Assembly: GCA_038087875.1 (NCBI GenBank)
Contig: CM075990.1
Location: 16,060,001 to 16,124,000, forward strand
Direction of reading: 5' to 3'
Length of the DNA stretch: 64,000 nucleotides
Source: Malacoraja senta
Taxonomy: Eukaryota
Shown here: one piece after another, positions 1 to 64,000 of the stretch
How positions within the stretch are numbered: the first letter of the stretch is position 1
Layout of the letters: each line of letters opens with the position of its first letter
Notes under the pieces: generated by a model
The model's database searches: none
What the model saw: the letters and a program-made list of their open reading frames with translations, nothing else
What the model was told of the DNA's origin: nothing
Made by a program: the position numbers and the translations under genes

Positions 1-867
1 AATTTTAGAAAACTGAAGAAATAAGACTAATATCAGCCAACCTGAAGTAATAATAATAATATTCTAATCAGACTAAGTATGTATCAGCACAAAGATAACA
101 TGAAAATAATGTACAATTTTCACACTCCCCAAGGACGATAAGTAAATACTTAAATAACCTTAACAATATTTAAGATTTGCTTTAAAGGATTCAGTCTCAT
201 CTAGTGATATGTTAACATATGTGCTACCATCAGAAGAATTTGAACTCCATTGTTTATATAAAGAGAAACCTAGCTCGTGAAGAATGGTTATTTTTGACTG
301 CAAACAAGTTTGTGGGTAATTTGGATAACAGTGGCAATGGCTGACAGCACAAGAAATTAAAGCTGATTTTATTTTTATTCTGACGCCAACACTTTGTTAT
401 ACTTATCTTTTATATTTTTATCAACGTGTCTGACTGGATATGGGTCTATCATTTTCTTTCTATTTTAAATGATATTTTAAGGCATCTAATGGTCTTAAAG
501 GAAGAAAGATATAAGCAGCGCAGGATTAACAAGAAAATATAATTGAATCCAATACTTGCTTAATTATAAATTTGACAGTCAGTGGCCCATTGTATACAAC
601 ATTGATCTCATGTACAGCAGCAGCCATTTAAATATTGTTTTAATTTTCTATGCTTTACAAAAAGTATTGTATGGATAGGATTTCCTTGGATGCTATGTTT
701 ATTTGCTCAACATGTTTGATAACTTTTTAGTTTCACTAAACTAAACTGGTATCAAGTACGTTAAGCAAATAAACACAGCATCTAACAATATACTAAGGAA
801 ATCCTTTAAATATAACACTCCTTGAAAAGCACCAAGTTTATTTTGAAGATTTATATATTATAACAAT

Positions 868-1156
868 GCACAGTGGGCAAGCTGGTAGAGCTGTTGCTTC
901 ACAGCGACAGAGACCTGGGTTCAATCCTGACATCGAGTTGTGTTTAGTTTGCAAATTCTGCCCGAGGTCGCATGCGTTTCCTCTGGAAGATCAGATTTTC
1001 TCCCGCATTGCAAAATGTGTGGGTTTGTTGGTTAATTGGCCTGTGTAAATTGCCCCAAGCATGTAGGGAGAGGATAAGAAAGTGGGATAACAGAATTACT
1101 ATGAACGGATGATCTATGGTCAGCGTGGATTCGGCGGGCTACATCTCTAAACTAAC
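868..1156 (+). mobile_element. tRNA-derived HE1/V-SINE-like SINE (diverged)
   Basis: tRNA-like head (GGTAGAGCTG...GGTTCAATCC), V-like core, CTCTAAACTAAC tail; homologous to the copies at 8279 and 12751. Confidence 0.75.
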
Positions 1157-1639
1157 CAGAAGTTTAAGCTAGTGAAATAGGAATGGTAACACAAAACCCT
1201 GGAGCATTCAGACCCATGTGTGTACAGGACTGCAATTATGATAACTGAAAACATGCCATAATGGAAAGTCATGGTGCAAGGAAGTATTCAAGCTGCTTGT
1301 TAGTTTAATAAAATTAGCTAATTTACCCACCAAAACTTAAAGCTTACTTTTTAAAATCAACATAGATCATCTTTACTTAGCATAAACTTTGGATTTTAAA
1401 TTATAATGTTATGTAATTAATAGATTTATTCCTTATGTAATACTTATTTTAATATACTTTGAATCCTATTTAAAAGGTTATTTATAGCCAGGGCCAACAC
1501 ACGCAGGTGAGCAAACAAATTCATTTTCTAATTGACTGTGTGTGTGGATAGGTAAATGAGAAGTTAAGGGCAGGGATCATGAGGTACCTAGTTGACATTT
1601 CCCACACTTGGTTCTGGGATATTTAAGCTGACAGTAATG

Positions 1640-2200
1640 ACAGATACTGCCTTAGCAAATTAAGCTGGCAATGACATACACTATTTGTAACTTTGCGGTC
1701 TGGCAGCCCTATCGCATGTAGATAGGAAAGGTGGGGACAACCATTCAATTAAACAACTATTGGAAGATGAAGGCTTGAAGATCATCCCTATCCTTAATGA
1801 ACAAAGTAACCAACATTTGATTGGTAAATAAAAGACTGAAGCATTTGCAACCATGTACAGTCAGAACTGCTAAATAGATGATCCATCAAAGCTTTCTTCC
1901 AAGCTTCCTACGTTCTCGGAAGCCTGCCTTCAGCTAAATCAATCCATACCTTGTAGTGTCAAGAAACAGCTGAGAGCACCAGATACATCGAAAGCTATGG
2001 GCCAGCTAAAATTCTATATAGCACAAACAAGTTACACCTCTAGCCAAACCAATCCAATAGGTATGACACTGGCATATTGCCCCACAGTGTGAAAGATTAC
2101 CTTGATATGCCCTGCACACATTAAGCTGGACAATTTCAATCCAGCCCAGTCTGCTCTTACTCATCTGTTGAGACAGAGGTGCCCCCAGTAGCACTCATTT
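1640..2200 (+). mobile_element. Ancient LINE (CR1/L2 group) RT remnant
   Basis: Broken frames resemble the LINE RT N-terminal region (VKKQLRAPDTSKAMGP; YDTGILPTV*KITLICP); many stops. Confidence 0.55.
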
Positions 2201-2320
2201 GCCTGTATCTTATTCATGAGTGCCCATTTGGAGTTATTGGGGCCACTTGGCTCCAGGCCTGATCACATCCTTGATCCAAACAAGCACCAATCAGCTGAAT
2301 TCCAGAACTGATCTTATAGT

Positions 2321-2524
2321 TTAGGAAGGAACTGCAGATGCTGGTTTGCACCAAAGATAGACACAAAATGCTGAAGTAACTCAGCGGGACCGGAAGCATC
2401 TCTGGCGAGAAGGAATGGATGATGTTTCGGGTCAAGCAAGAGTCTCGACCCGAAATGTCACCCATTCCTTCTCTCCAGAAATGCTGCCTGTCCCGCTGAG
2501 TTACTCCAGCATTTTGTGTCTATT
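2321..2524. mobile_element. Fold-back (inverted) Penelope-like terminal-repeat insertion, family A
   Basis: Minus-strand copy joined head-to-head to a plus-strand copy; flanked by ACTGATCTTATAGT (2307-2320) and ACTGATCTCATAGT (2525-2538). Confidence 0.85.
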
Positions 2525-2554
2525 ACTGATCTCATAGTGATTGTGACAAAAAAA

Positions 2555-2820
2555 AACTTCAAGTTGTCCTTGCTTTCCCTCTCTCTTTGTTGGAAGGCAG
2601 GAGGAATTTCCCCTCCCCTTCCCAGTTCTCCCACCAGTCTTACTGTCTCCGACTACAATCTATCTCTGTACCGCCCACTCCTCTGACATCAGTCTGAAGA
2701 AGGGTCTCGACCCAAAACGTCACCCATTCCTTCTCTCCAGTGCTGCCTGTCCCGCTGAGTTACTCCAGCATTTTGTGTCTACCTTCGAATCAAACCAGCA
2801 TCTGCAGTTCTTTCCTACTC
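2555..2820 (+). mobile_element. Penelope-like element 3' end with mutated hammerhead core
   Basis: Matches the 3' region of the GIY-YIG element at 54443-55780; core CTGAAGAAGGGTCTCGACCCAAAACGTC at 2694-2721 (GAAA changed to AAAA). Confidence 0.8.
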
Positions 2821-3891
2821 ACTTCTGATATGAATTTGTTTTCTATTATTGATATAAGGCAGTAAAATCCAATCCATGTAGACACAAGGAACTGCAGATT
2901 GTGGGATCTTGAGTAATCTTGATTATCTGAACATCACTTTCATACTTGTGGGATCCTGTGCAAAAACCAGATGCCATTTTTATCCACATTACAACAGCAA
3001 TTCTGCACCATAAGTATTGGTGGCTGCAGATTGCTTTATGACAGAGGACATTAACAGTAAATATATAAACTTGGTTCTTTATTGCAGCAGACTGAAAGCT
3101 CCACTAGATTTACTAATTTCTCCTGTCTGAAAATCAAACTACTAATCTTCCAAATATTCTGTTTACCCCAAGAAACACAAATCTTAAAGCAATCGTTAAC
3201 CTGTTATAAATCTTATTTTACACATTTAATTAATTTCACTAATGCCAAGATAGACATGCTTTTTTTGCCTGATGCAAAAAACCCATCAAATATCAATTTT
3301 TGTTTATGAAATATTGTCACAAGACCTGGCGCTGAAAAATAAGAGCTTTCTCTTCTCTATATCAGGCAGTGCATGTTGTAATCACACTAAGATAATTGAA
3401 AATGAATTGAGAATTGTCTGGTAGACTAAAAGGTGAAAAAAGGACAATGCACATGTCTGGATTAGAATATTTATTGGTTCACCAATGCTCTCGAGAAGGA
3501 AACAAGATCACAGAAATCTGCTCTGAACATGAATTAATTTAGCAGGTTTCAGGGATATAATGTAAAAACAAAAACACACTGTTGTCACATGCTCTATTAA
3601 TGCATCATTGAATTGTAAATTGTTTCCTTCCCCACATTTGCTGTTCAATTATTTTCAGCAGATTTCATTTTAATACAGTATTGCCAAAGTTAGCCACCTT
3701 CTGGGAAAAAGATATGAATAGTGAATATGGATTGAGATCAAAAATGAAATTGCTTGTATTTAAATATACTGACGGAAGATGGAAATGCCAGTTTTCATTA
3801 ACTACAGATTGTTTATACGTTTGAATCTCTATATTTTAAATTTACTGTAGTCAAAATTAATATTAAAAACAACTGGTACGAGGGTACTCAC

Positions 3892-4002
3892 CAACACAAT
3901 CCTCAGCCATGTTTCTTTTACCACATTCTGCTTGGTCTAGAATGATTCAGCTTGCAACTTTTGAATTTCTTAATACAGCAGTAGTGCTATTCATGCTTCT
4001 TC
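3892..4002 (-). CDS. Candidate first coding exon of an unidentified minus-strand gene (5'UTR plus ATG at 3910, MAEDCV...)
   Basis: Acceptor TTTGATTCTGTTGCAG, donor TTG|GTGAGT, Kozak-like AAACATGG; all three frames are closed upstream within the exon; downstream exons not found in the window. Confidence 0.5.
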
Positions 4003-4559
4003 CTGCAACAGAATCAAACAAATTAGTTACTGAAAACTTCTAACCAACATATGATGAAGACATAAGGCACCAAAGGAGGAGTTTGAAATTTGTTGGAACG
4101 GGACTCATTACAAGATCTAACGTGTAAGAATTGGTAATGACTTGAAAAATAATAAATGTCACAAAAGATCTAGATAATTAGTTACAAAACAATGAATGAT
4201 GTTGCAATATTGGTTCAGGGTATCATGCAAGAGCTAAATAAATGGGGATGTAGCAAAAAACTGTTTCATTAATATAACTAAACTAAACTCCAATCATGAT
4301 TTAACGTACTTCTTTTTGGCCATCTACTGAGCTCATGATTTTTTCCTCCTCAATACCCACAGCAATTATAAGCATCCTTGCGAATATTGAAACAGTGCAA
4401 CAAACCTAGGCACATGGCGGCCCAGTGCAATGCAATCATCTACAAAAACTACAAGCGGGAAAACCACCAGATCAAGGACTGCAAACGATCATTGTCACGG
4501 TTTGTACTAGCAGCTGCATAACGGGCAACACTGCAATCTATGATATGTTACCCAGGATG

Positions 4560-5056
4560 TATATTGACAAAGGTGTTGCTGTGAAATCATAAAACTTGGT
4601 GAGAGACATTCTTTGATCTTTCCAAATCATGCTGATCTTCCAGTACAACAAGATGTCTGAAAGTGCATATTGCCGCCTGCCACATTACAACTGCAAGAGT
4701 ACATCCTTGCAAGGCGAGGCTGGGATGTTTGGTGCATCCAATGTAATGGCTTTGTGGGGAAGAATTGCACCTGAAGACCCTGGTAATCACTGCTCATCCA
4801 AGGACTGGGTCTTGTGCAGCAGCTCCACAAACTCAGTCTATATTGTTGATAAGAGGCTACGAGTAGTATTGGTGCTTTGTACATCGGATGTATTAACTAA
4901 ATGTATTAAGCGGGTGACATTAAGAATATACTGGCTGGGCAACATTATGAATACATAGACTGGATGGCACTGTGAATGTAAAGAAAACCATGTACTGTTT
5001 TGTATTTCAAATGCATATTTTTATGAATAAAGTCTATTTTCATGAAGTAAATAAAT
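4560..5056 (+). mobile_element. Tx1/L1-like LINE 3' end remnant
   Basis: Degenerate C-terminal ORF2-like sequence followed by a 3' UTR ending in AATAAA and an A-rich tail; resembles the region at ~28300-28700. Confidence 0.45.
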
Positions 5057-5204
5057 AATTCTACCAAAGAAGAGTTAGAACCAGGACCAAGGACAGTGGA
5101 GATGGAATGCATATCATTGTGTTTTTTTTCTGACATTAAAGGCTCCAATGACCCATTGAACCAAAATCGTAATCGTAATAATAAAACAATTTGAATTTCA
5201 ACAA

Positions 5205-5597
5205 CTCAGTAGTGGCTCAGTGACTCATTCTAAGTCAGAACATATTAATTCAAGCTTAAACCACTGGCTGACACTTCCATGAAGACATACTGCATTGGAG
5301 ATGTCACCTTTCAGAAATATTGTCTTTAGGGCATGCTTACCCTCTTAAATTAATGCAAAAGATCTCACAGCAATATTCCTTCAATGTTCATGGAAATTAT
5401 TCCCAATGTCCTTGTAAATATTTACTTATGATTATCACTCCACTGCTATTATGGGAGGGTGCGTGTTGAAATTGGCTACCATAACTCTTTGCATTGCAGC
5501 AGTGACTACATTTCAAGAAGTTCTTCATTGGCTGTGAATTACTCTGTGGCATTCTGAAAGAGTGTGGAAGATTTAACAGAAATGGAAGTCGTTCTTG
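5205..5597 (+). mobile_element. DeuSINE (SacSINE1/AmnSINE-like) relic
   Basis: Deu-domain-like GCAAAAGATCTCACAGCAATATT...CCCAATGTCCT and L2-type tail CAGTGACTACATTTCAAGAAGTTCTTCATTGGCTGTGA. Confidence 0.6.
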
Positions 5598-6780
5598 TCA
5601 ACACCTGGATAACATTCATCAATAAAACATGGGATCTTTCATGTATTCCTACATTCAGCTTTGTTAACAAAGGTGACTAGGCAAAGATTTTATCTCATGA
5701 TGATCCTACTTCTGCACCTATGTATCTATGTATGTCAGACAAGCATCAAACTCCAAATTCAATAACTGGAAATTATATGATTAAATGCACACTCTACTAG
5801 TCCTTACAGTCCCCCTCAAAGCAGAATAATAAAGAACAAAAATAGTATTTTTTTGTTTATCTGCAGAGAAATTCAGCTTTGACTAGCCCAAATACTGTGC
5901 AACATGCCCAGTGCTGCAAACTCTTTATCTGTGCTTGTGGCTATACAAATCGACTTATAATCTGTTTTTTATAGACTCTGCAGCAGCGGGAAGAACACAA
6001 CACAGCTACAACATACACATAATATGTTTTTTTTTAATACAATATAATGTCAAACTGAGTCTGAGCCAAATTTGAAGCAATGAGTAGAAATAGCTCAATT
6101 TAGTGCAAACCCCATCATTTACAACCACTCATGGGCAAATCAGGCTATTTCAATTAGCTTCGTATTGAAAGAAATTAATTATTGTCTTTGACATGGGTGA
6201 CCATGTGTTACCTCTACAAATGCTGTTCGACCCACTGAATTCCAGCAGGTTCATTTTCTGCTTTAGATTCAAGCATCTGCAGCCTCCGATGTCCACAATT
6301 TCCTCAGCAGCCACTTTACTTTGATGAGTTCTAAATTAATTGCAACACCATGGAACGATGAAAGATTAAATAAATGAATTCTGTCTTTCATTTGTCATTG
6401 AGGGTAATTTCCAATAATCTATTAAACTAACAACTAACTGCACACCTTTAGGGCCAGGGGGGAAATCCATGTGGTCCTGGGTATAAAATACAAACACTAT
6501 AGACTCAGCACTGAAGGGCAGGATCGCATCCTGGTTAGTGGAGCTATGAGACAGCTGCACGACCTGCAGTACACTGTGCTGCCTGACATATTTGAAAATT
6601 ACTATGCCATAAATGCTGAATAAATAGGTTTTATATTTCTTCACCTTCATCATATCGTATCTGCAAAGGTGTTATATGTTATGTGTCATATGTTATCTGT
6701 TCAGATAGCATCTGCCCAGAGATTCTTGCTGTAGTGCTGGTGTTAACCTCAGGAAGTTCTGCGGTGGAGCTTGAACTCAC

Positions 6781-6877
6781 CGCAGTCCGGTTCCGCCAAG
6801 AGGATACCACAACAGTTCTGTACACACAAGGATACCACAACAGTTCTGAGCTGGGCTGACATACTGTTATCCAAAAA
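6781..6877 (-). other. Candidate 5'UTR exon of the minus-strand gene
   Basis: Acceptor CTTGTTTTTTATCTGTAG and donor GCG|GTGAGT; 97 nt; contains an ATG at 6862. Confidence 0.45.
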
Positions 6878-7152
6878 CTACAGATAAAAAACAAGAATTC
6901 CTTATTTTAACGGTACTATAATGATTTCTAAATTAATTGCACCGCCATAGAATGTTGAGAGCTAAAATAAACAACATTTATCTTTCACACAATTATTCAT
7001 CAAAAAATATGTAAAAAGATGTTTCAAGAGCAGAGATTGTATTTTGTTTTGGTCATATCCCTTGCTGTTGGTTGCCAAGATCCACCATTTAGTTTTCAGT
7101 ATACCTTGGATCTTATGATCTTCATGCCCCAATTTCAAGTTCCTACAACCTA

Positions 7153-7709
7153 CCGTATTTCCCGGCAATGAAGACGCACCCCACCACCTCCACCGGTTGC
7201 GCCTGTGCCAAAGGACACCGCGGCTTGCTGGTTGGCGGGCAGGCCGGCAGAAGGCACTGAGGTGACGGCCGGTTCCGCTGTCCGGTCCCGGCGGCCGCTC
7301 GCAGTCACCCGTGCTACTTCCCTCCCCGGTCACAATGCGGTGGCACCGCGCCCGGAGCGCCGCGGCACCGGTGAGTGAGTTGCTGGCATGTTCTCCGACC
7401 GCCTCCTTCTCAACGCTCCTGCCCTCCTCGCAACTTTACCCCTGGCAGCCCAGCCACGTTTACTACTTTGTGCAGCCCAGGCCATGCTGACCCAGGCCAG
7501 ACTCCCCACAGGCTGTGGAAAGGAACTCTACCCCCCCCCCCGGCACTGTCCTTTTACAGCCGCTTCCCACTTCAACCAGTTCCAGGATCGAAGGCGTGAC
7601 AGGTTCCGTGGAGCAGTCGCTACGAGAGTGGCATTGCTCCAAGACACAGGTAAATTTTCGGGCCTTATTTTAGAGTACAAAATAGCATCTTGGACGCCGA
7701 GAAATACGG
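7153..7709. mobile_element. Non-autonomous Tc1/mariner-superfamily (Tc2/pogo-type) DNA transposon
   Basis: TIRs CCGTATTTCCCGGC / CCGTATTTCTCGGC with TA at both flanks (7151-7152, 7710-7711); GC-rich interior. Confidence 0.85.
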
Positions 7710-7762
7710 TAATCGAATGGCAAATGAATGTTCCTCTAAAAAAAAGGTAATGCTGATTATCT

Positions 7763-8015
7763 ACTCCAAAGACGTACAGGTTTGTAGGTCAATTGGTTTG
7801 GTATAATTTGATATAAATTGTCCCTAGTGTGTGTCGGATAATGTAAGTGTGTGGGGATCGCTGGTCGGCTTGAACTCGGAGGATCGAAGGGCCTATTTCC
7901 ATGCTGTATATCAATAATTGGTATTTAAATGGGGAGAAGGCAGGAACGGGGTACTGATTGGTGCTGGCTCGAAGAGCCGAATGGCCTACTCCTGCACCTA
8001 TTGTCTATTGTCTAT
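7763..8015 (+). mobile_element. 3' half of an HE1-like SINE followed by a CR1 3' tail fragment
   Basis: ACTCCAAAGACGTACAGGTTTG core, then GGCTCGAAGAGCCGAATGGCCTACTCCTGCACC and (TATTGTC)n. Confidence 0.7.
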
Positions 8016-8278
8016 AAACCTCTGGAATTAGCTGCATTTTCAGGCACGATATATATACATATTGATTTCCTCCATTTTAACTGATTTCTCCCCCATTTTG
8101 TTTGAGAACGTATGCATACAAAAGCTTAAATAAATAGGTTCTGCTGAAAAAAGTTTTCTATCTTTGATTCACAGTTCAAGTATACTTGAACTAAAATTTA
8201 TATTCAGCTGTACAGGATAGCAATACATGTTTGGATAGGCGCCTCTTTAAATCCAGTGCTGCTTGACAAGGTTGCAAA

Positions 8279-8580
8279 GCTGTGACAGTGTTGCAGCGGT
8301 GGAGTTGCTCCCTTACAGCAAAACAGACCCACGTTCAATTCTGACTATGGGTGCTGTCTGTACGGAGATTGTACATTCTCCTTGACCGTGTGGGCTTTCT
8401 CTGCGTGCTCCGGTTTCCTCCCACATTCCAAAGACATGTAAGTTAGGTTTGTAAGTTAATTGGATTCTGTAAGTTGTCCCCAGTGTGTAGGATAGAACTA
8501 GGGTGCAGGGATTGCTGGTCAGCCCTGACTCGCTAGGCCGAAGGGCCAGTTTCCACGCTGTATCTTTAAACTAAACTAAC
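8279..8580 (+). mobile_element. HE1/V-SINE-like SINE
   Basis: tRNA-like head, CCGGTTTCCTCCCACATTCCAAAGAC core, (TAAAC)n tail. Confidence 0.85.
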
Positions 8581-11500
8581 CTGAAAACCTTGATGGTAAA
8601 GCTAAACTCTGAATGAATCATTAAACTAACTAATTTGGCACCTACATTGAGGGCCAAAGGGCCTGTCACGTGATGTAATATTCTACATTCTAGATTAACT
8701 TAAATGAAAATTAAAAAACACTGCAACTGTACAGAAAATGCTAGAGACGTTCAACAGGAAGAATCAATGGAAAGAAAAACAGGGTTAATGTTTCAGATTT
8801 AAGACCATTTATCAGAACTGTAAAAGAGAGAAAATAAGGTCATTATAAATTGCGGAGAAAATACAGGGGGTAGGACAGTCTTTGATATGGTGACCAGGGT
8901 TGCCGTGGGGATAAATTGCAAAGTCATCCAATCATTGAATTAAAGGGACAGGTAGACAGAGAGAAAACATAGAACAAAAGCTCTGAGATGACATTAGTTA
9001 TAGAGTGAAAATTCAAACAAAGGAACTCTGAAAAGGTGCACAGTGCAAGGCTGTCAGACATGCCCAGCAGGTAGGGCTGTGCTAATGAGAGGAAAACAGC
9101 CAATATCTGTCTGCCGATCTGTTGTTTCCAAATAGGGGAAACAGTTCATCATAATCCAGGAAGTGCCTCGTAATAGTTTTTGGCAGTGATTGTTGAAAGC
9201 TGGAAATTAACTTGGTTTTTAAGAGATTGGTCCAAGCTTGCGTCATTAGGAAAATAAAACACGGGGAAAACTGCATACATAAAAGCATTCTCAAGCAAGT
9301 CCACATGGATATTTATCACAACCCTCACATGGATATTTATCAGAATCCTATCAGCTAATTAGCATGCCTGCTAAATACCACTAATTTTGAGATAATTGAA
9401 GGAACAGGACCATTACTTTTTCTTAAGGCTATGTATGTGTCTGGGCAGCCTCTTACACAGAAGCAAATACTAAGGTGAAAGTTAGGTTTTTAAGAGGCCA
9501 TAAACACCTCTGTTGTTTTAGTTCTGTAACCATGCACATATCACTTGTTCACTTGAACAACTATCAGAACACATACATTACAGAAAATGATGGTATGGAT
9601 GGTGGGACAGAATCCAAGATACAAAAACTGGTAAAGAAATTGGAATGGACCAAGTGGTGAAAAACCTTAATCTCAGTAATACAGGATGCCATTTGATATT
9701 CTAGTAAGGTTGTTTTATGTGGTAGCAAGTCTATTAACCTCATGGGAGAGATGCAAACAAGTTTGCAGATGTGATAGGCATTGATCTGCATAGCAGTGTG
9801 CAAATTTAAGGCATACAAAAAAATAAACATTCTCCCATGCTTGAATATATTTTGGAAGCTTACAAGATTGAAATGTATGTTAAAAAAAAGACAAATTACA
9901 ATGGTCAAAAAAGGTCAATTGTCAACATTGCCTGGATGTTTGCAGAACATATGGACATCACATTGCAGTCAGTTATCGGAAAGATGACTTGCACACAAGA
10001 AAACCCAAAATGTTGAAAAGCAAGATTACCTTGTGAACACCTCAATCAAGGTAACAGCATGGCTGAACAAGTCTACAGGTGAACATCTATTACTTATTGT
10101 ATGAGAGTGACTTACATTTGAAAACTCATACTTCATCAAGATCTGATTAAACACTTTCGGATATGGATTCTGGTAAAAGCAGATTGGGAAATTAAACACA
10201 TTTTAAAATGAAACTTTATACTTGCAATTAAATAGGAATTATTTAGGGCAAGAGACTACCCTTTGGCAAATCACGTCACATGTCAACTTTTAAAAGCTAT
10301 CAAATTAGCCTCACTGCCTTGCTCTTTTCCCACAGCACACTGAAAAATATAAATCCCATTCTATTTTGAAAGTTACTCCTGAGTGTTTCAGGTATCCCTT
10401 TTGGAAATAAATTATACAGGAATAATAACTGCTGTTTTCCTCCTTTCTCTGGATTTTATGCCAAATTATAGTAAATTTATCCCTTTCGGTCATCAACATT
10501 TCTGCCAAAAGAACATTTGATTCCTCTCTACTTCATCAAAACTGCCTCAATTTAGAACACACAAATTACTGGCTGTAATTCCAATCCAAGCCTCTCTGAT
10601 TATTACGCACTGGTGAAGCCTTCACCCTGAGGCCCATTCAAGTAGTTCTCCTCTTCTTCGTTTTCACATTCTTCCCAAAATGGCCATAATTGGGCACAAC
10701 ACTTTAGTTCTGTATTCGAAAATGCCCTGACCACCAGACATGCCTGAAAATGAAATGCCAGCCTGCTGAAGCTAAAACATATTCTACATCCATGCTAAAC
10801 AGCAAAAACTACAACATTTAAATGTAAATTCAAATGTAAACAAGCTGTTCAAAGCTGTTTAAGATGACCAGAAACAAGGCCACAAAGAATTCCTCCAGTC
10901 TTTTCCTTTCAATACATATTCTTATAACTTAATTTCAACACCTATATAGGTCATTATTCAGACACAAATGGTCTCAATTTGTTCATTTAGACAAATAATA
11001 AATGCTAAATTATATACTCTCATCACCATAAATACAACGTGCAAATTCAGAGCACGAAAGGTGTTTTCTCTGCATGAAGATCATCTTATTCTAGTGTGGT
11101 GCTAGACATTAATAATAATTTAATGGTTTGGCCGGCCCCATATCTATCACCTGAACATTCACTACCTCTATTACCAGCTCATCATGACTGGATTGTATAC
11201 CAGCGATAAATTGTTTCGCAGTTTTCTACCCAACAGCACTGTGGACCCCAGCCTGCACCAATTCAAGGATATTAACCTCCACCCACCAATCTTCCAATGA
11301 GGACTGAGGATAGGCTACAAATGCAGATCTTGTCGAAAATGCCCACATTACAAAGATTTTGTTTTAAACCACCAAAGTTTTTCGGCATGTATTTTGAGTG
11401 TTGACAGTACATCTTGGATTGTATAGCAAAAGCTAGTTGGCATGGTGATATGCAAGATGCTCAGGGATATGAAGCCACCATCATCAGGGTACACAAACAG

Positions 11501-12750
11501 TATGCTGTGTCAGCTGCAATGAACAAGATTTTATTGTAGCACTGGAACTGCAGAAATTACATTGAGAGTAATTAGGCTGCTTGCCATGGTTACCATTGCC
11601 TCCAGATGACATTGAGAACAAGTGCACAATGACTTCATTTCTTCTCTCAGTACCAATGCAGAGAGCCATGCCAGTCAAGTCATCTGAGCTACAGGGAATA
11701 AAAATTGTACTTGAAGTAGTTGCCACATTATTGGACAATCATTGAAATGACTGGTATAATCACTCATAAGAATTAATGACATAATAACTGGTATAATTGT
11801 GATCATTGATTGGGAATTTCAACATATACGCAAAATTTAAATGCCCAAATTCATAACACGCTCAATAACTGTGACCATTCAATTTTTGAATTAATGAAAG
11901 GAAATGGAAATGTTTTTTTATATTTTCTCTTGTACACCAAACGCACACCAGAAAGTTAAGTTCTTGAGCACTGTAGGATGTCTCTATAGCCCACTCAACC
12001 TTTGAATGTACTTTGTGACCAGTTTAGGAATAGGGCTATTCATGATCTGTCCTCCCATTGCTTCAGTGGTGGAACCAGTTGTTCCACTATGGCTGATAAA
12101 CTCTGCTAAAAAGAAACTACTACTGTAGCAAGTTTTTTTTCAAACTGGTATAAAATTACAACACTGTAATGGGGCGTGTGAGACAGCACAACATAACCAT
12201 GCAAACGGAATTTACCAAAAAAATCACAATCAAATGCAATCCCCCATAAGAAAATGTTGCCAGGGCAAAATTAAATCTGTATTTGATACTTTCTGGTACT
12301 AATAATAGATTCAATTCCTCACATCCATAGATGAAATACTGATAGAATCAAAGATTGCTGAAAATTAAACTTCCAATCTACTTCAACTTTGCAAAAAAAA
12401 GATAACCCAACTGATATATAATGGTGGCCATATTGATTGACATCAAATATTAAATATGACAGGAATCTCTTCAATTAAATGGAATGTTCTCGAAAAGCTC
12501 AGATGTTCAGGTAAATTTTTTAACATCTTGTGTTGTTATTTCAAGTTCTAACATTTGCAGTTTGGGGATTTTCTATTGGACAAAGTTTTACTCTTATATA
12601 ACTAAAATCTAACACCAGCATTTTTTTTCTTTAGGTATTAATGTTTTAACTTTTGCAAATGCACGAGTCGGTGCCTTTTTAAGAATTTACAAACAGTAAA
12701 GATTTTTTACATTTATGTCCCTGTTGATTTCTTCAACAATAACCATAATT

Positions 12751-13040
12751 GAGCAGCACGGTGGAGCAGCGGTAGAGTTGCTGCCTTCCATCCGGGTTCA
12801 ATCCCAACGAAGGTCTGTACGGAGTTTGTACGTTCTCCCTGTGACCGCGTGGGTTTTCTCTGAGATCTTCGGTTTCCTCCCACATTCCAAAGACGTACAG
12901 GTTTGTAAGTTAATTAGCTTGGTACAAGTGTAAAATTGTCCCTAGTGTGCATAGGATTGTGTTAATGTGTGTGGATCGCTGTTCTGTGTGGACTCGGTGG
13001 GCCGAAGAGCCTGTTTCTAAGCTGTATCTCTAAACTAAAC
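12751..13040 (+). mobile_element. HE1/V-SINE-like SINE
   Basis: GCACGGTGGAGCAGCGGTAGAG head, GGTTCAATCCC B-box, V-core, (TAAAC)n tail. Confidence 0.85.
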
Positions 13041-13589
13041 CAAGTTCAGATGCTAGAATACCTGCTCTCAGGAATCTATCCATTCAACGATGCAACTTGT
13101 TAATGGAAACTAAAGGACTGAAGTGCACCATCTTTTCATACATATGTTCCACAGGAAATAGTGCTAACTGAAGCCAAAACACTGTTGAGCTCGCAAATAC
13201 ATTCTACATTGGCGTATGATTGCTTTATTGGTTGTTCCTGTCAACCTTGGCTAGATGATAAATTACGCCTCGCCTTTGTCAAAAGGTTTAGGCGCATCCC
13301 ACACCAAACGTTGCAAAATATTGAATGCCACTTAGAAGTAACCTGCGCATAGAAGATGCAATCTTTCAGATAAAGCAACAGTTGCAATCCGATGCATGAG
13401 ATCTCAAGGTATTGCTCGAATGAAAAACATTTCTCCAGTACCCTTGTCACATTTATCCCTTAACCATCACCTCAGTGATTTGTACTTTTCTTTTTCTTTT
13501 TATCAGGGTTGGTAATATTGTCTGTTGCATAAATAGACTACATTTCCACAGCTTGATGAATGAATCTTGATAAATTGGACGCAAAAGGG

Positions 13590-13715
13590 CATCTGAAGAT
13601 GGGTCCCGATTCAAAAAATCACCTATCCACGTTCTCCCAAGATGCTGCCTGACCTGCTGAGTTATTCCGGCCCTTTTTTTTTAGTAAACCAGCTTCTGCA
13701 GTTTCTTGTGTACAT
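13590..13715 (+). mobile_element. Solo Penelope-like terminal repeat, diverged
   Basis: CTGAAGATGGGTCCCGATTCAAAA...GATGCTGCCTGACCTGCTGAGTTA...AAACCAGCTTCTGCAG. Confidence 0.7.
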
Positions 13716-13774
13716 GTCTTAATAAAAAGGGAAATACGATTGGTGTGGGAAAATGGTTAACTCAATAATAGTCT

Positions 13775-14074
13775 ACTTTAGTTCAGTATAGTTTAGAGAC
13801 ACAGCTTGTCCTTCAGCCCATGGAGTCCATACCAACCAGTGATCCCTGCACACTAACACTTTCATACACACATTAGGGACAATTTACAATTTTACCAAGA
13901 TATAAAGCTACAAACCCGTAAGTCTTTGGAGTGTGGGAGGAAACTGGGGAAAACCCACGCAGGTCATCGGGAGAACGTACAAACTCCATACAGACAGCAC
14001 CCGTAGTCAGGATCAAACCCGGGTCTCTGGCGCAGTAAGGCAGCAACTCTACCGCTGCGCCACCTTGCCACCCT
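13775..14074 (-). mobile_element. HE1/V-SINE-like SINE
   Basis: Full reverse-complement copy with tRNA head, core and tail. Confidence 0.85.
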
Positions 14075-15099
14075 TCTATTTCTGCTATTGTTTCTTATAG
14101 TATTCCAATTTGATTTTCTATAAATTTCTTTAAATTAATAATCGTCATGTTTTCCAGGGCCAAACTGCATTGGAACAAGTGTTACTGTTGAGGTTGCTGA
14201 ATTCTACATACAGATTGCTGGTATCAATCAGCGCACAAGCACTCAAAAGGATGATGAAAAAGAGAAGGTATCCTCTCATAGCATTAATTATGGGTTAATT
14301 CAGTAAGAGCACTGATAACATTGAATTATTACAAGGATAAGGGATAGTTAAAAGTGACAGATAAAGACGAGTGAATTTATAGTACAGCATATCAGCAACA
14401 TTTATATCACATGCTTCTCAGGAAAGTGCCCCAGAGTCTGAAGATCCTATAAAATATAAAACATATTCTTTTTTTTAACGTCTGGTGGTACAATAGTAAT
14501 CAAATAAAATCCTGTGTTGCATCTTTGGCAGGTGCTGTTACATTCAAAAGTTAAATTAATAATCCAATTATTTTTTTAACTCCATTATCATTTTACATAA
14601 AATGAAAAGTATAGGTAATGAACAGCATTGCTTGCTGATACACAGCCCGTCAGGGTCATTGATGGCTAGTCTTATAGAATCTGAAAGGTAATGACAGAGC
14701 CATCTAAATATTTAATACAATAGATGGATTGCACATTGTAGAGTACCTAAGTTCCAATTCTAGAATCAATCCTATTCAGTACATTTCAATGGATAATTTT
14801 GCATTGAATTCCACCATGTAATTTGGCTGCAGTCAAGATGCAATATTTGCAAGAATATTGAAATTCTATTAGCAGCACTACGGTAAACTGCACAGGAGTA
14901 TTCGGCACAGGTTAGTACACGGTAATGAAAGATTTTCTCGCCTCCAATCATCTCCTATAGTCAATAACAAATGACATATCTCAAAAAAAGTTAATATACA
15001 CTATCATGGATTGGTTACATTGCTAGAAACTGTCTACAGCAATGTTTCAAAATGCATAACCATTTCTCCCACTGAATTCTCTGTTCTAAGTGCAGATGT

Positions 15100-15632
15100 G
15101 CAGACCGCCGGAGATTCGGAGGCTACAACCGCGGGTCTGGCGGACGGCAACACCGGAAGCCTGCGGGTCCCTGGTGGGAGACCGCTTTTCGGGGCTTCCG
15201 CAGCGGCGACTTCTCCCGCCCGAGTTGCGGGGTTGAAGAGCACCTGGAGCGGGGCTTTACATCGTCCCCCCGCGCGGCTTGGAATGGCCACCGGACTTTG
15301 CGGGCGCACGCCGGGGCTCTAACACCAAGACCCGGTGCGCAACCTTGCATCACCCGGCGTGGCTTTAATGGCTGCGGGACAATCACCATCGCCCGCCGGG
15401 GGCTTTGACTTTGACTCTGACATCGGGGGGGGGGGGGGGAGTGCAGTGGAGAGATACGTGTTTTTGCCTTCCATCACAGCGCTGTGATGGATGTATGTGT
15501 AAATTGTGTTGTGTCTCGGGTCTTCTTCGTTTTGTATTGTATGGCTGCAGAAACGACATTTCGTTTGGACCTCAAGGGGTCCAAATGCCAAATTTGTCCA
15601 AAAGACAAATAAATTGAATTGAAAAAAAAAAA
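15100..15632 (+). mobile_element. GC-rich non-autonomous retroposon with LINE-like 3' tail
   Basis: CpG-rich body; tail ATTTCGTT...GACAAATAAATTGAATTG plus poly(A); AGATGT at both flanks (15094-15099, 15633-15638); tail similar to 46878-47728. Confidence 0.55.
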
Positions 15633-16842
15633 AGATGTCAAGTCAAGTCAAGTCACATTTATTTATATAGCACATTTAAAAAACAACTCTCGTTGGCAAT
15701 ATATGTGTTGTGTTGCTATGGGAAGCTTTTCTCTGAATGGTACTCTTTCTGCAGGTATGCAGTCTACAGGTAAGAGAATTCTGATTACACCATAATCAGA
15801 GCAGAGTTGTTGTTTTAATTAACTAAAAATGGAAGTTACATTGTTTGAAAAGTAGCATTGCACAAGTGACAGTAGAAGAGATTACCTTTTCAGTTTCCAA
15901 AGCAAAAACCTGAAGTGGCCTCCTGCAACAAGCCGGCAGCCTGCAATGTTGCACCTTTGTAAGCTATATCATTTTTCTGTATGTAGTTTTTCCCCAAAAA
16001 ATTATGTCAGAGCAAATTTCTATTCATTATCTCAATTTTTTGGGAGTGATATGTAAATTCCAGAAGAACGTCATTCTGTTACATAAACTGCTGTAACGCA
16101 CAGGCACATTGTATTTACAAAGACCTAGTATTATCTGTAACAACCTTTCCCAACGTCACATACAGGGTAACCTGTGACATCCAGCAGTGAAAAAAGTAGC
16201 TGGTTAGAGAAAAATTCTCAAAGACAATAAACAAATAATCTTAAAAACACAAATATTGGCTAACTTTTTATGATATTTTATATTCTGCATAATATAAATT
16301 AATGTAGAAGTTACAAATAAAACCTTTGAAAATTATTATATATTTGATATTTTGCTCTATAACATAATCTGATAAATTGATAATCCTTGTATCTACAATT
16401 AATTTATTAGGCCAGGGAAGTTGGAGAGCATTAATTGTTTTAGTACACCATTAAAAATCCCAACCTTCTGAAAACATCATTATAGTCAGGATATTTTTAA
16501 GAATAGCTTTTGTCTGATTTCTGAAGAGCTTGGCAACAAAGAATGCAAAATAGCACACCCGCAGAAGGCATGACTGGCAGTATGTCTAGTTTCATTATGT
16601 AATAACAGCAAACACTTATGTTTATCAATAGTGTATTTCATTGATAGACCCAGACATTGACTTTGACGGAATCATGTACAATAACAGTCATTCGACAGCT
16701 ATGGAAAACTTTAAGTTATTAGTCTACAGATAATCAGAACTGTATTTCTCTGCTCAATAGAATTATCAACACCAGAATCAGAAGATTACAAGTTTGTTGC
16801 ACGATCTGCAATGAATTAAATTCTATAGATTGATGTAATAAA

Positions 16843-16968
16843 AAGGAACTACAGATGCTGGTTTATACCAAAATTAGACACAAAATGCTGGAGTAATTCA
16901 GCAGGTCAAGCAGCATCTCTGGAGAAAATGGATAGGTGACATTCTGGATCAGGACCCTTTTTCAGACT
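16843..16968 (-). mobile_element. Solo Penelope-like terminal repeat, diverged
   Basis: Reverse complement of the family A repeat, starting at the hammerhead-like core. Confidence 0.75.
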
Positions 16969-17321
16969 TTGATGTAATGTTTAGGGCATGATTAATGTAC
17001 TGTATGTATTTGACAATACAACACAAACAATTATTTTACAATATAAAAAGGATGTAATGCATTTCATCATTCCATTCAACCAAAAGCATTGCGCAATTGT
17101 GCATCTAGAACAAGGCATCCTAAAATTCACTAGATTTCACTTTCAAATTTTCTACAAAATAAGGAACTGCTATCCATATGTGTCTTTTTTACAATACTTA
17201 CACACAATAATGTGACAAAGGGAGTCAAATTTCAAATTCCTTCAAAAAAGTTGACAAGCACTTTATTGGGTTCATGGCTAACATAGTATCAACAAAAAAT
17301 AAGAAAATATAGCATCTTGAA

Positions 17322-18608
17322 GGCAAGTTTCCGAAAATGACATCAGAATACTCAAATACATTTTGTGTAACGGTTGTCGCATGATGTCCACCAGTGACCT
17401 GGTTGGCACAGTAAGTGCACGTATTTATTATTTATTTCTATGTTTATGAATACCACATGGAAAAATAAAATTGCAAGCACCGTTAGCACTTCATTCACCT
17501 GATCATGTAGTAGAATACTGTATCCATCTGAGTGGACATGGCAACGCGCGTTACACTATCATACACACAAACGTACGTTGCGGTGGACCCGCAAAGGTTT
17601 GGGTCCCAGAAAACGAACGTTACATTATTAGAGAAAACCAAATTATATCCATAGATCGAAAAAACAGTACATTACCTTATGGATTTTAGCTTTTTCAATG
17701 GCCGATGGTTCGTCGGAGGTTTGATTTGGGATAATTTTTTAGTAATTTAAATGTCTCCGTAATAGTGGTTGTGGAGCTTCCGGAGGTTGACACAAAGGAA
17801 TGAAGTTAGTGACTTGGTCCGTACAAAAGGTAAACAAGAGAAAGTGTGTTGCCAAATTGAGGAACTGCTCAGTTTCTTAGTTTTGATGACCAATTTATGC
17901 CCCCCAATTTTTTTTTTTTAAACTTTAAAAAGTCAGAAAATATATTATAAACGGTCGTTGTGTTTTTGACACCACAATGTTTTTGATATATTAAATGTGA
18001 ATATAAGAAAAATAATTAATGCCCAAAAATCACTATTACCATAGGATACATGGTTGTGGTTTGTGAAAAGCAGTAGAGGTTTGGAGCCTCCGTGGTTTAA
18101 CTTATGGAGGTACGGACCCCGATAACGGTCGTTGTGACAATGGACACCAAGCACAACGCCCGTTACGGGATCTTTGCTTCACCAGACATGTTACTGTATT
18201 TTTCTCCTTGTATTGATGAAGATATTTCCCCAGATTATTATCAAAACGTATATGTATGAGGGGCCTTATGAAGTTTATCTATGAATTAAATATTCATGAC
18301 TAAATGTGGCAGAGTTTTTACGTCACATTTATGGTGTCCAAAATGGTAGTAAAACGATGAAAATTTGTCTGTCATGAAAAAAGTTTTTGACTTTCGGTCT
18401 TGAAGTTATCTAATTTATATCTGTTATTTGTAAGGTTTCACACGATGGGTAGATTTTTGTTAAGAACAGTGTATTGGTGTAAAAAGCTGAATAATAATCT
18501 CATTCCTCAAAATCTTTCCAGTATTGTAAAAATACACATATGCAAACATTTGTATGAAATTAGCTTTTACCATTCTGATCTTTTTAACAGCTACAATTCA
18601 GAATTGCC
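17322..18608. mobile_element. Putative non-autonomous DNA transposon (possibly Kolobok-like)
   Basis: GGCAA...TTGCC termini with a short imperfect TIR; TGAA at both flanks (17318-17321, 18609-18612); CpG-enriched interior. Confidence 0.4.
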
Positions 18609-19249
18609 TGAATACAAATTGAAATGAAGCTGAATGCCAGTCTCATGATTTTGTTTACATTGCTGATAGAGTATGTCACACTTGGTTTCATTTCTTTCTC
18701 AACTGAAACAATACTTGCTTCTTTAACAAGTCATACATACTTAAAGACAGTCACATTTGTCAGTCTGGAGTCACATGCATTGGCGGACGTGGGTAACGAT
18801 AGCAAATTTCCTTTCCTGGAGAATATTAGAACTAGGTCAAATTTTATGACAATCCAGCAATTTCTGAAATTAGCTCTTTTAAAAAAAAAATTCAAAATTA
18901 AATTATTTTAAATTGCACAGCCACTATAGTGAATCGCAAACGTATGTTTCTGGATCAATGGCTCAAGATTCTGTCACTATCTCAGTAATTTAACCACCAC
19001 ACCACCCAATAATAACTCCATTAGTAAGGCCTGCATAGTCCTACCTGCGTAGAATATGTCCATTATATAATCCGCTTATTATAAATTTCCACTGATAAAA
19101 AGGATTTGATCGTAGAGCAGCGGACATCAAGATATTCTGCTCAAACTTCCCTCGAGACCAGACATTGAGTAAGCAGAAACAAAATTCCTTTATTCCCAAG
19201 TTCTCTGTTGTGTAGATCCTGAAATAATGGCAGCAAATATACCTGACTT

Positions 19250-19385
19250 TCCCCGAAAGAAGGGTCTCAACCCAAAGCATTACCCATACATTTTCTCCAG
19301 AGATGCTGCCTGACCTGCTGAGCTACTCCAGCACTTAGTGTCTACCTTTGGTATAAATTAGCATCTGCGGTTCTTTATTTTTACA
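19250..19385 (+). mobile_element. Solo Penelope-like terminal repeat, diverged
   Basis: AGAAGGGTCTCAACCCAAAGC...GATGCTGCCTGACCTGCTGAG...AGCATCTGCGGTTC. Confidence 0.7.
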
Positions 19386-19614
19386 TTCCGACTTTCCCCA
19401 TATTTTCTTCCATCCTGCTTTTATAGCTTTCCTAATTTTTTTGCATCTTTCTTCCCCAACTAACACTGCACTAAAAATGTCAAAACCAATGATAAAGGGA
19501 ACGAATAGTAATAGGAAAAAAATTGTTTGATGAGAAAATATACAAACCAATGGAGATGACCAACTGCACACATCTCAATAAATAAATGTGTGCCTGCAAC
19601 AAAGCAAGCCTAAA

Positions 19615-19703
19615 TGAAGATAGACAAAAATGCTGGAGAAACTCAGCAGGTGAGGCAGCATCTATGGAGCGAAGGAATAGGTGACGTTTCGGGTCGAGAT
19701 CCT
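19615..19703 (-). mobile_element. Solo Penelope-like terminal repeat with mixed A/B features
   Basis: Family A stem II and GAAACGTC joined to family B body TTCCTTCGCTCCATAGATGC. Confidence 0.75.
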
Positions 19704-20099
19704 GAAGTCCATCACCTTGAGATAAATGTTATTTTGCCGTAGTCAGCCAAATAGTTGCAATAAGGAAGGTAGTTTACAGATCCCAGTGTGATAGAAAATG
19801 CCAAAAAAGGAGTCAACCTCCCATCCCAAAACAGGGTAAATATGATGGTTTGAAAGAGCTGCAATTATAGCTCACATCACTGTCACTCCAAAAGATCCAA
19901 GACAACTTTAATTGCAGTAACTATGTAATCAGTGCATGTGGAAACATTTAGCATTTGAATTTATGCATTCAGGTGGAATACAACAAATAAGGAATTTATT
20001 TTAAATTCAGTACAGAGCACAATCTAGTAAAATCACACCTGAAAAAGATGCGATACAGATCATGCACTATTTTTGGAGACCAGGGTTTATTTTAATTAA

Positions 20100-20460
20100 T
20101 CATGAAATAGATTATTCAACAATCAGTTCGAGAAAGAACGGACATGGATTTTAAAATATGCATGTCCCAGTCCAATTGAACATATGGAGGGTTTCTTTCC
20201 AACTCCACATATGCTGCAATATATTAAGTCATGATGACCACAATGTTTAATTCCTGGTCTACACTGACAACAGATCTCAGGGGCATTGGTGTCAATAATA
20301 AGCCTTTGCAAATGAATACTGCATTTACCATGATCCCAGCTTTCAATTGCTACTGACTTCTGCACATGTGGAACGTGTACATCTGTGGATTTTGGCAAGA
20401 ACGAGATTCAACTTGGCTGCGATGCCCTGCGTGACTGGCTTGCCTGCTGACCTCACAAAT
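20100..20460 (-). mobile_element. Ancient LINE RT C-terminal remnant
   Basis: Degenerate RT C-terminal-like sequence, likely the same old LINE group as 1640-2200. Confidence 0.4.
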
Positions 20461-20730
20461 GAAGAACGGCTATTTGGCAAAGTATAAGACGACTACCATT
20501 GACTGCAGAACGATACCGCAAGTGAGCAAGCTGACATAAAAAGTCAATGGATAGAGAGAAAATCGTCATTTTGGCATACACTGCTAAATTAAAGGAATAT
20601 GTTTCTCAATAAGAAAAAAACATGGAAAACGTTACCTTTGAATGATTAATTTTACAATTCATGCAACAAATGGAACAATCCACATATTTTAAAGGATAGG
20701 GAAAAACTGAGAAAATTCCATTTGTTAATG

Positions 20731-21767
20731 TAGCAATGTTACAAAATTTTGAGATTTTAAAAATCAAGTCTGTAATTTATCCCATCAGATAAAGCATAAA
20801 ATTCACTAATTCACCTAATTCACTTTCATATCTTCAGTATTAAAAATGTTATGGCCATTTTCATACTTGGAAATTAGCATCTTGTTCCCTATTGCTTTTC
20901 CATTGACTTAACACAAAAGCTGTGATCGAGGACAGTCAAAAGCCCATAGCTTTCTTAAAAATTAAGAGAACTGAAAGAAATTTTCAGTTATTATAGATTG
21001 AAGCATTCTGAAACAAATATGAAACAATCTTACTTAGATGACATGAAATTAAAGCATATAATTAGTTTGTTACCTAATTGTAGCTAATTACAAAATTCAA
21101 TTACTAGATCTAAACATCTATCTATTTCTTAAGAATAGATTAACATTTTTAAATAGCCTAAGTGTCCAAATAACATTCACACAATAATTCACAATATAAC
21201 ATAATTTTTAAATCTCATTGTCATGGATTTATAGGCCAAATTGAAAGAATTTAATGTTTAATACCTGTAAATTAATGGCCATTTAAATCATCTTGCGAGT
21301 GGGTTTTTCTGGAACGGGATCATTTGGAACGTTGCATTTGCGGTGAATTTAAACCCGTATCGGCATGAAAAATACTGCCGGTTCGTTCGGGGGAAAAAAT
21401 CACCGTTTCGCAACTTAAAATGTGAATTAAAGGCATCTTAAGGGGCACTTTAATACATAAAATAAACGGCTTTCGTTTACCTGTCCCGTGCGTGAAATCC
21501 GTCCCCGTTGTCGGCGTTGACGGCTTTAGGAGCTGATTTTAAAATAACTCCAGCGCTGAAATTGTCGGGCGAATAAAAAAAAAATACATAGAACGCCCGT
21601 CGGAACAATTCTTCAGCAAAAGCTTGCACTCCAACGAAATATTAACCAGGACAAGGTAGGAGAAACCCGCGTTTTAACCCCGCCCCCCCCTCAAAGGCGC
21701 CAAAATCGCGCACACGGCCAGTGGCAGAATTGCAGTGCCGCTGAAGGTAAGTATTGTAACATACCTA
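20731..21767. mobile_element. Non-autonomous DNA transposon with TAG termini and 7-bp TSD
   Basis: Imperfect TIRs TAGCAATGTTACAAAATTT / TAGGTATGTTACAATACTT; GTTAATG duplicated at 20724-20730 and 21768-21774. Confidence 0.75.
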
Positions 21768-21945
21768 GTTAATGCAACTAGAAATCAGAGCCATCCTCTT
21801 TTACTCTTTATTATTTAATTTATTATGTGCTTATTCTTTTGCTCTCCCATTTTATTGGTTTGTCTTAATGTCAGGGTAGAATTTAATGTAGACTTAGTTT
21901 TTGGGACAGTATTATCAACATTAGTCTCTTAAGAGATTTAATGTA

Positions 21946-22469
21946 CAGGAAATACTAATACAATATTAACATGGATTTTGGTTATAGCAGATGGACCTAC
22001 CCACCTTCACTGCCAAGCCAGACTGCTGACCCCAGCCCAGCTCACACTGCCGCTCCAGCCACTTGTAGGCCAGGGAGCTAACACCCTTCACCTCCCCGGC
22101 CTGCATTGTCTTCCCGGCCACTTCCAGGCCAGGCTGCTGACCTACACTTCCAGGCTGTCAATGCCCACACAGGTTCCATGGCCGCTTCCTGGCCATGCCT
22201 GCCCCTTACTTGCACTCTGGCCACCTTTGGGCCGCAACCAATGACTCAGCTGATCCTCGCCTCTGCCCCGACCGAGAGTCTGAAGAAGTCTAAACTTTCC
22301 CTATCCATGTTCCCCAGGGATGCTGCCTGGCCTGCTGAGTTACTCCAGCACTTTGTGTCCTTTTATGTGATAACCAGCATCGGCAGCTCCTTGTTCTACT
22401 ACTTATACAATGCTAATCGGTTATCGCGGATAATCAGCAATAACGGTCTGTTATAACGAGGATTTAGTG
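21946..22469. mobile_element. Tigger/pogo-like MITE with nested Penelope-like repeat (22275-22400)
   Basis: Right end GTTATAACGAGGATTTAGTG-TA resembles the element at 51852-52246; left end degenerate. Confidence 0.5.
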
Positions 22470-23595
22470 TACTTCACTTTAAACCAATATCGTGCGCTTC
22501 TACAAACCAATCCACACAAAATCATATATTTACTGAGGCACTGAAACATTTACTGAAACTGAGGCACGGCTGTTTGAGAAACTGGATTTATCTTATAATT
22601 TTAACAATTCACATCTATGTGACACCATAAACATGAGATGTTGCTCAGGATGTTTTCTGAGGGAATAAAAATACCATCAGACCGAAGTATGGTCATACTT
22701 CAGCTGATGTCATATGCTTGAATTATAAAATAATAGAGGTATTGCTATAATATTTACAAATCAGAAGCCATGCAATTGATTCCAACAAAAACCTACTTCA
22801 ACCTGTCAAAGATTATGACAAATTTAGGTATCATCATCTGTAACATACTTATAACTCATCTCTCCCATTAAAACCACAACCTCTTATTTCAGATTCTAAC
22901 ATTCTTTGCAAAACATTTACTGAACATAGGTTTCATCTGTTCCACATTTAACCAAAGTGCATTGATATCATGCCAAAGGATAAAATTCCAGCTAAATGTC
23001 AAACCATGACGTAGTTGCAGCTCTGGGTATTTTAGTAATATTTTTTTTTTAATCAATATTTACTGTGAGAATATCAAAAGAATGTAGAAGCTGTATTTGA
23101 TAGCATGTAAATGTATATAAAACGGCATCTTCCTAACTTTATACTTTAAATTTTTTACATAAATAACGGAATCACTGAATCACAGAAACACACAGCACAG
23201 AAAAAGGTCATCTCCAACCATGTTAACTCCAACTATGGTGCCACCATTCATTAATCCCATTTGACTGCTTTATGCTCATATCACTCCACACATTTCCTAT
23301 CCAACCACCAGTCTATATTGCAATTGAATCTGCCTCCATCATAGATGACAAAGATGATTATAAAAAATTACAGCAGGACTGTGATCCGTTGGGCAAGTAG
23401 GCTGAGGAATGGATAAAGGAGTTAAATGCAAGGTGGTGCATTTTAGCAAGTTAAACCAGGGCCGGACCTGCACAGTGAACCTTCTCTGTACTCCCTCTAT
23501 GGCAAGAATGTCTTTCCTCAGATTAGGAGACCAAAACTGTACACAATACTCCAGGTGTGGTCTCACCAACTCCCTGTACAACTGCAGTAGAACCT

Positions 23596-23623
23596 CTGAA
23601 GAAGGGTTTCGGCCCGAAACGTT
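23596..23623 (+). ncRNA. Minimal hammerhead ribozyme core (family B)
   Basis: CTGAAGA-A-GGGT(TTCG)GCCC-GAAA-CG-TT; the 5' strand of stem I is replaced by host sequence. Confidence 0.65.
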
Positions 23624-23689
23624 ACCTATTTCCTTCGCTCCATAGATGCTGCTGCACCCGCTGAGTTTCTCCAGCATTTTTGTGTACCT
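23597..23689 (+). mobile_element. 93-bp solo Penelope-like repeat (family B) inserted in CR1
   Basis: 14-bp TSD TGCAGTAGAACCTC (23583-23596, 23690-23703); the uninterrupted CR1 site is seen at ~59381. Confidence 0.92.
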
Positions 23690-24276
23690 TGCAGTAGAAC
23701 CTCCCTGCTCTTATACTCAAATCCTTTTGCTATGAATGCTAACATACCATTTGCTTTCTTCACTGCCTGCTGCACCTGCATGCCTACTTTCAATGACTGG
23801 TGTACCATGACACCCAGGTCTCGTTGCATCTCCCCTTTTCCTAATCGGCCACCATTTAGATAATAGTCTGCTTTCCTGTTTTTGCCACCAAAGTGGATAA
23901 CCTCACATTTATCCACATTATACTGCTTCTGCCATGCATTTGCCCACTCACCCAGCCTATCCAAGTCACCTTGCAGCCTCCTAGCATCCTCCTCACAGCT
24001 AACACTGCCCCCCAGCTTCGTGTCATCCGCAAACTTGGAGATGTTGCATTCAATTCCCTCATCCAGGTCATTAATATATATTGTAAATAGCTGGGGTCCC
24101 AGCTAGTCACTGCCTGCCATTGTGAAAAGGACCCGTTTACTCCTACTCTTTGCTTCCTGTTTGCCAGCCAGTTCTCTATCCACATCAATACTGAACCCCC
24201 AATACCATGTGCTTTAAGTTTGTATGCTAATCTCTTATGTGGGACCCCACCTATTCATAAGTCAGGGTAATGAGCA

Positions 24277-24403
24277 CAGAAGGGTCTCGACCCCAAACGT
24301 CACCCATTCCTTCTTTCCAGAGATGCTGCCTGTCCTGCTGAGTTACTCCAGCATTTTGTGTCTATCTTCAATTTAAACCAGCATCTGCAGTTCTTTCTTA
24401 CAC
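24277..24403 (+). mobile_element. Solo Penelope-like terminal repeat, family A
   Basis: AGAAGGGTCTCGACCCCAAACGTCACCC...AAACCAGCATCTGCAGTTCTTTCTTACAC. Confidence 0.8.
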
Positions 24404-24448
24404 ATAGAAGTTAGGATGTTATGCTGCAGTTGGTGATAACATCCTAAC

Positions 24449-25075
24449 ATTCATAGCAAAAGGATTTGAGTATAGGAGCAGGGAGGATCTACTGCAGTTG
24501 TACAGGGTCTTGGTGAGACCACACCTGGAGTATTGCGTACAGTTTTGGTCTCCTAATCTGAGGAAGGACATTCTTGCCATAGAGGGAGTATAGAGAAGGT
24601 TCACCAGACTGATTCCTGGGATGTCAGGCCTTTCATATGAGGAAAGACTGGATAGACTCGGCTTGTACTCGCTGGAATTTAGAAGACTGAGGGGGGATCT
24701 TATAGAAACTTACAAAATTCTTAAGGGGTTGGACAGGCTAGATGCAGGAAGATTGTTCCCGATGTTGGGGGAGTCCAGAACAAGGGGTCAGTTTAAGGGG
24801 AAATCTTTTAGTACTGAGATGAGAAAAAAAAAATTTACACAGAGAGTGGTGAATCTCTGGAATTCTCTGCCACAGAATGTAGTTGAGGCCAGTTCATTGG
24901 CTATATTTAAGAGGGAGTTAGATGTGGCCCTTGTGGCTAAAGGGATCAGGGGGTATGGAGAGAAAGCAGATACAGGATACTGAGTTGGATGATCAGCCAT
25001 GATCATATTGAATGTCGGTGCAGGCTCGAAGAGCCGAATGGCCTACTCCTGCACCTATTTTCTACGTTTCTATGT
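24449..25075 (+). mobile_element. CR1-clade LINE 3' end
   Basis: ORF 24621-24983 (LSYEERLDRLGLYSLEFRRLRGDLIETYKIL...FTQRVVNLWNSLP), 3' stem GGCTCGAAGAGCC and TTCTATGT-like tail. Confidence 0.92.
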
Positions 25076-25077
25076 GA

Positions 25078-25281
25078 GTATGGCAATCCATCTGACTCAA
25101 TTGATGACGACCTTGGACCGCATCTTGTAATCCACATTCATCAGTGATATGGGCCAACAATTTCTGATGCCCTCCATTTCCCCTTTCTGTTTATAGATGA
25201 GGGTGATGTTGTTCCTCGTGGATTCTGATATGATGCCTGCTAAAAGCATAGTGTTGTACACTGCCAGCATGTCCAGGCCCG
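25078..25281 (-). repeat. Near-identical inverted duplicate of 26763-26969
   Basis: About 205 bp reverse-complement match; by eye 3 substitutions and one 3-nt indel. Confidence 0.92.
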
Positions 25282-26739
25282 GCAGTCATTGGCGAGGCCG
25301 CATATGGAGTATTGTGTTCAGTTTTGGTCCGTTTATAGCAAGGATGGTGTTAAGCTGGAAAGAGTGCAGGGAACATTTAAGAGAATGTTGCAGGACTTGA
25401 GGGCCTGAATAATGCGCTGTCTGCCAGGGGTGCAACGTGAGCCGCAACAGCCGTGTCAGCTGGTCAGTGAGCTAGTTTTGAAGCAGGGCAGAAGAGGTCG
25501 GCGACTCAGCCGTGGGTTGTTCTCCACCGCCTTCTTCACCATCCCACCGACAGTGGCCAAAACTAGAAGAGAAACGAGCTCAGGCAATGCTTTTATATCT
25601 ATGAAGCAGACTGGAAGCCCTCACCATCCTCCTTTTGCAACAGCACAGGTCATTCAGGAAACGGAACTAGCTATTGTGAATTGTTTACTCAGTGCAAGTT
25701 TACGTAACTTGCCTATTACATAAGTCGAGGAGTGCCTGCAGTTAGTTTTTGTCAGGTTGTATTACAAAATAATTTATCCAGCTACAAGATCTTAAAATAT
25801 ACCGGGATTTTGTGGTTGCTTCAATATTCTCTATTCTTCCCTGTTACTGAGAAGTCAAATGAATCACTGCGATCCAAATGATTTGAAATCAGAGGACAAA
25901 CATCCAACAACGATGAGATGAAAATCCAGCCTCACTCCCCAAAGCTGACTGGTGAATGTCCCGTTCCCAAGCCCTTTCATAAGTGACAATGCCATAGATA
26001 GGATGTGAATAAACAGACGGTGGTCATACTTTCCTGCAGATGTGAAGCTGAGGTAACTTGACACACTATCTTCAGTGGAGTACTAAGCAAAATACACGTA
26101 GCCAAAAAACAAGTAGTTAAACCAAAATCCCGTCTGCACTCCAGTGTGGACGAATAAAATATCCATGGCATTAATTCAATGCAAACCAGAGGGAATTGAC
26201 TATTCCTGTATCCTAGTCATTAATGACCCCTCCAGCAAAATCTTTCACATTTCTCATACTGAGCACTCTGACATATTAAATGTGTGCTTATGACCTTGAT
26301 TGTAGTGAAAATGCTTAAATGCTGGACTCAATATCTAACAACTTCCGACATCCAACTGAAATATTGGCTCAGCTTGGTTGTTTTGTTTTTCAATCATATT
26401 TTTCCTTTTTGAAGTGAAGACATTCTCGCCCTGATCTACTGCGCACATCTTCCTACTCTGCATTTCATAACTCCTGCATTCTTTTGTCTATGTTTGCACT
26501 CTTTAATTGCTCCCATTCACTCATTCACCAGATAACCGCTACCCCATGATTATCCCAGTTTTGCTCAGACATTCCGCCCTTTTCGCAGCTTATCAGGCTT
26601 TTTTTCTCTTTCCCAATTCTGACAAGGAGTCATCAATGTGAAACGTTAACTCTGTTTGTCTTTCCACAGATACCACCAGATAGGCTGAGTACTTCCAATG
26701 GTTTCGGTTTCTTTCTTTAATGCAGTAAATCTCCTGGGA

Positions 26740-28700
26740 GAATTTGCCTCTGGGGAACTGGACGGGCCGGGACATGCTGCCAGTGTACAACACTATGCTT
26801 TTAGCAGGCATCATATCAGAATCCACGAGGAACAACAACATCACCCTCATCTATAAACAGAAAGGGGAAATGGAGGGCATCAGAAATTGTTGGCCCATAT
26901 CACTGATGAATGTGGATTACAAGTTGCGGTCCAAGGTCGTCATCAATTGAGTCAGATGGATTGCCATACCAAGCGTGAAATCTCTGACAGCAGTGCACTG
27001 CTCAGAGGCACCATGTGCTGGACAAGAGAATGAACACATGCATGGTCAGGTTGCACCAGGAGAAAGCTTTTGATACATTATTGAACATGTATAAGCTATC
27101 CAAAATGGGCTTTTGGAGAAGGAAGCAGGAATAATATATAATTGCTCTCCACAGATATCAATTGCGCAGTTCAAATTAACAGATAGAAAACAGAAATCGT
27201 CCCAATCAAATTAGTCATGTAAGCTGTATACTCTTCTGACTTGCTTGCATGTTGTATCAAGCCTCTTGCTGAATCTATCTTGAAACCCATGGGTACAATA
27301 GGGGTGAGAATGTCAGGCAGTAGGGCACTCACATCAAATCCTCCCTGTACATAAACAACATTACCATTTTCTGCACAAACGCTCTATCAGTTCAACCAGA
27401 CCAACGGCTGTGACTACTCTGACTCTCCTCAAGGGCCAGGGTCAACCTCAGTGAGAGCGAAGCCCAACATCTGAATAAATAGTCTGACTGATTATGTATT
27501 GGCTGGACTAGGTAGCCAAGGTGAAACAGAAACTGGGAATGTGGGAGCAGTTCTTTTTTTTGATGGCGATCATAAACCTAGTCATCATGCAAGAGCTGCT
27601 TTTGATATTGCAGTATGTGGCAGAAATGTGGCCCATACACCATTCCTGCTCAGTCTCAATCACCTGAGCCATCTTCTGTTTCACCTCGAGATTCGGAATG
27701 GATCATATCCATTCAATGTTCATGCTCTCCACTGAAAAAGGGAATATATATTCAACATAGCCCTTCTCCTGATGGCCACCTTTAATAGTTGCTGTATCAA
27801 ACTGTGCAGTCAAGTACAAAAACACCAAACATCACCATGTGTGGAGGTTCCACCGGTCCCTGTTGTAAAGGATGGGCCTCTGCTACACAAAGCTTCTGGA
27901 CCTCGCCACACTACCTGTCTTCGTAGGAACGTTTCTGCAGAAAAACACCTCTTCTTCACAAGTCTATCAGGCAGTACTCAGCATGAAATGTCGGAACACA
28001 ACCAGGACCCTGAAGGATGGTTGCCCAAGCAGACTGCCGGTCATTTGGCAGAATGCCTCACCCACAGACAAGCAACAAGACATCACTTGGCTATAAGTGA
28101 GGTAACTCCCGTTATAAGCTGTCCTTGAAATGGCTATGGTATGGATCTGTTTGCACTGTGCATTTGCCAAGCTCTGGATAAGGATTCAATGGTCCTCATC
28201 AAGATTCACTCTGAGCAATTGTGTAACAGGGGACTCTGTGAGCTCATATCCGGAGACAAACATCAACTACTGCTGTTAGATAATTTACTTGACATAAGAC
28301 ACAGTTGGTCTAACAAAACTGTTGGTCTTTGGGTAAAAGGGAATGTCCACGTGCAAATAGTGTGAACTGGACCGCTCTAAAGTGCAGGAATATGTACTGA
28401 AGAACACAGCAAAGCTTGGTGCAGTCATAAAGGTTCCATTGAAAAGGATGAATGAAAAGCCTCTTGCCAGTCCTGGACATTGAGGGACTGAGCCCTGTGT
28501 AACAGCTTCTCAAATGTTTCAATGGTGCAATATTTACAAAGAAAACATGCGAGGCTCTGGTGCACCGTAGGAGAATGCACTGAACCATTGGCATAGTGAG
28601 TGTCGAGAGAGATGAGTACCAATTGTATATAGTATGAAGTATATATTTGAAATATATAAAGTTCTGATTTACACTGCTGCTTTTGGGAAATGTTACTCAT
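26740..28700 (+). mobile_element. Tx1-clade LINE ORF2 relic
   Basis: ITLIYKQKGEMEGIRNCWPISLMNVDYKLRSK (RT domain 1-2 type), followed by degenerate QEKAFD-like and later RT/C-terminal segments. Confidence 0.7.
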
Positions 28701-30779
28701 TAGTTAGATATGCTCTTAAGCTATATTTCTTAAATTCCATAGTTTGTGAAAGTGGTTTACAGCTCCTATTTTTTATATTAATTCATAAACTGAGGGAAGA
28801 GAATCTTAAAAAAATTGTCCACCAACAGGAAGATATATATTAGTCTTCACATTTCTTCAATTTCCTCTCAACTCCAAAACATCCACACTTTTAACCACTT
28901 TGATTCCACATTCAGAATCTTCCATTACACTCCTCATTCTTCCAGATTTTCACCAGATCTGTTACTAACAGGTTAACTGAATTGACAGTAACTAAATGTC
29001 ATTCTAGTTGTTGTAAATATTCCCAGTTCCAGCTCAAGAACCATTTACCTACTCGATTTTATGACTTGATACAACCCAACTAAATCATCCTTTAAACTCA
29101 ATGCCAAGGAATAGGCTGTTCACTCAATCCATCATTTAAATTGACGCCTTGTAAATTATCGTAGGATGTAAAATTGTGTGCTTTTTTTTAAACAATGAGA
29201 TCTGAACAAAATATCAATTACTTGTAATGTACAAATGCAAAATTAATGCTTTAGTTTTATTTGCATCTACACATTGACAGGAAAACACCTTGCTTTCTTC
29301 AATGTCTCACAGGTAGCCATAAATGAAATATCATCCACTTTCATTCTCGCTTGCAGCTGCAGCCTCGCCTTTGTACATAAAAGCATTCAAACAGAAAGAT
29401 ACACAACGTACATGCAAAGAATCTTTCTTTCAATCCATATAATCATTCTCACATTAACATCCAAACAAAGCCGCAATATCACTGCGCTCATAGATGGTTG
29501 TGCAGAGCCAGACATATAAAAATCAACTGGATATCTTCACATAGATTTAGAAAGAGTTAGATCATCTTTTTATACAAATGGTGGATATTGCACAGCTCCT
29601 GCACTCACGCACAAGCCTAAGGAAATGTACAGATCCTGGCACAGTTACACACAATTACATAGCCAGTGCAAAGTAGCCTGGCAGGTTCAGTCAAGTGTAG
29701 CCAAGTGCATGGCTTCACGGAGGCCTAAGCACAGAATCACCCATAAACATTGACAGTGGTACTAACAGATTAAATGTATCATTCTCATTAGAAAATTTGC
29801 ACCTGTAATCTCAAATGCTTATTCAAAATTTGAAAGCCAGCACATATCACTTTCAGGTAAATTGTAAGCTGGTGCATTTGATTCTCACTCGGGATCTCTC
29901 AAACAAGGTGTATTGCTGTACCAATAGATAAAAGCGGTCTCATCCTCAGACATGGAAATAAGCAAAGCCAAACATACATTTATAACTATAAATTTGTTTT
30001 ATGCTCATAAATTGAAAGCACTCTGTCAGAATGACCATTACACTGTTCTATTCTGCACAGACAAACTTTCATTGAGCTATACACTGATATAGATGGAGAC
30101 AGTTCCTCCAATGTCAAAACGTACACCATTCTCATGCAGAAAGTTACACATAAATAAATGTCAGGCACCCATGGAGGCAAATCACAGACCTGTTTCCAAG
30201 TCAGACTAGTGTACAACTACACAATTCAACAAATAAGCTTATGTTTTGTTTAACAAATACATTTCAGTCAGGTTCTCAATCACAACGTAATTACTCCCTT
30301 ACACAAAGATATACAACATACGAATGGCAGATTTCACAAGTCAATAGACGGCCCCAGGAAAACTCATGAATATTCCTGCCCTTATGCAACCGTACACACT
30401 CGCCAGATGAACGGTAGATGAGGAGAAAGTGAGGGAATGGAGTGGGAGCAAATGGGCCCAATAGTTGCATCATGGAAACCAAGATGTTGGTGCCCTCAAC
30501 AACTCAGAGGGGATGTTGAGGAGGAGGATGTGCCAGCAGACTGCCAGGGGGCATGTATAAAGTATTAATGTCTGATGTTGGATGGTGCCAGAGAGTAGAC
30601 TCCATAAGAAGGATGGGTGCGGATGTGTTGATGTACAGGGAAGGTGCAGTGTTGTTGCGTAGAGGGTGGGTTGTTCTGTGGTAGGTGCAAGAGGTTGTTG
30701 AGGGTGCAGGAAGGATGTTGTGTTGATGGTTTGATGTGCAGAGAGGGTGCTGGAGGGCAGGTGACAGGCTGGGGTGTTG

Positions 30780-31839
30780 CAGGGGTCTGTCGCGCGGGGG
30801 GATGTTGGTGTGTGCATTTGTGGGTGGGGATGTGTTGATGGGGTAAGTGGGGTGGGTGCATGTGTGTGGGGTGTGGGTGTGTATACCCATGTATGTGGGT
30901 GGGGTATGTGTGTCTGTGGATAGGGTAGGGTAGGAAGTGCGTGTGCACGTGTGGGTGGGGTGTGTATGTGTATGTGTGTGGTTATGCGTGCTGGTGGGGT
31001 GAGGGTGGTGTTTGTGTGAGTGTGGGGTTTGTGAGTGTGTGCATGCGTGTGTGTGCGGGTGGTGTGTGCAGGTGGGATTGTGTGTGTGTGCGCGTGGGGC
31101 GTGAGTGCGTGCGGGCGGGGTGTGTGGCGGTGGGTGGTGTGTGCGCGCGCTGGTGTGGCGTGTGTGGTTCGGATGGTGTGTGTGGGTGGTGTGTGTGCGT
31201 GCGGGGGGTGTGTGTGTGCGGGTGGGGGGTGCGCGGGTGGGGAGGTGTGTGTGTGTGTGGGGGTGGGTGCGGTGTGTGTGAGGGTGTGTGTGGTGGGGGT
31301 GTGAGTGAGTGTGTGTGATGTGGTGGGGGTGTGTGAGAGTATGTGTGTGTGGGGTGGGGGTGTGAGTGAGATTGTGTGTGTGTGTGTGTGTGTGTGTGGG
31401 GGTGCGTGTATGCGGGTGTGTGTGGTGTGGTGAGAGTGTGTGTGTGTGTGAGTGTGTGTGTGTGTGAGAGCGCATGTGGGTGTATGTGTGTGCAGGCGGG
31501 GTGGGGGTGTGTATGTGGTGGGGTGCATGTGGTGGAGTGTGTGTGGGGGTGTATGTGTGTGAAGCGTGGTGGGGTGTGTGCGTGGGGGTGGGGGGTGTGA
31601 GTGTGTGTGCGAGAGTGTGTGTGTGCAGGCGGGGTGGGGGTGTGTATGTGAGAGTGTGTGTGTGTGTGTGTGGGGGTGTGTGTGGTGGGGGTGTGTGTGT
31701 GGTGGGGTGTGTATGTGAGAGTGTGTGCGTGTGTGTGTGTGTGAGTGTGTGTGTGTGTGTGTGTGGGGGGGGTGTGTGTGTGTGTGTGGGGGGGTGTGTG
31801 TGTGTGTGTGTGTGAGTGTGTGTGTGTGTGTATGTGAGT

Positions 31840-31872
<33 letters not shown>

Positions 31873-31971
31873 GGGGGGGGGTGTGTGTGTATGTGAGTGT
31901 GTGTGTGCGTGTGTGTGTGCGTGTGTGCGTGTGTGTGTGCGTGTGTGTGTGTGTGTGTGTTCCCCAGTGTG

Positions 31972-32002
<31 letters not shown>

Positions 32003-32006
32003 TCCC

Positions 32007-32041
<35 letters not shown>

Positions 32042-32086
32042 CCCCAGTGTGTGTGTGCGTGTGTGCGTGTGTGTGTGTGTGTTCCC

Positions 32087-32125
<39 letters not shown>

Positions 32126-32160
32126 CCCCAGTGTGTGTGTGCGTGTGTGTGTGTGTTCCC

Positions 32161-32225
<65 letters not shown>

Positions 32226-32264
32226 TGTGTGTGTGTGCGTGTGTGTGTGTGTGTGTGTGTTCCC

Positions 32265-32298
<34 letters not shown>

Positions 32299-32300
32299 TG
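30780..32300. repeat. (TG)n/G-rich microsatellite with a distal TTCCCCAG-(TG)n minisatellite
   Basis: Direct reading; seven TTCCCCAG interruptions between 31960 and 32268. Confidence 0.97.
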
Positions 32301-32850
32301 GGGGTTTGACGCGCAGGTCCACACACGCAGCCCTCGCCCACCCACCCTGCCCCCGGGCGGCCCGTTGCCCCCCCCCCCCGCTCCTGTCTTCTCTCACCTC
32401 AACTCTCCGTAGCGGCCCGACCGGCGCCGTCCCGCTGTTATCTGCAGCGCGGAGGCGTAGTGCGGCTGTGGGGAGGCGGCGCTGCTCGGTGCCGGTACCA
32501 GAGGCCGCTGCCCGGCCCCATTCCCGCTCCCGAGGGCGCGCTCGTCCTCTCCGCTCGGCCGCTGCCTGACCGCTGCCCCTGCGTATGCGCGGGGGACGGA
32601 CGGACGGACGGACGGCGCAACCGCTCACTGCGCCTGCGCCGCTCGTCCCGCCCACGCACTGAGGAGGAGAATCCCGGGACTGCGCACTGCGCACGCGCCG
32701 CTGCCGGCCGCTCCGTGGTCCTCACTGCTCATGCGCGTCATTGCCGGCCGCGCCAACCGCCCCGCCTCGATCTCTTCAGTGCGCCTGCGCGCCCAGAGCG
32801 GGAGGCGCCCGTCGTGGACCGGGCACGAAGGACGACATGAAGTGTAAGCT
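32300..32850 (-). promoter_or_regulatory. CpG-island promoter with clustered NRF1-like motifs
   Basis: Very high GC/CpG content; TGCGCCTGCGC (32629-32639 and ~32780), TGCGCACTGCGCACGCGC (~32681), GCTCATGCGC (~32727). Confidence 0.8.
32398..32625 (-). other. Candidate non-coding first exon of the minus-strand gene
   Basis: Donor GAG|GTGAGA at 32397 at the edge of the CpG island, downstream of the NRF1-like cluster; TSS position is estimated. Confidence 0.55.
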
Positions 32851-32943
32851 CTCAACTTTCAATGACAGGCAGCTGCGCTTGTCCTTATTTATGGTGCTGA
32901 AGAATCTCACGCATGCAGCATCTGGCCCATTTGTCGAAATTGC

Positions 32944-33605
32944 TCATAAGTTATAGGAGCAGAATAAGGCCATTCAGCCCATCGAGTCTACTCCGCCATT
33001 CAATCATCATGGCTGATCTATCTCTCCCTCTCAACCCCATTCTCTTCTCCTGCCCTCCCCCCATAACCCCTGACACACACACTAAACAAGAATCTATCAA
33101 TGTGTAAGAAGGAAGTGCAGATGCTGGTTTAAACCAAAGAGAGACACATATAGCTGGAGTAACTCAGCTAGACGGGCGGCATCTCTGGCGAGAAGGAATG
33201 GTTGACCTTTCGGGTCGAGATCCTTCTTCAGACCAATCGATCTCTGGCTTTAAACTATCCATTGGCTTCACCCCCACAGCCGTCTGTGGCAATGAAATCC
33301 ACAGATTAACCATATAACCATATAACAATTACAGCACGGAAACAGGCCATCTCGACCCTTCTAGTCCGTGCCGGACACGTATTCTCCCCTAGTCCCATAT
33401 ACCTGCGCTCAGACCATAACCCTCCATTCCTTTCCCGTCCATAATATAACCATATAACAAAGGGATTTATTCACCACCCTCTGACTAAATAAATTCCTCC
33501 TCATCTTTCTAAAGGAACATCCTTTAATTCAGAGGTTATGGCTCTGGTTCGAGACTCTCCCACTATTGAAAACATCCTCTCCACGTCCACTCTATCCAGG
33601 CCTTT
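32944..33605 (-). mobile_element. CR1 3' end with nested Penelope-like repeat (33101-33234) and a second CR1 tail (33308-33458)
   Basis: CR1 3' UTR motifs; nested repeat flanked by AATCTATC/AATCGATC; (AACCATAT)n tail. Confidence 0.8.
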
Positions 33606-33862
33606 CATTGTGTCATCGAAAACTGTGAATTATGATAAAATTGGGTTTGATTTGTAAGTCTCCAAGATCAGTCTTACCGAAGGACCAACACACCTCGGAC
33701 TGTCCTATTGTTTAAAAACCTCTTTGCTCTGGTAAACCAAAAGAAAAATTCCCCAACGAGCAATTAATTGTTGTCAGTCCCAAAAACTACTATTTCCTGC
33801 CTTTTACTATATCTATCTTGGGAATTACTTGGGAAACTACTTGGGAATTATTTGACTAGGTT

Positions 33863-34060
33863 CATAAGTTCTAGGAGCAGAATTAGGCCATACGGCCCAT
33901 CAGGCTACTCTGCAATTCAATCACGGCTGATCTATCCCTCTCAACCACATTCTCCTGCCATCTCCCTATAACCTTTGACACCCTTTCTGATCAAGAATTT
34001 GTCAATTTCTGCCTTAAAAATATTCTATGACCTGGCCTCCACAGCTGTCTGGCAATGAAT
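33863..34060 (-). mobile_element. CR1 3' end fragment
   Basis: Homologous to 32944-33100 and to the 3' part of 43928-44390. Confidence 0.75.
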
Positions 34061-35216
34061 TAGCTATCGTTAATTTTATGTCATTGGTTGTCCAGCAGTC
34101 AGTAGAAGCAAGATTTTTCATATTAAAAGCAGATGGTTATGCATATTGCTCCCTATATGTCCCTATTGGGGCCCCAAATTGCTTTCCAGCCCAAATTCAA
34201 TACGTTGAAATTTGATCAGAGCAGAAAACATTCTCACAGACTGTAATGTGTTTACAAATGTTAAAGTTTCATAAAAAATACTGTGGATGTTGTAGATCCG
34301 AAATGAGAATGCAAGAAATTAGACTAGGAGTAGGCCATTTAGTCCCTGGAACCTATTCCACCTTTAATCACCATATTCCTACTTTTCCCCAAATCTCTTA
34401 ATATTTAAAAATAGAATTTTAGTTTGAAATGAAATCAATTTCTCACAGCCCTGCAAAATAGAGAAATCCATAGTTCACCGTCCTCTGTCGAAAGAAATTT
34501 CTCCTAATTTCAGTTCTAAATAGCCTATCTCTTATTTTGAGACTGTGTCCCCTAGTTCTAGATTCCTCAACCAGAGATAACATTTTCCACAAATCTACCC
34601 TGTTCACCCCTTTAAAAATATTGCACTTTTCATTGGGATCCTCTTTAACCTCAATTACAAATTAATATTTTTCTACATTTTCGTAAAGAACAAGTTAACA
34701 TGTTCCGACAATGCACACCATTTGCTGGATCTTTGACTACTCACCGAACCTATCTACATCCCATTTTATCCTTGTAACGTCTCTTCACAACTTACTTTCC
34801 TGCCTATCTTTGTATCCTTATCAGTTAAGGCAACTATACCACTTCATTAAAGTTATTTACATAAACTATAAAAAGTTGAATCTTTGATGCCACATATTGT
34901 TTGCTTCCCTATTTGAATGGTTTCCTGAACTGCGAGCACCATGGTTTGTTAAATATCCACACTGCTGACCCACTATCATACAAACAAGCTGAAAGAATCT
35001 CATATCCATTGGACATTCGTAAAGGTTGAGGCTGATGTTTTCTTGACCCCTATCTCCTGCCTCAAATAGTGGAATGTACTAATATTTTCCTCTTTATCTC
35101 CATGAATAAAAGTAAAATCCATTCAATTGATGATACTACACACAACATGATGTAAATAAATGCTTATTATCCAGAAAATACAAATCATTTCATTGTACCC
35201 TCAGTTCATGAAGAAT

Positions 35217-35528
35217 TTTAGTTTAGTTTAGAGATACAGCGTGGAAACGGGCCCTTCGGCCCACCAAGTCCGCACCAACCAGCGATCCCAACACATTAAC
35301 ACTATCCTATACACACTAGGGTCAATTTACAGTTTTGCCAAACCAATTAACCTACAAACCTGTAAGTATTTGTGGATTGTGGGAGGAAACCGAAGATCTC
35401 GAAGAAAACCCACGTAGATCAAGGGGAGAACGTACAAACTCTATACAGACAATTCCCGTGTCATGATCGAACCCGGGTCCCCGGAGCTGTAAGACAGCAA
35501 CCCTACCACTGCGCCACTGTGCCACCCT
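35217..35528 (-). mobile_element. HE1/V-SINE-like SINE
   Basis: Full-length reverse copy with head GGCACAGTGGCGCAGTGGTAG and (TAAAC)n tail. Confidence 0.88.
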
Positions 35529-35811
35529 ATTCAATGGCTGTTGGAAGATCTGTAAACAAGGCATGTAGCCCCACTAATATATGCTGTACTGCAAACTCAT
35601 ATCTCAACTGTAGCTGTTATGTCTTCGGACAACGATATGGCTGTTTGAATTAGGTATTATGGAGCTTCTGTATGGTCCCACTGCATTATTCCGAAATGGA
35701 GGGAACAGTGAACATGGTGCAACACCAGTCAAAGAGCAGAAAGAGAAGATAGAGGATGTGTGGTCCAGGAGTTTGTTTTATAAGCATTCATCACGAGCTA
35801 CTTATAACTAT

Positions 35812-36060
35812 TAGGTTTAGGTTTATTATTGTCACGTGTACCGAGGTACGGTGAAAAACTTTGTTTTGCATGCTATCCAAACAGATCCGATATACTATAT
35901 ATAAATATAATCAAGCCAAGCTCAAGTACAATAGATCGAGCAATGGGGAAGATGTAGAGTGCAGAATGTAGTTTTCAGCATGATAACGCATCAGTTCTAT
36001 AGACAAAGCCCAATGTCCACAGTTGAGGACATTGAGATGAATCAGGCATTACCCTAGCCT
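35812..36060 (-). mobile_element. LINE 3'-tail fragment (Rex1-like), dispersed repeat
   Basis: TTTCACCGTACCTCGGTACACGTGACAATAATAAACCT tail; related copies at ~50015, ~56300 and 63113-63330. Confidence 0.6.
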
Positions 36061-37299
36061 AAGTGTATTTCAGGCAATTTGTTCAAGAACTTATTTCCAT
36101 ACATTTCAACTTTAAAGGCTCATACCATCCAACCAACATCAGCTTTGTTGATCTCAGTGCCTGTGCAAAGTGGAGTCAATACCAAGTGCAATAGGTCAAA
36201 CAGGCTCAGAATGCAGAGGCAGAGAGGAGCAAGATGCTGGAAAAGTTCCCACAGAGAAAGAATGATCTTGGAAGGGTGGTGGTGATGTCACAAACCTATC
36301 TAATCCATGCCAATATTTAGCTTTGAACCAGAATCACTAAACTACATTGTTTATCTGGGACATCGCTGTGTTGAAGGAAGATGCTGTTTGAATGCACGTT
36401 AATCAACAGGGATAAGTATATTTGAAACAATTTCAATGGGAGGAGTAAGGTTGACCAGGAAATAAACTCAATGAGGAATTTCCACAAAATGTTTCTAGGT
36501 TTTCATTAGGAAAAGGTCAAATTTGTTCTGACGAAATAACATTAGCATGGAGAGGTCAGGGTCAGTTGGGGGGGGGGGGTGGTAGCTGTTAAGAAATATA
36601 AAGATTTTATTATTAACCTTTGCTCAACTTCAAGAGAAAATGATGAACAATGACTTTCACCTTTGTTTTGTCAGTCAGTGGGGTGTGGAGGCATATTTGC
36701 AATTTAACTTCCATACAGATTTGTGGCACTCACATCTTCCTCCAATAATTGAAGAATCAGTGAATTACTTCTTTTCTGCAGATGCTGGAGACACTCTCTA
36801 TGAAAAGGCATCAGTCGAGGGTCACTGACTCACCTTTATTTAGAGAAAAGGGAGACCCTGTACTTAAAATAAAATGCCAAGATAATTGTCTTAAGAGCAA
36901 TTAATCTCATAAACCTCTTGTGAATAGTCCTCAATATTCATTTGGTAGTGGGAAAATTGGTTCACAGACAACTGACTGTTTCTGTGTAGAAATATACTCT
37001 ATTGACTCACAAGTTTAATATTCAGTAGCCAAAGTTGCAGGAGGATTTAACTAATGTAACTTAATATTTCAAACCTTTGTCACACTGTCACTCACAAATA
37101 CTGCAGATGAATATGGTATTCTTTCTCGGCCTCAAATTTCCCTGGCCCTTTTTTACTCTTCCAGTATATTCGGCAAACTAAAACCCTCACGTTTCCACCT
37201 AGATGTGAATAGTGGATTGTGCCTTCTGTACAATGTGCTAGCTTTCACCCAGCCTACCACTATCTCAGTGCCTTTAAAATAAACAGTATGAATGCAACA

Positions 37300-37850
37300 T
37301 GTGCTTGAATACAATATCGCATTTGTGACTCCACTTTTTAAGAAGGGAGCGTGGCATAAGAAAGGATATTGTAGACCAGTTTGTCTGACTTCTGTCGGGG
37401 GAAATGTAGAGTTCATTATTAAGGATGATGTTTCGGGGTACTTGGAAGCGCATGATAAAATCATTCTGAGGCTTTGTTAGGCACGGGCGAGGCCACATTT
37501 GGAATATTATGAGCAGTTTTGAGCCCATATCTGACAAAGGATGTGCTGACTTTGAAGAGGTCCACATGAGGTTTAAGAGATGATTGGGTTAATGTATGAG
37601 GAGCGTTTGAAGGCTCTGGGGCTGTACTCGCTGCAGTTTAGAATGAGGGGGCATCTCATTGAAACCTACCGGATGATGAAAGGCCTAGATAGAGTGGATG
37701 TGGAAAGGATGTTTCCAGTAACTGGAGAGTGTAGATCCAGAGGGCACAGAATAAAAGGAAGATGAGGAGTAATTTATTTGGCCAGAGGGTGGTAAATCTG
37801 CGGAATTCATTGCTGGAGTCAATATCCAAGACATTGGATATTTTCAAAGC
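37300..37850 (+). mobile_element. Diverged CR1 RT fragments
   Basis: VTPLFKKG...YCRPVCLTSVGG; GLMYEERLKALGLYSL. Confidence 0.8.
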
Positions 37851-38062
37851 GGTCGATCGGACCTCAAAGATGTTGGTCATCTCAAAGATAATTTATTGTT
37901 GCTTCAGATGCTATTCCTATCCCTGCCTTCTAAGGCACAAATAATTGAAAAGAATAGGGAAGGAGAAAATCTAAAAATAGGGATAAGAGAATAGTGCCAT
38001 GATTAAGAAATCATCTGATAGTTTGACCAGTATGCATTAAAATCGTGCATAATGAAGTTAGT

Positions 38063-38076
38063 GCACCATCTTGTGG
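38063..38076 (-). promoter_or_regulatory. CTCF-like motif
   Basis: CCACAAGATGGTGC on the minus strand. Confidence 0.5.
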
Positions 38077-38400
38077 CCCTCCTCAAAGCATGAAACATTG
38101 TGCAATCTCAGAGTATTAAGTGCAGAAATCCTGATGGATATGTCAGTAAACATGTTCCCATCAGTAGGATGCAAACAATCTTGGAATAGGGAATTAAGTG
38201 AGTCTAAAGAACGGTCCTAACCCGAGATGCTGTCGGAACTGCTGAGTTACTCCAGCATTTTTTATTATCCAGCATAATACAGAAATGCATTCATTGGGAT
38301 CGCAAATTGTTACGTTCTTTATCTTTAGTTCTTAGCTTTGCTATAATTATTTTTAAAGTTCTCTTATAGATGAAGAGAAGTTAATGAAATCAGAAATTAC

Positions 38401-38533
38401 GTCTGAAGAAGGGTCTCGATCCGAAACATCACCCATTCCTTCTCTGCAGAGATGCTACCTAACCCACTGAGTTACTCCAGCATTTTGTGACTATCTTCGG
38501 TGTAAACCAGCATCTGCAGTTCCTTCCTACACA
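38401..38533 (+). mobile_element. Solo Penelope-like terminal repeat, family A, hammerhead core at 38403-38430
   Basis: CTGAAGAAGGGTCTCGATCCGAAACATC...CTGCAGTTCCTTCCTACAC. Confidence 0.85.
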
Positions 38534-39314
38534 TTTGGAATATAGGAACTGATTAATGAATAATAAGGAGTAAAAGTGTTATTGTATTTATGGACTTGTC
38601 TCTTGTTGGAATTATTGAGATAGCCAGTCCTTCTTGATGGCTGTGATATGAAAAATGTGAAAAAAATGTGCTTTTGAAAAATGAGGTTTCACTAAGTCTC
38701 TGAAAAGAAATATTTTCTCTGCGTTTAAGATACCGAGTTACACTCTTGATAAATACTTAATTTGTTTTAATCTATAACCAATAGAGCACGAGAATGGAAG
38801 GGAAACGACTGGAATGACTCATTCATATTTCGTAAGTTGAATTGATCGCTGTTAGCTTAAGTGTGAAAAATTTATTACAGTTTTGTAATTTTTCATTTAT
38901 GCACCCTTAAATACATGGAGTGGTTTTATAAAATGAGGATCTAGCAATAAAGCAAAAGATTGTAAGGCTATATCCAGAAATGTATTAAATGTGATCTGAA
39001 AATTGATCCTTGTTCTTTATCTTTAGTTCTTAGCTTTGTAGATGTAGAAAAGTTAATAACATCAGAAATTGCATTTCCAAAAGGAAATAGATTATAGCTA
39101 TTATGATGCTAAACTGGCAACAATCGAATACATATTGACAAGTGCTATTTTGATACCTGTTTTCCCTGAGATTAAAGGAAGTGAGGTAAATCAGCTAATT
39201 CAGTGGCAGTTATCAAGCCTACAAGGTAAAATTATACAAGCAAATCGAACAGCTTTGTTTAAGTCTGATCTGATATTCATCATTTTAATGACTCCGAAAG
39301 AACGTCCTGAGAAA

Positions 39315-39775
39315 AGATCCTGTCCCACTTTCACGACCTAATTGGCGACCTCTGCCGAGTTTGCCCTTGACTCATACTCGCAACACGGTTGCCACGAGGT
39401 CGTAGGATGTCTTCGTAACTCTTCCTCATGCTCGTGAGTGGTCTCCGCGTACTCGTGGCCTCAAATAGGTTGCGGCATTGAAAAACTAGATACTTTTTAC
39501 TCGTAGGTAGGTCGTAGTAGGTCGTGATGGTAGTCATAGGTCGGTAAAAAAATGCAAACATGACATCATTTTATCATGTGATCATTTTCCACTCATAGCT
39601 AGTCGTCATTGGTTTTAGGTGTGGAAGACTGAGGTCGATGGGGGTCGTAGGAGGTCGTAGACATAGTCGTAGGAGGTATTTTACTTCGGCGAGTCAACAC
39701 GACGTTGACATTTTTTTCAACTCGTCTAGGATCTTCTAAACTCGTGGAATAGATCGTCCAAGTGGGACAGGCCCT
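39315..39775. mobile_element. Harbinger-like MITE
   Basis: TIR CCTGTCCCACTT / AAGTGGGACAGGCCC, TAA right flank, internal GGTCGTAG repeats. Confidence 0.75.
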
Positions 39776-42700
39776 TAACCCTATCTCAGAGCTGTGTGTA
39801 TACATTTTTGGAAGCATCACTAAGTACAGTACGTTGACTTTATGCAGCTAAGCAGTTTCGTTATTTAATATTGTTAACCTCTGTAACGTAATGAGAATAA
39901 TCCTATATTAATCAAACTAAATCATGTCAATTTTAGTGAAATGCTGAAGCTATTCATTTGGTTCACTCAGTTCACATTTTAATGAATGCATTTATTGTTA
40001 TTACAACTTTATGCCATCCCATTGGTATAAATAAAATTAATGGTTTCTACTGGAATATTGACCTCAACATCGAGTAAATTTAGTACAGTGGAGATATTTA
40101 TTTCACTTAACCTAGGACTATCCAATGCAGATTATTCCTACACAACCACAGTGCTCTGTACAGAGTGAGGTTAACCTTTCATTACTCTTCCTTCAGCAGG
40201 CAGATACTGTAGGTTGCAGTGGTCCTCCATGTGAACTGTGATTTAAATCTGGATATTCCTTACAGGAGAATGGTGCTCTGGCATTGAAATTAATCAACAG
40301 CCCAGTTCCACCTCCATGACAGCTCAGAACAGGTATGACAGCATTTATCCTTAGAGAATTGCTGCTCAAGAAGGCAGTGTCCCAGGACTAACCTCTTCAG
40401 CTGCTTCATCAACAACCTAAACATAGGTAAGCATTATTTGTTTGAGCCTAAGTACAAAACTTATTTAAACAATTGGAGACACAAAGAACTGCAGATGCTG
40501 GTGTACTTGGTAATTCAGAGGGTCAGACAGCTTCTCTGGAAAACATTTATGTTCTGTGTGAGAGAAGATCAGTCTGATAATTTCATCAGTCTGAGGAAGA
40601 GTCCCCATCCGAAACATCAGCCTATCCATGTTCTCCAGGGATGCTGCCTGACCTGTTGAGTTACTCCACCACTTTGTGTCTTTCATTCCGGTTCTGCAGT
40701 TTTATTTCTTGAATTACAGTTGAACGTGCATTTTTAAAATCTGTCATCGTATGACAAAGGACAAAATATAACTGAAGGAAAAGCAAATAACTGCAGAAGC
40801 TGGAAAACTGAAATAAAAACAGAAATTGCTGGAAGCATTCAGCATGTCAGGCAGCATTGGAGGGTGGTAAAAGAGTCAACAGGTCTGTGCCATGGATCAG
40901 GAAATGGCATTAATTGAATTCCACCATGACAGCTGGGGGACTTAAGTTCATATAATTAAATAAATTAGGAGCTAAAAGCTTGCCCTGCCAATGGTGACCG
41001 TGAAACTACTGGATTGTCATTCAGATTCTTCTGGTTGATCAAAATCCTTTCAGAAGGAAATCTGCTGCCATTATTAGGTCTGGATTATATGTGACTCCTG
41101 ACCCACCAATGTGACTAACTGTTACCCACTAATCTACTATTCTTACGCTCTTGTACTTGGGTATGCTTGTGCTTATGTAAAGCAACATTTTACAGAATGG
41201 GATGAATAGATAGAATTTCACTGTACCTAGATGCGTGTAACAATGAAGCACCATTGAACCCCCCTCATTACAGGGACAGTTAGATATGAATGATAAACAC
41301 TGGCAATGTGAGCAACATATAAATGCCATGTATAATTATGAAAAATATGTATCTGCTGAATATTTCCAGTGTTTTCTGTTTTTGTAATTAAAATCTCAAT
41401 TATGTGATATTCCTTTCCTGCTACATACTGAAAGTGCTAGAGTCAATAATACTTATTTGTAGGATGAGTCATTCTCCCGAGCGTGAACTGAATTCACTGC
41501 ATATTTCACTGCATATTCACTGCATATTTCATCAATGAAGAAATTAGAATTAACAAAGGATAATATAACAAAGAAAAGGGCCGCTTGGTGCATCATCTTT
41601 CTTTCAAAGACCAATCCAATTTATTCAATTTCCCAATCATTTCTGGTCCCATGAAATTGTCCCCTGCAAGTCATTATCCAGCTGTCTTTTGCAAGTTGTC
41701 ATTGAATCTACTTTCAGCATCGTTGTAGGCAAACCATTCTAAATCCTCACTATACACCACGTTATCTCTCAACATTTTATCGATTATCGTAAGTCTTATT
41801 CTGTTCCTGAAGAATTTTCAGCTGCTGAAAATTATTTCTCTTTAATTACTTACCAAAAAAAATCAATGTTTTGAACATCTTAAGCAAATCTTAGGTTATC
41901 CACTGCCTTTCGAAGAGAACTGCTGAGTTATCCTATTCAGTCGTTTTTAATGGTCTCCAATTCTAGTAAATCTCACCGATATTCTCTCTGGGGACTTGGC
42001 ATGTTTGCTAAAATATGATGGCCAGAATTGCTCACAGGTAAGAATTTAGTAAAAGTGTAGCATGAGTTCCATGCTGTTATGTTGAATGCCTCTGATTACA
42101 AAGCCAGTATGCTTCTATAACTGCTGTGAGCTTGGAACTGTCATAGAACACACAGAGGGGGAGCCCAGTTCCATTTCTACATAAAAGATTCAATGAATTC
42201 AAGTACAACATTTCCTTTGCCTTGACCTATGGATTCATATTTTACACACTTTTTTTCCTCTCTGTACTGAACTATATTTTCACCTGCAAAATAAAAATAA
42301 TTTGATGTGTACAAGTGGCTGCCATATTCATGAAAGTTCTCATTGCTTCTCAGTAAAGTGATTAGAAGGAAAACATTCTTAGAGTCTGAATTTGGATGAA
42401 TTAGAAAACTCATGGCTATTCTCTTGCACCTTGTGGAGCCTGTGTACTTAACTCCATTCTGCTGAGCATCTTTACCCCCAGATTGAATCTGAGCAAAGTC
42501 GAAGTTCCTTGCACATTGCAAGCCTATGCTGTAATGTGCATTGTCAACAGGATGGAACCCTTTGGTTCACTGAATCCATTTGTTATTAATCTATTACTAA
42601 ATTTCTTGGCTTTGCTTGAGCGAGATTCCAATCTCATGAGGAAATTGAAGCACCAACTTTAAAATGGATTATTGAACATGGAATGTTGACAATTTGCAGC

Positions 42701-43927
42701 TCTCATTTCTTGATGCGTGCACAAACCATATTCTCTCAACCTTCCGTCATGCACAAATTCCTGCTTCATCTCAGGTGCCTGTCATTCCCCTCCTATCTGA
42801 CTTGATTTATTTTCCTCTATATCATCTGCCTCTCTTTACCTATTTCTCCATCTCATTATTTTTAATTTCCTTTGTTTTAATGATATTGCTCCTTTTCTTG
42901 CTTCTTTCTTATATTTTGCCTTTATCAATTCCTCTATCTCTTTTCTCACCCTTGTTCCGATTATCCTTTCATTCTTTTGATCCTGGATTGTCATCCTTTC
43001 TTTCCATCTCTCAGTCATTTCCCTGACCTCCTAAAGTTACTGATTTTGCCTATAAAGCTAAATATAAATGTATGAACAATCTGTATCGGGATTTATCTGA
43101 TATTTATCTCAAAAGGTATATTTGATGACAAACATAAACTAATCCAACCTGTGCTGTAGTAATTGGCATAATACTGTCAATGAACTAGAAATGTCTGGTT
43201 CATTGACAGTTATTGTGATTCAGAGTTGCATTGAATAAAGTATCATTGCGATCAGAGGTGCTACAGTATTTTATTATTTTTATTCTGTAGCAAAATCATG
43301 AACAATTTTATAATTTCTTTCTTATTGAATATTAAATACTTTGTTTCCTGGGCAACTGATGCTAAAAAAAACATTATGTTTTAGAAAACATAATTTCAAT
43401 TTTTGATTATAAAGTTTCAGCTCTTAATTGTTATCCTCGCAGTTAAAAGCATTCAACTCCTCTAAAGGTGCTTATTGCTGCCTGGCAATCTGAGTTCCAT
43501 CCACCACTTTGTGTTTTTGCCTAAATTGTATTTTATTCTGTACAAACACTAAAAAAGCTAACCAGAAAATAAATCAGATTTCCTCTTAACTGTGAAGTGC
43601 GTATGTGTACTGAATTTTACAGTTACTTCTCAAAACTGCATAAATCACATCTGCCATCATGGTCCAAGCTCTTATTTTGCACAAAATGTTTGCTGTATTT
43701 GCATACATGACAACTGTGGCCACACTTCAAAGAAATTAATTGTGCTTGAAGTGTGTCGCAATTCTGAGAACCATGTTAGACTAATGTATCAACACAGCTC
43801 TTTTATCTTTCACATGAAGGCACATTGTTTTTCCAATGGGCAATCACAGACTTATACAGTGCCCCTAACATTGAAAACTGACCCAAGTGGCTTAATTGAA
43901 GAATCAATTTACAAGAATGATTGCAGG

Positions 43928-44390
43928 AATGGGTGAGTTAGCATATGATGAGTGCTTGACAGCACTGGCAGCCCTGGGCCTCTACTCGCTGGAGTTTTTA
44001 AGGTTGAGTGGGGGACCTCATTGAAACTTACAAAATAATGAAAGGCATAGAGTGGATGTGGAAAGGATGTTTCCACTGGTGGGAGAGTCTAGGACCAGAG
44101 GTCATAGCCTCAGAATTAATGAGTGCTCCTTTTGAAAGGTGAGGAGGAACTTCTTTAGTCAGAGAATGGTTAATCTGTGGAACACATTGCTACAGAGGGC
44201 TATGGAGGCCAAGTCTGGATATTTTTAAGGCAAATAGATAGACAAATTCTTGATTAGAACGGGTGCCAAGGATTCTGGGGAGAAGACGGAAAAATGGGAT
44301 TTGGAGGCAGAGATCAGCCATGATTGAATGGTAGAGTGGACTCGATGGGCCAAATGGCATAATTCTACTCCTATAATTTGTGAACTTGTG
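43928..44390 (+). mobile_element. CR1 3' end
   Basis: GGCCTCTACTCGCTGGAG...GATCAGCCATGATTGAATGG...GACTCGATGGGCCAAATGGC. Confidence 0.85.
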
Positions 44391-44704
44391 AATCCGAAAA
44401 AAAATTATCATAGCCAAAGAAGGAGATGAGATGGATGACTCAAGGCATGAAAGAAGAGGTAGATTTTAAGGAGGTCATAAAGGAAGGAGGAAGGTGGAGT
44501 TTTGAGAAGTAACTTCAGATATAGGCTGTGGGCCGAGCATCAAAAATGTGTCTAGAAATAGATTTTCGTGACCCACGTCACCAAACTACATGAAATTTCC
44601 CACAGATTTAGATGAAATATAATTGAGAAGGAGTCATAACTCGTCAGTGCCAAAAGCTGCACATTAATTAATAAACTAATTCGAAAATAAGATCAGGAAA
44701 GTGA

Positions 44705-44718
44705 GCGCCATCTAGTGG
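44705..44718 (-). promoter_or_regulatory. CTCF consensus motif inside the transposon
   Basis: CCACTAGATGGCGC on the minus strand. Confidence 0.6.
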
Positions 44719-45464
44719 CCAATATTACACCATGGGTAGCCTATTTCCGTGTTGCAGTCATTTAAACTATATATGATTATACCCATATATATATGACTTG
44801 TAAATATGACTGTAATTATATATAATTAAGTATAATTATATTATATAAAAATAATATGATGAATATAATTGTGACTGTTTTTTTAATGACACTGTTGCAC
44901 AGGTCCTGCTCCTGAACCAGCCTAATTAATGGGTGAGGGCAGTTCTTGTGGGTCCTCCCTTTACTGAACCCCACTGACTGCCAGTGTGCAGAGTGGGGGT
45001 CACAGCCATAGTGGACTGGGGCAGTTCCAGGCTGGGGGACAGTCCTGCAAGTCATCTTCCAGTCGCTTTAATAGGAAATGTAATGAGACTGCAGCAGAGG
45101 TCCCAGGTTTTAAGGGCTCATGAACCTGCCTAATTAAAGGGTCAGGACAGATCCTCTGGGTTCCCACGTTTACTGAACCCCACTGACTGTCATAGTGGGG
45201 AGAATGGGGGTAACGGCCATATGGGGCAGTGCCAGGCTGGGTGGCAGACCTGTAAGAGACCTGTCTTATTTCTGATGTAAATGTCACATCCTAACCAAGA
45301 ATCGAATGCTCTGAAGTTTACTCGATGAGTATTCATTTTAAGCTACAATGAGCCTATATTTATGTTAGAGACCCCCCCCCCCCCCCCCCCCGATGGTGCC
45401 TTTGCAAATGAGGGCTTTAACCTAAAAAAAAACTAAAAGTGTTGCATTGTTTGAGTATCTGTAG

Positions 45465-45710
45465 TTTGTGTGTGTGTCTGTGTATACCTGTCAAACGTGT
45501 ATCTGTGGATGTGTGGATGTAAGTGTGTATGTATGTGTGGATGGATGTTTGTGTGTGGATGTAATGTGTGTGCATGGATGTGTACATGTATGTCTGCGTG
45601 CGGATGGATGTGTGTGTGTGTGTGCGGATGTATGTGTGCATGTATGTGTGTGTGTGTGCATGCATGTAAGTGTGCGTACAGATGGATGTGTGTATGTATG
45701 TGTGGATAGA
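45465..45710. repeat. Degenerate (TG/TGGA/TATG)n microsatellite
   Basis: Direct reading. Confidence 0.9.
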
Positions 45711-46496
45711 TGACACCAGCACGCCATTATCATAAGTAATTCACTCATTGTTTAAATAATTTGACCAAATAAACAGTGAAACGATCGACACTAAAATAAA
45801 ACTTTATATAATCATTTATTTCCCCAATTTATTTGTTTACATTACATCTGATCTTCATCTGAATATTCTTCATCAGATTCCAAGTCTTTTGATAAGTTTT
45901 GATAAGTCCATTGATAAGTTAGATCAAGTTCAAGTGGAGGGTCAGGCTGAGGCTACAAAACAAACATCTCATAGTCATTAAGTCTGCATGGACTTCAATT
46001 CATAAAATTTAAACCTCTTCTTAATGTTAATGAGAATAACACTGTTACTACCATAGATAAATTAGTTCAAGTTCAAGTTCACATACACCAATTCATTTCT
46101 GCGTAAACATCAGCCATTACTGACCATTTATCACTCCAATGGTAGCCGATAAAGTGCGATCAATATTCCTCCGTTTTTCTCCCGTGGTCGGGGCCTGGAA
46201 ACGGCCACTACCGACGGCACTATGTACAGCCTGCCTCCCCCCCCCCCCACCGCCCGCGGAGATGATCCAAAAACACTCCGCGTTCGCGAATCGGCCGCTT
46301 CTTAATTGAGACCGCGGCTTCACTATTTTAAGTACATAGGCCCTGCGATCGGAACTTTTTCCCGGTAAGTTATCGCAGGCAGCTCCGAGATTAGATGTTA
46401 AAGACTTATTAGACTACAACAAACTGGCATTAGTGAAAATGTTTAATTTACCTTGGATTTAACTATGGATACACATAGTTTAGGCCCTCAACTTCA

Positions 46497-46877
46497 TGAA
46501 TGAATGAATGAATGAGTGAATGAGTGAATGAATGAGTGAATGAATGAATGAGTGAGTGAATGAGTGAATGAATGAGTGAATGAATGAATGAATGAGTGAA
46601 TGAGTGAATGAATGAGTGAATGAATGAATGAATGAGTGAGTGAATGAATGAATGAATGAGAATGAATGAATGAGTGAATGAATGAATGAATGAATGAGTG
46701 AATGAATGAATGAGTGAATGAATGAATGAGTGAATGAATGAATGAGTGAGTGAATGAATGAGTGAGTGAGTGAGTGAGTGAGTGTGAATGAATGAGTCAA
46801 TGAATGAATGAGTGATTGAGTGAGTGAATGATTGAATGAATGAGTGAATTAACGAGTGAGTGAGTGAATGAGTGAAT
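46497..46877. repeat. (TGAA/TGAG)n microsatellite; resumes at 47729-47755
   Basis: Direct reading. Confidence 0.95.
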
Positions 46878-47728
46878 TGTTGTATTCAATTTATTGTCAT
46901 TATCTAATTTTAGAGACAACGAAATGGATTTTCCTTACAGTCAAGTAACATAAAAATAAATAATAAGTAAATAAACATTTTTTTTTTTAAAGCACAAACA
47001 CAGAAGTCCACACACAACATAATCCCACAGCGGCACCAAAGTTAAGGAAGGTACCATAGTCCAGCCAGCCTCCCCGCTGATCTTCCCAGATGTTCACCCG
47101 TAGTCGGGGCCTCCCGCGCACCCGCAGTCGCCGCCACGGGCGGCCCGATGCTCAGGCCCTCTCGCTGGGAACGGTGGAACCCCGACGCCGAACCCCGACG
47201 GAGAACATCCTCAGCGGCCCGGACCTCCACATCAGCCACCTCCCACCGGAGTCCGCGGCTCCCGAAGTCCACAGGCCGAGCCGGGCGGAGTCGCAGGACT
47301 CCGCGATGTTGGTCAGCGCCGCCCGCGTTGGGAGCGGCGCGAACCACAGCTCCGCGCTGTTGGTGCAGCAGGCCCAGCACTCCGGAGCTCCAAACGGCGA
47401 TCCCCGGTAAGGCATCGCCCGTCCCGCGATGTATCCAACGCTGCGCCGCTGCTGCTGGAGCTTTGGTCGGTCCCGGCGGGAAAGGCCGCGCCAATCCAGT
47501 AGGTAGGCCGCGGGGGGGTGGGGGGGGGCGAGGACGCGACTCGAATAATAGTCGCATCCTCTCAAGGAAGCGACTGAAGGATGGTATCCCCCTTACCGTA
47601 CCCTCTTCCCCCACATAAAAACATTTAAAAAAAACCCACAAAAAACGCTCTTCAAACAACAAAAACATAACAAAAAAACAAAAAGATACCGGACTGAAGG
47701 CGGAGGCAGCTAGCAACACCGCCACCTA
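46878..47728 (-). mobile_element. GC-rich non-autonomous retroposon inserted in the (TGAR)n tract
   Basis: CpG-rich body; tail TTTCGTTG...GACAATAAATTGAATACAACAA similar to 15100-15632; microsatellite continues on both sides. Confidence 0.6.
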
Positions 47729-48574
47729 GTGAGTGAATGAATGAGTGAGTGAATGTACAACCTCCAAATCTCATTTTTTCACATTATAAAAGGGTGCAAT
47801 TAAATTAATTAAAGTGCATACAGATTAATTTTCATAAATTCAGACTTTAGATCTTACCTTTTCAGTTCGTTGATTCACAAAATTTGACAGCAGCACCTCA
47901 GGGAGGGACATTGCTTTCAAGACTTTCTTCCACTTAGCTGCACATTCTTCAGACTTCTTCATGCTTTTCTCACTAAATTCAATTACCCTGCTGCAAGTTT
48001 CCACGACATGTATTCCACAGAACTAGAAAAAATCTTCATCGGAATCTCCAGTAAAACAGACATCGGTGAAGCCCTCTCAGTGCTCCCTGCCTAGCTAGCC
48101 TGAAACAAAGCGCGTGATTGGCCAACTGGCATACAACTCAATGCTAAACATGCTTTGATTGGACTAAAATTATCTGAAAATATTCTGGTTTTTCTCTAAT
48201 TTAATAAAAATGTGCAAGTCTTGTTCATGACGAGTTTCAGGGGTGATTTATATAATATTTTTACACAATATGTAAAAATTTCATGTAGTTCTGTGACTTG
48301 GGTCACGAAACACTGGAATAAAGCTCCTCGGCCCACAGCCTAATATAGATTCTAAATGATTTAAATTGAAGTCGTCAATGTGCAGCAATAGGAGTGGGAA
48401 AAGGTATGTAAAACCAGGAATGGATGAATTATGATAGATGAAGGGCAGGTGAATGCACTAGGAATAGGGAGAGATTTGCATCTGGCGTTAAGAATCACCA
48501 TATCCATGAGAATGCCAGGTATCGATCAAGATTCAAGAAGGGAATGGATGAGTAGGTTTGGAGCAGATTCCATG

Positions 48575-49230
48575 AACCTGCCATCATCGAGGGGATGGCG
48601 GTGGAGAGAGCCAACAGCTTTAAGTTCCTGGGCATGCACACTGTATCTCTGATGATCTGTCCTGGGCCCAGCACATTAATGCAATCACAAAGAAAGCTCA
48701 TACATCTTTAGAAGATTGAGGAGATTTGGTATGTCGAAGGATTTTCACATTTCTACAGGTGCATGGTGGAGAACGTGCTGACTAGTTGCCTGGTGGCCTG
48801 GTTCAACAACTCAAACACCCAGGATCAAAGGCAATTGCAGAGAGTGGTTGACACTGCCCGATCCATCACAGCTACTGACCTCCCAACCATCAAGGGGATC
48901 TATCTGCAGCGCTGCCTCAATAAAGGTAGCTAATATTATCAAAAGCCTTAAGCACTTTTGCCATGATCTCATTTGACTCCTACCATTTTGGAAGAATGTA
49001 TAGGAGTCTGAAAACTGTGATCACTAGGTTCAAAAATAGCTTCTTCCCAACAACCATCAGACTCTAGAATCCTACACAAAACTAACCTCAACTGAGAACT
49101 ACTATGGGCCGCTTTTGGTTGCACTCAGGACAGGGTTTTTGGTAGTTATTAATTTATTGATTATTTTTTTGTTTATTGGGTATTATCTGTGTGTATTGCA
49201 TTCTTTTAAATCTGTTATGCTGCTGCGAGT
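48575..49230 (+). mobile_element. Rex1/Babar-clade LINE 3' end relic
   Basis: VERANSFKFLG...ISDDLSWAQHINAITKKAH-type RT C-terminal translation with frameshifts. Confidence 0.75.
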
Positions 49231-49626
49231 AAGAATCTAATTGTTCCGTTGTAGGCATATATGATTAAACACTCTTGCCTTACTTACTCTTTCTTGGAGC
49301 AGGTTGGGGCAGCTTGTGGTTATGGAATGTGGAAGATGAGTAATAAACCTTAGAGATAACAAGACATAGATGATGATTTCAGCAGCGTTTAACCTGAGTT
49401 AACCTGAGGCAAGCAAGCAATGGCCAGTTCAAGGGTCAAATAAAATGTCAAGATTTAGAACAGTCAAACAGACAGTGGCCATGGAAAGAAATTGCAGAAA
49501 GAGTTGGGTTTATTCCTTAGTTTATTCCTTAGTTTATTCCTCAGTTAGTTCACTATAAATCCAACCAGTTTTCTAAACACAAAATGCTGGAGGAACTCAG
49601 TGGGTCAGGCAGCATTTGTGGAGGGT

Positions 49627-49945
49627 TAAAGAAGGAACTGCAGATGCTGGAAAATCGAAGGTACACAAAAATGCTGGAGAAACTCAGCGGGTGCAGCAGC
49701 ATCTATGGAGCGAAGGAAATAGGTAACGTTTCGGGCCGAAACCCTTCTTCAGACTGATAGGGGGTGGGGAGAAGAAAGGAAAAAAGGAAAAAGGCGGAGG
49801 AGGAGCCCGAGGGCTGGGGGAGGGGAGGAGACAACCAGATGGCTGATGAAGGGGAGGGGACAGCAAGGGTATTGCTCGCTGTGGCCATGGAGGAGACCCA
49901 GGACAGAGAGGTCAGATACGGAATGGGAGGGGGAGTTGAAGTGCT
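49627..49945 (-). mobile_element. Family B Penelope-like 3' fragment nested in an older Penelope-like repeat (49575-49990)
   Basis: Includes GIY-YIG-end-like sequence, terminal repeat and tail; GAGGG at both flanks (49621-49625, 49946-49950). Confidence 0.8.
49725..49752 (-). ncRNA. Minimal hammerhead ribozyme core (family B, intact)
   Basis: CTGAAGAAGGGTTTCGGCCCGAAACGTT with a 2-bp stem I (GT/AC). Confidence 0.7.
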
Positions 49946-50414
49946 GAGGGAATGGCTGGTGACATTTTGGGTTGGAACCCCTCTTCAGATTCTAGCATTT
50001 GTAGTTCATTGTTAAAGCTTTTCACCATACCTCGGTACACGTGATAATAATAATCCTATACCTAAATCTGTAATCACATTTCTAGTTTATAAATATTCAT
50101 TAATATTCAGTGCAGGGATAATAACTAATATCTTGCAGTTAACGTTCATGACTCTGTCTGCACCTTCCTGTGTTCAGTCACTGCTTCAGAGATGTTAAAT
50201 AAGGGGAGCTGATTGAACATTGTTAATTAGCACACCAGCACCATTGTTTCCTGACCCATCATAATGGTCTGTCTAACTTTATGAGCTCAACAAAACCATT
50301 AGCAAGAAAATCCCATTTGCTTTAAAAGTCCCAGGTGATGTAAAGGAACAAAAGCAAATGAAAAACAATCTCAAAAAATTAAAAGGCAGTCTTTTTTCTT
50401 AAAAGTGGAATGAG

Positions 50415-50715
50415 TAACCCTTGGTTTCCCTCTCTCTCTGTCCCTCCCCCACCCTAGTTCTCTGACTAGTTTCACTGTCCTGATTAATTTTACTGTTTGT
50501 ATGCCTTGTTGTCACCAACAATGAACCATTCCACGTTTCCTTGATGATCTTCTGCTTTGATCTATCGTGTTCACACCTTGCCCTTCCAGATCTCCAGTTT
50601 CCCTCTTCCCTGACTCTCAGTCTGCAGAAGGGTCTCGACCCGAAATGTCACCTATTTTTTCTCTCCAGAGACGCTGCCTGCCCCGCTGAGTTACTCCAGC
50701 ATTTTGTGTCTATCT
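50415..50715 (+). mobile_element. Penelope-like element 3' end, family A
   Basis: 3' region as in 54443-54790; core mutated to CTGCAGA at 50622. Confidence 0.8.
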
Positions 50716-51851
50716 ATAGAGGTTAATAACTGCCAGACAGTGGACAGGGTGTTCAATGTCAAAGAGCATGGAAACAGGCCCAAAGGCCATCTGCATCAAT
50801 GCCAACCATCGAGCAACCATCTACACTAATTCTGCTTTTCACCCAAATTCTTGCCACCACCCAACCACAATGCAGGAATTTTACAGTAGCAAAATAACTT
50901 ACCAACCCACATAACTTCGTAATGCGGGAGGAAACTGGAGAACCCAGAGAAAAATTACAGTCATAGGGAGAACATGCAAACTCCACCAAGACAGTACGCA
51001 GGGACAGGAACGTACCGAGGTTTCATGTGCTTCGAGGCCACAACACTAATCAATGTACCAGTGAGCCCCCATGTATGGGGAGAAAAGATGTCAAAGAGAA
51101 CGGTCTTTGTCCAACCATCTGCATACCAAATAACCCGCCTCACCTGTGTCCACCTATTACATGCCAAGCTTTGTACTGTGCCTCCTCCAACTTTCTCCCC
51201 CCCTCCCCTACAATCAGTCTGAAGAAGGATCTCAACCTGTAACATCACCGATCCATGTTACCCCGAGATGCTGCCTGACCCGATGAGCACTCTGTCTTTT
51301 TTTATAAACCAGCATCTGCAGTTCCTTGATTCTACAATTCATTCACCTTGTTCCAAATGCTGTGAACATTTGTTAACCTACTGTGTTGCTTGACAATGTT
51401 TTTGCCATGTATTTACTGCACTTAATCCTTTTCTGACCCCCTTCCTATTTTGTCTCCATCCTTCCTTAATTTCTTTTGAGGTTTCCATCAACCATCCAAA
51501 CTAGTTGAACAGGTTCGACCAATGCTTTTTGGCTCTTTAGAAGAATGGATTGCAGATCTTATTGAAACACATGATTCTGAGAGGGGAGCTGTTGCCAGGA
51601 TGATTCCCCCGATGGGAGTGATAAAAACATGTTTCAGGATAAGATTACTGAAATTCTATTCCCAGAAGGTCACGGATCTTCGGAATTTTCTGCCCCGGAA
51701 TGTTGTGAAGGCTGAGCCACTGAGGATGAGACGGATTTCTGGATGATAGTCAGGAAAGGAGATAGAAAACTTAGTAGCATGATATCAAGTTGACAAACTT
51801 TCCCTCAATGTCAGCAAAATGAAGAAGCTGGTCGTCGACTTCAATTTCCAA

Positions 51852-52246
51852 GTGTAAACCCTCACAATAACAGACCTCCATCTAATGGATTTTGCATGGC
51901 TGCCATTGCACCACCCATCCCACCTCCACCAGTTACCCAACAAGCTGGTGCCACGTGGCGGGAGCTTCTGGTTGTGGGAGCAATGAGAGTGAGCAGCATG
52001 AAGGCAGCGTGAGTACCGGGCTCGTCCCTGGTACACCGTGTGTAGGACCCCCCCGGGGGCTCCACGGCTCCTTGGCCTGTAAATTCCCGCTTGTTTAAAC
52101 CCCCTCACCAATGTCGCATTACTTCCCTCCCTGCCTTGGGTTAAACATCACCCCTCCCCCCCCTCACTCGGTTATGGAAGACAATCAGCAATAATGGTCA
52201 CCACCCCACCCCTCCCTTATGGTTCGTTATAACGAGGGTTTACTGT
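51852..52246. mobile_element. Tigger/pogo-like MITE inserted in a Rex1-like relic (51790-52550)
   Basis: Termini GTAAACCCTCACAATAAC / GTTATAACGAGGGTTTACTG-TA. Confidence 0.65.
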
Positions 52247-52559
52247 ATCACAAACAATTTGTCTTGGTCCAATCGCATTGACTCTAAAGAAAGCACACCA
52301 ATGACTCTACCTCCTCAAAAGGCTAAGGAAATTTGGCGTGACTCATAATTTCTACCGATGCAGCATGGAAACCATCCTATTGGATACCTCACAGTTTTTC
52401 CGAAGACCACAAGAACTGCAGAGAATTATGATTGCAACCTTGTCCATCAGACAAACTAGCCTATCACCCACACCCCCTTCCCCCCCACCCCCACCTCCCT
52501 CCATCTACTCTCCACTCTGTCTCTGGAAAGCAGCCAACATAATCTAACATTATTGTTCC

Positions 52560-53590
52560 TCAGCCCCGCACTGTCAGCTTCTATCCCATTCCAAAAATTC
52601 ACAAACAGGACTGCCCTGGCAGACCCATTGATTCTGCCTGCTTCTACCCCACAGATCTCATCTCTAAACCCCTTGATTCCATCCTATCCCCACTTGTCCA
52701 GTCCCTTCCGACCTTCATCCAGGACATTTCACACTCACTTCAACACTTCAATTACTTTGTTTCCAGGTCCCCATTGCCTCATCCTTACCATGGATGTTCA
52801 GTCCTTTTGCACCTCCATCCCCCTCCTCTACTAACACTCTCCTCCACCTGGCAGAACTTGTCCTCACCCTCAACAACTTTTCCTTTGACTCTTCTCACTT
52901 CATCCACGTTAAAGATGTAGCCATAGGCACTAGCATGGGCCACAACTATGCCTGCCTTTTGGTTGGTTACATCAAACCCATCGCCCAACTTTTCTCCACT
53001 ACATTGATGACTGCATCAGGGCTGCCTCCTGCACCTGTGCAGAACTCATTGATTTAATTAACTTTACCACTAATTTCCAACATGCCCTCAAGTTCACAGA
53101 CTATTTCCGACACTTCTCTCCCTTTTCTTGATCTCTGTCTCCATCACAGCGGACAGACTATCAACGGACATCTCCTACAACCCTACCGGCTAGCACCCTG
53201 CCTGTTGCAAAGCCGCAATCTCCCACTCTCAATTTCTCCATCTCTGCCGCATTTGCTCCAAGATGAGGCTTGTCATTCTAGGACATCTGAGATGTCTTCA
53301 TTTTTCAGTGAACATGGTTTCCCCCCTGATGTCACAGATGGATCCCTCACCTGCATCTCCTCTATGTCCCATAGTTCTGCTCTCACTCCCCCTGCCACCA
53401 GACAAGAATAGAGTTCCCAGGTCCACACTTTTCACCCCATCAGCCACCGTATCCAACACATCATCCTCTGACATCTCCATCACCTCCAACATGATCTCAT
53501 CACGAGTCACCCATCTTCCCATCTCCAACCCTTTCTACCTTAGTGCAGACACCACTCCCTTTGTAACTTCTTGCTTCATTCATCCCACAA
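52560..53590 (+). pseudogene. Penelope-like reverse transcriptase remnant
   Basis: LILTMDVQSFCTSIP, LAELVLTLNNFSF, VAIGTSMGHNYACLLVGY and LHYIDD motifs across frameshifts. Confidence 0.85.
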
Positions 53591-54442
53591 GGCCATAAAG
53601 CCTGCTAAATTTACGCTATTGCTTCCCCTTCTTTGCTCTTGCAAGATTTATGTATAACGTGTCTTTGTCAGTTGTCTGAGTCCATGTGCCTGTGATGCTG
53701 CTACAAGTAAAATATTCATTGTAACTGTATTCACTGCACTCGTGCGAATGACAATAAATTACACTTGACTTCATTTGACTTTGCTTTTGCCCTTCCAAAT
53801 TATTTCCTCACAAGTGCCGACCCAGTTCCCTTTTGAAGTTTCAGATTAATTGTTTCCGTCTCCGATGCAGGCAACGGATTCCAGGTCATAACTACTCTCA
53901 GACATTGGGACAGGTACATTAAAAGACATTTGGACAGCGACATGGATGGGAAAGGTTTAGAGGTATATGGGCCAATGCACGCAGGTGGGACTAGTGTAGA
54001 TGGGGCATCTCGGTCGGTGGGGGGCAAGCTGGGGCATTTTCATGCTGAATGAAAATTCAGTTATGCTAGGACTTGCTGTAAAAATCTTATTCCTCACAAC
54101 TGCTTTGTAACTTTTGCCTTCAAATTTAAACCTCTCTGCTCTGATCCATGTTTTTCTCTATTTTGTCTTAATCATATATCCAATATTTTATGGCATTAAT
54201 GTATTTGAATTTTAAGGGTTACAAATTCAAGATAACTTCAGTATTGGATTTCATATTAATTGTCTGATTATAATATACTATCAGTATATTTATCAGAAAT
54301 TGATAACTGCCCTTTTTACTCCGAATGTCTATTACACATTGGGGACAAGCTCGTGAATTTCACCATGATTGAAAAAAATCGAACAATTTTTGTGACATTT
54401 TCCATTATAAATTATACCAAGTAAAACATGATGTCGTTAATA

Positions 54443-55780
54443 TGTGTATGAAGGAACTGCAGATGCTGTTTTAAACCAAAGATAGACACAAAATGCTGGA
54501 GTAACTCAGCGGGACAGGCAGCATCTCTGCAGAGAAGGAATGGGTGACATTTCGGGTCGAGACCCTTCTTCAAACTGACGTCAGGGGGGGTGGGAGATAG
54601 ATAGATAGATAAGGAAGTGTGAAGGTGTGAAAACGGCAAAGGGAATGGAGATCAAGGAGCATGTAGAATAGATCATTGTTAGCTGGGAGGTAACAACAGA
54701 TCAAACAGAGATAAAACGTAGTCGGAGACGGTAAGACTGGTCGGAGAACTGGGAAGGAGGAGGGATGGAGAGAGAGGGAAAGCAAGGTTTATTTGAAAGT
54801 TAGAGAAGTCAATGTTCATACTGCTGGAGTGTAAGCTTCCCAAGCAAAATATGAGGTGCTGTTCCTCTAATTTGCGGTGGGCCTCATTCTGACAATGGAG
54901 GAGGCCCAGGACAGAAGTGTGGGAATGGGAGAGGGAGTTAAAGTGTTGAGCAACCGGGAGTTCAGGTAGGTTCAGGCGGACTGAGCGGAGGTGTTCAGCG
55001 AAACAATCGGCAAGCCGATATAGAAGAGTCCACACCTGGAACAGCGGATACAGGAGGATGAGGTTGGAGGAGGTGCAAGTGAACCTCTGCCTCACCTGAA
55101 AAGACAGTTGGGGTCCTTGGATGGAGTTGAGGGGGGAGGTATAGGGACAAGTGTTGCATCTCCTGCAGTTGCATGGGGAATCTACATGAGGAGGAGGTGG
55201 TTTGGGTGGAAGGGAAGAGTTGACCAGGAAGTTGTGGAGGGAATGGTCTCTGCGGAAAGCGGAAAGGGGTGGAGAAGGGAAGATGTGGCTAGTGGTGAGA
55301 TTCCATTGGAGGTGGCGAAAATGTCGGACGATTATATGTTGTATCCGATCGCTGATGGGGTGGAAGGTGAGGACAAAGGGGACTCTCCCTGTTAGGACTT
55401 GGGGGAGGGGAAACAAGAGCGGAGCTGCCGAATATCGAGAAGACCCTAGTGGGGGCCTCGTGTATGATGGAAGCGGGAATCCCCATTCCCTAAAGAATTA
55501 GGACATCGGGGTATGGAACACTTCATCTTGGGCGCCAATGCGGCATAGACGGAGGAATTGGGAGGAGAGGATAGAGTCTTTGCAAGAAGAAGGGTGGGAA
55601 GAAGTGTAGTCTAGATAGCTGTGGGAGTCAGTGGGGTTTATAATAGATGTCAGTTGATAGTCTGTCTCCTGTGATGGTTGGGAGATTTCAGCGATGGTCC
55701 AAGTGAATTTGAGTGCAGGATTGAAATTAGAAGTAAAGTTAATGAAGTCAGTGAGTTCTGTATGGGTGCAGGAGGTAGTC
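54443..55780 (-). mobile_element. 5'-truncated Penelope-like retroelement: RT C-terminus, Cys-rich linker, GIY-YIG endonuclease and hammerhead-bearing terminal repeat
   Basis: ORF 54679-55416: VPFVLTFHP, PCNCRRCNTC, FTCTSSNL, RLADCFAEHLRSV, PVAQHFN, RKLEEQHLIFCLGSL...MN; core (T)TGAAGAAGGGTCTCGACCCGAAATGTC at 54546-54573. Confidence 0.92.
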
Positions 55781-56163
55781 CAGTGTTAATAACTGGTTTT
55801 AATATATCATTGCCGTGTACTGGAAACAGAATAACAGTTTGAAAAGGTTTGAAAAATTGAATTCTCCAATTTTAGTTAGCTACAAAACTAGACATTTTGG
55901 AAATATAGGGTGCATCATCCAAATTCCTCATTCTTTTTCCTAATTAAAATCTTGTACGACAAAACAAAAAAAAAAGTGCTGTAAAATAAAAGTTCTGAAA
56001 CTTTTAAGAAGAAATTCAAACAAAATGTTGTACAATGGTCTGCGTTTCTTGGTTAGATGTGCTCGTTTTTAGTAACTTCACTCTTTACTGCAGCTAAGCT
56101 AAAGCGGTGCTTTCGATTCACATTCACGTCGAGATCTGAAACGTGACTGGTAAAATCAAATAA

Positions 56164-56288
56164 TGTAGGAAGGAACTGCAGATGCTGGTTTACACCGAAG
56201 ATAGACATTAAATGCTGGAGTAACTGCGTGGGATAGGGAGCATCTCTGGAGAGAAGGAATGGGTAACGTTTTGGGACGAGACCCTTCT
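56164..56288 (-). mobile_element. Solo Penelope-like terminal repeat, family A
   Basis: Reverse copy truncated within the hammerhead core. Confidence 0.8.
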
Positions 56289-56683
56289 ACATTATTCACT
56301 TATCATCCATATGTGCACTGTGAATGGCTCGAGTGTAATGTATGGTCTTTCCGCTGACTGGTTGGCACGCAACAAAAGCTTTTCACTGTACCTCGGTACA
56401 TGTGACAATATTCAGTATTCAGTATTAACTTTATTGTCATTTCACAGAGTACTTGCATATGCAGAAGAAACAAAAAATTGTTTCTCATCAGTTTTTGTCA
56501 GTGCAATTAATAAAAACAGAAATAAATACATACAACTTTAAAAATTATCATATCTAAAATAGACCTAAAATTGAACTAAAAACAGACATTCAAACCGAAC
56601 AGTGACTTTACCTTAGGAGGTAGACAAAAATGCTGTTGAAACTCAGCGGGTGCAGCAGCATCTATGGAGCGAAGGAAATAGGC

Positions 56684-56711
56684 AACGTTTCGGGCCGAAA
56701 CCCTTCTTCAG
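56684..56711 (-). ncRNA. Minimal hammerhead ribozyme core
   Basis: CTGAAGAAGGGTTTCGGCCCGAAACGTT. Confidence 0.7.
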
Positions 56712-56712
56712 A

Positions 56713-56740
56713 CTGAGGAAGGGTTTCGGGCCGAAACGTT
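56713..56740 (+). ncRNA. Minimal hammerhead ribozyme core (one stem II mismatch)
   Basis: CTGAGGAAGGGTTTCGGGCCGAAACGTT. Confidence 0.6.
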
Positions 56741-57039
56741 GCCTATTTCCTTCGCTCCATAGATGCTGCTGCACCCGCTGAGTTTCTCCAGCATTTTTGT
56801 GTACCTTCGATTTTCCAGCATCTGCAGTTCCTTCTTGAACACGAGTGACTTTACCTTGACAGGTGTCCAGCTGTCAAGGTTTGGGTGAGGTTAGATGTGC
56901 GGGGTGTATGTGTATGGGGAAGGGACATAGATAATATATTAAAACTTAAACTTAACAGAGGTAAACGGAGAGCAGTTAAACTGCGCGACTGAAATCATTT
57001 GCATTCTGTGCCAGCAACAGGTATGCATTTTTTTTTGCA

Positions 57040-57693
57040 GAACGGCAGCAAAGTGAAATGGGGGGGGCGGGGGGAGCAAGCGGGCAGCCCCCGGGTTTGG
57101 GGGACGGACATTACAAGGAGAAGGTGTTGATGGCATTGGCATGGGGACAGTTGCAACCAGTGCAACAACACACAACGCGGGCACGGTGGTGATCACAGCA
57201 GCGACCCCAGCAACGCTGCGCCCATGCGCTTGCACGCCAATCAACCCTGCCCATTGCACAGCACAGGAGGGGTGAATGCACGGGGAATGTCGTGTAAACA
57301 TCGCGCTGGAAAGGCGTAGCAAAACCCGGAGCCGGTGTAGGTTTGCCGGCGGTGATTGTAAATGCAAATGGAGTGGTTGGGAGCAATGGAGCGCCGGGGG
57401 TGCAGCGTGGAAGGGGAGGTGCGTGTCCGGGATCACCCCCTGCGAGGAGAGCGGGCGGGCGGGGATCCGGGCTCGGCTCACGGTCACCGCTTGCAGACGC
57501 GACCGACGCAGCGGCAGCAGCAGGCAACACACGCTCTGTCCTTTACTGTTGTAGCGCTCAAAGTCACCCTCACCCTCTCACCTGCTGCTCGCTCCCCTCC
57601 CTCCCTCCCGCAGCTCATTCAAGAGGATCCCCCGTCTTGTCAGAGGCGTCCGCACCATTGCACGCCCCCGCGGACCAAACCAAAGAGCGGAGA
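57040..57693 (+). promoter_or_regulatory. ELOVL6 CpG-island promoter/5'UTR with SRE-like and CCAAT motifs
   Basis: CCAAT 57237-57241, ATTGG 57135-57139; SRE-like GTGGTGAT 57186-57193, GAGGGGTGA 57267-57275, GGCGGTGAT 57348-57356, ATCACCCCCT 57432-57441. Confidence 0.7.
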
Positions 57694-57782
57694 ATGAACA
57701 TGTCAGTGATTTCTCTGCAGGAATACGAGTTTGAGAAACATTTCGATGAAAGGGGAGCCATAGCGTGGATGCAGGAAAACTG
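57694..57782 (+). CDS. ELOVL6: Elongation of very long chain fatty acids protein 6, first coding exon
   Basis: MNMSVISLQEYEFEKHFDERGAIAWMQENW closely matches the vertebrate ELOVL6 N-terminus; 89 nt, ending in a phase-2 GTGAGT donor; later exons not seen in the window. Confidence 0.95.
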
Positions 57783-57806
57783 GTGAGTGGATTGCAGTGC
57801 ACTGCA

Positions 57807-57960
57807 TTTAAGAAGGAACTGCAGGTGCTGGAAAATCGAAGGTAGGCAAAAAATGCTGGAGAAACTCAGCGGGTGCAGCAGCATCTATGGAGCGAAGGAA
57901 TATTTCCTTCGCTCCATAGATGCTGCTGCACCCGCTGAGTTTCTCCAGCTTTTTGTCTAC
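57807..57960. mobile_element. Young fold-back Penelope-like insertion (family B), hammerhead absent, in ELOVL6 intron
   Basis: Perfect 46-bp inverted repeat 57855-57900 / 57904-57949; CTGCA at both flanks. Confidence 0.9.
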
Positions 57961-58780
57961 CTGCAGGTGTGTAAAGCCTCGGCGCCTGGTTAAAGGATGC
58001 ACCGCTCCCAGTTTAACATCAGACCCACTCAAACGCGTAAACAGTTCGAATATAGATCGAAAATCCGGTCCGGGTTATCAATAATCACGGGAGAATGCTT
58101 CTGGTCTGCTTCTGACGAGGTGTGGATTGTATTCTCGTGAAACTAGTTGTAATTTTGCATTAAAAGATGTGTTCCTTGTATTCAGAGTCGCGGTGTGTGT
58201 GTGACCTAATTGTAATTGACAGTGTGCAATGATCGGGTGTAACCGTATCTGCCCATCAGGGTTGCAGGTAAACAGGCCGGAATAGGGTGGATGCCTTCAA
58301 TAAAATGCGGATCGTGTCCAAGTGAGACATTGTAAGACATGTTTTGTAGCAATGCTCAGTGATTCTGATTGCCTGGTGATTGTTACTCAGGAACCACGGA
58401 TTTGAGAATGGGTGATTGAGGCACGATTAGCAACTTCCACCGTGACTGTAGACCTGTCAGGTACATCTGTAATCACCCCCTGATGATAGCTTACACTATC
58501 TGGCATCATTTTCCAGACAGTATAATAAATACCAACGTCGTGGTACATTACAGAATGTGAAGAATATTTGCAGCCCTTAAATTGGCCAGGCCCGATGTGG
58601 TAAATGGGATTCATTGACATTCCTGTATTTACAAGATACCAGAGTGTAACAGTGGTGATGCACAATGCTTTGTCCAGCGTGCAGCTACTTTGCAACAAAA
58701 CCCAAATATTAAAACCATAAACATGCATTACAAAACACAAAGTGCTGAGAGAACTCAGGCAGCACGTGTGGAGCAAATGG

Positions 58781-59541
58781 ACATACATAGATACATAGAT
58801 ACATAGAAAAGAGGTGCAGGAGTAGGCCATTCGGCCCTTCGAGCCTGCACCGCCATTCAATATGATCATGGCTGATCATCCAACTCAGTATCCCGTACCT
58901 GCCTTCTCTCCATACACCCTGATCCCTTTAGCCACAAGGGCCACATCTAACTCCCTCTTAAATATAGCCAATGAACTGGCCTCAACTACCCTCTGTGGCA
59001 GAGAGTTCCAGAGATTCACCACTCTCTGTGTGAAAAAGTTTTTCCTCATCTCGGTCTTAAAGGATTTCCCCCTTATCCTTAAGCTGTGACCCCTTGTCCT
59101 GGACTTCCCCAACATCGGGAACAATCTTCCTGCATCTAGCCTGTCCAACCCCATAAGAATTTTGTACGTTTCTATAAGATCCCCTCTCAATCTCCTAAAT
59201 TCTAGCGAGTATAAGCCAAGTCTATCCAGTCTTTCTTCATATGAAAGACCTGACATCCCAGGAATCAGTCTGGTGAACCTTCTCTGCACTCCCTCTATGG
59301 CTATAATGTCCTTCCTCAGATTTGGAGACCAAAACTGTACGCAACACTCCAGGTGTGGTCTCACCAAGACCCTGTACAACTGCAGTAGAACCTCCCTGCT
59401 CCTATACTCAAATCCTTTTGCTATGAAAGCTAACATACCATTCGCTTTCTTCACTGCCTGCTGCACCTGCATGCCTACTTTCAATGACTGGTGTACCATG
59501 ACACCCAGGTCTCGCTGCATCTCCCCTTTTCCTAATCGGCC
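58781..59541 (-). mobile_element. Young CR1-clade LINE 3' end
   Basis: Open 211-aa RT C-terminal ORF 58885-59520, 3' UTR and (ATCTATGT)n tail; splits an older Penelope-like repeat (58730-58780 plus 59545-59580). Confidence 0.95.
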
Positions 59542-60424
59542 ACATGCAATGTTTCTGGTCAGGATCCTCCTTCAGACTGAGGGAGTAATGGGCAGAATGC
59601 TGCAAAAGAGAGGCAGGGTGTGTGGTAAAGCTTGACAAGTGAGAGGTGGATACAGATGAGGGAGGGGGCGATTGGCAGATGGGTGGAGATGGTGACAAAA
59701 GCAGCAGCTGAACATGGGTGTTAGGTAAGGAAAGACTAGGAGGAGTGAAGTGTGAAGCCAGAGGATGGTAGAGTCTGAAGAAGGGTCCCAACCAGAAACA
59801 TCTCTTACTCTTTTTCTCCAGAGAAGCTACCTGACCTGTTGTTACTCCAACATGTAGTGTCTATATCCAGAGGGATGGATATCGGTGGAAGGGGTTGGGT
59901 GGGTGGGGGAGTGGGGGGGGAGAGGATACACTGTTATGGGACCAGGATTGTATGTGGGGTGGGGGGGGGGAAGGAGGGAGCAGAGTGACTGAGGTGAGGG
60001 GAGAGATGATTATCTACTGTGGTAGATGGTGCAGCGAGATGTGAGGGGTATATTACTTGCGATATTAGTTTAAATACAGTGCATATGTATACATATATCC
60101 ATAACAGCAGAATATATGTTTGCAGATAAGCAATATAACTGTCTTTAGTTCTTGTAATTGAATTTATTCAGAGACATGATCTGAGCAGAGATGAAGTCAT
60201 TATCTTGGTTGCTGCAGAATACAGATAATCCATAAGTGGCCCTGGTTTTAGAATTCATGTGATGTTGTTTGACACATGGAGGAGAAGTGTTCAAGTAGAT
60301 TTTTTAAAGGTCGTGGCATCCCCTGAATGTTGTTCACTTTGGAAATTATTGCAAAACAAGATTGGCAACTTTATAATTTCTTTCAAAGTCAGCGACAATG
60401 GAAAGTTGATGGAAGAGGGAGGAG

Positions 60425-60610
60425 AGTCACAAGAGACTGCAGATGCTGGAGTCTTGAGTAAAACGCAAAGTGCTGGAAGAACTCGGTGGACCATGCAGCA
60501 TCTATGGAGGAAATGGTTGTGGGTTCCAACCTGAAATGTTGTCTGTCCATTTCCCTCCAAAGATGCTGCCTGGCCCGCTAAATTCCTCCAGCATATTGGT
60601 TTTTGCACAG
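60425..60610. mobile_element. Older fold-back Penelope-like repeat
   Basis: Diverged inverted arms GCTGGAAGAACTCGGTGG...GCAGCATC / GATGCTGCC...CCCGCTAAATTCCTCCAGC. Confidence 0.7.
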
Positions 60611-61270
60611 GTCGATTGAAGACTTCTTTCAACTTGAGTTCTGCAGAGTTTGGTTGTCAGTGGAACTGAGTTCTCATAACCTTAAAGAGAAATGCATATT
60701 CATCGCTTGATGATAAAAAAAAATATGTGATGCAATGGGAATAGATCTATTGCATGTCTATCATTGCAAGAGGGACAGAGTATTGCTATAAATTTGTGTT
60801 TTGTAGAAACCGTGGTAATCGAAGAGACAAACAGCGCAGTGATGCGGCTAGTAAAGTTGCTGCAGGGACTCAGGTTTGCTCCTGACCTCCCTTCCATTGC
60901 ATGAATTATCCCCAAGGCGCTCCAGATTGCTCCCACATCCCAAAGATACGCAGGATGGGAGAAGAATTGTACTGTAGATTGGCATTGTAGATTGTCCCTA
61001 ATGTGTAGGAGACTGGTTGAATCTGGGGGAGCGGGGTGGAATAAAATAAAACTTCATATGTAATGAGTCCTTGTATGGACTCTGTGGGCTTGAGGACTTG
61101 TTTTTATGTTCTGCGACTCTATAATAACTATACACATGAGTATTGTTAAGTCCATTGCTCGGTACAGTATTGCAGCAATATTAACTGCATAAAGTTTTAG
61201 TTAGAGTAAGCTAATTTCAACCCTGGGGAGGAGTTGCCTTCTCGGATCTGAAAACAACAAAGAAACACTT

Positions 61271-62078
61271 TATGTGCAGGAAGGAACTGCAGGTGCTGGT
61301 TTACACCGAAGGTAGACACAAAATGCTGGAGTAACTCAGCGAGACAGGTAGCATCTCTGGATAGAAGGAATGGGTGATGTTTCAGATCAAGACCCTTCTT
61401 CAGACTGAGAGTCAGGGGAGAGGGAGACACAGAGATAAGGAAGGGTAAGGTGTGAAAACAAGACATCAAGAGATGTGGATCAAGGAAAATGTAGAATAGA
61501 TCATTGTTGGCTAGGTGAAGGTGACAACAAAGCAAACAAACAAAATGTAATTTGGGACAGTCAGACTGGTCGGAGAACAGGGAAGGGGGAGGGAATAGAG
61601 AGAGAGGGAAAGCAAGGGTTACTTGAAGTTAGAGAAGTCAATATTCATACCGCTGGGGTGTAAGCTACCCAAGCAAAATCTGGGGTGCTGTTCCTCCAAT
61701 TTGCACTGGGCCTCACTCTGACAATGGAAGAGGCCCAGGACAGAAAGGTTGGTGTGGGAATTGGAGCAGGAGAAAGTGTTTAGCAACTAAGTGCAAGCAA
61801 ATGTTTAAACCTTGCACAGGCTCGGTGATCGTTTCACTGAACACCTCCGCTCAGTCTGCCTAAACCTACCTGATCTGTCGGTTGCTAAACGCTTTTAACA
61901 TTTTCCTTGATCTTTTGATGTCTCATTTTCACACCTTACCCTTCCTTATCTCAGTGTCTCCCTCTCCCCTGACTCTCAGTCTGAAGAAGGGTCTTGACCC
62001 GAAATGTCACTCATTCCTTCTATCCAGAGATGCTGCCTGTCCCGCTGAGTTACCCCAGCATTTTGTGTCTAATATCTT
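61271..62078. mobile_element. Penelope-like insertion with inverted terminal repeats and GIY-YIG C-terminal fragments
   Basis: Inverted arms ~61310-61495 / ~61899-62070, cores at 61376-61403 (-) and 61981-62008 (+); 13-bp TSD CAAAGAAACACTT (61258-61270, 62079-62091). Confidence 0.9.
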
Positions 62079-63524
62079 CAAAGAAACACTTCACTTCATT
62101 TTACAGCACCCAAGTGTCGAAGGAGCTCTCTCTGTCTCATTACATCCCAAAAAGGCTGCAATTTTTCTGGCTGCTAAACTTGGGAAGACCATCCAGTTGT
62201 GGTGTGGACACCAACTGAATTGCTGACCATCTTGAACACCTGCTCACAGATGCAGAGCAAACGGGACATGCTCAGCAGGCCAGGCAGCATCTGGGTGGAA
62301 GCAGAAGTCAGATGAGATTCAGACCCTTCCTTGGAACCCGAGTTATCATTCCAATTGCTCAAGCGCAGAGCCGTTGGCCATCCCCAGCACTCTTTTGTTT
62401 TCTGTCGTCAGCTAAATCAGGTTTTCAAGGAGCACACATTGCTCTCATTTGTCAACTGTGAAAATAAATATGAAATAGTTGATTATTTATTTAAATCCTA
62501 AAACCAACTATTGTCTTGAGAGTGATTCGGGTTTAGTTTCGTTTTTTGCGTCATATACATCAGGGTGCTGTGAAACCCCTCGTTCACATGAAGCTCGCAG
62601 AGTAAACAGTGTACATAGAGTAACAATAAATACAATAGCCAGTGCAAAACAGCAGAATGGTGCAAGACTGACTTTGGTGCCTTCCCTCACAGTGGGAAAC
62701 TTTTGATCCTGCTGTGTGGGGATGTTTTATGTTTAAATCTATGGTGTGTTGTGTTCTTTATTTCAATGTATGGCTGTATGGTAATCACATTTCACTGTGC
62801 CAACTGGCACATGTGACAAATAAATATATCTTGTATCTTGTTGATTGTAGTGCAGATAAGATAGAATGAATGCATGTAGTTACTTTAGTATTGGGCCTTT
62901 GGGAAATAAAGGACATATTTCCCTTGATTGCGAGATTGATAACTAAAGACATGCATGTAAGTTAACTAGAAGATGGATTATTGGAAGTGCAAAATAAAGA
63001 GAAGAGTGTTGAGGAATTGGAACTAAAAGCAGAATATTGGAAGAAGTCAGCGGATCAAGTTACACATGTCGAGGCAAAAGGACCAAGTCAACATTTCAGG
63101 CTGAGACCCTGTGAGGTTTAGGTTTATTATTGTCACGTGTACCAACGAACAATGAAAAGCTTTGTTGTGCATGCTGTGCAATCAGATCATATAATTGTTA
63201 ATGTAAATATGATCAAGTCAAACTCCAGGACAATAGGTGGATCAAAGGGGAAGGTACAGAGTGCAGAATATAACTCTAAGCATTGTAGCACATCGATCCA
63301 ATGTCCGCTAATGGGGTAGAGGGGAAACGATGCAACAGTTTTGTGGCCACATTCAGATTTAGTTTTTAGGCAAGCTTTAATAACAACAATTAAAGACAAC
63401 ACATTTCAACTTTGAAAGGAGGCACGGCAATCTTGGTTATAATCTATAGACACCTTTTAACTGTTTTTTGATCTTAGATGTAGCTCAGGTGCTTTGAATG
63501 AAACATAGGCGTGGGAATCAATTG

Positions 63525-63908
63525 ACTCTCCTCTGCCATTCAGTAAAGTTATTGTTGGTCTGATTTTGATGCCAATTCCATTTTCCAACCTTTCCCTCAT
63601 AATGCTGACCCCCCCCCCCCCCCTGTAGTCCAAACATCTGTAAATTTCAACCTCGAAGATATTCAATGAGTCAGCTTCCACTGCTCTCTGAGGTAGAGAA
63701 TTCTAAAATTTACAACGAGTGAATAATTTTCTCCTCATCTCATTCTTAAATTTAGTTTAGTTTAGAGATACAGCATGGAAACAGGCCCTTTGGCCCGAGT
63801 CCGCGCACATTAACACTACCCTACACACACTAGGGACAATTTAACATTTCTACCAAGCCAATTAACCTCCAAACCTGTGCGTCTTTGGAGAGTGAGAGGA
63901 AACTGAAG
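63525..63908 (-). mobile_element. Diverged CR1 3' fragment followed by the 3' half of an HE1-like SINE (63751-63908)
   Basis: CR1-like TTCAATGAGTCAGCTTCCACTGCTCTCTG; SINE tail (TTTAG)n AGATACAGC. Confidence 0.7.
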
Positions 63909-64000
63909 ATAGATGGATAAATGGATGATCCTTCCCATAGTTCCATGTGCAAAGGCCACTGCTGATAGATGCTTAGCTTTGAGCTACCAGATATATTCTG

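Follow-up and report, generated by a model that had tools for sequence, protein, structure and literature searches.

Hammerhead-bearing pseudo-LTRs of a young Penelope-like element in Malacoraja senta, with rare genomic junctions at the predicted cleavage site

Results

The short repeats dispersed through a 64,000-nucleotide stretch of the Malacoraja senta genome (contig CM075990.1; hereafter the window) are the hammerhead-bearing pseudo-LTRs (pLTRs) of a young, intact Penelope-like element, probably of Neptune type. The element and its ribozyme type were already known. New are genomic junctions placed at the predicted cleavage site, which are indirect genomic evidence for cleavage in vivo. 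Our literature search found no account of the family in cartilaginous fish and none of cut-site junctions; the supplements of PMC4209133 and 10.64898/2026.07.22.740005 (one chondrichthyan) may list the family. Positions within the repeat are numbered from C3 of the hammerhead, taken as 0.

An intact parent element

In the parent, the hammerhead repeat flanks both sides of a 1,212-aa ORF encoding reverse transcriptase (RT) and GIY-YIG endonuclease (EN), as seen at seven of the nine loci fetched. The pLTR-ORF-pLTR unit measures 3,918 bp and is 99.1-99.7% alike among the six copies compared. At locus L132 the ORF matches RVT_1 (E=7.5e-6) and GIY-YIG (E=7e-4), both below the curated cut-offs; it has 1,042 homologues, and its CX4CxxC linker between RT and EN is present in 117 of the 120 homologues listed. 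No named Neptune or reference elements were among the homologues returned, and a CX2-5CxxC linker is common to Nematis as well. The ORF also carries a DKG motif and a long insertion, rich in Pro and Ser, whose length varies; its ATG lies at +163, past the tail. The element displays the traits of EN+ Penelope-like elements: a single ORF with C-terminal GIY-YIG, pLTR repeats, a 30-40 bp tail and inverted 5'-truncated arms. Within the accessible text of Craig et al. 2021 (PMC8557442), the Neptune clade likewise has one ORF that combines a DKG motif, RT, a CX2-5CxxC linker and GIY-YIG at the C-terminus, along with partial tandems, inverted 5'-truncated arms and the 30-40 bp tail. The present element differs from that description in ORF length, most of the 120 homologues listed having 670-1,000 aa, and in its clear 7-21 bp target duplications, with flanks of no evident microsatellite preference (by eye, uncounted).

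Copies in the window

A profile built from ten window copies yields 40 matches at E<=0.01 in the window and none in the reversed window. Of these matches, 26 score at least 30 bits, and the 'about 20 copies' of the first-pass annotation therefore undercount the repeat. Copies occupy both strands, include older lineages, and form five inverted pairs in the window and many more at other genomic loci (Table 1). Extrapolation from 83 matches in 194 kb of flanks suggests that the family and its relatives may reach the order of 800,000 copies. The two families start as described before, with CUCG loops in A and UUCG loops in B, and the alternatives at the stem II closing pair (U-A versus U-G) and the first stem I position (A or G) hold as well. 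Coding sequence had been reported beside three copies: the C-terminal part of RT, the linker and GIY-YIG are indeed present at 54443-55782, but 49625-49988 and 61273-62076 retain only C-terminal endonuclease remnants and no RT. The Penelope-like elements here are presumably of elasmobranch affiliation. The first-pass annotation had overlooked three things: the intact parent, the cleavage-site junctions and the fact that 5' ends cluster.

Table 1. Copies and fragments of the element in the window.
Feature	Position	Strand	Evidence
Head-to-head family A pair, hammerhead 5' part gone	2319..2531	.	profile
Family A pLTR and tail, G12 decayed	2690..2821	+	profile
Ancient-lineage copy	8728..8816	-	profile
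Older A-type pLTR copy, decayed	13591..13710	+	profile
A-type short copy and tail, core decayed	16840..16968	-	profile
A-type short copy, start within core	19257..19379	+	profile
Short copy, subfamily intermediate between A and B	19616..19703	-	profile
Older A-type copy, stem II deleted	22277..22398	+	profile
Short family B copy from hammerhead, intact core, no tail, 13-bp target duplication, inside LINE RT fragment	23595..23691	+	descriptor, profile; RVT_1 match 23629-24102
Family A short copy and tail	24278..24404	+	profile
Ancient-lineage copy, longer stem I register	26618..26724	+	profile
Family A short copy and tail	33100..33234	-	profile
Family A short copy and tail	38400..38534	+	profile
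Older A-type copy	40587..40705	+	profile
Family B 3' end inside an older pLTR copy: C-terminal endonuclease remnant (internal deletion), intact-hammerhead pLTR, tail	49625..49988	-	blastn 98% to L132; tblastn aa 1145-1184; descriptor match at 49752
Minimal hammerhead, intact (C3 at 49752): 2-bp stem I, 4-bp stem II under a UUCG loop, ACGU palindrome	49723..49754	-	descriptor; predicted cut 49725/49724 by hammerhead NUH rule
Family A pLTR, 3' UTR upstream, no tail	50618..50717	+	profile
Older A-type copy	51215..51331	+	profile
Old broken RT-to-linker fragment, same element family; no adjacent pLTR match	52543..53586	+	blastn 64%; tblastn aa 678-1020
5'-truncated family A element: RT C-terminal part, Cys linker, GIY-YIG, 3' UTR, pLTR with decayed hammerhead and tail	54443..55782	-	61% tblastn identity to intact-ORF aa 865-1211; profile match 54443-54577
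Family A short copy and tail	56165..56291	-	profile
Head-to-head family B pair, fold-back at opening bases of hammerhead; stem II mismatch in plus arm, minus arm intact	56617..56842	.	descriptor, profile; hairpin z=-21
Head-to-head family B-type pair, fold-back near +33, no hammerhead	57807..57964	.	profile; Rfam scan
Older A-type short copy	59772..59865	+	profile
Inverted pair, older lineage	60426..60605	.	profile
Inverted pair of family A 3' ends, endonuclease C-terminal remnants in between	61273..62076	.	tblastn 61771-61625, 61809-61895; profile 61273-61407 (-), 61977-62076 (+)

The hammerhead motif

The evidence supports the motif as a minimal type I hammerhead with a palindromic ACGU, forming part of a Penelope-like element; the catalytic core CUGANGA, GAAA and UH is present, as first proposed. 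With a strict minimal-hammerhead descriptor we found three intact cores in the window (23596+, 49752- and 56711-), all of family B, and none in 60 dinucleotide shuffles; the same descriptor found no intact family A core in the window. Among unanchored family B copies, 55 of 74 have an intact core. Minimal hammerheads are known (Cervera and De la Pena 2014, PMC4209133) from the pLTRs of metazoan Penelope-like elements, including fish Xena, Poseidon and Neptune, and the motifs in the accessible text of that paper share with ours the type I core, the extra base between 9 and 10.1, the G10.1-C11.1 pair, the palindromic 15.2-16.2, sense orientation in both pLTRs and mostly single, dispersed occurrence. 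The extra A after A9, initially held to be a caveat, is a defining feature there. The other caveat, a stem I of 2 bp, is right as to length in families A and B, compared with 4-5 bp in the Schistosoma families of the same source, but a 2-bp helix I is also reported there for D. virilis Penelope. In an older lineage a 4-bp stem I register is perfect in five of 16 long-loop matches and has one transition in four more (hand count). Exact copies of one family B core number 19,101 genome-wide, against ~4,000-9,000 motifs given for coelacanth and Xenopus.

Across eight subfamily clusters none of the 11 core columns varies, compared with 24 of 63 downstream (Fisher p=0.013; p=0.059 without gap-only columns), which agrees with the conservation expected of a hammerhead. 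Wherever subfamilies differ within the motif, pairing or the NUH rule is maintained. We considered selection on the core after insertion and rejected it: non-CpG mismatches in family B are equally frequent in the core (6/591) and downstream (41/4,366). Older clusters display a lower mismatch rate in the core (0.045) than downstream (0.084), which subfamily mixture or detection bias may explain. The search of Rfam suggested with the first-pass annotation gave 20 matches at E<=5, none of them a hammerhead, and the miRNA-type matches in the window are the inverted pairs. Folding energies of the monomer do not favour a hammerhead fold (z=0.05 to 0.72), and the hammerhead dimer reaches -6.5 kcal/mol versus -28.8 kcal/mol for the best cofold.

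Junctions at the predicted cleavage site

Rare insertions elsewhere in the genome join downstream element sequence back to +28, the predicted cleavage site. Only two of 23 back-junctions fall in +5..+95, and both are at +28 (p ~2e-4 if uniform). Two tandem arrays have their junction at +28 and lack the ribozyme core: L286, with 11 units of 138 bp, and L312, with four units of 165 bp (one base ambiguous). In an independent set, back-junctions occur in 4/14 rows starting at +28 versus 4/65 at other starts (p=0.03), and back-junctions to ORF-start sequence in 2/14 versus 0/65 (p=0.03). Further back-junctions lie at +29 (L371, L452), with short slips at +7 and +31; none of the joints listed for contigs of four other organisms falls on +28. 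Judged from DNA, the exact cut-site junctions likely record ribozyme cleavage in living cells. It is fairly likely that a minority of RNAs would be cut by the hammerhead after +27, and that the 3' product would be circularised or re-entered end to end by RT, giving the +28-junction insertions and tandem arrays; cleavage as a dimer or with protein assistance is a step taken from the literature. Against this reading weigh the back-junctions at +29, +7 and +31, the lack of +28 joints among those listed for the other organisms, the folding energies of monomer and dimer, and plain dispersed copies, whose 5' ends do not peak at +28.

Alternatively, the hammerhead-derived motif of families A and B would no longer be catalytic, its first 30 bases being kept as a promoter and the +28 junctions arising by RT pausing at the base of a local structure. 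The shrinkage of stem I from the 4 bp of the older lineage, the position of the motif directly at the inferred start site and the poor folding energies of monomer and dimer accord with such a loss, as do Naiad elements, which thrive without hammerheads (PMC8557442, accessible text), and anole ribozyme mutants, which insert in vitro all the same (PMC11167929, likewise). Against it stands the preservation of pairing or of the NUH rule in every subfamily change. If RT paused there, plain 5' ends ought to be enriched at +28 as well, but plain dispersed copies have no peak there: 91 anchored copies include starts at +27, +30, +30, +31 and +32 and none at +28, and a second listing is flat over +25..+31 (hand count). 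Moreover, +28 junctions are seen with both A and G at +28, in two subfamilies. We regard the loss of catalysis as improbable.

Ends and origin of the short copies

The copies end at +93 to +97 or at +128 to +132. Among 91 family B anchors, selected on their 3' part, 48 have their 5' end at -6..+7, 19 at +8..+58, nine at -200..-13 and 15 further up. The set counts each arm of an inverted pair and contains a duplicated locus, and its members are not all independent. The density at -6..+7 is ~70-fold above that of the bases just upstream, per base. Short insertions bear target duplications of 7-21 bp. At six junctions a 3' end located at +223..+283, adenylated or rich in A, is linked to -4/-3, and five of the six have an untemplated G (p=0.002); G at -4 is only mildly raised (35/100, p=0.04, counted in the first 100 among 2,535 copies whose start is -3).

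These ends suggest that most short copies are likely run-off cDNAs, primed at an internal site and extended up to the capped 5' end of the transcript. Transcription would probably start at -4/-3, and priming in the 5' pLTR would therefore run off after 95-135 nt, leaving the uncut ribozyme in DNA, where it decays. A precedent is Poseidon of Anolis carolinensis, PAc (Frangieh et al. 2024, PMC11167929), which has two internal RT start sites ~35 nt apart and uncut RNA as its main template. The two 3' ends found here match the published tail produced from two RT start sites, and in both elements these sites lie ~100-130 nt into the hammerhead-proximal region. In PAc, however, the ORF starts inside the hammerhead, whereas here the ATG follows the tail; and the accessible text reports no RNA-seq reads at the cut site, where we observe rare DNA junctions. 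The repeat is also found in contigs of four other organisms, where its loose ends fall at these boundaries too, though contigs cannot show RNA ends. Taken as a whole, the pLTR identity of the repeats together with their origin as short cDNAs is probable.

It is quite unlikely that the 5' boundary is instead a splice acceptor or a point in the C-rich tract where RT stalls. A pyrimidine tract and CAG form a canonical acceptor before -1, a donor-like site precedes the ATG, and the most frequent single starts are -2, -5 and -1. Some EN+ Penelope-like elements retain a spliceosomal intron near the pLTR. The untemplated G ahead of -4/-3 fits a cap, and a whole-ORF intron or back-spliced exon found no support in the loci examined: of 147 matches to the predicted junction 20 were examined, mostly inverted family A pairs, and none has the donor-side exon.

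The short copies had been taken for a SINE-like derivative; they are not a separate lineage, because they share variants (including A/G at +28) and both 3' ends with long copies, and because the identical repeat stands at both ends of intact autonomous copies. The tail occurs in 11/37 short and 5/21 long copies, and copies begin at the hammerhead, not at a SINE-type head; we found no tRNA gene in the window and no tRNA-, 5S- or 7SL-derived Rfam match, although decayed heads could escape. A self-propagating family with an internal promoter, derived from the pLTR and mobilised in trans, is very doubtful: discrete 95-135 bp units with target duplications, very high copy number, G at +28 in 23/37 short versus 7/21 long copies, and tandem non-autonomous derivatives with a full hammerhead elsewhere in the genome would suit it, but no variant reaches a notable frequency in short copies alone, no tRNA gene accompanies them in the window, and they end at the RT start sites, without the downstream sequence that the anole protein required in vitro (PMC11167929, accessible text).

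Discussion

The pLTR also gives rise to short tandem arrays elsewhere in the genome, resembling animal non-LTR retrozymes as far as the accessible text of PMC7229834 and Li et al. 2026 (10.64898/2026.07.22.740005) describes them: outside the window, arrays of 13 units of 384 bp, ten of 275 bp and three of 254 bp have one hammerhead per unit, and L297, L313 and L314 are arrays of this kind. The window copies differ from such retrozymes in being dispersed monomers or inverted pairs, with no tandem 150-450 bp units, and the 138- and 165-bp arrays differ in starting at the cut site without the ribozyme core. On balance we lean towards reading the family as a fossil record of RNA ends, in which -4/-3 would mark capped starts and +28 hammerhead-cut ends. 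The cut-site arrays would then be rolling-circle copies of ribozyme-less circles, and the first in vivo footprint of minimal hammerhead cleavage in a metazoan Penelope element, even with a 2-bp stem I, while the retrozyme-like arrays would have been born from a still-intact parent.

At stake is the role of hammerheads in Penelope-like elements. The accessible text of PMC4209133 gives no evidence of cleavage in vivo, and that of PMC11167929 reports cleavage to be dispensable in vitro, with no reads at the cut site. Tens of thousands of nearly identical insertions in a young family allow RNA ends to be read from DNA. Such a family gives a simple reason for the solitary occurrence of most of these ribozymes in genomes, and an inexpensive way to test for cleavage and circle formation genome-wide.

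The repeat and its ribozyme

With C3 of the hammerhead set at 0, the predicted cut falls between +27 and +28. A profile built from 10 window copies gave 40 matches on both strands of the window, 26 of them at 30 bits or more, and none in the reversed window; the recurring repeat of the first-pass annotation therefore stands, with more copies than its "about 20". GIY-YIG/RT sequence, annotated at three places, is confined to one of them, and the other two hold only endonuclease C-terminal remnants (see table). A strict minimal-hammerhead descriptor found three intact hammerheads in the window, all of family B (none in 60 shuffles). The Rfam search proposed as a check returned no hammerhead match there. 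Genome-wide (1.94 Gb), the family B core has 19,101 exact matches, and a 34-base piece of the family B 3' part occurs 21,554 times. Contigs of four other organisms (X1, X4, X6, X21) carry the same repeat, in thousands of copies in three; loose ends there fall on the 5' and 3' boundaries found in this genome.

Features of the window and array loci in the genome
Location	Strand	Feature
54443-55782		RT + GIY-YIG sequence
49627-49945		Endonuclease C-terminal remnant
61271-62078		Endonuclease C-terminal remnant
57697-57786	+	Short frame resembling the first coding exon of the fatty-acid elongase ELOVL6; no match when searched; inverted family B pairs on either side, ~850 bases before it and 20 bases after it
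23339-25281		LINE fragment, presumably CR1/L2-like; split by family B copy at 23595
58793-59571		LINE fragment, presumably CR1/L2-like; near 59546 interrupts older pLTR copy
30949-32297		Degenerate GT microsatellite (1.35 kb) adjoining GC-rich stretch
46496-46877		ATGA array (380 bp)
7763-14074, 35214-35528, 63748-63910		Other dispersed ~300-bp repeat, 5-6 copies
C1: 28.90, 256.83, 231.19 Mb; C2: 79.15 Mb		Tandem arrays L297-L309, L313, L314, L316; units 384-219 bp (384, 275, 254, 219) of pLTR + tail + ORF start, one full hammerhead each

According to PMC4209133, minimal hammerheads of Penelope-like elements (PLEs) are characterised by an additional base following A9, by G10.1-C11.1 and by the palindrome; the paper describes fish Neptune elements with such ribozymes and a 2-bp helix I in D. 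virilis. The extra A after A9 and the 2-bp stem I, originally entered as caveats, are both present; the former is a published trait of PLE hammerheads, and the latter matches the D. virilis case. We clustered 344 copies by columns outside the motif and compared the 8 clusters with at least 8 copies. None of the 11 core columns varies between clusters, against 24 of the 63 downstream columns (p=0.013; p=0.059 for letter-change columns only, 17 downstream). Motif changes among clusters preserve stem II, the first stem I pair or the NUH rule; the one exception, of CpG type, is in the oldest cluster. In an older lineage loop II is longer, position 7 is U or C, and stem I has a 4-bp register; of 179 matches, the first 100 include 16 of this type, the 3' arm being perfect in 5 and one transition away in 4 by hand count. 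Neither the monomer nor the dimer is favoured to fold as a hammerhead on energy grounds. The ribozymes of inserted copies decay: among unanchored copies, the core is still intact in 55 of 74 from family B, 12 of 87 from family A and 3 of 66 older ones.

The parent element

In this host, which we take to be a cartilaginous fish, upstream-extending copies run into open RT and GIY-YIG frames, and a genome search with the RT N-terminal part finds numerous frames exceeding 1,200 codons. The repeat flanks the ORF on both sides in seven of nine fetched loci with long frames; it is therefore the pseudo-LTR (pLTR) of an RT + GIY-YIG element. The intact copy L132 carries an ORF of 1,212 aa (ATG at +163) encoding DKG, the RT motifs, GIY-YIG and a linker of the CX4CxxC type, which PMC8557442 gives as a marker of Neptune or Nematis. 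Six compared units are 99.1-99.7% identical, and the family is therefore young. Units at L130-L138 differ in length (3,918, 3,996 and 4,152 bp) without loss of the open frame; a Pro/Ser-rich repeat lying between the RT and the N-terminal domain apparently accounts for this. The tabulated tandem arrays are retrozyme-like derivatives of a still-intact parent. The pLTR origin of retrozymes was already derived in a 2026 preprint that includes one chondrichthyan (10.64898/2026.07.22.740005).

Origin of the short copies

Ninety-one family B anchors were selected on their 3' part; they come from 90 of the first 100 places listed, with both arms of an inverted pair counted. Their 5' starts lie at -6..+7 in 48, -200..-13 in 9, farther upstream in 15 and +8..+58 in 19, so that the density per base at the hammerhead's first bases is about 70-fold that just upstream. 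This boundary coincides with an initiator-like motif. In D. virilis, the pLTR of Penelope contains an internal promoter comprising Inr and DPE (PMC2377424). Copies end at +93..97 or +128..132, in agreement with the anole element, whose tail lies between two RT start sites inside the element (PMC11167929), and many short copies are flanked by target duplications of 7-21 bases. Variants and tail frequency are common to short and long copies; the short ones are therefore not a separate lineage, and the "SINE-like derivative" of the first-pass annotation is not supported as its own family.

In six insertions -4 or -3 is joined to an end at +223..+283 that is adenylated or rich in A, with an untemplated G directly before -4 or -3 in five, as expected from cap copying with template jumping. 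Against this reading, only 35 of 100 plain copies have G at -4. Many junction 3' ends bunch at +200..+283, several with oligo-A (L132 1060-1120, element +223..+283), and this cluster suggests short, prematurely ended element transcripts.

Junctions at the predicted cut site

Sequence just past the tail occurs at only 339 places genome-wide. Among the first 100 of these as listed, 47 places or arrays were examined (each array counted once), and back-junctions, where downstream element sequence rejoins an upstream repeat position, were read by hand. Of 23, 13 lie upstream of -30, seven at -4..-1, one at +4 and two at +28. Arrays L286 (138 bp, 11 anchors, identical units, start +110, end +129) and L312 (165 bp, 4 anchors, with an ambiguity of one base) have the +28 junction in units without the ribozyme core. 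Once a single junction existed, such arrays could also have expanded at the DNA level; that first junction still requires a +28 end.

An independent pattern for copies starting at +24..+31 gave 966 matches, from the first 100 of which 79 rows were used; beginning with row 31, the selection dropped an inverted pair, rows with evident internal deletions and those starting no later than +24. Back-junctions occur in 4 of 14 copies starting at +28 versus 4 of 65 at other starts (p=0.03), and reach ORF-start sequence in 2 of 14 versus 0 of 65 (p=0.03). L430 and L447, among the four found elsewhere, are also readable as +28, and the remaining two lie at +29. A second subfamily supplies L378 and L400, each a single insertion that spans about one permuted turn and has target duplications; the oligo-A at the L378 junction is better explained by a jump than by ligation. 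In a further 18 copies with +28 starts, chosen to avoid inversion- and deletion-type prefixes, the tail end is joined to +28 in two, and ORF-start sequence appears by eye in one more. Plain copies show no start peak at +28 in the 91-anchor set or the independent +24..+31 set.

The element and ribozyme belong to known kinds, of which these particular members are new. The papers accessible to our literature search describe neither junctions at the cut site nor the run-off account. The likely transcription start is at the first bases of the hammerhead. The element protein would prime at +95 or +130 and mostly run off uncut RNA, giving dispersed short copies, while fold-back would give inverted pairs. 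RtcB circularises retrozyme monomers in vitro (PMC7229834). ORF-bearing copies would need a tandem or circular template, and a minority of the RNAs is likely cut after +27, the product being subsequently made circular or re-entered from end to end.

Follow-up and report, generated by a model that had tools for sequence, protein, structure and literature searches.

Background

In the 5′ inversions produced by L1 twin priming, two target nicks prime two cDNAs that are joined by microhomology; the two parts come from a single RNA and do not overlap in it. For Penelope-like elements (PLEs), the typical insertion described in PMC8557442 has an inverted, 5′-truncated copy at its 5′ end and a tail of 30-40 bp on one side, and the account of Adineta vaga in PMC3846280 reports inverted pLTRs that overlap, palindromes at head-to-head junctions, and TSDs of 8-10 bp; the origin of the tandem and inverted structures of PLEs is called unresolved in both sources. 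A CX2-5CxxC linker before the GIY-YIG domain is given in PMC8557442 as a feature of the Neptune and Nematis clades. According to the experiments described in PMC11167929, the protein of an anole PLE both cuts and extends the two target strands in vitro, with two RT start sites delimiting the tail, and the anole PLE hammerhead needs its protein. The minimal hammerheads (min-HHRs) of PMC4209133 are described there as requiring a second copy on the same strand and as cleaving weakly even then, while non-LTR retrozymes, as presented in bioRxiv 10.64898/2026.07.22.740005, consist of tandem head-to-tail units with a hammerhead in each.

Here we describe a palindromic insertion upstream of an ELOVL6-like gene in a 64-kb stretch of DNA, the whole of which was analysed and is referred to as the window. 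The palindrome is real; it is what a very common PLE ordinarily leaves behind, and not a special locus. It is a known kind of insertion, with four further examples inside the same window.

Anatomy of the palindromic insertion

The initial annotation had described a 229-bp insertion with a perfect 14-bp TSD, whose arms of ~93 bp meet at the single base 56712, and each of these points was confirmed. The TSD, AGTGACTTTACCTT, is exact over its 14 bp and has no other occurrence in the window, and the insert between its two copies measures 229 bp and contains no ORF. The inverted arms (Table 1) are 94 nt each, are spaced by 1 nt, and are complementary at 89 of 94 positions, with mismatches at offsets 5, 18, 75, 76, and 89 from the centre. 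The insert is asymmetric, with the plus arm extending for a further 37 nt that have no partner. Folding of the two strands gave z = -21 and -23, with none of 200 shuffles as stable in either case, and the predicted energy of the hairpin, if transcribed, is -172/-188 kcal/mol, in agreement with the earlier suggestion of a long dsRNA hairpin in promoter-upstream transcripts. The right TSD lies 837 bp before the ATG of the ELOVL6-like gene at 57694, in agreement with the ~850 bp first estimated.

Table 1 Coordinates of the focal insertion and of related features in the window
Positions	Strand	Feature	Basis
49625..49961	-	Copy of the young subfamily (97% identity to the long arm) that retains native upstream sequence and a remnant of the GIY-YIG region	
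54441..55782	-	Longer PLE remnant of an older subfamily: RT-thumb, CX4CxxC linker and GIY-YIG coding sequence, then hammerhead unit and tail directly	
56601..56614	+	Left TSD, 14 bp	
56615..56617	.	3 nt separating TSD from short arm; partial family match (filler or decayed end)	Alignment
56618..56711	-	Short arm: PLE pLTR 3′ part, unit positions 1-94, without tail	
56684..56711	-	Minimal type I hammerhead core, motif intact	Motif as defined in PMC4209133
56708..56716	.	Junction: native micro-palindrome TCAG-N-CTGA common to both arms	
56713..56740	+	Second hammerhead core, damaged	
56713..56806	+	Long arm: PLE pLTR 3′ part, unit positions 1-94	
56807..56843	+	One-sided 37-nt "tail", typical of PLE insertions	As described in PMC8557442, PMC3846280
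56844..56857	+	Right TSD, 14 bp	
57694..57782	+	First coding exon of ELOVL6-like gene, 89 nt, GT donor next	
57807..57962	.	Head-to-head sister insertion, same young subfamily, in ELOVL6-like intron; cores absent	

The arms are the 3′ end of a Penelope-like element

Sequence of the arms is highly abundant. BLAST returned 34 rows in the window (self and short matches included), and an nhmmer search of the window with the arm unit gave 37 merged matches; the 30 with E<1e-3 were retained and the other 7 discarded. In a run from the same species (X1), summed contig depth over the focal insert was ~1.2e7 compared to 22-40 on unique flanks, which points to a copy number of order 10^5 for the arm family, depth itself not being a copy number.

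The hammerhead-bearing unit comes directly after GIY-YIG-coding remnants at three loci (54441-55782, 61271-61787, and 49625-49961), and tblastn with shark and ray relatives matched remnants of the endonuclease region immediately before the unit, at 54796-55782, 61622-61771, and 49869-49961. The frame at 54679-55497 encodes a CX4CxxC motif, also present in sequence P0001, and a GIY-YIG-like C-terminus. For the frame taken from 54682 to 55497, 17 relatives from rays, a skate, and a shark were found (E 2e-55 to 2e-43), which places the host among the cartilaginous fishes; seven of the eight relatives compared to Pfam had some match, with GIY-YIG in six (below the curated cut-off) and RVT_1 in two, and the domain order was RVT_1 followed by GIY-YIG. 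Pfam returned no PLE domain for nine frames of the window, this one included, and the RVT_1 match at 23626-24102 belongs to a LINE and not to a PLE. Only fragments occur within the 64 kb, where no full-length PLE (pLTR-ORF-pLTR) was found. Since the unit directly follows endonuclease-coding remnants, the arms are, judging from the combination of weak matches, motifs, and anatomy in the sequence, the 3′ end (part of a pLTR plus tail) of an endonuclease-bearing PLE, which by its linker motif alone would be of the Neptune/Nematis type.

Two decayed PLE coding remnants, ~65% alike, lie in opposite orientation at 52460-53598 (plus strand, RT/thumb) and 54441-55782 (minus strand, thumb-linker-GIY-YIG), and at 23583-23703 a young copy without a tail, with a duplication of 13-14 bp, stands alone inside a LINE reverse-transcriptase frame. 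Exact-pattern scans for further copies gave 0 in viral contigs and 0 and 0 in two scans of metagenome contigs. Searches of the open literature found no paper on PLE palindromes of skates or sharks, and the arm family may well have been catalogued already.

Head-to-head pairs are a habit of the family

Four abutting head-to-head pairs (gap <=30), the focal pair included, are present among the 30 copies, against a null mean of 0.25, a count reached in 1 of 20,000 simulations; with the focal pair left out, three pairs against 0.25 give P ~0.002 by hand Poisson arithmetic. Abutting tail-to-tail pairs number zero among the same copies. A fifth, longer head-to-head pair spans 61271-62071, and the density of such pairs in the window is one per ~13 kb. 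All five resolved pairs combine one long, tailed arm, ending at unit positions 118-133, with one short, tail-less arm ending at 85-94, and the short arms stop at 92-94 in several of them. Their 5′ breakpoints differ in every case (13/4, -4/-4, 35/32, ~38/38 or earlier, and -380/-90). A repeat of at least 10 bp was detected at 6 of the 15 sites tested for TSDs, and three of the six candidate pairs tested have TSDs of 14-15 bp, those at 2307/2525 and 61258/62079 carrying one mismatch each. Solo copies with TSDs include both a tail-less and a tailed example (23596 and 16843).

The two pairs with imperfect TSDs, at 2307-2538 (14 bp) and 61258-62093 (15 bp), are older, and both arms of the second hold endonuclease-coding sequence. 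A decayed head-to-head pair at 60429-60610 has no detected TSD, and a probable sixth pair lies at 59538-59867, where the minus arm is cut short beside a LINE remnant. Both young palindromic insertions adjoin small palindromes of the target, one with 13-bp arms at 56853-56880 that overlaps the right TSD of the focal insert and one, perfect over 14 nt, at 57793-57806 to the left of the intron copy; this could be chance or a target preference. Elsewhere in the window, a degenerate (CA/GT)n tract of ~1.9 kb at 30470-32400 shows a strong GC skew (0.63) and is followed by a GC-rich block at 32400-32850, and an unrelated A+T-rich inverted repeat at 651-831 (58-nt arms, 78%, 4-nt spacer, outer 37-nt arms) is possibly a decayed derivative of a DNA transposon.

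The centre of the palindrome and the joining of its arms

In all eight copies inspected, a native pyrimidine tract leads up to the core and closes with CAG-T-CTGA (TTGA in one copy). TCAG-T-CTGA is a 9-nt micro-palindrome, and TCAGWCTGA has 9 occurrences compared to 0.73 expected. The same place is a hotspot of 5′ truncation, with 10 of the 30 copies starting at unit positions -6 to +2, just before the core. Two arms that stop at this hotspot and overlap on the micro-palindrome give the one-base centre that is observed, and the cores lie at the centre because copies of this PLE family commonly begin there, and not through selection for two ribozymes. A clean palindromic overlap at the centre is seen in the focal pair only, among the five. 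The native pre-core sequence appears to resemble a splice acceptor; for the PLE of D. virilis, an intron end at helix I is described in PMC4209133.

The focal insert is very probably a single, heavily 5′-truncated insertion of an endonuclease-bearing PLE with a Neptune-type linker, laid down head-to-head with a one-sided tail. As to how the arms came together, we lean towards two nicks and two cDNAs from two RT start sites, joined at the micro-palindrome. In this process, a GIY-YIG/RT protein would nick both target strands 14 nt apart, and each 3′ end would prime a cDNA at one of the two start sites, unit ~94 without the tail or unit ~130 with it. Both cDNAs would stop at the truncation hotspot just upstream of the hammerhead core and would then anneal via the native TCAG/CTGA micro-palindrome, followed by fill-in.

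The same family and anatomy could also have been produced from a single template, possibly an antisense RNA, if the inverted arm arose by self-priming or fold-back at the micro-palindrome. This alternative, which we regard as possible but rather unlikely, would expect both arms to stop at exactly one 9-nt palindrome, as the focal arms do; the junction palindromes of rotifer Penelope elements are read as self-priming in PMC3846280, and G is common to both focal arms at offset 30, a position at which two other young copies carry A. Against this, a fold-back of the tailed arm would have left T on the plus strand at 56712, whereas the base present is A, which is native for the minus, tail-less arm, and a fold-back of that arm could not account for the tail. 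The alleles of the family at offset 89 differ between the arms, and both are found at other loci, with G in 3 of 12 aligned segments (the long arm, 23596, and 49752) and C in the other 9. Each of these points needs an extra mutation under fold-back, and the other four pairs have unequal breakpoints or spacers. Two cDNAs are favoured over fold-back since the centre base is native to an arm that could not have templated the tail, and since the site at offset 89, which differs between the arms, is diagnostic of subfamily. The two-cDNA step depends on two single bases at one locus, and the G at offset 30 fits one template equally.

In a run from organism D (X4), a loose-end consensus at 56723 was formed by 57 contigs with an agreement of 0.63; this looks like further head-to-head junctions on a second micro-palindrome, in stem II, and is suggestive only. 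As a tentative generalization, about which we hold more doubt than belief, head-to-head PLE insertions at large might consist of two separately primed, non-identical cDNAs, one per RT start site and per nicked strand, annealed at a native micro-palindrome instead of self-primed by fold-back, with ~10^4-10^5 such pairs in skate and ray genomes. Searches of the open literature found no paper on two-cDNA joining or twin priming in PLEs. In young pairs of the arm family, the centre base and the arm alleles can tell two-cDNA joining from self-priming, and if the two-cDNA reading is true, the pairs of skates and rays would be enough to settle the origin of PLE inverted ends by sequence analysis alone.

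The hammerhead cores

A ribozyme core had been annotated as beginning on each strand immediately next to the centre, and this stood in part: CUGANGA starts at 56711 on the minus strand and at 56713 on the plus strand, but only the minus core passed the stem-II test. Both cores carry the letters of a min-HHR, namely CUGANGA, GAAA, UH, the bulge before stem II, G10.1-C11.1, and the palindromic 15.2-16.2, with U as H17. In the minus core these take the form of CUGAAGA, a bulged A, a stem II of 4 bp with a UUCG loop, and GAAA-CG-UU; its stems pair fully (4/4 in stem II, 2/2 in stem I) and the predicted cut falls between 56684 and 56683. Pairing in the plus core is 3/4 in stem II, with a G.G mismatch, and 1/2 in stem I, with A.G at the first pair. 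Across 14 cores, 90.5% of stem cells pair, above all slid controls, and a search for covariation in the stems of 14 copies found 0 pairs changed on both sides, with 500 of 500 shuffles as high. A comparison of the whole window with Rfam gave nothing that reached gathering score, and its 12 matches at E<=10, all below threshold, were to generic miRNA-hairpin models, with none to a hammerhead family.

Activity of two ribozymes at this locus was not borne out, given cores on opposite strands, their sequestration by the hairpin, and the damage to the plus core. The active dimer of a min-HHR requires a second core on the same strand, and the focal cores cannot dimerise because they lie on opposite strands. 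Any through-transcript contains the antisense arm before its core is made, and release of the core from the hairpin costs 36 (minus) or 47 (plus) kcal/mol. Cleavage at the focal locus would therefore seem improbable, and the lack of an ORF, together with opposite-strand cores that are base-paired in through-transcripts, indicates a product that is in all likelihood inert.

Stem II of the plus core is broken by a C-to-G change at the centre of a 15-nt native palindrome (56723-56737). The change equals the strand flip of this palindrome, which suggests that it came from a local template switch.

Age of the insertion and its place beside ELOVL6

Unique flanks differed by 0-2 letters in run X1, from the same species, and by 40 of ~876 letters (~4.6%) in run X4, from organism D. 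The sister palindrome in the intron has an arm identity of 58/59, closer than that of the focal arms; one X4 contig begins in the unique promoter and reaches 45 nt into it, another enters its other end, and it thus predates the species split. The youth and possible polymorphism first suggested for the focal insert are not supported, as arm identity is no clock and the sister is common to organism D. All 12 CpGs counted in two arm segments (5 and 7) are present and none of the five arm mismatches is CpG decay, and the intact CpGs fit a recent or an unmethylated insert. The flanks of the focal insert are repeats themselves (depth ~6,500 on the left and 205 on the right in run X1), and, with four of 21 listed runs compared, no bridging of its junctions was found among the contigs listed in X1, X11, and X4. 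Records X11-11 (56500-56614, then 20 other letters, at multi-copy depth) and X4-21 (to 56610, then other letters) are probably paralogous empty forms and not alleles. Skip-type joints within the palindrome were left aside, being unreliable owing to its internal similarity. The flanking mid-copy repeat covers 56411-56950, with a left depth ~200-fold that of unique DNA, and has no other copy in the window.

The 30 residues encoded from the ATG at 57694 show 100% identity to the N-terminal end of a stingray protein annotated as ELOVL6-like (PF01151; one of 2 candidates). The next ELO exon was not picked up by a motif scan reaching to 64000, a PDB sequence search for ELOVL6 identity gave 0 matches, and the protein atlas gave unnamed clusters only, with low recognition. 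A pyrimidine tract ending in CAG lies at 57575-57612, 81 bp before the ATG. The layout suggests a putative upstream non-coding exon of ELOVL6, with the TSS nearer 57450-57500. The sister palindrome is 25 bp into the intron, has no clear TSD, and brackets the promoter together with the focal insert.

An effect of the insert on ELOVL6 expression, proposed in the initial annotation, is unsupported, the insert lying outside the CpG-rich promoter block (~57000-57800) and among other repeats. Action of the insert as a cruciform, by way of upstream antisense transcripts that form a dsRNA hairpin, or as a promoter element derived from the pLTR is in our judgement very unlikely. The stable hairpin predicted for a transcript, the intact CpGs, and the short distance to the CpG-rich block (~150-250 bp) speak for it, and an effect at such a distance is not impossible given the SREBP sites out to -532 from the TSS that are described for pig ELOVL6 in PMC3544903. 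Against it, the insert sits within a run of repeats with depths of 6,500 to 10^7, compared to 22-40 for unique DNA, and head-to-head pairs occur every ~13 kb in the window. Cruciform extrusion would be physically possible, but its modelled cost is ~45 kcal/mol before supercoiling (hairpins of -115.0 and -108.2 versus a duplex of -268.3), and A+T makes up only 48% of the palindrome centre. In a single poly(A) run from organism D, of which ~6% was read, 13,526 reads matched, 97% of them continuing into other sequence and the strands being equal; the unique flanks had 0 reads and there was no pile-up of read ends. Local transcription thus found no support here, a weak result, as the ELOVL6 exon also had 0 reads and the species is a different, related one. 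The focal locus matters little, as one of several equivalent stubs in 64 kb, and has a modest value as a clean specimen. If the density of pairs in this one window holds genome-wide, such hairpins would give cartilaginous fishes a large latent supply of dsRNA and of fragile palindromes.

The stub might instead be a mobile, non-autonomous unit in its own right, copied whole in the manner of a MITE or a retrozyme, but this too is very unlikely. Short arms ending at nearly one point in several pairs, and a palindrome of the same subfamily 950 bp away, are what might recommend it, but all five centres differ, solo tail-less and solo tailed copies with their own TSDs exist, the ends are asymmetric with a TSD of 14 bp, and there are no tandem head-to-tail hammerheads as in retrozymes. 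A MITE was ruled out by the 37-nt unpaired tail and the five different centres (no symmetric ends, no uniform copies), and a non-LTR retrozyme array by the head-to-head order; the description of the insert as retro-derived and MITE-like in appearance only proved right. An assembly or library fold-back artefact is scarcely credible, since, although none of the contigs listed in run X1 crosses the insert or either junction, the arms differ at 5 sites, the 14-bp TSD is exact, the tail is one-sided, the anatomy is typical of the family, and the window holds two older pairs with decayed TSDs and arms.

Comparison with known systems

In L1 twin priming, the likeness proposed here lies in the two nicks, two cDNAs, and microhomology, and the difference in the focal insert, where one segment is present twice. 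Like MITEs, the insert is short, non-coding, hairpin-forming, and flanked by a TSD, and it shares with the retrozymes presented in bioRxiv 10.64898/2026.07.22.740005 a type I hammerhead and PLE ancestry. It differs from both in having no fixed symmetric ends or centre while being retro-derived, and in not being a head-to-tail array.

With the min-HHRs of metazoan PLE pLTRs, as defined in PMC4209133, the focal cores have in common CUGANGA, the bulged base, G10.1-C11.1, and a palindromic A-C-G-U that replaces stem III. The dual opposite-strand motifs described in that source are 100-700 bp apart, whereas the focal cores are 1 nt apart; stem II is 4 bp here versus 6-8 there, stem I is 2 bp here, and the plus core is damaged. 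PAc, the Poseidon element of Anolis described in PMC11167929, is similar in its two classes of 3′ end ~35 nt apart, in the extension of both target strands, and in the absence of a read-end pile-up at the hammerhead cut, and it belongs to a different clade, judged by the CX4CxxC linker (Neptune/Nematis type) found here.

A close likeness in arrangement is to Pen2a and Pen3a of Adineta vaga, as described in PMC3846280 and drawn in the scheme of PMC8557442 (Fig. 2), with which the focal insert shares the inverted 5′-truncated head-to-head copy, the overlap at a palindromic junction, the 30-40-nt tail on one side only, and the TSD enclosing the whole unit. In contrast to the descriptions of these elements, the TSD here is 14 bp rather than 8-10 bp, the junction palindrome is 9 nt, the family is very abundant, and both arms are ORF-less stubs, so that the whole insert is a 229-bp hairpin.
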